From contig JALJEE010000986.1 of the NCBI GenBank assembly GCA_023231475.1, positions 1 through 64,000 on the forward strand: a DNA stretch of 64,000 nucleotides, read 5' to 3'. The stretch comes from Seison nebaliae (lineage: Eukaryota). The notes beneath the pieces are model-generated. The model searched no databases, had not been told where the DNA came from, and saw only the letters and a list, made by a program, of their open reading frames with translations. Made by a program: the position numbers and the translations under genes. Below are positions 1 to 64,000 of this stretch, piece by piece; the stretch's first letter is position 1, and every line of letters begins with the position of its first letter.

Positions 1-286
1 TTTGACATTTTGTTTTTGTTGTTATTTTTCTACATGTCAATGTCTTCTTTTGATATTTTTCTTAATTTCTTCGTATTGGTAGTATTGTTTGATCTCGTAT
101 GGAATTTGGTTTTCTACCTTGAATGTCTTCATGAATGCTTCCAGATTTTCTTTTCTTATGTTATGGTATGAAAGGATGTATTTTCGGAATAGATATGGCT
201 CGTTTGATCTGCTTCCTAGTTCAGTATAAAGGGATTCATATTCGGAATGTTTTATTGTTTTTATTATTATTAAATAATAATGAATA

Positions 287-1763
287 ATGATATGTATAAA
301 TGAAGAAAAAATTATGAGTTATTATTATAATTTCCAACAATTGAACAAAATGCCAAGTCGCCGGAGCGTTATGTGGAATCATTTTGTTGAAAAAGAAAAC
401 GAAGGAAAAGTCTTTGTGGAATGTAACATTTGTGGTGAAAAGACAAAACGGAGAAATAAATCCACTACGCAAATGAGACGAAATCTTGCACAATATCATA
501 AGGAGATAAGTCTTAATCGAGATGAACAGTAAAATAACGAATGTGAAAGATTGCTGACATTGTTAATCGGGTTAGATTTATGTACTTTTTCACTAGTTGA
601 ACATAAAGCATTTGTCAAATATTCCAAAAAATTGAATCCCGACTTTCAAATACCGTCAAGAAGAAAAATCGTGGATGTTTTGATTCCACAAATGAAAAAT
701 GAATTAGAAAATCACATTTTATCGAAATTGGAGAATAAATTTTTTTCTATTACTGCAGATTGTTGGAGCAGATTTATTAGTTTAACGATAAGAATTGTGA
801 ACAATTTTTGAGATTGAAAAGTTTGGTTTGGCGATGATTCCTTCCGTTGAAGAACATACTGCGGAAAACATTAGAACAACAATATTGAACTATTTACGAA
901 ATAAGAATGTAAATATCGATTTGTTACGAAATGTTTGCAAAGATAGTGCCGCGAATATGATAAGCGCGTTTTCAGGATTCCAACACTTGAAATGCATTCT
1001 TCATTCAACAAATTTAGTTTCAACGGATGTATTGGAAAAGAACACCTTTGTTCGCACGGTGAAGAGTTGGAAAAACCTTGTTCTAGAAGATAAAAAATCG
1101 CCCACAATTTTTCATAAACTGGATGAATTGAAATCGTCTCTCAATATCAGAATTCCACAATTGGAGCTGGACGTTGTTACAAGATGGAACTCCACATATC
1201 TGATGTTGCAATCAATTTTAAAGAATAAAATTTCTTTACCACAATTATATGAAGATTTGCCCGATTTCTCAACATTAAGTTCGTTGTTAAACATTTTCGA
1301 ACCGCTTAATGGTTTTACAGAAAAAATGATGAAAGATAAGAAAGAAATAATTATTCAATATACATATTCCTTAATGAAATGGTATGATAATATAAAGAAG
1401 GAAGTCAGCAATCATATAAGTAACTGCTTTAGTTCTGCGGAGGAATTACGGGATTCAGGAATGGCCACAACGGAAAGATCTTATAGATCTTACATTATGG
1501 CTGTTTCCGATATTTGTAAAGATCTGGAAAAACGGCTCGATTATTATTTAGAAAATAAATTCCTAATAGCCGCAGTATACGTTAATCCTTCGTTCCGACC
1601 ACGGGAATTGACAAAAATGAACAAGAATTTGGTCGAAGATAAATTGACGTCAATATTGAGTAACGTTTGCGAATCTTTCAAAATTGAAACAATAGTTTAT
1701 ATTATAGTTATATATATCACAATTATGTTCGAGAACAGTCCATTTTTGTTCGTGTTCGTGTGA
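287..1763 (+). mobile_element. Decayed hAT-superfamily (BED-finger) transposase, copy 1
   Basis: Broken ORFs 287-532, 551-811 and 828-1763 carry a BED-like finger (VMWNHF...CNIC...STTQMRRNL), FSITADCWS, DSAANM, CILH and LDVVTRWNSTYLML. The ORFs are separated by in-frame stop codons. Confidence 0.85.
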
Positions 1764-1772
1764 ACAGCACTA
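1747..1772 (-). repeat. Probable hAT element terminus (TAGTGCTG plus GTTCGT subterminal repeats)
   Basis: The + strand reads tgttcgtgttcgtgtgaaCAGCACTA. The reverse complement starts TAGTGCTG, a hAT-like end, exactly at the junction between the two transposase copies. Confidence 0.45.
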
Positions 1773-2665
1773 GTTCCATCCAGGAGGAAAATAGTCGATG
1801 TTTGGATACTTAAGTTTAGAGAGGAATTGGAACAGCATCTTTTAGAGAGATTGATGAATAAATTCTTCTCCATAACTTCTGATTGTTGGAGTCATGGGAA
1901 AGATCGGTTTATCAGTGTTACGGTCAGGTTCGTTGAAAATTTCAAAATTGTCAAATTTTGTTTAATAATGATACCATTCAACATTGAACATTCTTCAACA
2001 AATATCCGCAAAATAATTCTGGAATATCTGGCAAGCAAACAAGTAAATCTTGATTATTTGATGAACGTATGCACTGATGGGGCGGCTAATATGGTTAGAG
2101 CGTTCTCCAATTTCCGCCATACAAAACGCATTTTGCATGCTGCCAATTTATCCGAAGATCGATTAAAAGTTGGAAGGAGATTGTTGTCAAAGTAAGGAAA
2201 TCACCAATAATTTCCAATGAATTAGATGAATTGAAGAACGATCTCGATGTCGAAGCACCGTTATTGAAATTGGATGTGATCACTAGATGGAATTCAACGT
2301 ATATGATCTTGGAATCCGTGGCGAGAAATAAAATTCCTTTATCTGAATTATACCATTCACTTCCTGATTTTACAACATTGGATATTCTGCTCACATTATT
2401 TAAACCATTATATATTTTTTCGCAAAGAATGATGGATGAGAAGGCTCATATGGTCATTCAGGCAACATTTTCAATGACGAATCGATATAATAAACTGAAG
2501 GAAGAAACAGAAAAATTCATTAGTGATTCTTTCACGGAAGATACGGTAGATACCGAAAGCGAAAAATGTTATCGATTTTACCTCGAAGCATTATCGAAAA
2601 TATGTGAACAATTAAAAACGAGATTTATTTTTATGCGATCTCCAATCTTTTTACAACCGTATTGA
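1773..2665 (+). mobile_element. Decayed hAT transposase, copy 2 (5'-truncated, diverged from copy 1)
   Basis: Begins at the PSRRKIVDV-equivalent sequence. Contains FSITSDCWS, TDGAANM and LDVITRWNSTYMIL across frameshifted ORFs 1827-2195 and 2231-2665. Confidence 0.85.
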
Positions 2666-2690
2666 TTATAGCGATATACGATGATTCTTA

Positions 2691-3355
2691 GTGGTGCCAG
2701 TTCCCAAGAATCAGAAAAAAATGAAAATAACGTCGAATTCTTCGTTTGTCGACAACATTCGTCGTAAATTCATAAGAAGCTTCTACTTCTTTCATCATAG
2801 ATGTAAATATCTCCATCTCAAATTGAAGATAAAATTGTTCTTTACCTTCTGTTGCGGTTTCTATGACCTCCAAGCAGCCCTTGGTTTTTCCAATAAATCC
2901 ATAGACTCTTTAGACAAAGCATATAATCGGTGCATTCGAATCTTACTCGGTCGTCCTAGACCTTTTTGCAGAGCTCTGATGTTTTCCATTGTAGAACTAC
3001 CTCCCTTTCCGGTAGTTCTGCTTGAGAGGTATCTCTCGTTGTCGGAAAACATTTTGACATCACCGTTTCCGTTTCCGGAATTTCTACAATGTGAACAATT
3101 TAATTCTCCACTCGATTATTTTTGTTCTTATTATCAAATTACATATCCTTCATCCTTATCTGATGCCAGAAATATGTTTATTCGTTTCAAAGTAGATGAG
3201 TATGTACCGAGTGCTCTCCTATCTCACATTCCACTTGGCCGTCGGCTCATTCGCAATAATAATTTTTCCGGTCTCATCAATTTTTTTGCGAATTTAATTT
3301 CTATTTCTTAATTACCAAAAAATTTGGATTGTATTCTTAATAAATAATAAAATAA
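2691..3355 (+). mobile_element. 5'-truncated non-LTR retrotransposon 3' fragment (region downstream of RT)
   Basis: ORF 2691-3311 has LKIKLFFTFCCGFY...LDKAYNRCIRILLG, resembling the C-terminal part of LINE ORF2 proteins. An A-rich (taa)n-like tail follows at about 3337-3355. Confidence 0.6.
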
Positions 3356-4007
3356 TTTATATCGTTTTCCTTATTCGTTTTCCTTATTGAACCATTAACT
3401 AAATTAATAAAATATATTGTTATTTAACATTTTTTTACGAAAAACATAATTCAAATAACCGAGGAATTTTATGTGATGAAAGTAGATCAAAATTATTTTG
3501 CTTACCACAAGATCTAACCTTACAGTTCCACATCATATTAGGCACTCAACAAAACATTCATGTTTGAAATAACCTATACCAAACAACTACCACTTCTTCT
3601 GGTGGGACGACAGATTGTCCTGAAGGAAGTAATAGTATTTCAGATATTTAATTTAAAATCAGGTAAAATCTGTCAGAAAACATGTCAACGGAAAAGTTCA
3701 ACGATTATGTTTCTTTTTTATTTAACCGTTTCTTTCGGAAACCATAGGTGGTGTTTGTTACGAAAAATATTCTAGTAATTTGAATAAATAAATCTCCTAA
3801 AACTATTTTCATCAAATGAAAAATAAATTTAATTGAAAAGACGTAAATAATTAATAAGAATTAGATAAATAAAATAGGAAATAATATAAAAAATGTAGAA
3901 AATTCTCATATCAAATTTCATAGGAAATCGTCAGAAATAAATACATGAAATGGCAAAATTATGGGTTTTTTTTCATTCACTTGGTTTTCAAAATTTCACC
4001 AATATGT

Positions 4008-4876
4008 TTATTTATTAAATTTCATTAATCTTTGTTTTCTTCGATTTTGGACGCTCGTTAATATCTGAAGAAAAAGTTTTGATATTTTTATAATAGTTTA
4101 CTCAACTATACTAACAAGTTTACATTGCGAGATAACTGTCGGTTGTTTGTTGATTAAGAGTGAACCATTTTGAAAAGAAACGTTTGGAGATTGACTAATT
4201 TTGGAATGAAAAGAAGTTTGGAATATATTTAAAAAACTAACCTGATTTGAAATAATGTTCTGTTCGTTTCTAAGAGTAGATGAGGCTTGACGTTGTCTTC
4301 GTATAAATCCATTTTACAAATTGGACACTTCAATTTGATTGCAGGTGTCAATCTGTGCAGACTAAGATTTTCTTTTGGTGGAGGTGATACATTGTCACTG
4401 CACAAATTACGAATAGAGAAACAATTCGAGTCAGTTGTTTTCATTCGATTCTCATTTTTTACTTGGTTGTTCGATGTGAATCGCTGTAAAATTTCTAGAA
4501 ATTGGTTAGTCGATTTGGAATGAGCCACATTTATGTTAGTTGGAATGTGGTCAACATTTTGAGACATTGACATGACGTTTGGTGGTATTGGCGGTGTAGG
4601 GAGAATTGTTGATTTATTGGAATTAGATAGGAATGGCGAGGTCTTTGAAAGTTTATTAAATAATAATCGTAGAGACTCAGAAGGTTGATGATTGGTGGAT
4701 TCAAAAGATGATTCGGAGAATTTGCATCGTTTCTCTATTGTCGGAGAACCATCAACATCGATGCAATCATCAGATGGTTCAGAGAAATAAGTAGAATCGT
4801 AACATTCTTCGTCTTTATGATCTGACGGTTCGTAACATCGTTTTCTAGGGATATTTCTCATCATGTTCTCTGTCAT
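4008..4876 (-). CDS. RNF220-like protein (zinc/middle-domain region only; no RING seen); 3 coding exons
   Basis: ORF 4229-4903 continues over two GTTAGT...AG introns to TAA at 4008. KCPICKMDL...KPHLLLE...ILTSVQNRRKQRL resembles the RNF220 middle domain (CPIC...HME.E...RVRANRQTRL). The start codon is uncertain. Confidence 0.5.
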
Positions 4877-7800
4877 GTTCTCAACACTAATTTCAACGAT
4901 CAATTATTGATGAATGAATCAAATGGGAATAATATCTAATGAGAAAAGTAATGATGGTTTTATATGGGAAGAAAGGAAGGTAATAATCGAAATTCGTGGA
5001 ACTGATTGGAAGAGAAAACAATCGAAACAATTTGAGAGGGAATTATTGTTCGATCACATAGACATGTTTGAGAATGATAAAAGAAACTTCCAATTATTTT
5101 CCGGTAAAGTGTCAAAGAAATTGGAGTGAACTATTCTTTGAAATGAAGGAAAACGATGTCTGACATATTACGATTAATTGGAATAAATAAACCGATTGGA
5201 ATCTATTAAAAGAAACGTCCAATCAATAAGAATATTCGATGAAATGTAAAAGTAGAAATGAATTACCCAAAACACCGCCCCTGATGAGAGGAGAGAGAAA
5301 TAAAACAGTTTGATCAATTAAGAAAAGACAATTCTTATCGACAAAGAAGAAACGATAGACAATTTTATCGAAAACGACACAAAAAGTCGACAATAAAAGA
5401 GATCAATTTGTTAAAGACAAAGTTGACGATTGAAATCAAAAGGAAAAAGAGAGATGAATATAATATCGTCTATTGATTGGTGATTGATGATTATTTTTAA
5501 TGATAGTTTAATAACAAACGATTGTGACAAACACGTCGATTGAAATTGATAAAAGTTATAAATGTGCATCAATAATATTTAAGGGGAACATTGACAATCA
5601 TCAAAATTATTAGTCAACGTCATTTACTTTTCTTTTGCCGAATCAAATTCAAACATTTATTGCCGATAAAACATCATCATTATCATCATCAATTGGATGA
5701 TGAAGGAAATGAATGTTTGTAGGAAATGATATCGTTCCACCCAGAAAATCTAGAGATATTTGTGCACAAGACATTATCGAATTGAATAGAAAATATTTTC
5801 ATTGTTGACGTCTTTTAAATACATTTCAATTCACTGAAGAATAGACGTGCGAGAATTAGTTGTTTAACGAATAAATGCGAAATTGATGTCTCACCTTATA
5901 TTCTCATTCGAATGTTAATTTTAACGAATTCCATTTTGACCTCTCCTCATTCTTCAATCCTCCTTCTTTTCATTACATCTCATCACAACTACTGAGCATG
6001 GAATATTGGAAGACGTGTGGCGAGAAAATAGGAATTGTTTTTCGAAAAAATAAACAAAAAGATATGTGAGGAAGAGCAATTGATAAAATTTATGTTGATC
6101 AACTATCTACTGAGTAAACATGAAATTTGAACAATTCTATCTCAATTCCATGTAAGTGTCAATTGGAAAAATTATATAATTTATCGGAGATTGATGAGAA
6201 CACATGAGGAAAATTCGATTAGCAAACGAACGTTGAATTTCATAAAAAAGTTAAGAAGAGGATTCTTCCTCTTTTACGAAACGGATATTCAGCCACCATT
6301 CAACTCTTAACGAAGAATTGAAAATAAGTGCAAATTATTCAAAGACTCAACGATCTTAAGCAAATGATATTCCTTCGACGTTCAACGAAAACGATTTATT
6401 TATCAGTTGAACTCTTTCCAATTCGACCAATTGATAATCAATTAGCAATTAACATTAACAATAGCAACAACATTAACAACCTCATAGTCATTATCAAAGA
6501 TCAGTTAACTTATTGTATTGTGTCGACTTGAGAAATGTGTTGAGAGTAGATCTAAGAATTCTTATTCATAAACATCTCAAAAGAGATTAGTAGATCCTTA
6601 TGCCTTACCCTCCACCATTAAATACCTCATTCACATCATACATAACCCATTTGCGGACGTTAATATATTTAGTAATGGAAATTCGAATTGTCGGTATATC
6701 TGGAATGCATCTGCTATTCGGTTTGCATTTTCAAACGATTATCAATTTCAGAAGAACATTCTCCTTCTTCTTTCCAATTGTTTATTAGATAAATCTTAAT
6801 CGGTTGTCATTGAAAGATCAGATATATATTAATTATTTATAATAAATATTTCACAAATTATTTGTTGAAAATTCAACTTGGTTTCCACTTTACTTACCAA
6901 TCAATATTTTTTAGTTAATTTTGACCGAACTTATAACAAAAAAAAATTTACATTGAATAACACCTCTTAACGAATATAAATAAGATTCTTCATTTAAATT
7001 ATGTAACCCATCTGATTTTAGTCCATTTGAAAGAAAGTTGCTTTTAATTGAAAAAACTATTTGAATAAAAACAACTATGTTATTTTAAGATCATTCTCCC
7101 ACTTTTTATTAAATAACCAATCAATATATTGTTTTCCTTCATAATAACATTATTTTTCCTCCTTGTCTTTATATGAATTCTTCGTATTCGTTAAATAATC
7201 ATAAACTAAAATTGTAACTTGTATATATATTACAGGAAAACTCTTCCAAACAATGAATGTCAAAAAGTTTATTAGATTTATAATCGAACATTTCAAAACT
7301 GATTAGTTACTTGATTAATTCATCAGAAGATTGACCAATTATCCATTTTTTCACTAGGTAAAAAGATTTGTTAGTAAATATTTCAAAAGTCATATAATTT
7401 GAGTCACTTAAAAATATAATGTCCGTTTCGGAATGATTGAAATTGTTTGAAATTAATTAATGGTGATATTTTTTTCGAAAAACTCCGAAATTTAGTGAAT
7501 TCTTCTTCGAAAATCTTAAATTAGTCGAATTTCTCTGTTGAATGAGAATGAATAATCTAAAAAGGAAATGAATTCTGTACTGATATTTAAATGAGTTCCT
7601 CTCACAAATATATAAGTTATGTCAGACATTCTTTATCTATGGGACGGTTTGGCTTACAAAGTTATTTTTTGTATTATCATTTTGTTAGTCATTTAGTAGG
7701 ACTTCATTTTCCTCATGATTAATAGTTCAGTTTTTGGAGTGGAGAGACATTGCTTAAATTTATTCGGTAATTAAATATTTACAAATAAACTTCTAGGTAT

Positions 7801-8596
7801 ATTGTTAGAGATGAATAATAAAAGTTTAATTTATGAATCATACTAATTTGTATCGAAAGAGTAGAAAGATTTATGTGGATTGGTGGAAAAGTAAATTATA
7901 GAAATCATTCAATTAAATGAGTGAAAGTTTCATTTTGCTTGCTGGATTAAGGACACAATTGAGAAGGAAGGAAGAGGCTCGACATTTGAATTGAAATATA
8001 TATCGTTTGAATCAAAGCGGATGAGGAAGGAGAAAAGTGTTATTATAAAACGAAGTGTGTGTTTTCTTTTATTTTTTGATATAGCCGATATAACATAACA
8101 TTGATTAATAGTTACAAACATTCAACTTATTAATTTTGTCGTAAGTTTATTCGAATAAGAAGAAGTTGAAAAAGTTGTCTTCTCATTTTGCTGCGAGTTG
8201 AAAATACGATGATTTTATTTCGTAGAAAATATTGTTTTTAATTTCGAATTGAATCAATTAAATGTTGAATGAAACGTATATAATTATGAATTTTTATATG
8301 TTACGAAATATTCGTAATGTCTATTTGAAATGTCATTTGAAGTGGAAGTCAAGTTCTTCAAATAAATTCGGTAAGTTTTTCATCTGATCATCAAATGTCA
8401 AAATTTAAAAAATTTAAATAAAATACACTCTTCTCTTCTTGTTACGGTTCAAGTTGAATTGTTTGTCGAGATTCTTTTCAGAATTTTTAGAAAGAAAATA
8501 AAAAAATTTGAAAAAAAATTCACAGTTGTTAATAAAACTTGAAGACGAATAGAAATCGAGAAAGAAGAGAAGGGGAAAGGATTCTGCCTGAAAGGA

Positions 8597-10799
<2,203 letters not shown>

Positions 10800-11336
10800 A
10801 GTGAAATAATCATATGTAAATGATATTACCTTTTCAAATTTTTCTCATTTTTATCATTCCTCTTCATTCCTCTTCATTCGTTCCGATTTCTATTGGTGGT
10901 AATTTATCTCAGAATCAAAATAATTTTCAATCGATCCATAAATTTGATTTTGGAGAATTGTTGTTCACCATTTCTTTTCCCAGTAAAATTTATCAATTGT
11001 TTTCCTTTATTTTTTTAAACGAATAATCATCATCATCATCATTATTATATTAACAGTTTATTTAGTTTTTTCAACACTTTCCCCACTCCCAAATGTTCCT
11101 CGATATTTTGAAATTATTGTTTTTTTTTCAACTAAATTTGGATAATATTTGGAACTTTTATTAGATACAAAAATATATGTGAAATAATTAGATGGAATTA
11201 GAGATTGCCCTTCAATTCATCCGAACCAATTTTATTTCTTATCAACAATTCATTTGAATTTGTTTGTTGTGAGGAATGTGTATTTATTTACAAAACCATT
11301 TGCATTGAAATGTAATAAATTTCTTAATGTCATTCT

Positions 11337-13908
11337 CTATCTCGTTGTTTGATTGCCAGTTAGTTTTGTTCGTCGATTATTATTCGATTCAACCGATGTT
11401 CGTTTCTTTAATAACTGAAATATGAAATTGAAAAAAACAAATGAAATTGAATATTATTTAACGTCTTCGATATAACTACGGAGAACGAGATGTCTTTCAT
11501 TTGGTGGATTAGTGGAATCATGAGAATCGATAGATAACGATTGTTTTGGTTGTTGAACTTCATTCTCTTTACCCAATTCGCTCTTGTCGATGAGAGTAGC
11601 ATCTCTCATTTTCAATTCCACATTCTCCAACGACGATATGAAATTGCCACAAATCTCATCAAACGCTTTTCCGTTCACTAAAAATGAATGAATAAGAGAA
11701 ATGATTTGATGATGGGAAAAGAAATTCCTAACAAATATCATTGAGATGTGGCTTATCTAACAATTGATTATCATTGTGATCAAGAATTGGTTGGTTCGAT
11801 TGAGAGAAATGAGTCAGTGGAAATTTGGAAGGTGGTCGATTGATTATGACTTTCGAATCAATCGATTCCATTCCATTCGATAATTCATCAACATTCATAT
11901 TATTCAACTGATTTTGCACATTCGATAACAGTTGTTGTTTATTCAAATTTTGTTGTTGTTGTTGTTGTTGTTGCTGTGGTTGTTGTTGTTGTTGTTGTTG
12001 TTGAAGTGATAAATATGGAATCATATTAATGTCATGAAGATTATCGTGAGTGAATTGATTGATTGTTGATTTCATTTGATTCTCTAATAAATGTTTAAAT
12101 TTCTTTAACAATTCTTTCTTCTCCAATGACACTCGATTATCTACCTCTGTTTCAACATTTTCAGATCGTTTTTGAATTGTATCTAACATCTCCTTCAATT
12201 TCCCGTCATATGATTGTTGAAGTCGTTCCATTTGTTGAACACTTTCCTCTCTCATTCGTTTTAATTGTTCACTTTTTGCTCGTTGCATTTCATTCATCTG
12301 ATTTGTCAATCGTTTCTGATATTTCATATTTTCATTCTCTATTTGTTTTCTTTGTTCCTCTTGAAATTTTGTCGCTTGATCTGCATTGATCATGAGCGCT
12401 TCTCTTAACTTATTCTGAAGTGTCTGGATCTCATGATGAAGTGAGGACTCTTCGTCTTTTAGTCGTTTCAATATTATCTGCTCTTTCTCCAACTTCATTT
12501 CCGTCAATTCCAATTCCTTCTCGAATTGACATCGTTCTTTCTTCTCATTCATCTCTACATTCTTCAATTTCGATTGTGTCTCAATTAACAATTTATCTTT
12601 CTCTTGAAACTTCTTTTTTTCCTCATTCAGTTTCATCTCCGTTTCCTTCAATTGATCGGTCAGATTTCTCAATTTCTCATTTCCCAATCTTAGTTTCTTC
12701 TTCTCGTCTGTCAAAAGTTTCTCAGAAAATTTCCTCTCTTTCTCTCCTTCCATCTTCACCATTTTCATTTCTTCATTCAATTCTTTATTGGACGTTTGTT
12801 TTTCTTTCAATTTATTTTCCGTCGATTGGAATTGTACCAGTAATTGTTTATTCTCCAAATGCATCTGCTCCACTTGCTCTCTCAATGACAAATTTTCCGA
12901 TTCGTGTTGTGCCGATTGTTCCATAATTATTTTCATTTCCTTTTGACATGAATCGATCAAATTCTTCATAATTTTATCGACATTCTTCAACAATTCATCT
13001 TTCTGCAACGAAAATGTTTTCGTTACACATAAATTCGATTCCAATTGTCGTACTTGATTCGTCAAATATTCATTCTTTCTACCTAAATGAATTCGTCGAA
13101 CTTTCTCAAATGATAATTCTTCTTTCATCAATCGATATTGTTCTCCCAATATCTCATTGCTCATTGTCGTTGTTATTATCGCTCCATTATTCGATGTTGT
13201 TGTTGTTGTTGATGATGATAATGAAGAAATCGTTGCCATATTGTTGTTATTATTATTGTTGTTGTTGTTGTTATAAATGACATTATGACTACGTTCGATA
13301 GGGAAATAGAGAGTTGTATCAATTTGAGATTCATTAGCAATTTCTTTCAATTCTTCTTCGTCTTCTTTATCAATTTCAATTTTACTGAAAATACTTGAAA
13401 ATTTTTGATATTTTTCTAAAGAGTTTTCTCCATTTTTATAAATATCATCAAACACTTTTGCCGTTTCCATTGACGATGGAATTGTCGCTTTCTTATTGAC
13501 CAACAAATTCTTCGTCGCCCTTGGAGAGATCAATTCATCAATTCTTTTCTCAATCACATTCTGAGAATCGATCACCAAATTCTCCTTCTTCTCCTCGTTC
13601 AATTCCTGATATTTCTCAAATCTTCTACTCATCCCTTTACCATTCTCGATACAATCACTCGTCAATGGAAATTTATGACTAATTTTCAAATTATTCAATA
13701 CCATTCCATCATCATACTCACCATTTTCTTTCTCTTCATTTATTCTCTCTAAATTTCCTTCTCCAACTTTCTTTCCGAAGAATGAATCATTTCCATTCGT
13801 CACTGTCGTCAAATCCATCACCGTATTATCATACGTATCAACACTATCGCGTGTCGTCTGATAATTCGTCTTTTCATCTAATTCACTTAACAGATTCCTC
13901 GTTTCCAT
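11337..13908 (-). CDS. CNTROB: Centrobin-like centriolar coiled-coil protein; 3 exons
   Basis: A 726-aa coiled-coil ORF plus two GTT-AG introns. EKVRRIHLGRKNEYLTNQVRQLESNLCV...QKDELLKNVDK matches my recollection of the centrobin ER.RR.H.E...KKD.MIEQLDK block. A C-terminal LRSYIEDLL motif is also present. Confidence 0.6.
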
Positions 13909-14083
13909 GGTGAGAAATCAGAAACTTTTAATAAATTAATCAAAATTTTATTTTTTGATTAAAGCTTAAAATTTTAAAATAGTGCAAAAAATATTTTGAT
14001 CTTATATAATTTTTTAAAAAAATTTATATTTCTCTTTCGGTTCATCAAACTGTCACCTACGAACTGAACTCAATTCTTTCTAT

Positions 14084-17000
14084 TTAATTTATTACAATGG
14101 AACTTCGAGGAATGCCGTTACATGCTGGAAAGAAACAGTACAATTACAGAATGAAAAATTAACGAGAACTTGCACAACATTCTTCCCATGGACTGAGATC
14201 GATGTCTTCTAAATTTTCACAGTTTTCATATTCATCGATTGATGTCGTTCGAAATACATCTGGTGGAACTTTCATCATCGTATCGCTAGTTATGCAAATG
14301 ATTTTCTTCAACGAAACTGAATCGATTGTTCGTGTTTGTGATTTGGTGAAGATATTCTCATTTTTATAATAGAATCTGTTAAAATGAATGTCGACATATA
14401 ATTGTGGAAATTGAAATGAATTCAAAACCGATCGCCATCACGTAAAATTCCGAATTGTTTTCGAATGATACAGGAGAAAGTTTCGCCAATTATTCCATTT
14501 GACATGTCATTATTCTCCAACATTCCACCAACCCACAAATCAATATTCTTCACATTTCCATATAAAGATTTCAGTTTTGAAATGATTTCATCATTTTTAA
14601 TAATTTGTTGTAGATCATCGAATGATTCGATAATTGACAATCCGCATTCTTTCCTAATTTTCACATACGTCTCAATAGCATGATCGCGACCTCTCTAACT
14701 GAACGAAAAAAAAAATAAAATAAAAAATTTCATTTCCATCACTTAACTTGAATGTTGAGTGATGCTAAATCTTGTGCTACATTTCTCGTATATTGGAAGA
14801 GATGTTCCGTTAATTCCTGACTCAATACTTTCCCGTACAACTTCTTCTTCATTGGAACATGTAATAAGCCACGTATTAATGGTTCGGGTCCTCCTTCAAA
14901 ATAGAATTTGTCTGGCGCAAAGAAAGCGTCATGTAATTGAATATTTCCGAATTCATATTCATCATAACTCTCATTTAAACGATATACCATTGGATTAATA
15001 TGAGCATGACCGAATCTAAAACATGAAAATCAGAGTTGTTTATTTTGAATTTTAAATTTACTACCGGAATGCAGCTGTCGCAAATTCGTTAAGAATTGTT
15101 GATTGAACTTCCGGATTATATCCGTCAAATTCATTTAAAGCAAATTCTTCTTTTAATAAATTTGGTAACCAGTCACGATAAGTGATTTTCTGCATAACTG
15201 CCCCTATAAATTTCCTAGTTTCCTGATAAACGATTTCGTCGTTCCAATGAGGATTTAATTTTGAAAATTTCTCCACTAAATAATTATGGAATCGAATGAA
15301 TATCGAATGAATTGCGAGAAGATTTAATTGTTCATTCGCCCGTAAATCGCCACAAAGGAAACATCCCATACTATTATCAAAACGAGTTTGACAATCCATT
15401 GGAGACGATTGTTTGTATGGAGGAAGTCCTGATGGGAATTTAGATACTTTTAACACTTTTAATTTAGCTGTTGCTTTCCCATCAACAACTTCTCGTAAAT
15501 CGAAATTATCTCGATCATGTGAAGAATAAACATTTGATGCATCGATATAAGACGTAACATGATTCATCTGTTCCCGATACATCGGTTGTCGCCAAATGAT
15601 GGAATTAACACCGGAAGTACAAATGGAAGACGATCTTAAAAATTCAATACAATCTCCTTCATTCAATCGACTGTCATTGTTAGCAGCGTGAATTGGAAAA
15701 CAAGGTGGTTCATTCGAACATGAATCACGACATTTTATTCCATCACTAAATCGATGTCTGGTCAAAGTGATGACGGTGAATGTGATGTCATGATCAAGAA
15801 ATTGTCCCCATTGAATGAACATTTGTGAATAGAGAGAATGAAAATTATTCATTTCATCCTTGGTAAAAAATAATTTTTGAGATATTTCACGTACATTCGG
15901 TAACGTAAAATTATCGAAATATTTCCGGTCTTTATTCCAACCAACAGGCGAACTAATTCCATTTTCATATCTAGGTGGTAACATTCGTCCCAATGCAGTG
16001 AACGCCGCACCAATCAATCCCTGTTCCACATTATTACAACTACCGTCAATTGTTCGATATTTTTGATGGAAACAAGAATATTCGGAACAATTCACTTCTC
16101 GTATATGTCGCTCACAACCAGATAATCTGGCCAGATATCGAACTTCATCAATTGACAAAACATTTTCACGATAATCGAATTGAGAAGTTAAATTGTTATC
16201 AAAATTTAATCGATGAATATTTCTGTGAATAAATTCCAAAGCATTTTCAAAAATTTCTTGACGTTGCGCCAATTCTTTCTTATCAACGAAACCATAATCT
16301 CGAATGGTGTCCATGATTCTTGTTCGCTTTTTCTCCGTCGACGACGAATGCATATTTTTCAAAATTTTCTTTTCACTTTCATTCGTTATGTCTCTCATCA
16401 ATTTATCTGATAACATTTCTCGTCGATGTTTCATTCGATCTTTCACTGTCACGTGGAAAATCTCTTTATTTTTTCCATTTTCACAAACGTATTCTTTCTT
16501 ATCATTTCGACTGACATTTAAAAGAATAATTGTGTTCTGATTTAAAATGAAAAAATTAGAATGATCTCCTTCAGATGTCCAACTACATTCGTCGATATAT
16601 CGACTATTCAGTTGGACGTTGTCACCTTCCTTCACTTCCAACGAATGATTCCAAATTTGTTCGTTGGAACATCCGTTCGGATCGAATTGATTTAAAGGAA
16701 AAATAATCCCACACTTAATTTCACTATTACTGTTCTGGTTAATTTTCGGAAGAAATTTTACCAATTCTTCACAACTCTCACAAGAAATTGAACATTTTGT
16801 TTGTTTCAATGATCTGTTTTGGATGAGTGGATGAGAATTGGAGAAACTTCAACTAAAAACTAACAACGATATCAATGATGGGAATTTTTGGAAGAATTGA
16901 TTAAAATGAAAATTGTCACAATTTTCGATTTGTTCCAAAACTCTAAAATGATTTTTCAATTAACGAAAGAGAATGTGGGAAAAGAATGAACAAATATCTG

Positions 17001-17417
17001 ATTTGTGTTATAATTCGTAAGGATGTTAATTGTAATTGACTTAAATCGCCATTTTTCAAATATCTGCAGGAAGAAGCAAAATGAATGAATTAATGAACAA
17101 ATGAATGAAAAGAAATAAAGAAATGTAACATCGTATTCAAATTGGGAAAATATCGAACTATTCCGTTTAAGTATTTTTCTAATTCAACATCATTTTCAAC
17201 ATATCTGGATGATTATTAAAATTCATTGTTATGAAAGAAGAAAAAGAAACAAATTGAAAATTTTCCTTTTCTCAATAAAGGGACGAGTAAGAACGGAACG
17301 ATAATCAACTTCATTCTTACAAACTAAATCGAAAGTTCCCGATTGGTGTAAACATTGAGCATGGATAGTTGATTGAATCAAAAGTATGATGGTGATAAAA
17401 TGACGAATGAATATCAT
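14084..17417 (-). CDS. PXDN: Peroxidasin-like heme peroxidase (signal peptide, degenerate LRRs, one Ig, peroxidase domain); 9 exons
   Basis: Motifs YRTIDGSCNN, QWGQFLDHD, REQMNHVTSYIDAS, GDLRANEQ, AAFRFGH, NIQRGRDH, IDLWVGG and LRDGDRF. Short phase-2 LRR-type exons lie at about 16865-17205. Confidence 0.9.
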
Positions 17418-18033
17418 AATCTGATGGAAAGATCTTGTTATTAGAGAATATAAAAAAGAACATCAGTTGTTGCTGGTTCCTCTAACAACCACAACTCATA
17501 AAATAAATCAATTAATTTTCCTTTATTAAAGTGTTAATGAAGAATGTTCACCTCTTGACACGCGTGAAGGAAAAAGTATCTGAACGTGAGAACGATTAAA
17601 ATAATCACATTCATTATCGTTATGATGATAATAAGAGGAAAGTAATTTTTATTCAAGGATATCAATTTAATAAACAACTCGAACACATTTACCATATCAT
17701 CGAGGACGATAGTAAGAAAACATTCAGATATAACCAATGAATTCGAACATTGAATCATGATTACGTCAACATCAATTATCATCATATGATGGAAATTAAA
17801 ATGAAATTATCATAACTCTATTTCTCCAAGTCATTTACAATTTTTCTTCTTAAATCAATTCTCATTCAAATTTTCCGTTTTATTTCCATAATTTACCCGA
17901 CAACATAAGGGAATATTTTAAAATAGTTTTAAATTTATTCGTATAATAAGATGAAACAGACAATGAAGAAGAAGATAAAGAAGGAGAAGATATTAGAAGG
18001 AGAAATTGATTAATTGCCATCGATTTTTCCTTT

Positions 18034-20044
18034 TCAAACAAATGGATTGATTAAATCGTCAGTAGCTGATACTTGTTGGGGAGTTTGTGGTTTCGCTTCA
18101 GCTTGCATTTCCGCTAACGTCTTTTTCGGTTTATCATTTCGGTTAAATCCGTCGTCGTTTGCGCTGCTCTTCCCTATGATGGAATCGACACTAAAATCAG
18201 CGAACATATCATCAGCAGTTTTCTCTTTCGGTTTATTCTTCTTCTCTACGGGTTTCGTCTGCAAAGTTTGTGGTTGAAGTATATTGACTTGAGGGATTTC
18301 GGGAGCTGGCGTTGGAGTTGGAGTAAAGATACCACCTAAACCGAACGGACTTGGTTGTTGGGGTGTGGGCGAATTGAATGGGATTGATGGCGCTGCAAAC
18401 AAACTCGACATATTATTTGGTGACGTTGGTGTGGGCTGAGTTGGCGGAGTTGGATGTGTTTGCTGTATAGGAGCACCGAACATATCAAACTTAAGATCGG
18501 TTGATGGCGAGTATACCGATTGTACAGGCGGTTTTTGAGTGATCTCCAAATCATCAAACATGGCAGAAATTTCTTGATGAGCTTTGGTGGATGGTGATGG
18601 TAATGGTGCTCCAAATAAATCGTCCATTCCACTAGATTCTCCTTCATCGGTTTTCTAAAATTAATTCGAAAATGAATGTTTTACAATAAATTCATAAATT
18701 GATTAAAATCAGCTTCAGATCGATGAATGGAGGGAATTGGTTCAGAGGAAATAGTTGGAAGAAAGCGGAAGAAAACGGAAAAATTACTTCGGTTGATGGA
18801 ACGGGTTCAGTTTGCTCTTCAGCTATTGCAGTAATGTTCTTGAAAAGAATGAAAGAAATTTGATGTTAGGACAATTTATGAGGAATTGTTAGTTGGGAAA
18901 GAAATAGGAAAATGGCTGGGAAATTTGAGGAAGATGTGAATGGAACGAACTTGATTCAACGTGTTAATTTCACCGATTAAATTACATAGCTGATCGGCTG
19001 TTTTCGGATCATTCGGTTTGACATCTTCAGCAGCAATCGACAAATCTAATCCCTAAATTGGAGGTAAAATGTAAATCTTTCCCCAACAAACAAGAAGAAC
19101 TTGAGCGTCCAAAGTATCTCGTCGTATTCGATCGGCTTGTTTCTTTCTCATTTCTAATGTGATTTGGAATAAATCTTTCAATGCCATAACTGTTAGTTCG
19201 GCCTATCAATTCGTTAATAAAATGTGAATATTCAATTAATTCTAATAGAAAAGTAACAGCTTTCTCTGTTTTAATTCCAATAAATTGTTCTCGTCCACTC
19301 TCGTTCAAGAAGAGATATCCGAATGCACGAGCATCATTCACATCTCGAGAGATGTACGATATCTTCGATACCGGATGTTCATGTAAGAGGACCTATGGAA
19401 TCGAACGGAAAATAATTCCATTGATGGAAAATGTATCAAACTGCTCCTTGTTCGTCGTAAATTCGTACTCCTTCCAAATTGACTTTCACTAAAATTTTCG
19501 GTTTATGGTTTCCATAGTGTTGGACGAGCGCCTTCATTTTCACCATTGCTCGACGACATTCTTCGGCGCTATTATTCGAATCCGTATTTTCGATACCTTT
19601 AATAAAAATAATTATTATTTGGAAATTTTATGGAATTAAAACCGATAAATTTTCCCTTGAATGAGATACCATCCCCATCGTAACGTGAAGGATCCAGATT
19701 GTCTTGAAGAGAAAGAATAATGAAAAGAGAAGAAGAAGGAAATTGAAAGAACTTTCCGTTGTTGGAGTATCAGATGACATTTTGGAGAAGGTTCTACTTT
19801 TAAAATCTTTGAAAAATCTGCTACCGCTACTGGAATTCTGGTTAGATGTATTATCATCATTATTATTATCATCACCATCATTCTCTTTATTATTCTCTTT
19901 AACTACACTCTTAGTGGGTAGAGGTTCCTCACTTAACTTCTTCTCTAGTATGGGCGGAATGGCTTCGTCGTTAGCCGAATTACTACCTTCCACACTCGTC
20001 ACTGGATTGGATGTTGACCGATCAAAATAATTAGATAATTTCAT
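18034..20044 (-). CDS. Dab: Disabled (Dab1/Dab2)-like PTB-domain endocytic adaptor; at least 8 exons
   Basis: Spliced PTB domain: RYDGDGISFKGKFIG...HEHPVSKISYISRD..DARAFGY...FIGIKTEKAAE. The low-complexity tail has DLF/DMF motifs and ends in NPFV. The 5' end is uncertain. Confidence 0.85.
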
Positions 20045-21639
20045 ATCGATATAATTCGATAAATATTCTGCTTATTGTAAAAGTTGATGGAGAAGGATGA
20101 AGGAGAAAGTCTGCTCCACGGACTAAGCGAGAGAAATATTGATCAATTAAAGGAATGAAATTCAATTTATTATTTGTAAATAACAAATGAACTTGATAGA
20201 TGGATGAATAGATGGTAATAATACAAATGTTAATGATGTTTTGATAGGAGAAAAATTTCAGTGATGGGACAAAGTCGAATTCTACTTGAATCTTCTCACA
20301 ATTTTCGTATTCCTTTCTCAACTCTGTGTCCTCGCCAAGTGAGAGAACGTCGACGAAAGAAGCGGGAACATTCTTTATTGGGGAAGATTGAGAGAGAAGG
20401 AAAAATTAAAACTTCCAGTATCATATTATTTTGGAGAAGATGATGAAACACAAAAAAGAAACAAAAAGATGAAAACAACTTCAAATGTATATACGAAATG
20501 CTTACGATTATCATTATTATCCAACTCCCCTCCACTACAACAATACACAACGGAATAATCATAAAGATGATGAGAATAAAAAGAATGATGATAATAATAA
20601 TGATGATGATGATGATGATGGTAATGATGATAGTAAATAAAATATTAAAATTTTAAAAAAAAAAAATGTCAGGAATATAAAGAAAATTACTTTTCATAAA
20701 AACTATAAAGTTACCATTCCGAACAACGACAACAACAACAGGAAACTACGACTACAGACCAGCAGTTTCACAAACTTTATTCTTGAACGAAGGCAAAATG
20801 AAGAACATTAGTTAGTTATTCAATTTTCTCTCGAGCATGAGATCGGAGAGAATTTGAATAATCAATCTCCTAAGAGATTTAATTACTTTTTCTGATGACT
20901 GAAAGTTTGATTAGAATTACATCCAATTTTTCTTCATCAATTTCACCATCACTAATGATTGAATAAGAATCGAACGGTGATGAGAAAAGAGAATTATTAA
21001 AACGAAAAGAAGAAAAATGACCTCCAATCTTCAAATCTTATTACGAAAGATACTTATTTACAATCGTAAAAGAAGAAGATGAACAAAGTTTACCAAATAT
21101 TAATGTCAACATTTCGTTTCGACTTAGCGAGACTATCTTCCTCCATTCGATTGGATGTATACTTGATTCTCAATTCAATTTTACTCCCTCCTATCCAAAC
21201 ACAAAGGAAATTTAATTATTAAACTTGTCTATTTTATTTCCTTTTTCACCATTCTAACACGATGATTTATTTATCACAAATTAGTCAGACAATTCTCCAT
21301 TAGTTGCTCAACGCAAAATTAATTACTAGATATAGAAAGGAATTGTTGGGAATATTAAGGTATTTCAATTAGTAATATTATTAATTATTAGTTAAAGTTG
21401 ACAATAATTTTATTTGTTTCAATTTGAAACTTTTTTATAATTTTGTTTGAGAAAAAAAAATTAGAGAAACTTCTTCCGAATTTAATTATTTCAAAATGGT
21501 TTGTCTGATGATGTTTAAGATGGATGTGATAAATTTAGAGATTAGAAAGGAATTTTACTTCCGGTTCAAATAATATTGGAATAGAAAAGTTCGGATGAAG
21601 ATCCGTTGCGAAGAAAACCATTTATTGAGTAGATAAGAA

Positions 21640-21722
21640 GATTTGAAAAATATTTCAGTCGAAATCAGGAACATATTTTTCTGTTCTTTCATTGATCATC
21701 GACATCATTTTGATGAGAATAA
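21640..21722 (-). promoter_or_regulatory. Candidate SECIS element (type II) in the SELENOK 3' UTR
   Basis: Minus strand reads AUGA(21708)-U-GUCGAUGAUC-AA...GAACA/UGUUC minihelix...GAUUUCGAC-U-GA(21655). This gives a non-Watson-Crick quartet, about 10 bp of helix II and unpaired As 11 nt after AUGA, about 90 nt downstream of the UGA. Confidence 0.7.
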
Positions 21723-21793
21723 ATTTGTTTAAATTATGACGATGTGAAATTCGATGATAATTTTGACTTGTCTACCAAAAATTATCATCAAAA

Positions 21794-22230
21794 TTAACCT
21801 CATCCGCCTGACGTTGCACATGGTGGAGCGGACGATCCGTTACCTGAAATGAAAATTAAAAATTTCTCAATTTCCATCCATTACGACCAGAAAACTTACC
21901 GTGAAATATTCCACCACGAGGTCGTCGTCTTGCTCTTGTTCCGGTTGATTGAGAATCAGATTGATATGTTGATCCACTTCCATCACCAGTTACATATGGC
22001 TAATAATAGAATTAAGAAAAGAATGTTAATGAGAATTTAGAAGATAATGAAAATGAAATGGAACGTCATATAATGTCATAAAGAAGAAGCAAATGAAATT
22101 ATAAAAAGACATTAAAAAATCTTTTGCTTGATGATAATATGATTTATTATCGGTTACTTCACCTAATTGAAATAAATTGAAAGATATTTTACATTAATCA
22201 AATGAAACCGCTTGATGATATGTAGACCAT
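21794..22230 (-). CDS. SELENOK: Selenoprotein K (89 aa, UGA-encoded Sec at penultimate position); 4 exons, not in ORF track
   Basis: Exons 22230-22209, 22162-22065, 21999-21900 and 21843-21794 give MVYISSSGEV...DFLMSFYNFICFFFMTLYDP...RRRPRGG...APPCATSGG-TGA-GGT-TAA. This matches the SelK pattern: MVYIS start, one TM helix, G/R/P-rich tail, GGUG end. Confidence 0.9.
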
Positions 22231-22790
22231 GATGGAACAATCTGAGAAATAAATGGAAATAAATAGTTGAATATAATTTAAAATAGAAGAAGAATAAATT
22301 AGAAAAAAAATCAAAAAAGAAAAATTTGGATTTTATTTATGAAAGGTAGAATGATTTATTCAAATATTTTTAAGGAAAATTTTATCTTTTAAATATGAAT
22401 CATCTTTTCTTGGAATCTTCAAACAAATCATTTATTCATCAATTTAATTCCATCTCATCAATTTAATGAAAGAAAAATAAAAGAAAAAAATTCGAATTTG
22501 AGATGGAATTAATTTGGAGAAACTTCTTCTCTCCATTCACTTCGATTAGAATTGGAAGCTCTACAATCATTTTTCAAATTGAAAATGATTCTAGAATTCG
22601 AGAAAAAACTTCAATATAACTTTTCTTTCAATATTTCACAAGAAATCTCCTTCTAAAAAAGATTTAAAAACAGAAAAAGATATTTTTTGATAATATTATG
22701 AAAGAAAAGACATTTTGAAGAATTATTAAAAAATTGAAAAAAAAAAAACTTTTTCTTTTAAAAACTATCTTTCCTCCTATCTATTAGAAA

Positions 22791-24593
22791 ATGCATGAAC
22801 TTATTACTTTATCTTTTGGTAATGAAGCGAATCATATTGCGGCAGCCACATTAGAATATGAACAACCGAGAAATATTTATGGTACTGATTATAAATTGGA
22901 GAAATGTACAGAGGAGTTACGTGGACGACAATTGCAGGGATTAGAAACGAATCCCAATCAATTATTTCGAGAAATCGATAATTCCCAATCACAATGTCGT
23001 GAATATACGCCTCGTGCATTATTCGTGGAATGGGCACCGTCTGCGCATTCCACTCAAGAATTTATTGATCGAAGTCGATTTCGTCAATTTGTCAATCAAC
23101 CATTGAATGGAATGATGAAGCGATTGGTAGTAGAGAAATCGGAATGTGAAAATGAAAATTCGAAATTTATCGATCCATATCGATATGAAGGAAGAATGGA
23201 GGATGGAGATGGAGATAATTCTTGTAATGATAATTCATCAGATGAAGAAGAAAAGATTTCGATAGAAAATGAATTGGATGAACATTGGAAACGATCGTCT
23301 TATGGTCGAATGAAGAATGAAAATATTTTGACATTATCACAAAATGATTTTGATGCAGATATTTCTCCTCTTTTATGGAATCGTTATAATGATGACATAA
23401 TTGATCGAATTCGACACTTAACTGAAAATTGTGACAATTTCGAAGGTTTCCTTTCCTATTCCTCTATTTTCTTCGACGATTATGGAATCCATTCGAGTAT
23501 TGTTGATCGTTTGATTAATGAGTACATTGCTGATGAATTTCCAAATAAACCATTAACGATGTTCGATGTGAATTGTCGTAATAATGACCTGAATGATGGT
23601 TGGTATCGATGGCGAAGTGTGAAGAATGTCAATTCTTTCATTTTTGATAGAGAGACGAAATGTTCAGTTTTCCATCCCATCTCCATACCATCAATTATTC
23701 TTCCCAAACATATTTCACAAGTGTTTCTAATTGGAGCATGTATCTCCAATACCATCCTCCCATTAATCAAAACGGATAATCGTTTATCGTTATTAGAATA
23801 TTGCAATTCTACCAATCTGTTAGGACAACAATCGTTGACGTCACTTCATGGGAATTTGACGAAATTATTAACTGAATTAAACATTTCTTCAACTTCTCCA
23901 ATTGTCGACCATTTTCAAAAATATGAGAAAAATACAAATTCAATTTTTCCTCTTCATTATTTGACATCATTCTCTCGAATTCCAGGAGAATTGAGAAATA
24001 TTTCTAATTATCATTTCTTACCTCCAACATCGTCTACTCAATTCATGGGAATTTCATCCTCCGGGAACTATTTTCGAAATTCTGATACTAAATTGAATGA
24101 AGAGTTATATAAATGTTATCGACCACAATCTATCAAATTCATCGACACAATTTCACAGCGGAAAATATCGGAACAATTCTTCTTGAAGAAATCAGACGAA
24201 ATTGATCACGACATTTCCCATTTGATGAAAATGACGAAATTCTCTTTATTAACAATCAATTCCACAAACACTCGATCTCATCACATAACGAAGTATAATG
24301 AGAATCAATTAGATTCCGTCCTTCCTCTACTCATCAATCGACATCCATTCGAGACATTCTCATCTAACACCGAAAATACAGAAGCTCATCCATTTCATGA
24401 ACGATTTATCGCTGCTCTTCTCTCACAGAGTAAATCGAAACGTATCAACTATAAAATGTTGGAATATTTCGGACGAATTAATGAGAAAGTTCAGAAAAAT
24501 ATCGACCGAAACGAACGACAAGACATCATCGATAATCTCTCCTCTAAAGTAGATTTAATAGATATGTTCGAACATGAGGATGATTCTGATTAA
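22791..24593 (+). CDS. MSTO1: Misato/DML1 tubulin-like protein (intronless)
   Basis: 600-aa ORF with MHELITLSFGNEANHI, LFRE...YTPRALFVE and DRIRHLTENCDNFEGF...IADEFPNK, typical misato segments. Confidence 0.8.
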   Translation: MHELITLSFGNEANHIAAATLEYEQPRNIYGTDYKLEKCTEELRGRQLQGLETNPNQLFREIDNSQSQCREYTPRALFVEWAPSAHSTQEFIDRSRFRQFVNQPLNGMMKRLVVEKSECENENSKFIDPYRYEGRMEDGDGDNSCNDNSSDEEEKISIENELDEHWKRSSYGRMKNENILTLSQNDFDADISPLLWNRYNDDIIDRIRHLTENCDNFEGFLSYSSIFFDDYGIHSSIVDRLINEYIADEFPNKPLTMFDVNCRNNDLNDGWYRWRSVKNVNSFIFDRETKCSVFHPISIPSIILPKHISQVFLIGACISNTILPLIKTDNRLSLLEYCNSTNLLGQQSLTSLHGNLTKLLTELNISSTSPIVDHFQKYEKNTNSIFPLHYLTSFSRIPGELRNISNYHFLPPTSSTQFMGISSSGNYFRNSDTKLNEELYKCYRPQSIKFIDTISQRKISEQFFLKKSDEIDHDISHLMKMTKFSLLTINSTNTRSHHITKYNENQLDSVLPLLINRHPFETFSSNTENTEAHPFHERFIAALLSQSKSKRINYKMLEYFGRINEKVQKNIDRNERQDIIDNLSSKVDLIDMFEHEDDSD

Positions 24594-24852
24594 ATTTAAT
24601 CTTCTTTCTTCTCAATGTCGTTTTGTTTTCATAATTCATTTCAACTTCTATTTGTTAAAACACTCGAAAGTTTTTTTCGAAAAAAAAATAGAATTTATAT
24701 TTTTTAAAATTTAATACAATTCCTTCTAATTTTCTTCTTTCCCATATAATATATATATATGTGATAATGACGACTTATTAATCATAAAATTGTTTAAGAG
24801 TGAACGAATGTGAGAGAAAATAAGAAAATTATAAAAAAAAAATATTTTTCCG

Positions 24853-26415
24853 TTATAAACGACATTTCCGTTCGATAATTAAATCGCCATTCTCTTCATA
24901 ATCTGATTTGGTTATCCAGCATTGTTGGAATGTGCCCTAAAAAGAAGAAATGAAGAAAAGATGAAGTAAAAAAAGAAACCATAGAAGATAAAATTGATCC
25001 GCCAGTGAAATTTGCATATCGTCTTTCAGTTGTGGTATTTGACGCTTGTATTTTTATTTTACTATTCTACAAAAAGGGAAAGAAGATGAAAGATTAAGAT
25101 GAATGAAGGAAATGAAGAACATTTGTTTGTAGATCTTTTGTAAGACGATCGACGAATCCGAATGTCAATGATAATCCACCAGTAACGACGATATTATTCA
25201 ATAATGTTTGTCGGACATCTGGTTCGTTTTGATCAATGCAATTCTTTATGAGATTGGATAAAGCTAAACAAGAATCTTGTTTATTTCCTAATCTTGATGG
25301 ATCGAATAACGGTTCAATACAACGGAAACGTTCCTCACCAAAATCGGTATTATAACCGTTTGGAAATTCGAATGGAACTCGTGGTAGATGTGTGATAATT
25401 TCTTCTTCTAACGGTACGTCAGATACTTGAATAACATGTGACATGAAATCTTTATAGAAATCGTTGAGAAATAAATCCGCTTGTGATTTACTCACATCAT
25501 AATTCTCACGTTGTTTCCATCTCGCTGCATTATTCATCGAAACACATTCCTTCACTCGAATACGTTGACGAACGATCGGATTAATTTTACGTTGTTGTAA
25601 CATCTTTTGACATTCTTGAATGACATAATCACCACCAATAGGTGAAGAACAAATACCTGGAAAATTTCCATCAAATTCATCAACGTCAAAGGAAAAAACG
25701 GAAACTTTTCTTCATCAAATATCCTTCGACTATTGGAGAGATTGTGGTATGTGTCTGACCGCAATCCACAATAATAGCTGTCGTCTTCCCATGAGCGAAT
25801 GTGCACATTTGAGAGGATTGTGCAAACCATACTGCAGGTATTTTTAATCGTTCATAAGCCATTGCACAAAATTTCTTTCGGTCTTTATTTGAAAATTTCT
25901 AAAAAAAATTTTGAAAATAATTCAAAATTCTTTTATAACATGATTTGAATGATAACTGGTGGTTCGACGAGGAATAACGGCGACTCTTCTAACATGTGAC
26001 CACAACCTAATTTGAAGGAAATCGAATATCTCATCGCATCTTCCAATCCATCCCAATCCGTTACTGAAATTATTAGAAGATTTATATTAATATTTAAAAT
26101 ATGGGGAAACTTTCTCCTTTTTCAATATATTTGCCAATTTCATATTTTTTCGGATGGACAGCTCGAGTAATATTTGTACCAAAATCTCTCTTGATCTTTT
26201 CATTCTCATCCATAAGAGGATAATAACCGTATTCAGTTGGTAAATCAACTTTCGGTAAGTCGTCACCCGAATATCCACAACGGAGCGACGTCTGGTTAAT
26301 ACTCACAACAATCGCTCCCACATCCTCTGAATGAAGTGGATAAATAAATTTGAGGAAATAAGAAAAAATTTGAAAAACCGCCTCCCGCTAATAACGAATT
26401 GAACTTTTGAGACAT
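24853..26415 (-). CDS. ACTL6: Actin-like protein 6 (BAF53/Arp4); 7 exons
   Basis: GGEDVGAIVV...RCGYSGDDLPK, FEFPNGYNTDFGEERF, NIVVTGGLS...FVDRL and GGSILSSMGTFQQCWITK.DYEENG...ERKC. Six GTT-AG introns. Confidence 0.9.
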
Positions 26416-26666
26416 GAACCAAAAGATAATGGAATTTTATTCTTATTAAGCTTAGAATAACAAAAAAAGAATTATTGAAAATTTATTTGGAATTACACGA
26501 CAATTATGACGAGAAGATTACTCTCAATAAATTAAAATGGAAAGAAAAGGAAAAAAGGAATTTATATAATTTCTGTTTCAATTAATATTATTTAGTTGCC
26601 CAACTCAAACATTAGAAAAATTTGATTGTTGAAACTAATTTCTCATTTACTATACTAGGAGACATT

Positions 26667-28340
26667 TTACTTGTCGATAACAACATATGTTGGTTGAGTA
26701 TCTACCCCACAGTTATTGTCTCGTTGTGACATGAGAACGTAACCGTCATCTCCCCAATTAGTCGACCAAGAATTCTTCACGAGCCAATAAGCCTCTCCAT
26801 TCTGTATACCGTAACCGACAGCGAGAACTGAATGATCCAATTGATCTGGTCCACTGCCACAATCCGGTTCATAATAGACTCCATTGGCATAGAAAGCAAA
26901 GGATAAATGAGATGCATCAATACCAATACTAATCGGTCCTTTAGCAACTATAGCTCCTTTCAATATTTCTCGTTCATATGGTGTAACGGCAACATAGCCG
27001 GAAATGGTCGCACCAATAGTGGCATTAGAGAAATGACAGAAACTATCTTGTCCCAAATAAATTCCATAAGACTCTTCAGTGGCAATACCTCCATGTTTCT
27101 TTATCCATCGATATGATCGGAAATCTTCACCGCCATCACAAGCGTTGTTACCAAAACCCCAAGTACAATCCATGAGATTCTGTTGAGATAATCTCACTAA
27201 TTTACCTGTATTTAAAAACCAAGCTCCTTCGATCGTGCCCGTTGTACCGAAACTCCAACAACTTCCACAAATTGCTTGATCTTTCACCGGTGTAACCGCC
27301 CCATGTAGTCTCCAATCGAATTCATCCGGTACAGATTTCGTTTTCAATTCTTCATCCGGACATGGAATCGCGTCTTCCATCTTATCATTAGAAGTTGATT
27401 TACCTCGAAGCATTTTCAATTCTTCTTTCGATTTATCAGCCAAATGATTGACAGCTAGCGTATAAGTAAGCTTAGCGCGATTTTTCGAATTAATGAATCG
27501 AAGATTCTGTCGGAAATTATGGAGACGTTTCGTTCGTTCCACAACTTCAGTCTCATATGTCTTTCCATGTTTTTTAACGAAATTGTGGAAATGTGGATGA
27601 ACATGATCCGTGTTCATTGAATCGGGTATGAATTCCTTAAATGGATTTGCTGATAATTCGTGGAATTTTATTTCATCATCATTTCCTACACCCGGACCAG
27701 GAAACGGTGTACAAGCGATTTTTCCATTAATATCGAAATCACTTTTTGGAGGAGCGATAGGTAAATAATCTTTGTATGTGACATAATAACGATCGTAATG
27801 GGAACCCATTAACGTGTCATAACCAATCATTTCATATCGTAACGGTATGGAAATTATTGGATCCATACAGAATGTATAAGTATTCACTCGACCAAATTGT
27901 TTTGTTACTTTCTTATATAAAGCACAATTTATATTTCTCCAACTTTCTGTTCCCATATAATCGAAATCAGACAAATCTGGAAAAACAGATTGCATTTGAA
28001 CTGGAGCTGAACTCGATCCATTTACACGGAAACAAGACATTTTATTGAGGAAATCTTCGTTACTTTCAGGTACCACTTTCAATGAATAATTATCTTGTTC
28101 CGATTGTAAAGTCTTTGCCGAACCGCCATAATAATCAATACGAGATAGCTTCAAGTCATGATTGACGAATGCTTTGAATGGTTCTTCGATTTCCGCATAT
28201 GGCAAATAAATGATACCACTGGCATAATAAGAAAGAGGTAGAATTTGATGAAATGGAGAATTGTCTTTGTCAGTGAACGATTGAGTGGAAGTGAAGAGAC
28301 TTATTGAAGAGAATAAGAAGATTAAGATAAAATTCTTCAT
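26667..28340 (-). CDS. Papain-family cysteine protease of the 26/29-kDa proteinase type (intronless)
   Basis: Signal peptide, long N-terminal domain (LPYAEIEEPF...GSHYDRY), I29 prodomain (VNHLAD) and catalytic QAICGSCW / LDHSV / KNSW. Confidence 0.92.
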   Translation of the reverse strand: MKNFILIFLFSSISLFTSTQSFTDKDNSPFHQILPLSYYASGIIYLPYAEIEEPFKAFVNHDLKLSRIDYYGGSAKTLQSEQDNYSLKVVPESNEDFLNKMSCFRVNGSSSAPVQMQSVFPDLSDFDYMGTESWRNINCALYKKVTKQFGRVNTYTFCMDPIISIPLRYEMIGYDTLMGSHYDRYYVTYKDYLPIAPPKSDFDINGKIACTPFPGPGVGNDDEIKFHELSANPFKEFIPDSMNTDHVHPHFHNFVKKHGKTYETEVVERTKRLHNFRQNLRFINSKNRAKLTYTLAVNHLADKSKEELKMLRGKSTSNDKMEDAIPCPDEELKTKSVPDEFDWRLHGAVTPVKDQAICGSCWSFGTTGTIEGAWFLNTGKLVRLSQQNLMDCTWGFGNNACDGGEDFRSYRWIKKHGGIATEESYGIYLGQDSFCHFSNATIGATISGYVAVTPYEREILKGAIVAKGPISIGIDASHLSFAFYANGVYYEPDCGSGPDQLDHSVLAVGYGIQNGEAYWLVKNSWSTNWGDDGYVLMSQRDNNCGVDTQPTYVVIDK

Positions 28341-28660
28341 TTCTACTAATTTTCTCGTAAAAAAAAAGAAAAGAAAGGAATAATCAGAAACTGTTAGATC
28401 TTATTAAATGAAGAAGTATTTGTAGTTCATCCTCATTCTCTACTTCCCACCAAAGGGCAAAATCCAAAAAATAATTTAATTTATTTACATTCAATTCCTC
28501 AATTAACATCGTCTAATCATAACAAGTTAATGGGAAAAATGAAGTAATTTATGGTTTGTTGTCGTTCCGTATTCATATGACTATTCATATGATAATGTTG
28601 TGAGGATCATCAATCGAAAATGAATTTTGCGTTCCTTTCAAATTTTTTGGCTTCATCAAA

Positions 28661-29132
28661 ATGAACAATTTGAAGAGAAGTTTTTTCAAATTTTTTAACA
28701 TTCACCACAACGAATCGGTTTCCATCGTTTTTCCAACATCTCAAAACTCAACTTTCCTTTTCTCCACTCCACAGACGAAACAGCGACGATCCCGACAACA
28801 AGAAGTCTCCAAACATTCAACAAGTCGACTAAGTTTAGATTCTACGTTCTACACAGCAGAAAATCGTCTTTGGAAACCGATTCTTCCGACACATCTTACT
28901 GGAACGAGTGAAGAGAAATTGAAAAATAAATGTCTATCAGAATTGGATATATCTAAATTGGTTAATGAAAGAAATAGGTCGATTATTCCGGGTAATTCTG
29001 TGATAATTGTAGTGAATGAGCATAATCATATAAAGAAGGTGAGAAAAGAAATGACTTTATTTTAATTTCTCTAAAATTTAATATTTTTTTTTAAAGATTT
29101 TTCGTGAGAATTATACAGTGGAAGAAATATAG
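28661..29132 (+). CDS. Possible small orphan protein (2 exons)
   Basis: 134-aa ATG ORF with a plausible intron 29039-29096 (GTGAGA...TTAAAG) leading to TAG at 29132. No recognisable domain. Confidence 0.35.
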
Positions 29133-29254
29133 ATTATTGATCAAAACTGAATAAGTTTGAAAATGAATTGGTGAATCTCATTTATATTTAAGTTATTTAG
29201 TTTAAAGATTAAATTTTATAATAAATCTCATTTTAATTATTGTTCGGATGTTGG

Positions 29255-31216
29255 CTAGTTGAGAGAGGAGGTGGTGGAGGTGGTGTTGGATGAGGAAGCG
29301 ATTCCTAAACGTTCGCCCAATCGATAAAGTCGACGTACCATTTGTCCTTGGAGGAGATTGAGAATAGTTGCTATTAAAATCATTCCCAACAACAAATAAA
29401 GACCACACGCGATCAATTGATTTCTATCTACTTCGATCTCATTTCCATCGATTGCGACTTGAGGGCATTTACGATATCGTTCTCTTTTCGTATGATGAAT
29501 TGGAAGAACATCACCAAAACCGATTGTTGTTAATGTAGTGAAACAGAAGTACAACATATCAACCGCACTCTCTAATCTCCATTCGATTACTGGAACTTTA
29601 ATCTTTAATTCACGACAAGCATTCCATGTTATCAATTCTTCCAACACATAAAACATCGTCGCTCCCAATATCAGATAGAATGGAATCGCCAATATCGCTT
29701 TTAATGGAACATTTATTTTAAATTGTTGTTGTTGTTGTCGTTGAGGTTCATTATTTGATGTTTCATTATTATTTTCGTTATCATAAGTTTCTTGTTCGGT
29801 GTCGGGTGTTTGTGGTGTATCGAAAGCGATTCGTTTCATTGAAGATCTTCGACGTTGTGGAGATTCATCTAATTGATCATCCGAATTACCTTCAACATCA
29901 TTCTTCGGAAATTGTTTCTTTCGATCAATCCACGAATTTACTTGATCCATCGTCTCCTCTCGTCGTTGTCGTTTGGATAGATATCGATCTTTGGAAATCT
30001 TCTTTGATTCTCTCATTGGAAATCGTTCGAAATCGAATGATGATGATTCTGAAAATGATGATATGGTCATAGGTGGGGCGAATTTCGAATTTATATGATT
30101 TATCGAATGACGATAATTGTCATTATGGCGATTTTTAATAGAGAGAGAATGATGTAATTGATCACCGGTAGTTGATGTGGTTGTTGTCAATGGCGGCGTT
30201 ATCGAAGTATGATGTGACTCGTTTCTATCTGTAATTAATCTTCTTAATGCAGCTATCGCTTTCTTTTCCGTTTCACGACGATTCTCCGTATTATTCTCAT
30301 CTTGTATCGAATCCACAATCGATTGATTCGATAAACGAATATCATAAATCTGATTATCATTCTCTTTCGTTATCTTCTGCTCATCATTTGCCACGATACT
30401 AATTGGTGGTTTTGGATTAACAGTACTAAACGAATTTGCCACCATCGATTTTCTTCTTTTCATTTCAATCGGTCTCCTGTACAACGCCCGTACCGTAATC
30501 GCTATCGACGATCCGATATTCGCCACAAACAGAGCCATCAACGGAATTCCTATGGCACTATAGACAATCGTTACGATCTTACCCAAATTCGTATGGCATG
30601 TCAGATGACCATATCCTACAAATCAAATAAGAAAACGGTTTTCTTATTATTAAAGTTTTGAAAAAAAAATTGCTGATTTTTTATAATAGAAGAATTTTCT
30701 TTTTAAAAATTTCTATTTGTTAATTAGAATGAGAATCAAAAATATTTAAATTTGGGTTGTACAAAAATTTTTTTTTCAGATTTTTTCATGATAAAAAAAT
30801 TACGAACCGATTGTGGAGAGGAGAGTAAGTGCGTAGAGTATAGAAGAGAAGAGATTCCATTCTTTTTCGAAAATGCCACGTTTCCTTATTCTTGTTCCCG
30901 CTTTCATGCTCATCGTTTTGATGGTATTATTCTCGAAACGTCGAATAATCGGTTCGATCTCTTCGAACCAGATTAATAATGAATTGACATCTTGATTATA
31001 AAGGACACTATGTATTTGTTCAGTCGCTTCATTTCGAACACTTGATAACGATGTTTGTAGTTCTTTAGCGCGTTTCAGTTCGATATATCGAAATAAATAA
31101 CCACCAGCAAATAAGTATAAGAGTAAAACACAACAAAGTACAATGCGGGATACGGTGAAAGTACAACATTTCCTACAAAAGATCCCACAACGTTTACGAC
31201 AAGGCTGTTCTTTCAT
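29255..31216 (-). CDS. Two-pore-domain potassium channel (TWIK/TWK/KCNK18-like); at least 2 exons
   Basis: Pore 1 LSTIG|YGH is split by a GTTCGT intron (about 30616-30806). Also GKIVTIVYSAIGIPL, pore 2 YFCFTTLTTIGFGD, four TM segments and a long M2-M3 loop. Confidence 0.9.
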
Positions 31217-31608
31217 TTGTTTTGTTTTTCTTCTTTTCAAGATTGACCCAAATTTTAAATATTAGAGAGAAATTATTTTTCTCTGCATAAAAATTTTCGG
31301 CTTGTTTTTACAGACAACTAATACACTTCACTTCTTTTCGAACCTACCGCAAATCGGTGATTTGATTACTGCGTATTAGGCGAACGGTTCTTATAAGATG
31401 ATTCGTTCTTATGATTAGAGAAGATAGGAAGTTGATGTATATGGTGAATGGTTGGCAACGATTTACTGGTAAGTAAATGTAATGATGAATCGATTATAGT
31501 ATAGAAATATACATGGGGTTGTATCCGGTTCTTCTTCTCATAAAATTTGTTTGCATTGACGATACATGGAAGAATTTTAACGATTCCCTGACTTCTCATT
31601 CGATTATA

Positions 31609-31639
<31 letters not shown>

Positions 31640-34119
31640 CGATATGAAACTTTTGTAATTGCTCCACCTAATTTATTATAATGTCTTCATTCCATACACG
31701 AGAAAGTTGAATGCGTGTTCCCTTACTCCAATTCTCAATTTAATATGTGCACCAGATAATTTATCTCATCAAAAGAGACGAATTCTAATGAAACCAAATA
31801 AAAAAAATTTTTAATTTTCTATTAATAATTCATTTGGTAAATCTTCTCCTTTTACTGTTTTTACAATTAAACGTCTGATAAATTTTGACGTTTATATTAA
31901 CAACATCCCATTCCATCACTACTTCACTCGTCGATTTATAGGAAGAAACATGAAAATTTCTAACGTCAATATTATTCCTATCCATATTCATAATATTCTT
32001 CAGTTTACTCAACGATATGATCGGGAATCTCTCCAACGAATTCCCATTTGAAAATGGTAAGGACTTGTCCATTATTTTCCTGACACAATATAGATTCAAA
32101 ATTGATTTTAGCTAACAATAAATAAGATCAACAATCATTAACTATCTTAATTCTATTCTAAATCGTTTAGATGATTTTTGAAGAAATTTATCTTGGATAA
32201 AATTTTATCCAAAATAAATTAAATATTTTGATTAAATCATCATTTGGTTAAATATTCGTTTCAGAATGAAATCTATTTTTCTTTATTTTCCAATAATTAT
32301 TCTCTTTTACATTCTATCGAGGGAATGTCCTTGTGAATTGAAATGAAAGAACTTAATTACCACCAGGCCGGGAGAACGTCATACAAATAACTTATTTAAT
32401 GAGTTTAATTGGAAAAAAGGGATTATACGAAAATAAAAATTTAAAGATGAATTGAGAAACAATCAAAATTCCGGTAAATATTGACGTGAAAGAAGTGGAA
32501 TTGAAAGATATATAGTCAATAACTTTTAACGGATATATTTGTTACGTATCAACATTGTTGTGCGTAGTAAAGAGGTAGAAGATCGAAGAAAATGATAAAC
32601 ACTAATTTTCACTTAACTTATTTCGAATAATTTCGTTGCTCAAATGGAATTATATATCGACAATGGAAGTTATTTGGAATGAAATAATGAGAGACCAGAA
32701 ATAGAAAAATAAAAAAATTAATTACATTATTCTTCTTAAGGAATTATTGATTGTCCTGCCTCCCCAATTGACGTTTGGTTAATGAAGATCATTCAATATG
32801 ATTTTGGTAGGATGATGGGACGAATGAAGATGGAAATGTGATTTCATATTTAAAAATTTCAATAACAATTATTGGAATTAAATGGAAGTGGAGGTGAATG
32901 GAGTTTGGTGAATGTGAGAATAATTAATTTCTCTTTCTCCGTTTCCGGTAATGTGATATAAAATAATTTAAAAAATTTTCCTTTCTTCTCATATCGATGT
33001 GGATATTCATACATGTGGATGATCGGCCGCCGAGAATTATACAAACAGATCCACAATATATAAATGGAATAAAATGGGAAAATAAACTTTCATTAATTTC
33101 TTCCTTCTTCACTCATGAGCACTTCGTCTAATGCTTTGTTGTCGATGAATGAGAAGTGTAAGATTATGTTCAGTTCAGATCAGTTCAATTCGGTTCAGTG
33201 CCATTCTTTCTATTGGATGAACTTCTTTGAATTTTCTCCTTTCTCAATTCCTTCTCAATAGCGAAAAGAATTGATAATGATGCCGACAATGATAATTATG
33301 CTCTCCAGTCCGATGAACGGTTGCATACTTCATTTGTACTTGAAGGTCATTGTTATTGAGGTCGTCACTTTCGAATAAACTGAAAGAATCATTCCTCCGG
33401 TGATCGGTGAGATGAAAGCTGCTCCCATTTGTGCGTTATTCATTCTCATCAACTAGATGAAAGATTCATCATCATCTTCAACAACAACAACAACAACTTC
33501 ATCTTTATTCTTCTTCTTCCTTCAAGAGACAACAACAAATTCAACGTTCATGTTCAACTAATTAGTATATTATTGCACTTGTTCTTCCACCATACATCAA
33601 TCACGTTAGGAAAATAAGGAAATTCATTCATCAATCAAATATGTACACAGGCGGAATATCCAATAAATAGAAATGTCTGCTACTTCTTGTCTTCCTATAA
33701 ACGTATTCTCACAGGCATCACTTGGATCCGTCTCAATCCAACTCCTTCTTATTACCCACTCCTACAATCCACCCTACTTATTCATCCACTTCTCATTCCA
33801 CACAGAATATAAATCAGTTCTATTGTACAACTTTAATAAATTTTAGAATTTTCAAATTAACGAACAATTGCTCCGAAACAAATCTTCTTCAAGTCACATT
33901 AATCTCGACGACTCAATTAAATTTTCTCAGAAATAATTTGGGATGTGGAAAATGTGGAGAATTTTATTGAATTAATTGTTATTTTGGGGATGAAAGATTT
34001 GAATGAAATTGAATAAAAAAACTTTGTTTAAAAAGAATGGAATGTTGATGGAATGAATAGTTTGGAAATAGAAAATTTCTGAGATTCTTCAAATACAAGA
34101 GAAATTAATTATGAAATAA

Positions 34120-35520
34120 TTAAATAGAATGGATAAATTGAAAAAGAATAATGAAAAGAAAAGGAGATTTGAGAGAATTGGCAATGGATGATGATGGATC
34201 AATAACTAACTGAACTTCCGACGATTGAATTCGAGATCCGAATCTCGCTGTCAATTTATAAGAACCTGCATCAACCAATTGAGCTTGATGAATTATTAAT
34301 GTAATTCGTCGTTCATCATCATTCGTTGACTTTTCTGAATGTAAAGAATATCGTTCATTATCCTTAATTTCACGTACGGTCGAATCGATCGACTTATGAT
34401 ACCATCGATATGATGGAAATGGCCAACCGCTGACAACACATTGAATTTCACTCTCCTCTCCAATTTTCCTATACAGTTTTATTATATATTCTTCTTTCTC
34501 ATTTTGTTGTTGTTGTTGTTGATTATCGATGTCGTCGATAATATTTGATCGATATTCTCCCCATACACCAGAACTGATGAAATATAAAGGGTCATTCAAT
34601 TTATTCATATCGATATTCTCATTCGAATTCTGTTCGTTCTCGTTGTTGTTGTTGGTTTGGAAGGAGGAGAAACATTGAACTTCTGGATCGAACTCCACCG
34701 AAATATCCGTTTCAACTCGTTTCATACCCAAATCATTCGTTCCCGTACAAATATAAGTTCCACGATATTCGCGTTTCATATTTCGAATAAATAAAGTCGC
34801 GTTATCATGATAACGACCACCATCTGGTAACAATTTACCACCTTGACGTTCCCAAATGATAGTGGGTGGAGGAAATCCAGTCAAATTACAAAATAATGTC
34901 AAATTATCTCCAATACCGATTGTTCGCGGTTCCGTCACTTCAGACAACATTGGCGCGGAAAAAATATCAATTCTGACTCGTCTCTTGTTCTGTCCTAACG
35001 AATCCTCCAATTCACACATTATATATCCACGATCATCCGGCATGATCGGTCGAATGGTCAAATGGAAAACTTCTTCACTTTCACGTCTCGCCGAATATCG
35101 ACCATTTCTCGTTTCGGAAATATGAGAACCTGATCCCAATGAAATTTTACTAAACTTCTCATTTGACGGTGAATAATACCAGAGTATATCCGTCGGACTC
35201 AACACATTCGTTATGCGACATGTCACTATCAAATTCTCACCAGATTTCGGTCGATTATTGTTCAACGTCAACGATTCGATTTGGACACTCGTCATCGTTT
35301 GACGACGCATCCGTCGTCTTTTGTGCACAACTCCACATTGTAAATGAGCAATATCTCTAAACGTTATTTTCGTACATGACTCCAATGCCGAATCGTCCAC
35401 ATAGTTAACGAGTTGTATTGAGAATTTGAAAAGGAATGAGATGAATAATAAAATAATGGAAGGAAAATGGTTCATTTTTGCCAAGCCAAAGATTTGAATA
35501 ACCGCCAAAATATAACACAT
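34120..35520 (-). CDS. Three-Ig-domain cell-surface protein (lachesin/DIP/IgLON-like, probably GPI-anchored; intronless)
   Basis: Signal peptide, basic RRRMRR site, three Ig repeats (DDRGYIMC, LFCNLTGFPPPTIIW...YRGTYIC, QCVVSGWPFPSYRW...DAGSY) and a hydrophobic C-terminus. Confidence 0.8.
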   Translation of the reverse strand: MCYILAVIQIFGLAKMNHFPSIILLFISFLFKFSIQLVNYVDDSALESCTKITFRDIAHLQCGVVHKRRRMRRQTMTSVQIESLTLNNNRPKSGENLIVTCRITNVLSPTDILWYYSPSNEKFSKISLGSGSHISETRNGRYSARRESEEVFHLTIRPIMPDDRGYIMCELEDSLGQNKRRVRIDIFSAPMLSEVTEPRTIGIGDNLTLFCNLTGFPPPTIIWERQGGKLLPDGGRYHDNATLFIRNMKREYRGTYICTGTNDLGMKRVETDISVEFDPEVQCFSSFQTNNNNENEQNSNENIDMNKLNDPLYFISSGVWGEYRSNIIDDIDNQQQQQQNEKEEYIIKLYRKIGEESEIQCVVSGWPFPSYRWYHKSIDSTVREIKDNERYSLHSEKSTNDDERRITLIIHQAQLVDAGSYKLTARFGSRIQSSEVQLVIDPSSSIANSLKSPFLFIILFQFIHSI

Positions 35521-35949
35521 ATTTTTTTTGTAATTTCCTTAAAATTAGGAGAATAAATCATTTAGAACTGGCTGATGAGGAAGAAGAATGGAACTATTCT
35601 TTTCCCAATAATTAGATAATAATTAGATATTAATTCCATCTTCTAATAATGCTTTAACTGAAAATTATTTTTTATTTTCAAATTGAATTGGAGTGAAAAG
35701 AATTTCTTTTCGGAATCGTATGGAAATTAGGTAAAATTTATGAGAAAATTTATAATAGGAACTACCGATAAACTTTGTTGATTATCCATATATGTGATAT
35801 ATATTGGCTTCAAATATGATATAACTGCACTTAGCGGTATATGGTTGAGATGTAAAAGATGATTTGGATAATTAGAAGAAAAATGAGAAATAAGATTTGA
35901 TTCATTTCTTAATAATTCAGTTAAATTGCTGTTCATTGGTGAACTGTTA

Positions 35950-38118
35950 TCAAGTATCGATGTTCAATATGGAATACGGACATTCACCATAAATGATGGT
36001 CATACTATCAGATTTTGTATTTCCGACCGACTTGTTATCTTTAGATGTGGTGACGTTAGATAAACAACGTCGTCTCTTTGGTATTCGATGAGAGGATGGT
36101 TGACGGTTCGATTTATTCAACCCGACTAACTTGGTGGAATCGATTGATGAGCTGGATTGTGAGCGGTCGAACTTACGCTTCTTGATCAGAGAGAGAAGAT
36201 GATTATTCAGATACTCCTGATTATTCAGACTACTCCGTTCGATATTTTTTGATAGCCGTACTTTTGATGAGGGCCGTGAAGAAACATAATAATTTATGAT
36301 TCGATTATCATTTTCATTGAGGTGATAAATGGACGACGAATTCTCACTGAAACAATTTTTCGTAGTTTTATTCTTTCGATTTGGCATTAGATAATTATCG
36401 ATCTCTGAATATGTTAGATGATTCGTCAAATAGTTTTGTCTCGAACTGTTTCGATGAGAATGATTGTTTAATGAAGATGTCAAATGTCTTTTACGGAAAT
36501 CGTTGTCAACAAATTTTGGTGATTTATTGTCGTCTGAAATCGATCTAGCACCAACTGCCAAACGTTTATTATGAGAAGTTGGTTGTGATCTGAAAGATTT
36601 AGACGTTATGATTGGTGACGGTTGTAGAACGTTTACATGATCAAGATCTTCCATAAAATTTCCATCAAATAAACTTTCATGACAAAGCGGAAGATCTTGA
36701 ATTGAGAGAGATGATAATGTTTGTGATGGTGTTTGTGTGAGATAATTGTTTGGAGGAAATTTATTGAACGAAGACGTTTCATTATTGGAATTGTTGTTGG
36801 GATTGTCGATGTAATAAGTTGAATATCTCATATTGACAGATGGTATAAATAAACGGGAACAAGCGTAACATTGTCGTTCTAATAATTTCATATTTCTAAT
36901 CGAATTGACCATATAATTATATTCGTTCATATTATTAATCATAGATGTTCCTGTCGAATAATTGTAAGATGATGGTGGTGTGAATGAATAATTAGTTAAA
37001 TGACTTCTATTCTCATTTCTATTCTCTATCAATCTCAACGGAATAGTTGAGGATTGAGTAGACGTCGAATAATTACCTCCAATAGTCCCACCACCGTCAT
37101 TATTACTATTATTAGTAACATCACCCGTTGAACGGTAATTACAACCATAGTGGTTTCGTAAATGTTGACCATAATGATTGTGGTGAAGATGATGATGATG
37201 ATGATAATGATGAAGATAATATTGTTGTTGTTGTTGCTGTTGTTGTTGTTGTTGTGTGAAGGAATTGTGTTCATTATTAACTGTTAAACATTTTTCGGAT
37301 GAAATCCGATTTTGACTGATTTTCTTCGAAAATCTTCCGGATGATTCCCCATCTCGTTCAGGAATATGAAGAGCTGAACGACATTTGGAAGTGTAATTCC
37401 CATAATTGAATGCATCAGTTGGAACGATCTTTGATACTGATTCATTCTCTTCCCAATTATTATCTTTGATCATTTGCGTCATTTCGATTACGTATTTGCC
37501 TTCCTTATATCGTTGGTTCAATTCGAATGCTTTCTCCTTTTAGTGGAATGAGAAAGAAATTCTTAAATTTTCTTTAAAAATACAAATTTAACATATTTCC
37601 ATCCCAATGTACTATTACATCCTCCACAATGAATATCCGCCACCGAATGTAAACCCGTCAATAAAAGTCGTTCCTCCGCTTTCAATTTCTTGATATTCAC
37701 TCTAAAATCATATGAAAATAGAAACGAGAACATATATATGAAAATGATGAGGAATCATTTAAAAAAAAAGGAAAAAAGATAATAACACCGATCGAAATAA
37801 ATAAGCTCTTCCTTGACTGCCTTGGAATGATTTGGATATGAGGTCCTCGTGGTTCGCCAAATGCGTCCGACAATGTGAACACGAATAGATGCGAGTGATG
37901 GTTGGTAGATATTGATGGAAAGTTTTTCGTCGTCTATATCTGTCTTTTGTCGACGAAAATTTTATATGATTCTCTTTGAAATTCCTCCTCAATAATAAGG
38001 ACAAGTTTGTTCTCATACGACGACGAATTAACCGACGAAAGAATCTCGATACACGATTCCTCGATCGATCGATATTATTATTATTATTATCGTTATTATT
38101 ATGATTATTAGTTTCCAT
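35950..38118 (-). CDS. YPEL: Yippee-like (YPEL1-4 type) protein with about 500-aa C-terminal extension; 3 exons
   Basis: KTFHQYL...[45 protein letters not shown]...[21 protein letters not shown]. Two GTT-AG introns join it to ORF 35950-37521. Confidence 0.88.
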
Positions 38119-40424
38119 GATTGGAGAAAGTTCAAAGAAATGCCACAATTAAAAGGAGAAAGAAGATTGTGAAAAGATTGTATGGAATTTATTGGAAAGT
38201 CGAATCATATTGTTTTGTCGGAGAATATTGGAGAAGAGGATTGTTTTTGTCGCATCCTGCATCGTCCTTATCTCCTTCACATTTATTGGCGATGGTTAAC
38301 TAACTAGCAAGTTAGTAGGTGGTATAATTCTGGTTAGTTAGTTAGTTGGGTCAATCGATGGATGGATGGATGGACGGATATTATTAATGAAGAAAGAATT
38401 AATTATAATTATTATGGAATAACAATTTCCTGCTGAGGAATAAAGAAGGAAAGATTGATTAGAAATTATGGGGAGGAAGATTGATGGAGAATGGGAGAAA
38501 TTGCGATAAAAATGAATGGAATTTGGGACGACGACGACGATCGTCTATCTCTTATGTATCATTCCATTGAACCAGAACAACTAAATTTGTAAATGCAGAT
38601 ATTGTGCTTCATATCTAATTATCTTTATTACACATATTCACAGAAAAACAAACTAATATTGAGGAATATGTCCATTTATTTTCCGTACATATATGGAAAT
38701 TGATCGATTCGAATGGAATTGGGTGAACATAGAAATCTATGATGACCGAATGACATTGAGCAACTGTAGACAGTCCGCACCGACGACGAACATTTTCCTA
38801 TTCCCCCCACTGATATCATGAGGAAGGAGAGTAGCAGAGTAGTAGTCGTCATATTAAGTAGTGCTCCAAAATATATGTATAGACAAATATTTAATAGTGT
38901 GCGAATGAGAAACAACGATAAGAACAACAGTGAATAGAGGACGAAAGTACAAAAATACTTTCGTGTCATACTCTATATAACATTCGATCATACATGGCAA
39001 TATATCTCTAATTATATATCCCAATTCTTCTACATTAATGAGATGAATGACGTTTTCATCATAGAGAATCCATAAAAATTCCCGGATTACCGGTGAGAAA
39101 TCATCATTTCATTTTTCCTATCCGACATAAATTAGATTGCTTTAATTCCATTTTTTTCGCTTTTCTCTCTTCTCCTTCTTTCATCTCCTTTTCTCTCTCA
39201 AATCCTTCCCTAACAATTCTATAATTCTTCAAAAATTTTTTCTTGAAAAATTCGCATAAAAATATTCATTTTCTTATTAAAATCAAATCGACAATTTTAT
39301 TAACTTAAATTTTTTTTTCTTTCTTTAACAAACACTCATCTTCATTCTAATTCGTCTTTTTTTTTCATATGAATAAATTAAATTTAATGCAATTTCTTTT
39401 TCTTCTTGTGCTACATATAAATATTTCAAATAATCTATTTTAATGATAATTGGAGAGTATTCAGGAGAATTTTATTCAGAAATTATTATGTCATTAGAAG
39501 AATATCATGGACTCCATTTTCTGATTGTGCAAACAAACATGGTGGGTAACGGTGTAGAGAGTTTTCCGTCATTTCGATCGACTAATATTATCATAGATAC
39601 GTCATTTCTTTTATTACGTACGTGTTTGCACCAATTCGAATGATCAATGAAAACTACTCGATCTTTTTATGAAGAAGAATAATTGAAAGAAAGATGTATT
39701 ATTATCCCCCGCTCTCTAATATTATCTGTCTTCCTCATTATTCAAATATATTTAGAAGGAAAATATTGTGTTGAACAATCTCATTGGGATAATAATGTTG
39801 AAGAATTATGATGAAGAAAATATAGAGAAATTTCTCAATCAAATTCTTCTCCTTAAATATTATTCATATCTACCTAGCCAATTAACCGAGTCATCATGTG
39901 TCCAATTTCTTCTAATTTATTCCAATCTCCTAATAATACCACTCTCCACTTACTAGTCTTTTATTAATCTACTTATGAATTCAATTTCCTTCCAAATATT
40001 GTCTTTTTCCTACCCAATATTACTAGTACTATTCCAGTTAACTAAATATCAAGTTACCGAGCTGACTTTTCCATCCGTTACTAAAATTATGAAAGGACGA
40101 GATTGTTTAGGAACACAATCTCCTTATTTGCACCTTAAACAACCGACAATTGGCTAATCAACAAGATGAATTACACGAAACGAAAACGATTATTTTCTTT
40201 AATATGGATGTAAGTCCCTGTAGGACAATCAATCAATTTAAATAAAATATCAAGACGTTCGTCCTTTGAAGGAAGTTTACAGCATTTTAGTATATCATCT
40301 TTTAAATTGTCAGAGACCAAATAAGCGATGAAGAATTGATATATCAATTCTCTTTCATTATACTCACAGACGATTTAATATATGGTAATAAATTGTTCAA
40401 AAATGGAATAGGAAATTCAGAATA

Positions 40425-40899
40425 CCATTCCCAGTCAAGTTTTAACCAGTATATATCAAATTTTAACTTCTTTATATGATTTTTTAACTGAAAAATATAA
40501 ATTTTAATTCGAAAAATTTGAGTTTCAGTTCGTCAAATTCAAATTTTCACACCTATTTTCTACCCCTATCTCAAATTAAAATTTTAACTCGAATAATGAT
40601 TTTTTAACTCATCAATTTAAGTAATTAACTTATAAAAAGCTTGTTTTAACTTAAAAAACTCAAATTTAATTCATTCAATTCAATGAGGTCATTCATTTCC
40701 ATACATATTGAATAATATTTTCTTGCGTGGAGAATATAATTTTGAATGTTATGTTTGTTAATTCGTCTTCTACTTCTTTTGAAAAAATTCTGTAATTTTT
40801 TTATACGATATTCACCCAACGTTTCACCATTCCGTCATCCACAATTTACTACGAAATAAGAAATTACGTAAGACTGGTTAAAACTTGACCAGGGAATGG
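40425..40899. mobile_element. MITE / non-autonomous DNA transposon, about 475 bp, flanked by TA
   Basis: Left end CCATTCCC-AGTCAAGTTTTAACCAGT (40425-40450). Right end ACTGGTTAAAACTTGACCAGGGAATGG (40873-40899) is its near-perfect inverted repeat. TA lies on both sides and the interior is AT-rich and non-coding. Confidence 0.8.
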
Positions 40900-41376
40900 T
40901 ATAGTGCTGAAAGATATCGCTTAGTCAATAGTATCGGAACCGGAAGTAGATCAACGATAGAGAACATGAATGCTTTTGAAGCGTTTACATCTTAAAACCG
41001 TTCGAACACAACCATTTTTTGTTCGATTTAAAGTGCACATTGATTTTATTAAGAACAAAATGGTTGTGTGTCGGTCGTAGTGATGACAGTGAAGAATGTG
41101 TGAACAACTTAAATTTAGTTTATAAGAGAAGGAGAAAGATAATTAAATTATTCTAAAATATTTAATTTAATTTCAAAAAGTTTCATAACTCCACTAAATT
41201 CCACTTTCGGTCAATCCGAACTAAATATGAAGAAAACTGAATTTAAAAATTGAAAGATAATTTCATATATCATACAGAATATTACTCGAGAAATATTTCC
41301 TTGTTGTCATAGTGTTGATGATTGATGAAAAAATTATGATTTTCGATTAGGAAAATTTTCAAGAGATGAACTTCAA

Positions 41377-42744
41377 ATGTTTAGTCGATTTGGACATGTG
41401 GTAACTAGATCGTTCTATGGTAGAATTAGAATGAAGAAACGTCGTTTGAGTGAAGTGGAAGATATTTATCCAAATATCTATGAATATGATACACAACCAG
41501 CGACCGATTGCGTTCTCAGTGATAAATCGTCGACTTATTCGATTTCTCCTTGCCTCGAATATGAAGTGATCGGACGTTGTTCCACCACCAAAGCACGAGT
41601 TGGAAAGTTAAATTTAAAGAATTGTTTGATTGATACTCCAGTATTTATGCCCGTCGGAACCCAAGGAACCATTAAAGGCCTCCTTCCGTATCATGTAGAG
41701 AAGGAAGATTGTAAATTGATTTTGGGAAATGCGTATCATCTCGGACATCGTCCCGGTGAGGATGTGATGAAGGAAATGAATGGATTACATTCTTTCATGA
41801 AATGGCCGAATGGATTATTGACTGATTCTGGTGGTTTCCAGATGGTTTCCTTATTGAAACTTAGCACCATGACAGAAGACGGTGTTACATTCACTTCACC
41901 ACATAACGGAACGGAAATGTTGTTATCACCAGAAAAATCGATAGATATCCAGACATCTATTGGTGCCAATATTATGATGCAATTGGATGATGTTGTATCG
42001 TCACAGTTTCCGGAGAAGAAACGTGTAGAAGAAGCGATGCATCGATCATTAAGATGGTTAGATCGATGTATTGAACGACAGAAAGAGAATGAAATGAAAT
42101 GGAAAAAGAAACAAAATCTCATGGGAATAGTTCAAGGTGGTCTCTTCGCCGATCTTCGAACAATGTCTGTTCAACAATTAGTGGAAAGAAATCTTCCTGC
42201 GTACGCAATCGGAGGATTGTCCGGTGGAGAAGAGAAAGAAAAATTTTGGCCAATGGTTCATCTTTCTACTGATTATTTACCTGTAAATAAACCTCGATAT
42301 TTGATGGGTGTCGGATTTGCCATCGATCTGATCGTCTGTGTAGCACTGGGTTGTGATATGTTCGATTGTGTCTATCCCACACGAACTGCACGATTCGGTG
42401 TGGCATTAATCAACGAGAATAAAGGATGTCTTGATTTGACGAAGAGAATTTATAAAAACGATTTTAACATCATCGATGACGATTGTAATTGTTCCACTTG
42501 TCAAGAAGGATATACTAGAGCTTATCTTCATTCAATCGCTACAAAAGAAACATTATCTATCCAACTAATCACTCAACATAATATTTATTATCAGATGAGT
42601 CTCATGAAATCCATCCGAACTGCCATAATGAAAGATCAATTCCCTCAATTCATTAAACTTTTCTTTATTCGTTATTTCCAATCACAAAACAATATTCCCC
42701 AATGGTGCAAAAACGCGTTGACTAGTGTCAATGTTGAATTGTGA
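41377..42744 (+). CDS. QTRT1: Queuine tRNA-ribosyltransferase catalytic subunit (intronless)
   Basis: TPVFMPVGTQG, LTDSGGFQMVSL, MQLDD, GIVQGG, AIGGLSGGE, PRYLMGVG, DMFDCVYPTRTARFG and a CxCxxC...H zinc site. Confidence 0.95.
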   Translation: MFSRFGHVVTRSFYGRIRMKKRRLSEVEDIYPNIYEYDTQPATDCVLSDKSSTYSISPCLEYEVIGRCSTTKARVGKLNLKNCLIDTPVFMPVGTQGTIKGLLPYHVEKEDCKLILGNAYHLGHRPGEDVMKEMNGLHSFMKWPNGLLTDSGGFQMVSLLKLSTMTEDGVTFTSPHNGTEMLLSPEKSIDIQTSIGANIMMQLDDVVSSQFPEKKRVEEAMHRSLRWLDRCIERQKENEMKWKKKQNLMGIVQGGLFADLRTMSVQQLVERNLPAYAIGGLSGGEEKEKFWPMVHLSTDYLPVNKPRYLMGVGFAIDLIVCVALGCDMFDCVYPTRTARFGVALINENKGCLDLTKRIYKNDFNIIDDDCNCSTCQEGYTRAYLHSIATKETLSIQLITQHNIYYQMSLMKSIRTAIMKDQFPQFIKLFFIRYFQSQNNIPQWCKNALTSVNVEL

Positions 42745-42977
42745 TGGAAATTAATCGTTTTATTTTAATTAATTTTTAAACGATAAATTTTATATTTTTT
42801 TTCTAAATTTTATTTGAAAAATAAATGTCAATTAAATTTCTTTAAAATTTTTCAAAATTTTCTCGTTTTCTTTAACCAATTGTTTTACTTTGACTATTAT
42901 TCTGTTAAATTTGTGTGAAATAAATTTTTGGAAAAAAATGGGTTCAATATTTTTAATTGTAATCTATTAAAATAATT

Positions 42978-45900
42978 TCAGTTTGATTGACTGGATAATC
43001 GATTATTTAGGAATTGGTAAGCATCACTTTTGTTGTCGAAATATAATTGTAGTTTCGGCATCCAATAATACATACGATGACCTTCCTCGTCATAATAATA
43101 TCCTTCACTGTCATCGACAATCTGGAAGGAGAAAGAGAATTAAAAAGACATTTCTCAAAATTAAACTAATTCAGTTGAAGTATTTGCATTCTTATTGAAC
43201 TGTTCTAAATCTTCCGTCTCTTTACTCATTCGTTCATTTTCAGAAGCGATTTCTGATTTCGATCTAACCACAATCATTCTTTTAATTTTTGCCGGTTCCG
43301 ATGACGTGGTTGACGAAGGTGACGATGACGACATTAAACGACGCATTTCATTCGGTCGCATTTCGTCAATTAACGGAAGTGGTGTATTAGTTGTGGATGT
43401 TGTCGAAGAGGATGACGATTCGAAAATATTTGACCGTTTTTGTGGTTTTATTTGATTTTTATTCTTCCGTCTACGAATCAGATCGGCAATCTCCACGCAT
43501 TCGTTCGCCAAATGTTTTCTAAAGAAAAAAAAGAAGAAAGTTTAGAAGGAAAAACGGAGGAGAATGAAACATTATTGGGAACACGGTTCCTTTACTGATC
43601 ATTGATCGTATAGATATGAGACCGGTCTCGGAACACGGTTTCTCATCAACTTTCAATTTGCTACGAATTCCTTTTACCATCTCTTTCAATAATTTCAATT
43701 TTAATTGATATATTCTCGGTTCATTCAATTGACAAATATTCTTATTGACCGTCAATTTGAAAATTTCATCAATCTTCTCCAGAGCATCTTCGATTTTCTC
43801 ATAAAGAACTTTATGTCTCACATTATCATGAGACTCATTAAATTTGTTCAATCTCTTCGAATCATCATCACGATGAATGGTCTCGCTGGATTTATTCTTT
43901 TCTAATCGTGTTATAACTGAAAATCGAGGGAAAATTAAGACAGAATTGAATTGTGAAAAATTTAATTGAAAAAAAGTAAAACTTTTCTCTAAATCATCTA
44001 ACGAATAATAATGATTCAATTCATTGATAATATCAAGACAAGTAATCTCTGAATGAATTTTTATTAAATCTTCATCTGTTTCTACGCCAACTGTTGCCGT
44101 TGATATCGATGAACGACATTTCTCTCCTTTCGACGATTCTTCTTTCGAACATTTGTCTTTCTTTTCCAATTCATCTACTCCGCACTCACCTCCAACATGT
44201 TCTTCCTCTGATTTTTCTATAACTGTCGTTACTATTTCTTTATTCACTGATTGTTCTTTTAGTGTGGGAATGTCAATTGATGATTCGTCTTCTAATGGAA
44301 AATTTTTTTTCATTTCATTTTTTGGCGACACTATTCTGGGTAATTCTGCCATTGGTGAATCTGATTTAAATAAATTCTCTTCTGGGGACACTTTTCTTGG
44401 TAATTCCACTATTGGTGAATCAGGTTTAAATAAACTCTCTCTTGGTGATTTATTCTTTGGTGATTTAGTTTTTGGTGATTTAGTTTTTGGTGATTTAGTT
44501 TTTGGTGACTTATTTTTCGGTGAATTGAATAATGGTGAAGATAAATGTTGTTGTTTCTGATCATTAATTTCATTAGAAAACCGTTGCAGGTTTTTATTCT
44601 CCAAAGACTTTCTCGATTTTTTTCCTTTTCCAGTTCGTTTCTTTATTTGGATCAAATCAGAATAATCAGAATCATCAAAGACAGTTTGTCTGAGAGCCGA
44701 TTCAACGACATGAAGTTCGCCTGGGAATGATTTTCGATTTTTCCTCTCGTATGGAACGATAAGATGTTTGGGACGAGACTGTATAATTGGTTGATTTTCT
44801 CCAATAATTATGTTGCGTTCATCGGCTTGTGAATTTTGGGGAGCATATCTTTTATATCGTTTACTTCCAATAGACAATGGCTGAATATATTCATTAGGAA
44901 TAATTTGTAGAACGGTATTAGAAACGCCTTTTCTTCCTTTAATGAATTTGACATTATTCTTCCTTTCAGCTTTATCCACCAATAAAGTTGGAATTAAATG
45001 ACGATTGGTAATCGAATCATAAATAATATAATCCTTATTAATTAATGCACTAGCTGGATCATGACGACGGATGGTATCGGCATAGAAAGTTACCGAATTT
45101 TTATGTCCAGTCGATGAGCCTTTCTTTTTCATAATTCCTTTCAACGGTTTCGTTCTGATTTGAATTGACTTTCCCAAAGGTTGTGACACAATCATCTCAT
45201 CGTTCAACTCGATGAGACGTTCATCATGATAATCCCGATAGAAATCGTCTTCCGTATCAATTTCAGGATTATCCTCCAAAATAAATTCGTTATTATACAT
45301 TTCATAACTAGTATCGTCCATGGTTTCTGGTCGATCAATTTGAAAATTGTATTGTTTATTCGGTTGTAATATCACCGTATCTACTGGTTCGTTAATATCA
45401 TTCTTCTCATTCAAATTCACGTCATCCGATGTGGATAAAGATAAACGGATTCTTGGTGGAGTTTTAAATTCTGTCGGAGTATTCTGTCCATCCAATGAAA
45501 CATTTGACGTTCTCTTCTCTACTTCATTTGTTATTTCTTCTTCGATGACTGAAGGAAACCCACTATATATTTCCTCATTATCTTCCTCTTTATCGTGCTT
45601 ATTCAGTGCACTATTCACATCAATATGATGCGCTGTCAAATGAATATTTTTGGGTAAATGCTTCATGTTCTCTAACGAACTACTTCGACGATGAAGGAGA
45701 ATTTCCGATGATCGACGTTTCTCTATCGACGGAGATTTGTGGAGTTGATCATTCGACCGATTCTCTGTTAATGATAACCGAAATTTGTCGTCATGTTTGA
45801 TCGGATCGAAAATTACAGGAGAACTTTTCCGTTCAATTTTATGATTCTTCCGCGTATGTGAAATGAGTGGTGGTAAAGGTGCTAAAGATAACGAAGGTTT

Positions 45901-46524
45901 TGCCGATTTCTCTGAAACTTTCTCTACATCTTCATGAAGTAATTCGTCGAGAACTTCTTCGTTAATCTCGTCCAAAGTCTTTTCCGATTTTATTTTATCT
46001 TCCAAAATCATATCGTCCATAATATTCACCAACTTCTTATCAATTCTTTTTCTTTCCTCAATCGATTCACTTTTAAGTTCTTCAAGTGACTTCCGTTTTT
46101 TTCCATCCAACGACATTCTTTTACTATCTGTCAATTTCCCTTCGTCTTTCTCAACTAAATAATTTTCCACTTTCGATTTAGATGAATCAGATTGTTTCTC
46201 AGTTGACTGGTGTCGGACAGATTGATAATTGACGATATTTGGTAAAAGCTCTTTTGAGAGATTTTCTGCTAATTTTCCTTGTTTAATTTCAGATTTTCCT
46301 AATTCCACATCACCTTCATTAATTGGGATGTCTAATGTGGGAGAATTAGTTTGGGGTTGCGGTAAGGGTGGTGGTAACGGATCTGTTAATTGATCAGTCA
46401 ATAAAGGATCATCAAATATTTCCACATTTTTCGTTTCGTCAACAGATTCTGCCGAATCGAGATCAGATTGTTGGAAAAGATTAACAAAGTTATCGAATGA
46501 ATCCGAATCGCGAGTCTCACTCAT
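42978..46524 (-). CDS. Large low-complexity protein of unknown family (candidate PP1-docking motifs, SPKxK repeats)
   Basis: 1024-aa ORF joined by GTT-AG introns to ORF 43161-43511 and a last exon ending in TGA at 42978. Probable in-frame intron 43917-43982. Confidence 0.7.
44306..44524 (-). repeat. Coding tandem repeats: five 15-bp SPK(T/N)K units and a 60-bp duplication
   Basis: (tttggtgatttagtt)n at about 44450-44524, and LFKPDSPIVELPRKVSP / LFKSDSPMAELPRIVSP. Confidence 0.85.
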
Positions 46525-46999
46525 AATGAGAATGAGAAAAGGAAAATTGAGTTTGGAAAAATATTCCGAAGAAAATTTATAACAATTGATCACATGATCA
46601 ATTAAGAGTAGAACAATATAAGAAATGAAAATTTGAAAAGAATATTAATTATAATTAATTAATAATGGAATTCTTTCATTCCGTTAAAGAAACTTACAAA
46701 TTTTATTTCATTGATGAATCGAAAGAGTTGATGAAAAGAAATATGAAAGTGAAATGAATTGAAAATATCTACCAGGATTATTTCAGAAAATGAGAAAATT
46801 TTATGAAATTTATGAGAAATATTATTTTATATTTGAGTGTGCTCTTCAAAGAAAAGAAAGGTAAATGAAACTTTCCACGAATTTGGTTGAAGCAAGAGGA
46901 AAGATACTAATAAATTTAAAATGAAGTTAAAGGAAGAAAATCTCCTTCATCTTTTCTCGTTGGAAATTGTTGACGTTGGAGGGAAGCAGAGATAGTTGA

Positions 47000-49357
47000 T
47001 CATAATTGGACATCACGAATTTGATTGATAATATCTGACGCCTTAGTTAATGCATTCAACATTTTTTCCGCTTCATCTCGTCTTGCTGTGACTTCTTCTG
47101 ATTCGACAACTAATTCATTCAATTTCTCCGTTTGATACAATGAGGAGACGAGTTCCGCTTGTAAGTTCTCCTTCACATAATTTACAAGGAAATGCATAAT
47201 TGCTTTTGGTACACTATCTTGGACTTGTTTTCGAATGATATTGAAATAGCTTTTGATAAGAGTTCGTATGATCTCACAATCACGTCGATCATTCACATTG
47301 ATTAATAAGTCATCACATTGATCGTTGTCATGACACATTCCCGAATCATCATCAACATAATCATCATCATCAACATTCTCCTCCTCTTCCTCCTCATTAT
47401 TATTATCATTTTTGTTGTTGTTATTGTTCTTATTTAAGTGATTCTCTAATTTTTCACTTTTAATTCCATTTTTATTCACATTATTCGGATTGTCTGATAT
47501 TGAATTGGAATCTTTCAATTCATTAATATTATTCGAACTCTTCGACATCTTATTATCACCCATACCATCATTATTTGTTTCGGTTTTTTGAATATCGTTG
47601 AAAGTCGTTTCCATCGTATCTCCATTCCATTTCATTCCTTTGAATAAACTGTATGACCAGGCACCATCTTTCTTTATATCTTTCCTTGTTTCATTTCGTC
47701 TTTCTTCTGAATTCAAATATTTTTTCCTCTCCTTCTTCCTCGAATCGTCATTCATTTTTCCATATCTGGAAGTGGATGCTCCGAATCGAACATCTTGAGT
47801 TCTTGATCGACGATAAACTCGTTCAACTGATGGTATGAAATCTGGATGTTTCGTATTAATATAAGCCAATTCGATTCCTATCAAATTCTTTACCATCTCA
47901 TTAGTTATCGGTAATCGTTTCGATAATAATTGAGCAACTTGTTCCACCAATTGTGTTTTCAATGAAGGAAATCGAACAAATTGACGGAAAGCATTAAATT
48001 GATGGACCATACGACATAATTCCGTATGAACTAAATCGACACATCGGACAGCAGGTTCTTCCAAATTGGCAATTTGTCTTTTCGCCAATAGAACAAACGC
48101 TATTTCTGGCACGAATAAAGGAGGACGTGGTCCATTGGCATTTCGAATTGCTGTTAAAATATCATCAGTCGATAAACCTTGTAATGGATCGACACCTTTC
48201 AATGCGTTGGGCAAGAGTGTATGAAATACATAACATATACGTGCACCACCACATACTTCATCAATCGCCACATTCGTACCATCGATAGTACGACAATAAT
48301 TATTTGTGAATTCCGTTATAAAATTGAGAACGATTCTTCCTTTATCTTGAATTGGTTCACCTAATGATTGATGAAGTTGTCGGAATTCTCCTTTCATTGA
48401 CATGATTCGATTCTTCAAATCCGGTAAACGATTTTTCAAATGTTCATGTAATAAACGACTCAATCTCTTCACGAGATATTGACTACCCGATCTAGCGGCT
48501 AATGAAGGATATTTACGTTGAAGAAATCGATTCTCATCTGCTACTACATTGGCATGAGTTTTTCCAGCTTTGATGTCAGCTTGTGATCTTCCCACCACTC
48601 CAATAATTCCTAAACGAACATTAATTATTCGTCCTAATAATATATCAGTTGCATCCGTTCCATGATCCATTAAATCTAATTTAGTGAGAACTGCCAATGT
48701 TCGATCACCTTTCTTATCGACACGTTGTGCTAATTTGATGGCTTCGGATGTAGAGAGATCAGCATTTGCTGCCGATACAGCTAATATGATGGAATCTGGA
48801 TTACTAATATATTTTAATACTAATTTCTGAATTTGTTCTTCGATATCATGCGGTTGATCACCGACTGGAACTTTTGTCATTCCTGGTAAATCGACGAGTG
48901 TCAATGGTGCAACAAACGGTGAATAAACAGTAAGATGGATCGGTTCCATACAAATCGATTGTTTGGGAGATAATCGATCAGTCTCTTTCACAATCTCTTC
49001 TTTCACCATTTCGAAATCGGAAAATATTTCATTTTTCGCATGAGTGAATGTTGCCCATTCCACAACTTTCTTCAAATCATTCGGTCGTTTCGCGTCATAT
49101 GGTAACGGTCGATTTTCGTCATAACAAACCAACGAAATAATTAAAGGACGTCGAGTAACGATTCCGATACCTCTCGGTAGGAAGTCCCTTCCAACAATAC
49201 TTTCGAGAACGGATGATTTTCCTGCACTTTGTGAACCAATTACGACGATCTGTGGCAAATTAATGGCAGCCGCACCGACTGTTGAGAAGACGTCATATAA
49301 TTTTGAGATAATGTTCACTAAATCTTTCATCTTTTCTCTTATTCTCCAATTCTCCAA
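47000..49357 (-). CDS. DNM1L: Dynamin-related protein 1 (intronless)
   Basis: LPQIVVIGSQSAGKSS, TRRP, DLPG, TKLDLMD, GGARICYVF, IELAYINTKHPDF and a GED (SYFNIIRKQVQDSVPKAIMHFLVN). No PH or proline-rich domain. Confidence 0.95.
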   Translation of the reverse strand: MENWRIREKMKDLVNIISKLYDVFSTVGAAAINLPQIVVIGSQSAGKSSVLESIVGRDFLPRGIGIVTRRPLIISLVCYDENRPLPYDAKRPNDLKKVVEWATFTHAKNEIFSDFEMVKEEIVKETDRLSPKQSICMEPIHLTVYSPFVAPLTLVDLPGMTKVPVGDQPHDIEEQIQKLVLKYISNPDSIILAVSAANADLSTSEAIKLAQRVDKKGDRTLAVLTKLDLMDHGTDATDILLGRIINVRLGIIGVVGRSQADIKAGKTHANVVADENRFLQRKYPSLAARSGSQYLVKRLSRLLHEHLKNRLPDLKNRIMSMKGEFRQLHQSLGEPIQDKGRIVLNFITEFTNNYCRTIDGTNVAIDEVCGGARICYVFHTLLPNALKGVDPLQGLSTDDILTAIRNANGPRPPLFVPEIAFVLLAKRQIANLEEPAVRCVDLVHTELCRMVHQFNAFRQFVRFPSLKTQLVEQVAQLLSKRLPITNEMVKNLIGIELAYINTKHPDFIPSVERVYRRSRTQDVRFGASTSRYGKMNDDSRKKERKKYLNSEERRNETRKDIKKDGAWSYSLFKGMKWNGDTMETTFNDIQKTETNNDGMGDNKMSKSSNNINELKDSNSISDNPNNVNKNGIKSEKLENHLNKNNNNNKNDNNNEEEEEENVDDDDYVDDDSGMCHDNDQCDDLLINVNDRRDCEIIRTLIKSYFNIIRKQVQDSVPKAIMHFLVNYVKENLQAELVSSLYQTEKLNELVVESEEVTARRDEAEKMLNALTKASDIINQIRDVQL

Positions 49358-50054
49358 GATATTTTTCTAATTCTCTTCAAAAAAATTTCTTTACCAAAAA
49401 TATTTCTTATTGGCAATTCTGGAGAAGCCGCTGATTAAAATTTTAGGGATCATTCGAATTCATTCTATCCTTTCTATTATCATTTCATTATCATTCTCCA
49501 CTCACATACTACACTTACTATTTACCTACATTATTTATTCATTAATTTCTTTCTTCCAAACGAACTTTAAATTCCTACTGTATAATTCCTTCGAAATTCC
49601 TGGATCAATTTGAAATAATTTTAATTTTTAAATTTTATTCTACTGAAATCCACTTCACAATAATATTGAGTAACATTATAAATTAAATTGTTTTGTGAGA
49701 AACAGCCAAATGAAGAGAAATCAGTGAGAAGTAGTAAAAGATTCGATTAATTCATTAGAGATTATAAAAATAATGAGACGACTAGAGTATAATAAGGAAA
49801 TGTCGAAGGAATTATGTAAAAAATAATTCGATTCGAAGAAGAAATTGTTTTGCATCAAATAAGAGTTGAAGTGAAGCTCGATTAGAATGGCGAATGGACT
49901 AGAATAGTTTGTATGAAATGAAAATAGAATCACATAAACTTACATCACTTAAATAGATTTGGTTGACGAAGACGAAAGAAGATTGATTAGTTCTAAATAA
50001 AATTCGATTTGTTTGTTAAATTTGAATTAAATCTCTTTACAATAATAACCACCC

Positions 50055-52452
50055 TTAAACTTTATTGAGAAGTGCTTCACTCATTTCGTTGAGATCGTTC
50101 GATGAATGAGATTCAATCATTTGTTTTTCGTTCTCACCCAGAACACGGAGATCATTAAGAAAATCTTTGGAGGATATGATGTGATCACCACCGACAATCA
50201 ATTCCCATTTCCCACTTTTAATAATTTCATTTTGCATCACTTCGTATACACATCTCATCTCGCTGTAAGTCACTCCTCCCAACACATATACGATGAAACG
50301 GGGACATTGTTTCTTCGTCTGTTCACCACTTCGATGCCATAAACCATAACTTCGAGCACTCGTATTCACATTAGTGACGGTGGGACCGCGATTATTGAGA
50401 AAAGGAAATTTCATTTGATCCAAATGTTCTTCGATGGCATCTTCTAACACATCTTTCAAATATGGTGTCCATCTTGACGTGTTGTATGTTCGTTCAGTTC
50501 TTTCTTTTCTTGGTGTTGGAATATTCTTTCTTAATCGCTTTAATAATGAAATTAATGAAAATAAAAGAAAAAGAAAGAGGAACTCCAGTTCGATTCATGT
50601 CAGTACAGACATTGAGACCGAATAATTGCATATTCAAAATACGTTTCTTCGCATCCATCGACAATTTTGAATGATTGATTAATTTCTCTAAATTCTCTTC
50701 AGTAATTCCATTTTTGTTGAGAATGTAAAGGAGAATCAATCGTAATTTATCGCTTTCTGGATATTCGTCTGCCATCAAAATATGAACCAACGGTTTCATA
50801 TGATCCTTAATTTTCTCGCCTTCTGCATTACAACCCATCGCCAAATTCTACAAACATTCAATTTCATCGAATTTATTATAAGAATCAAAACTTGTTCATG
50901 CTCACAAACGTATTTGACACGTTCCTGATAAATGTTGAGACAATCCTCCGCCAAATGAACAGCTAATGAGAACTCGTTCAATTCCTTTCGATATTGCGGC
51001 ATTTGTTTCAACATTTTATTCAATTCTTTCAATGATGCCTGATCATTTTTACCTTTCCCAAATTGTTTATCACTCATGAACGATTTTAATTTACTCGTAA
51101 CTGCATTAGATGCATCGGCGATATGTTTATGACGTAAATTCAACCACACTTCATCATTCTCATCTAGAATGACTTCTTTATCTATTTCACCTCCGTTTGC
51201 CGTCTCTCCTTTAAATCGGTAAACGTCGTTGTCGATATTTAACAAATCATACGCCATGGCTTGAATAGTCAATTCATGTAATAAAGGTGAAACTGCATCA
51301 AATCCTCGATCGAGAATCAATAATTGCGATTTCATTTTTTCGGCACCATCTCCCATGTTGGGATCGTCCGCTTTATATTTGTCAATTTTCGCTTGAACTA
51401 AATTAGCGAATTGGAAACCACTTTCAAATTCTCTGAAATTTTCATTATTTAAATATTAAATAGAATGAAAATCAAATGTTTAACGCTCGATATCGAATAG
51501 CTGGATATTCACCTAGACAAGAACAAACGGTCGCTATTTGTTCTGCAATTCCATCCAGAACTTTGAGTCGATTCATAAAATTTGGATTATATGCAGCTTG
51601 TGACGCTTCAGGTAAATCCAAAGAAAAGATCTTTTAGTTAACAAAGTCAATAATATTAGTTTAAGAAGAATAAAAATTGGATGAGAAAAGAAACGTTCGA
51701 TTCGTATGGAAGGAAAGCGATATTGATCTCTTTCATCGTTTTCATAACTCTCATGGCTCGTGTTCGTGATATTTTAGAAAACATTTCATCTGGAATAGCT
51801 AAAAAATTGCCGAGTTATTTTGAAGAGAATTAAATGGATGTTGAAAATCATTCTCCAAACTGACTCAAAATAATAACATTCAGTGAAGAATACATGGAAA
51901 CATTTATACGGGACATTGTGCAAATCACAACAATCTTGCAGAAGAAGATCTATCGACTGAAGTCAAATAGAATTAGACAAGAAGTTTCTCGATAATATTC
52001 ATCTAACTCTTTCCGTCGGTGTAATTAGATATATCGCTTCCAATAACGGTAATGGTTCCCGTTTCTTTTCAATATCTTCCACGACTTTATTTTTTTTAAT
52101 TTTTCAATGAGACAATTATAGGAGATAATTTAATGAATATTAAAGAAGACTTGTAATTCCAGTAGACATGATTTGAGTCATCTTTAAGCATGCGGACGTT
52201 ATACGTGTAGCCAGTCGATCCATCACTAATACTCTCCATGGTGATGATTTTGGTAGAGTACTCGAATTGAACACTTCTTGCAAAATTTCTAAACAATTCC
52301 ATCAACATTAGGAGATAGTCGAATTGAATAAAATGTTGTGTAAATTTCGTTAATGACGAAAATCGTAGAAAATTTTTTATATTTAGCGAGTCATTTTATA
52401 ACGCAATTTTTTTTAAAACCTAACTTGCCCCAACTAGTTCTCTTAACACCAT
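50055..52452 (-). CDS. STXBP1: Sec1/Munc18 family syntaxin-binding protein (Rop/UNC-18); 9 exons
   Basis: [12 protein letters not shown]...WRVLVMD...[47 protein letters not shown]...[12 protein letters not shown] and [14 protein letters not shown]. Eight introns. Confidence 0.93.
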
Positions 52453-52911
52453 AGTTAGTGTTGAGATTGAAATTTATCTGTTAAATGAAGCTGCAACAAA
52501 TGATGATGGTGATAAATGCAGTTTATTTATTATGGTAATATAATTATAATTCTGTATGTGCAAGAAAGTTGTATAAGCATGCTAATAAGATGTTATAGAG
52601 ATATTACGAAAATCAATAAAATTCGTATTCGACGACAACAGATATAAAAATTGTATAACAAGGAATTTAATTTATTAAATTGCGAATAATTTTAAGGGAG
52701 TTTGACTTTAAGCTTAATAAATCAAAGTTTGAAATTATTCATAATAAGGCTTAAAATTTTAATTTTAAAAAATTAAAAAATTTTAACCTTACTGAAATAT
52801 ATTACACCTCGTCATTCCATAGTCATAGTTACATTAAAGAAATTGAAAATATTTTAATTTCATTTTTTTTCTCATAATTTCTTTTATATTTCGGTTGGAT
52901 TAGAAGGAATA

Positions 52912-54198
52912 ATGAGTGGGAAGTTTTCACGATTATTTGATGAGTCAAATCAGAGACCGAACGTAGATTGTTGTAATTTCCAATCGAATTTGAATGAATT
53001 GAAATCGAGAATCAATAGTATGGACAGTTTGCATGAGATGTTCCAACAGCAATTTTATTTGTTGAAGGAAAAACAAATGTTGACGAATCAGGACGAAGAT
53101 TTTATGATGAAGACGGTGGATCTGCAAAAGAAGGAAAATGAATTATCGAAGAGAATTAATTTGGATGAAACTGAATCGAAAGTTGATTATAATTTGGACA
53201 ATTATGAGAATTTGAAAGGATTGTCGAATTTTTCGGTTGAGAATAAGAAAATTAATAAATTGATCAATTCGATTATCGATAATATTCAATCGAATGTAGA
53301 CGAGGAATTATCGAGTAGAAATGTGGAGAGTATCGATGAGAAGATTGTAAGTGAGAGGAGTCGTCTGATGATGAAACATAATAAAGGAAAAATGAATTTA
53401 ATAGAGAATCGACCGAAAAAGAAAATTAATCCAACTCGTTCTCAATTGAACAAGTTGGAAGAGGAAGTGAATGAAAAGAAAAAGACTTATATAGAACAAT
53501 ATTCAAATAATAATAATAATAATAATAAATCGAATTCTATTAGTGTCAATAAAAACAATTGTCGGAATGAATTTGATGGGAAGAAGTTGAGGAACGTGAA
53601 AAAATCGATTGGACGTGGTGGTGGTTTAATGAAAGAGGAAAATGTTGAAAATATCGACAAGTTGAATTCGTTTCCAGATCATTTGTCGAATGTCAATTCT
53701 GGGAATCATTTAATGAATTTATTAGATAAATATTTTGAAGGGAATCATCGAGAACAATTGAGGAGAGAACCGATTCAATATAATCAGTCATTAGAACATT
53801 TTATTGAAGAGAATATGCGACGGGAGAATGATAATCTTCAAAATAAATTAAATAATGTTAGAACGACTGATGGTGGATCATCATCGATTATTGAGAGAAT
53901 TTTAGAGAATTATCAAAACAACCATAATCTTCCATCAACTATTCCAAATGGAATAAATAAATCAAAAATGGAAATTAATGAAAGAAAAAATGAAATTAAT
54001 CGAAAGAATTCTGAAGTGAAATTAAATGAAAATTTAATCGATGAACAAAACGAGATAAATGAAGTTGAAAAAGATTTTCAAAAGTTTGTTATGATTCATA
54101 ATAAGAAACAGAATCTTAATACAAACAACAACAACAACAACGATATTGATGATGATAATGAAAAATATAATGATGGAAAATTAAATTTAAATATCAAC

Positions 54199-54230
<32 letters not shown>

Positions 54231-57155
54231 TAACGAGAATGATCATAAATATTTTCATTTAGAACATGATCCGAATGATAAAGAATTTCTTATAGAAGAT
54301 TTGTATAAGAGAAGTGAATCAGGCAAATCAGGAATTGTCGAACATGAACGAACTGCAATTCGATTGAATAATAATGAAACGATGAGAAATTTAATGAGAA
54401 TTGACAACATGTTTAATGATCAACAGAAAGAGATTATCGATCAGAATATCGATAGTCATCGATATAAATCTGATTTACTTGCTCAAAAGATTATTGATAA
54501 ATATTTCGATAATGATCATCAGTTGGAACAAGAGACGATAATGAAATTATTAAATGAAAAGAAAAAGATCGAAGAGACATTAATTAATGGTCAATCAGAG
54601 AATAATTCAAATAATAATCCAACATCTGATTTTACTATAACAACTTCATCATCATTAAAATCGGATGATGGTGAAGGAAAGAAGGAAATATCTTCATCAT
54701 CAACCAAATCGATAATTCCATCGAATACCTCGAAAATTACTGACGAATCTCAAAGAACAAACAAAAAAAGTTCTCGTCATAATCATCATATAGACGATAT
54801 CGATGACGACGATGTTTATTTGGAATTATTGAAGCAATTTCCAAAGAAAGTGAAAATATCGAACGAATTTCATTTGCCGATATCGACGAAAGACAAACCA
54901 GTAACACCAGATCGAAGTGTCGAATTAGATAAGAAATTGCCAATATCACAATTTCAAATTGATGATATCCATTTACCATCAGTATCATCAACATCGCCAA
55001 AATCGTCATTATCTAATGATTCATCGTTGTCTCCAAGTAGAAATGTAACGAATAAGATAATGAGAGAAATTGATGATCTTTCACCCAAAGATGTCACTCG
55101 TTCATCATCAGATGAATATCCATCAAATAAGTTGCCATTAGTAATTCCACGAATTGAGAATGAACCGATAATTTCATCTCAAGTCTCTCCACGTCAAATG
55201 AGACATGTCAGTTCGAACACAACTCCGAGAAAGATGATTCAATCGAAAATTCAAACGACACAAACGGAAATGATAAAAGAGAAACAAATTCGTTATTGTT
55301 CTTGTGGTTATGATGTTGATACTTCTATTCTTACTACCACCAACTCAACTGTAAGTACAATGGAAAATAAAAATTATGAGAATAGTTCCACTTCCAAAAT
55401 TCATTCGGATGATGACGATGAATCGGGCACTTATTTTAGTGATGGAGAATTGTTTGTTTTTAGTAAATTGAATCGTCATTCATCGACATTCATACGAGAA
55501 CCGATCGAATTGGGAGAAGATCGAACTTGGTTCAAATTGAGAAAGAATCAGGAAGAAACTATTAAACCGATTCGTCGTTTAGTCGACATTACTCAATGTT
55601 CCTCACATTATCAGATGAGTGAAGGAGAAGTTCGATTAAGTTCGTTGAATCTTTTCGAACATAATCTTTCGGAAGGCGAGTTAAAACGCGAAGATAAATC
55701 GAAGAAATTTCAGAGAAGAAAATTAAAAAAAAGTTTTTTTTTAATTTTTAAAAAAATTTTTTTTTTTTATTTTCATCAATTTTAGATCGCCGATCACGTC
55801 TACAAGTGAAATATTGTCCCATTTGTCATTTGTTGATAAGAGGAGGAGTGAATGATTCGAGAATCGATGAGGAATATGAGTCGACGATATCATCGAACAG
55901 AAATAATGAGAAAGAAGAAATGATGAAGAAAATATCTTCTAAATCGAAAACATGTGAAGTTGATGATGATACGAATATATATCAAGATGAAGAATTCGAT
56001 GATGATGATGATGATGATGATGAGAATCATATGATAAAGGATGTTTTAGAAGAAGAGAAGGAAGAAGAGAATATATTGCCATTATTGGGCATGAATAATG
56101 CTCAAGAATTAGAGAAGAAGAATAGTCTTTATTCACCACAAAAGAAACATATAATGGAAAATGAATTTCGTATTTTAGGAAAGTCGAATGATTCGAACGA
56201 ATCAGAAGTCGATGGGAAAAGTGAAGAAATTGAGAAAGATTCATTTGTTCGATTGATTAAAGAGCAGAAGTCATCAATTCCTATTGATAATTCAATTCTT
56301 GGAATCGTTAATGATGACGACGATGACGATGACGAGAAATTGGATGATCGAATGGCAACTGAATTAGAGAATATTTATAATGGAAATGCTGATGATCAAT
56401 TGAAAGAGGGATCATCAAACGATTCTTCAAGTTTAACATTCAAAAATGTCTTTCCACAACAAGACGAAATAGAATCGTCAACTTCAGGAACTTTATCTTT
56501 AACTTCTCCATCGAATGAGAAGAAAATAAATTCGTCCAATATTCATGCGACTTCCCAAGGTGACAATGAAGAAAGAGATTCATATAATAAATTTTTTAAT
56601 CAATTAAACTCTAATGGAAATCAACGGCAACAACCTAATAACAATAATAACAACAAGAATAATCATCATCAACGACGACTCACGAGAATAATAGCGACGG
56701 GACCGGACGCTGTAAAGAAATATCAGGAGAAATTCAACAATTCAATTCCGGTGAATGGAAATCATGATCGTTATTCGGAGAAAGATTCGGATAATTTGAA
56801 TAATACCATCGATTCGTTGAGTTATGGAATTACGTTTTTGAAGGAATATGATTCTCCAGAAATCAATTCCACTCAGACATTGACAATAACAGAAATGGAC
56901 GAAGTGGATCGTTGTGAGAAATTGCCATTACTTATTTATTCTTCATCATTATCATCATCTCAATCATCGTCACCTGAACGTCGTCAAGATGATCATCGAA
57001 GTATTTCCGTTTCGCCAGTAAAACATCGAAAAAGGAAAAATAAAAAGAAGATTGAATTGGAGGAATTGGATGAACAACGTCGTTCTGAAGAGAATGAAAC
57101 GAAAAAAACAATTGGACGACATCTCTCAATTCGATTAGAAGAGAAATTAGAATAA
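52912..57155 (+). CDS. Large coiled-coil/low-complexity protein, possibly TALPID3 (KIAA0586)-like; 2 exons
   Basis: ORFs 52912-55785 and 55806-57155 join in phase 1 across a GTTTTT...TTTAG intron (about 55733-55785). The repeated S(D/E)GE motifs (FSDGELF, MSEGEV, LSEGEL) recall the TALPID3 C-terminus, but the identity is weak. Confidence 0.5.
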
Positions 57156-57952
57156 TTTTATTGATTAATCTCATTCTTTGATAAAAGTGTTTGCTTTTCT
57201 TTTCGAATAAATTGCTTATAAATGAAATTGGGGAAATTTGTCTTCCCTCGCTACTATAGTAATGTTGATATTTGTCATGAAATCTGGAATGATTAAATGA
57301 TGATTAATTTGTTGAGAGGAAAATAATTGGAGAAATTAAATTGAAACGAAATTTAGTTTTGTTTCGACGTTTGTTAAGATGAAGATCGACAAAAGAAATC
57401 GATAAGAAAAGAAATGATTTGTTTCAAATGATAAAATGTTTGAAAATTAAATTTCTGATTATAAATAATAAAGTTTAATAATAATTGGGAAGTAGATGGA
57501 ATATTGAAATAAATAAAATGGAAACAAAACAAAAAAAAAGAGAGAGAGATAATTGTCTTTTCAACAATGAATATATTAGAAGGACTAACGGTGAATGAGC
57601 AATGTGTATCGAGAGATACTCAATATGATACTCATGTCTCAACTAATAAAACTTTTCCGCTTTCCATCAATTTCTAATAGATGACTCCTGAAAAGAAAAA
57701 CGGGAAAAATAAATAGGAATTCTCATAATTTACTTTATCGATAAAATGGAAATTTATCGAATTTCTCATTCTCAATGGAAAATAAATACGGATAAACTGA
57801 AAGAATTATGTGAGTAGATCGAAAATGTGAGTGCATGCACGTACAAATGGAAGAGAGAGAGAGAGAAAGTTCAATTCTTTAACTTTCTATTGTTTAGAAT
57901 AATGAATAATAATTCTCAGACAAAAAAATTTTTTTTGATTTAAAATTCAAAT

Positions 57953-59963
57953 TTAACTCTTCTTCCGATTGTTTCGATTACCTCCACCGTTATTCTTCCG
58001 ATTTTGATTATGATGAGTATTTGTCGCATCCAAATCTTCCATTGAACCTTTCGTTCGCTTATTATTCTTCTTCTTCTCATTATTTTGATTAGTCTTATTA
58101 TTCTTCTGTTGTTGTTGTTTGTTGTTGTTGTTATTATTATTATTATGTTTCGTATTCTGATTATTCTTATTCTGTTGAGTTTGTTTCGTTTGTTTGTTTT
58201 GAGTTGGAGGTTGTTGAGGAGGATTTTGTTGTTGTTGTTGTTGTTGTTTCTGATTATTAATCGGTTGAATTGTTGGTTGTGGTGGTGTGGATGTGACATG
58301 AGATGTTACTACTGATTCCGGTGTAGCGACTGGACAAATAACTTTCTCCATTGTCTCCTCTAAATAATCTTCATATCTATTAAAGGTAATTAATTAATTA
58401 ATTAATTTAAATAAAATTTTAATGAAACTTTAGCATCTTTTTTGCTTCACCTTGAAATATCGCCATTCCTAACGGTATGATGAGACATAGAGGAACAATA
58501 TACAAGAGAGCCGGTTGAGCGTGTTTGAAAATGGTCATAACAATGACAGTGATACATAACGCTAAAATATAGGCAGCTAATGTGGTATAGAAATAGAGTT
58601 TTGATCCTTCATTGAATGCATCGTCATTATCCAAATCTTTATCGTCGTTAATGATAGTTTTATATAATAAATCTCTTTCCAAACAAGCCGTATTCTTATT
58701 CCCATTATTATTATCAGTATAATTATTATTATTAAAATTTTTCTTCCGATGTCCATTCTCTTTCTTCCGAATTTTACTCACTAATTTACTAAAAAAGAAA
58801 ATTTAAAAAATTTAAAAAAATTTTATTCGTACAAACCTGACGTCATATCGGAGAAGAAGTGCGATAAATATTCCCGGAACGACGATATCACCCAAACCGA
58901 GCATAGCCAGATTTTCAGCGTTTAGACCTTTCTCCAAAATATCTTGAGGGAAAATCAATTTAATCGGCGCCTTAAATTGAACGGCCACTGAAACCATCAC
59001 ATTCGTTCCAAAAACCTACAAATAATTCCCATGAAATCCAAATAAGACGGAAAATTTTTAACCCAGAATATATCGTAAAGAAATAATCCACTTAAGAGAA
59101 TGATTCCAGGAAGTAATCGATCGATATGTAAAATTTCGATGCTGTTAATTGCCAGAGCCAAACCGAAAATGTTATTAGCAATCCAATGCTGGGAAAATAG
59201 AAAAGATGAAGAAAATAATAAAGAAAAAAAACCTTTTCATAATAATACCAGATACCAACAGCTGTGGAGAAGATACAGCAGAAAATGTTTCCAGTTGAGA
59301 ATGAGATTTTACTCCAATCTTTAGAAAAAAGAAATGATGAATTTGAAAAAAAAAATGGAAAACTTTTGGGCCATCCAGTCGGTTCCGTATTTTCTGTAAA
59401 AATGATGGAATAATATTTCATTGAGCAAGAATATTTCGTGAGACTATGGAAGACACTTCCAAGACTTCGTGCCAATGCACTAATTCCCAGAAAAACGAAA
59501 TAAACATCGACCACTTTGTCTAGCGGATCTTTCGGACATAACTAACAAAAATTAATTGAATTAATTCATAAATTTATCTTGAGATTATTTGACTAACAAT
59601 GAAAATGATATAAGTGGAGAAGAGTGCAATCGATGCAATCAACGGGAACATAGCGGCGTCTGCACTTGTCATCTTTTCGGGTCGAGTTCCAGTCACTTTA
59701 AGTTGACGAATTTGTCGTTGTACTGAACGAACGGAACGTTTACTTCCAATATAAACAGCGAAAACGGCCATAAACAATAGGGAGATATAGGCCAATAACA
59801 TTCCTTCCGTCGTCGACGGTTTTCTCGTCGTCGTATTGTTGATAGCAGTTCGATTGATGACTTTGGCTTTCAAAATCTCCGTTAGATTATTCCTCACAAA
59901 TTGGATGGCTAATCGAGTGTAATTTTGGAGATTCTTCATATCCATCAGATCTTTCAATGTCAT
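57953..59963 (-). CDS. HM13: Signal peptide peptidase (HM13/SPP) with Q/N-rich tail; about 7 exons
   Basis: DAAMFPLIAS, KHWIANNIFGL, YDIFWVFGT.VMVSVA..FKAPIKL, MLGLGDIVVPG and HAQPALLYIVP (YD / GxGD / PAL motifs). Confidence 0.93.
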
Positions 59964-60567
59964 GATTGGAACGATCGTCAATATGATTGAAGTGAAAACT
60001 GAGTATTGAAAAAAACTAAGGAGAAAGTTCTGACTGTGAATGAATGAATGAATGAATGGGAGGAAGGAATGAGATTGGATAGGAAGGAAGAAGAAAAATA
60101 GAAAATGGGAAAATTAATGTGTGGACGAATGAAAAAAATTGGAACAATTGATATATTCATTTGACATAGGAAAAAAAAGTATACATATGTGTGGGGGAAT
60201 TATGCAAGAGAATAGATAAAAACGGATAAAACTAGTATTCCATATGTGGCTATAAGCTGAAAAGTTAAATTTGAAGAAAAAGTTCGAAAAAATTTTATAG
60301 AATAATTATCTCGAAATGTCATTGTTATGGCAACGACATGAATCTCATAGTGTCGCTTAGCAATTAATACACAAATAATTGCAAGAAAGCGTATCAACCT
60401 CAATTCGATTCGATTCATGAACACCACAACAGCAAACAGAGAAATTTTATAAAACTTATTATTTTTATTTTGGAAACTCCTTTTTCTTCTTCCCGACCTT
60501 ATCCTTCTCCTTCTTAACCAAAGACGAAAAATACATTACATCTCTTACATTCCATACATGTGATAGG

Positions 60568-63500
60568 ATGAGTAATAATGGTATTGACGATCAAGTGTTG
60601 GAACGATATGAAATGAACAAACGTCTTGGTCGAGGAGTTATCCGTCTTTCATCTCCTTCTTCCTTTCTCCAATCCAAATATATTGTAGGCTTATGGAATC
60701 GTATGGAAAGCAATTGATAAACGGACACAAGGCACTGTGGCTTTAAAGAAGATCTTTGATGCATTCCGCAACAAGACTGATGCACAACGAACTTACCGTG
60801 AAGTCTGGTTCTTATGTCGATTCAACTCACATCCAAATGTCATCAGATTACTTGATATAATGAAAGCACAAAATAATAAGGATCTCTATCTCGTCTTCGA
60901 TTTTATGGGTTTCTCCTTCTTACACTTCTTACAAAAACTCATTCTCTTCTAAAACAGAAACTGATCTTCATCGACTAATCAAAAGAAAGAACGTACTACA
61001 TGACATGCATAAAAGATATATTATGTATCAATTATTCAAATCAACTTATTATCTTCATTCTGGTGACGTTATTCATCGAGATCAAAAAGTTAATTTGTGT
61101 CAAACAAAAAAAATCTTTAATTTAAATTCTTCCCTCCTTTAGCCATGTAACATTCTGTTGAATAAACAATGCGTCCTCAAATTGGCCGATTTCGGATTGG
61201 CTCGCTCAGTTAATGAGACAGCGGAAACAAACCCCGTCCCATATACCGAATATATCGCTACTCGATGGTATCGGGCACCGGAAATTTTATTAGCATCAAA
61301 AACGTTAAGAAAATTTGTTTCAAGAATTTCTTACTAAATTATCATCCAGTTATACGAAAGGTATCGATATGTGGAGTATTGGTTGTATTTTAGGCGAATT
61401 GTATTTGAATGAACCAATCTTCCAAGGAACGAACACATTGAACCAGTTGGAAAAAATTCTCGTTTATATGCCAAAACCGAGTAGTGAAGGTTCCTCTATA
61501 TTCAATAAATCAATATCCTCTATCTATATAAATCAATTTTTCAATTCTTTTTCGAAATAGATATCGAAAGTTTACAAACGAATTATATGGAATTTTTACG
61601 GAATCAACCATCAAAGTTAAAAATTCTTCTAAATTTTCTTGTCAGTTCCTAAGACCTTTAATTGAGAAATGATAAAAACATTTAATGTTGAAATATTTGA
61701 AATGAAAAAAAACGTAATTTATTTTTATTGAAATGTTTCTAGGGAATTTTATCGAAAACGTTTAGAAGATTTAGTTCCGAATATGCCAAAAGATGCGATG
61801 GATCTTTTTATAAATTTATTAAAAATAAATCCAAAGAAGCGTTTAACTGCATTGGAATGTATGCATCATATTTATGTTGCCAGGTTGATTTTCACTAGAT
61901 TAAATGAATGATGTGATAGTCGACAAAAGATTCTATAACAAAAATGATGAGAATGTTCTTGATGAACCAGTGACGCCGGATTTGAATGATAATACTCAAT
62001 TGTCAATCGATGAATATCGTCAACGGATTTATTTAGTTAATTTCTAATTCAGTTTATTTTTGAATAATTATGTTGGAATTATTTCAGATGTGCAACCAAT
62101 TGAGAGAAAGCAGTCGAACAGAAAAGTTACATCGACGGTCGAAAAGTCGAAATCAGTTAGATGAGAATAGTAAGCGGTATTCGAATTCACAAGTTGCGAA
62201 ATCGGCGGTCAGTTATCATCGTAATTATGGAAAAGAGGGAAAAAATTATGAGAAAGATGATCATCGAAACGAATCGAATGATCGAGATAATTCAAAGAAG
62301 AAGAGAAATAGTCGTCTTCATATCTCAGAATCGACGAATTCTTTATTACATTATGGTGGGGGTAATAATAATGAGGGACGACATCGATTGAAATCGTCGA
62401 CAACTCACCAGTATGGCAATCAACAATATCTGAATGACAGTGATGAGACATTGAAATCTGATCAGGATAATTTATTGTCATCAGCATTCCTCCAACCGGT
62501 ATCTAATCAAAGATCTCATACTCAACAAAACAACAACAGCAACAATAATAGTTCAAATTATTATTATCCATCGTCGTCTTCTCATCATCAGTTGCAACAA
62601 CCATCACAACATCGAGTACAATATCAATATAATCCGAATCGAATAGTCTCCAACTATATTAGTCAAAATGAAACGGAAACTAGTAAATTAAGAAGATCTC
62701 AATCATTTTCCACTCGAAATACTCGTCAATGTTTTCTTTTTCTTCTTTCTCTTTTCATATAATTCTCTCTCTTTCTAAAGATAATGATCAACATCGTCAT
62801 TATGCCGGTCATCAACATTATGCACATCCAACTAATCCGTCGAAGTTATCCGCCTATAATAGAATTAAAGACAAATCTTCAGCGCCTTTACAACGGACAA
62901 GTGAACAACGATATCTTCGATCATATCATCGTTCAAGTGGGAATTATGGACATTCGGCTAATCCACAACCAGGTTACGGAGTACAAACAGTTTCGTTTGG
63001 TCAAAAGAATTCGAGAAGAAATTCAACAAGTGATAATCATTATGGAAAAGATGATAATCATCGTTCACTGTCTCGCACATTGCCACATGATTATTATAAT
63101 GATAATCATGTGAATAATAATGAGAATCAATATCGATATACTACTAATCATTACGAGAAGACATCGAATAATTCAGTTAATCAATTACCGAATGGAGTGA
63201 ATTATTATCATCATCCAATTAAACGTGATCATTCAAGTAAACGATTGTACAAGCAAAATTCAACACCACCATCAACAACAACAACAGCAACAACAAATAG
63301 TATTAACTATCCATCTTTAAATTCATATTATTATCAACAATCACAGAATGAACCTAATTACGATTCTGCCACTCAATATTATCGAACAACACCATCCAGA
63401 CTATTGAACACCAACAACAGCAACAATAACAATACGAATAAGAATCGTACTTCATTATCATCGTTAAATAAGACAACAGATAATCGAAATAATTATTCAT

Positions 63501-63745
63501 CAAAAACTCATAGTAACAGCAACAATAACAACAACAACAATAATAATGTAGTAACATTTAGTAAAACGTTTGACGTGATCAATCCAAAGAATGGTAATGA
63601 TAATTCTTATAATCTTGTGAATTCATCAAGTAGCAATCAGTGGCATCCAAACGGGAAGACACGACACCACTTACTGAGTGGATCACCCAGAAATCGTCGA
63701 TCTTCCAAGAATACTCCCAAGAGCAGTAATCGTCAAAATTCATAA
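60568..63745 (+). CDS. MAPK15: Atypical MAP kinase ERK7/8 with long N/S-rich tail; 10 exons
   Basis: [61 protein letters not shown] and [12 protein letters not shown]. Nine introns, all starting GTT. Confidence 0.95.
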
Positions 63746-64000
63746 ATTATCACCCCTTCACATACGTAAAAATCAGAAACTGTAGTTATCTGACGTGCAC
63801 AACCATCGTGACTTTACCACAATATAAATAGAAATTATTTTCAAAATACTTTTCTCCGATTTTCTTATTGACCAATAAAATTTATTCAATATCTCTATAC
63901 TATAATATTTAAGATTATTCGAAAAAAATTTTTTTATCAAAATTAATAATTCACATTATTTGTGAAAAAAATTATTCCAAATAATTAGAAGGAATTAGAG

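Follow-up and report, generated by a model that had tools for sequence, protein, structure and literature searches.

In the preprint of Roy and Bowser (bioRxiv 10.1101/2022.06.08.495308), U1–donor coevolution is documented for only two amoebozoans, and transformed signals accompany intron loss and strict motifs. In Entamoeba the donors read GUUUGU(U), U1 has co-evolved to ACAAAC and the ACAGA box of U6 is kept, while in Mastigamoeba balamuthi the donor is GUGCGC and U1 reads ACGUAC; yeasts, Giardia, Trichomonas, Thecamonas and Mamiellales have a standard U1 despite atypical donors, and in the lineages without a U1 change the donor differs at +4 or later (10.1101/2022.06.08.495308). The larvaceans Fritillaria and Oikopleura have escaped the GT/AG dinucleotides, with U1 sequence unchanged, U2AF duplicated and m6A altered (PMC13326754). 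Loss of METTL16/SNRNP27K goes with a switch to +4U donors (PMC11732430), two donor classes, AG//GU and //GURAG, are distinguished (PMC11732430; PMC10581693), and shifted or bulged U1 registers are described for human donors (Roca and Krainer 2009, via PMC11162779). A purine at +3 is taken to hold generally, from yeasts to mammals, and an aligner penalises GTT donors by 8 (PMC9869432), so that standard tools will misplace introns in genomes where such donors prevail.

In this work we analysed one 64-kb stretch (the window) from Seison nebaliae (Seisonidea, Syndermata), a tiny marine rotifer relative, in which 55 of 60 donors begin with GTT, 3 with GTA, 2 with GTC and none with GTG. As in Entamoeba, a U replaces the +3 purine at nearly all introns and the GT-AG ends are kept. 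However, Entamoeba, a protist with few introns, has a strict signal of 6-7 bases (88-90% GUUUGU) and a fixed branch point, whereas Seison is an animal with at least 60 introns in 64 kb, no branch-point enrichment and nearly free donor flanks (GTTTGT in 1/60); the U1 change is demonstrated in Entamoeba, whereas for Seison we infer it. Mastigamoeba resembles Seison as an intron-richer lineage with an atypical donor, matched in Mastigamoeba by a compensating U1, but it is a protist, changed at +4 rather than +3. Fritillaria and Oikopleura are likewise animals with transformed donors; in contrast, Seison keeps GT-AG in 46/46 RNA introns among the matches listed and is changed at +3. Donor preference moves with the machinery after METTL16/SNRNP27K loss also, but the corresponding +4U switch is not seen in the Seison donors, where +4T (23/60, 38%) lies under the 46% background. 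Under the two-class scheme 38/60 Seison donors belong to neither class, against 4/70 in other animals. Finally, human shifted or bulged sites also start with GTT, but they need RAG one base downstream (2/60 in Seison) and are rare, whereas GTT is dominant in Seison.

Donor sites in the window

The genes and donors are listed in Table 1. The RNA evidence consists of assembled transcripts aligned with GMAP (Additional file 2 of PMC8351084), whose blocks match the window coordinates to the base. Gaps of at least 30 nt within the window were taken as RNA introns, which gave 46, all from minus-strand genes; among the matches listed, GT/GC..AG placement was unique for 46/46, all were GT..AG, and the 45 distinct donors were 41 GTT, 3 GTA (15064, 18787, 21899) and 1 GTC (52150). 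MAPK15 and MAPKAPK2 have no transcript rows among the matches listed in that file. Spliced alignment to non-Seison homolog profiles, with +3 unscored, called 27 introns in 4 genes. The 20 firm ones (margin of at least 10 bits) comprise 19 GTT and 1 GTC, and restricting the alignment to GTA/GTG donors carried a penalty of 128-266 bits per gene; seven low-margin calls were dropped (4 GTT, 1 GTA, 2 GC), the three non-GTT ones being contradicted by RNA. Deposited gene models mapped back to the window gave 29/30 GTT (MAPK15 9/9, ACTL6 6/6, HM13 7/7, Munc18 7/8), and a donor-blind ab initio finder gave GTT in 58/68 donors unfiltered and 40/43 at a margin of at least 4. The combined set of 60 pools the donors defined by RNA, by deposited models and by firm ab initio calls; the set and the counts derived from it exclude the ab initio calls from a hAT-like region (GTT at 1665, 1727 and 2102) and those from the read-through that follows the TGT gene. 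The agreement of the RNA, homolog, deposited-model and ab initio lines confirms that the GTT pattern is real.

Table 1. Genes of the window and the positions of their intron donors
Gene	Span	Strand	Introns and donors	Evidence
MAPK15	60568..63745	+	9 introns, all GTT: 60637, 60909, 61089, 61304, 61490, 61616, 61884, 62036, 62731	deposited model P0126; first 7 by foreign homologs
HM13 (signal peptide peptidase)	57141..60035	-	8 introns, all GTT: 59597, 59363, 59232, 59062, 58836, 58428, 57957, 57589	RNA; deposited model P0397 for seven
Single intron of 52912-57155 orphan	55733..55785	+	GTT	ab initio, margin 8.3
Munc18/STXBP1	49708..52492	-	8 introns; GTT 52424, 52007, 51877, 51694, 51484, 50891, 50583; GTC 52150	RNA, homolog alignment, other animals, second lineage
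Orphan gene	42862..46580	-	3 introns, GTT 43982, 43570, 43166	RNA; no Pfam match
Yippee-like 5' exons	37134..38434	-	GTT 37786, 37592	RNA; weak PF03226
ACTL6-like actin-related gene	24722..26456	-	6 introns, all GTT: 26378, 26110, 25956, 25705, 25120, 24979	RNA; deposited model P0245; homologs for five
Selenoprotein K-like gene	21392..22243	-	GTT 22208, 22064; GTA 21899	RNA; weak PF10961
Disabled-like gene	17934..20165	-	GTT 19752, 19642, 19441, 19257, 19100, 18950; GTA 18787	RNA; weak PF21792
Peroxidasin-like gene	14032..17430	-	GTT 17250, 17129, 14747, 14428, 14169, GTA 15064; GTT 16991, 16864	RNA for the first six; prediction only for the last two
Orphan gene	11143..13944	-	GTT 11732, 11462	RNA
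MAPKAPK2-like kinase	9154..10799	+	GTC 9589; GTT 9788, 10136, 10263 (low margin), 10602	ab initio only; PF00069
Orphan	4008..4876	-	candidate donors 4241, 4115, both GTT	outside all counts

A preliminary description of this DNA had counted 58 GTT, 4 GTA and 2 GTC donors among 64, close to the 55/3/2 of the combined set. The nine MAPK15 donors that it quoted all read as stated, the six ACTL6 donors are GTT by RNA as well as in the deposited model, and its 7/8 GTT for Munc18 agrees with both, the exception being the GTC. The same proportion had been given for the peroxidasin-like gene, where five RNA and two predicted GTT donors accompany one RNA GTA, and where the PF03098 match runs unbroken across the exons. 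HM13 was rightly described as all GTT, but with six introns instead of the eight found by RNA (seven in the deposited model), and an uncertain GTG donor, at 20119, falls within a transcript block, where no splicing takes place at it. The description had also proposed checking the donors against RNA junctions and +3T against intronic background; within the window, the former gave the 41/45 GTT reported above (among the matches listed), and the latter also came out in favour of the claim, as follows.

T follows GT at 42% of window sites and at 44/80 (55%) internal intronic GT, compared with 55/60 donors (p 6e-10), and +3C is depleted (2/60 donors, whereas internal GT is followed by C at 25%; p 7e-6). 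AT-richness had been expected to favour A as much as T; in fact the background is unequal, TpA being depleted in introns (obs/exp 0.55) and intron bodies being 46% T, but TpA depletion does not explain the GTT pattern. A purine occupies +3 in 3/60 donors here vs 64/70 in other animals. Positions +4 to +6 are nearly free, as had been claimed: +4A is not above background, and +5G is a weak remnant (11/60 vs 6.5% background, p 0.002), preceded by +4A in 7/11 cases vs 17/49 in other donors (p 0.10), with the normal register retained. Exon -1G is at background level in the 60 donors, a loss overlooked by the preliminary description, and 38/60 donors have neither -1G nor +5G, vs 4/70 in other animals. 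These three observations are new, and because of them the donor code is essentially GUU. Further into the intron, U is enriched at +8 (37/60) and +9 (40/60).

Intron architecture and origin

The introns are short (45/60 measure 43-58 nt), G-poor and U-rich. Their 3' end is pyrimidine-rich with YAG (T at -5 in 37/48; Y at -3 in 39/48, A in 9), and the branch-point motif YTRAY is not enriched, occurring in 25/48 introns vs 24.1 in shuffles. The U2-type GT-AG ends and pyrimidine-rich YAG are present, and neither the +3 purine nor the -1G/+5G classes characterise these donors. U12-type introns have an RTATCC donor and a CCTTAA branch site; each was found in 0/60, and a U12-type identity was rejected. 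An origin from introners or transposons was rejected also: sharing is limited to low-complexity 14-mers in two pairs, three-base direct repeats occur in 0/60 and the Munc18 positions are ancestral, 7/8 coinciding exactly with those of other animals and the eighth lying within 3-5 columns. The introns are ancestral and were rewritten in place. In contigs of a diverged second Seison lineage, the alignment ends 4-10 nt into four introns, just after GTT/GTC.

Other animals and a rotifer-clade relative

Of 48 loci considered for comparison, 17 were run (3 of them duplicates of the rotifer-clade locus L033), 22 showed no introns in the matched part and 9 that had long introns were left out; neither monogononts nor acanthocephalans are represented by an intron-bearing genomic locus. 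By the same methods, GTT donors make up 4/70 in the introns of other animals, and the bias is absent from 13 other animal loci. L033, placed by a quick tree with long branches and probably bdelloid-like judging from its intron size and GC, has 26 GTA, 5 GTT (~16%) and 0 GTG of 31 donors, with -1G in 8 and +5G in 10; T follows GT there at 41%, a similar background, yet 84% of the donors are GTA. This relative shows an intermediate state: its donor flanks are about as weak as those of Seison, but +3 is A. The proposed difference in donor recognition in the Seison lineage is well supported, because the bias is confined to one position, greatly exceeds background, does not occur in the 13 animal loci and is reversed in L033. 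Our literature search found a GTT-donor report for neither Seison nor any animal (Seison is among the species of PMC10639083); the earlier statement that no description was known therefore stands for animals, but the +3U of Entamoeba with its compensating U1 had been described (10.1101/2022.06.08.495308).

Possible causes of the GUU donor

The start signal has shrunk to GUU, likely because the U1 snRNA 5' end has an A instead of U opposite +3, a cause that we find plausible without being convinced of it. Since the preference is for U only, with C depleted, an A partner fits and a G partner does not, and by analogy the changed U1 of Entamoeba, the one other +3U lineage in the literature consulted, would speak for it. 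Under this proposal, the donor signal of syndermatans would first have weakened until a three-base GUA core was left, GUU being tolerated in some 16% of introns, the share seen in L033; a U1 copy reading ACUAAC would then have paired with these GUU donors, and the other introns could have been converted singly by mutation biased towards U together with selection. Any specificity additional to the three bases might come from intron definition over ~50 nt and from the U-rich, G-poor body, perhaps read by a TIA-1/Nam8-type binder, and after U1 departure +3U would face U6 G44 and could form a G-U wobble with an unchanged U6. Against a changed U1, strong complementarity would predict that +4A and -1G are retained, and neither is above background; GTA donors are still functional (3/45 by RNA, including ACG/GTAAGT); and most atypical-donor lineages keep a standard U1. 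Pair counts against candidate U1 ends were rejected as circular. Searches at both Rfam thresholds found no snRNA in the window, none was found in 8 other loci, and the 58 matches to a U1-shaped pattern in viral contigs included none that was U1-like when read.

The near absence of information at the flanking U1-pairing positions and the U enrichment at +8 and +9 also suit another explanation, in which snRNAs are standard, U1 pairing is marginal and altered proteins (U1-C, LUC7, a TIA-1-type U-tract binder, Prp8, SNU23) recognise +3U together with a G-U wobble to U6 G44. Human +3 interacts weakly with U6 G44 (PMC11732430), Fritillaria donors changed with U1 sequence unchanged (PMC13326754) and Entamoeba U1-C is strongly diverged (10.1101/2022.06.08.495308); however, a G44 partner should pair with C no less readily than with U, and C is depleted, so that we regard this explanation as possible but rather doubtful. 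C avoidance at an otherwise free +3, filled with T by mutation bias, TpA depletion and U-rich introns, would draw on the T content of intron bodies and internal GT reported above, but it is improbable: with C excluded, 73% T is expected vs 55/58 seen (p 3e-5; Fisher p 0.002), +4 is merely 38% T, and L033 is mostly GTA on a similar background.

The U6 ACAGA box hardly varies and is important for catalysis. A U6 in which G44 has become A (ACAAAGA) and pairs with +3U would match the U-only preference; it is nevertheless very unlikely, as other U6-read positions are weak here and the box is retained in Entamoeba (10.1101/2022.06.08.495308) and Fritillaria (PMC13326754). The window stands at ~0.6 of the depth of other contigs (window contigs 15-17 vs 26-31, same runs), and Mamiellales offer a precedent of two chromosome types with different signals, so GTT might be local to one chromosome class, with GTA/GTG in the rest of the genome. 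We give this little credence, since all chromosomes share one spliceosome and the published aligner scores most short introns as plain deletions on other contigs too (by eye, uncounted), a weak hint that donors elsewhere in the genome are equally atypical. As for standard U1 pairing one base out of step or bulged (GUU-RAG), a register seen in ~1.5% of human donors (PMC11162779), it is scarcely credible and largely refuted: +4R+5A+6G occurs in 2/60, +5A in 13/60 (background 31%) and +6G in 6/60 (p 0.2), and the remnant G sits at +5.

If U1 did change, Seison may tentatively be regarded as the first case among animals of a rewritten U1 recognition end; the ancestral introns of its intron-rich genome would have been converted in place from GUA to GUU via a tolerated intermediate that other rotifers still show, leaving a three-letter donor outside both known classes. 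With many introns, a minimal signal and one position flipped, Seison breaks the link of transformed signal with intron loss, and raises the question of how a three-base donor gets found at all. The long-standing question of how a spliceosome can change in concert with its thousands of targets becomes directly testable on public data, along a natural series from GTR in other animals through GTA with some GTT in the rotifer-clade relative to GTT in Seison, and the two Seison lineages allow selection to be measured.

The few GTA donors include, in the selenoprotein K-like gene, the textbook ACG/GTAAGT of 21899, whose intron is retained in 1/2 isoforms by RNA; that of the Disabled-like gene sits on an exon skipped in 1/2 isoforms by RNA. 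Alternative isoforms involve 2/3 GTA donors vs 5/41 GTT donors (p 0.06), which we take as a lead only.

GTT donors in the window

The preliminary description claimed that nearly all introns of the window begin with GTT instead of GTA or GTG, and listed nine MAPK15 donors, all of which are found by direct reading of the sequence. A Munc18 exon of the window matches its own deposited Seison nebaliae protein, from a contig of 75,424 bases that also encodes four of the window's single-exon proteins; MAPK15, HM13 and ACTL6 lead to the same species. Of the 30 donors in the deposited gene models, once placed on the window, 29 are GTT and 1 is GTC. As annotator bias is possible in these models, we used a spliced aligner fed with foreign homologs only, which charges every GT or GC donor the same fixed cost. 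Its donors agree with those of the deposited models; 27 introns were called, and in 20 of them the best model leads the runner-up by 10 bits or more (19 GTT and 1 GTC). Limiting donors to GTA/GTG lowers its score from 506 to 244 for MAPK15, from 791 to 525 for Munc18, from 406 to 279 for HM13 and from 409 to 228 for ACTL6. An ab initio gene finder that leaves +3 to +8 (+3 being the third intron base) unscored, and is not fully independent since the 30 deposited introns served to train its model of the intron body, calls GTT in 58/68 introns unfiltered and in 40/43 at margin 4.

The decisive line of evidence is RNA. The transcript alignments in Additional file 2 of the genome paper (PMC8351084), from transcripts assembled with genome guidance, include at least 51 rows on a contig whose blocks fit the window coordinates to the base. 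Our count uses 12 transcript entries, which together span every in-window gap among the rows listed; rows with a single block, isoforms whose gaps are a subset of those counted, rows past 64,000 and one 3-nt gap were left out. All 46 gaps among the rows listed have exactly one GT..AG placement, and the 45 distinct donors, in minus-strand genes only, are 41 GTT, 3 GTA and 1 GTC. The ab initio finder recovered 38 of these 45, and three of its low-margin calls are without RNA support. The GTT pattern is real, as claimed: pooling RNA, deposited and firm ab initio donors (union set, n = 60) gives 55 GTT, 3 GTA, 2 GTC and 0 GTG.

Two of the three GTA donors seen in RNA (18787 and 21899) are involved in a skipped exon or a retained intron, versus 5/41 GTT donors (P = 0.06); such old-style donors may be weaker or regulatory. 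The GTC donors at 9589 and 52150 both read GTCTTC, and the latter seems kept in the second Seison lineage.

Donor and intron anatomy

Information beyond GT is concentrated at +3 (0.79 bits versus intron background, n = 48). G at -1, the last exon base, occurs in 14/60 donors and is not above coding background (12/48 versus 19%, P = 0.18); A at +4 occurs in 24/60 (P = 0.09) and G at +5 in 11/60 (P = 0.002), +6 is unconstrained, +8 and +9 are rich in U (n = 60), and 38/60 donors have neither -1G nor +5G. Because T at +4 is found in 23/60 donors, the bias sits at one position and is not general U-richness. Introns are short (median 52 nt, 45/60 between 43 and 58), with 6.5% G in their bodies and a U-rich 3' end closing in TAG (22), CAG (17) or AAG (9) (n = 48); no branch motif is enriched in window introns. 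U12-type introns and the +4U syndrome, each tested on the 60 donors, and introners, tested on the 60 introns, all fail.

Age of the introns and comparison with relatives

Seven Seison Munc18 introns sit at the same alignment column and phase as in other animals and the eighth lies within 3-5 columns, while the Seison introns have no common sequence among themselves; the introns were therefore rewritten in place. The second lineage is represented by low-depth contigs with about 80-90% similarity to the window, and their alignments end inside introns, after 4 nt (50891), 4 nt (52150), 9 nt (50583) and 10 nt (52424). To judge by this extent, GTT/GTC would be kept there at these four donors.

A rotifer Munc18 alignment used as query yielded 48 metagenome loci. 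As controls we took 13 non-redundant loci grouping with arthropods, run through the same homolog aligner (two GC calls dropped): their 70 GT introns carry A 52, G 12, T 4 and C 2 at +3, with -1G in 44, +5G in 42 and neither in 4/70. A quickly built tree, which has long branches, puts locus L033 together with Brachionus (SH-aLRT 95) and Seison beside both (97); the Munc18 donors of L033 are 11 GTA and 2 GTT (n = 13). The donor-blind ab initio finder over 22.6 kb of L033 and its companion L034 gave 26 GTA, 5 GTT and 0 GTG as firm calls (n = 31; unfiltered 38, 10 and 1, n = 51), with -1G in 8 and +5G in 10. The methods thus carry no GTT bias. Donors with neither flanking G make up 14/31 in L033/L034 versus 4/70 in controls (P = 7e-6) and 38/60 in Seison (P = 0.12), and on these sequence counts weak donor flanks would be older than the +3 switch. 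The GTT share is 41/45 among Seison RNA donors versus 5/31 (P = 2e-11); the A-to-T flip at +3 separates Seison from this one relative. At +3 L033/L034 has A/T rather than A/G, which is itself unusual, and it also carries an intron-containing sterol methyltransferase gene.

Possible causes

In the standard model, donor +3 pairs with U1 position 6. Later it lies opposite U6 G44, in an interaction described as weak (PMC11732430). U is preferred and C depleted at +3 (the latter P = 7e-6 versus internal intronic GT), which points to A as the partner base. We tentatively favour a change in U1 snRNA as candidate cause, at a probability slightly short of even. In Entamoeba, donors with +3U and +4U go with a U1 reading ACAAAC and an unchanged U6, and the same preprint reports a standard U1 for most other lineages whose donors are atypical (10.1101/2022.06.08.495308); Fritillaria retains its U1 and U6 motifs despite non-GT intron ends (PMC13326754). 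Readout of the donor by protein, with standard snRNAs, is a less probable but substantial possibility. A U6 change is very unlikely. A shifted U1 pairing register, the least probable reading, fails on the 60 donors. Relaxation of +3 combined with mutation bias is improbable: the base after an internal intronic GT is T 44, C 20, A 12 and G 4 (n = 80; P = 6e-10 versus union donors), and with C set aside T still accounts for 55/58 donors against 73% expected (P = 3e-5).

The sequence evidence for GTT donors in Seison covers one 64-kb stretch. That the pattern is limited to a chromosome class has a very low probability in our estimate; on its side, Mamiellales chromosome classes differ in splice signals (10.1101/2022.06.08.495308), and window contigs have a depth of 15-17 versus 26-31 for other contigs of the same runs (8-9 versus 13-15 in run X1). 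In five runs the depth over positions 44001-64000 is roughly 0.6 times that of other contigs, and a second haplotype at matching depth is absent from them. This part thus looks more like hemizygous than heterozygous sequence, and it may belong to a sex chromosome. Seisonidea are grouped with Monogononta, Bdelloidea and Acanthocephala. The genome paper describes 46 Mb with compact genes, two lineages and depth peaks at 79x and 132x, and calls the lower peak heterozygous; its accessible text is silent on splice sites ('intron' twice, 'splic' once, 'snRNA' never) (PMC8351084).

The preliminary description knew of no account of such donors. This holds for Seison, and for any +3U-dominant animal, in the full-text literature, a scope outside which lie subscription papers and some supplements, including per-species tables of surveys with Seison; it does not hold for lineage-wide +3U donors, known from Entamoeba. 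Both have a transformed donor with +3U, in Entamoeba together with +4U. The novelty lies in the host, an intron-rich animal, and in its donor, which is changed at just one position and fits neither of the known classes.

Other genes in the window

Other features of the window
Feature	Position	Strand	Remarks
BED zinc finger and hAT-like transposase remains	284-2665		tandem
Selenoprotein K-like gene	21392-22243	-	4 exons by RNA; weak PF10961; missed by ab initio finder
Misato-like gene	22791-24593		single-exon
Cathepsin	26667-28340		single-exon
Yippee-like exons	35950-38118	-	
TGT	41377-42744		single-exon
DRP1-like dynamin	47000-49330		single-exon

Three GTT introns predicted in the hAT-like region (1665, 1727, 2102) could be genuine or could bridge frameshifts. 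The single-exon genes, amid intron-rich neighbours, suggest intron loss gene by gene. The selenoprotein K-like gene terminates GG-TGA-G-TAA, and a weak hairpin with AUGA...GA in its 3' UTR, near 21650-21715 (z -1.7), may be a SECIS element. Munc18 pieces 50733-50767 and 51240-51292 match full-depth contigs with coding-looking flanks, which would represent a Munc18 paralog elsewhere in the Seison genome. By RNA evidence, the yippee-like exons are spliced towards a low-complexity frame of 529 residues, which has no Pfam match and makes a tail of unusual length for the family.
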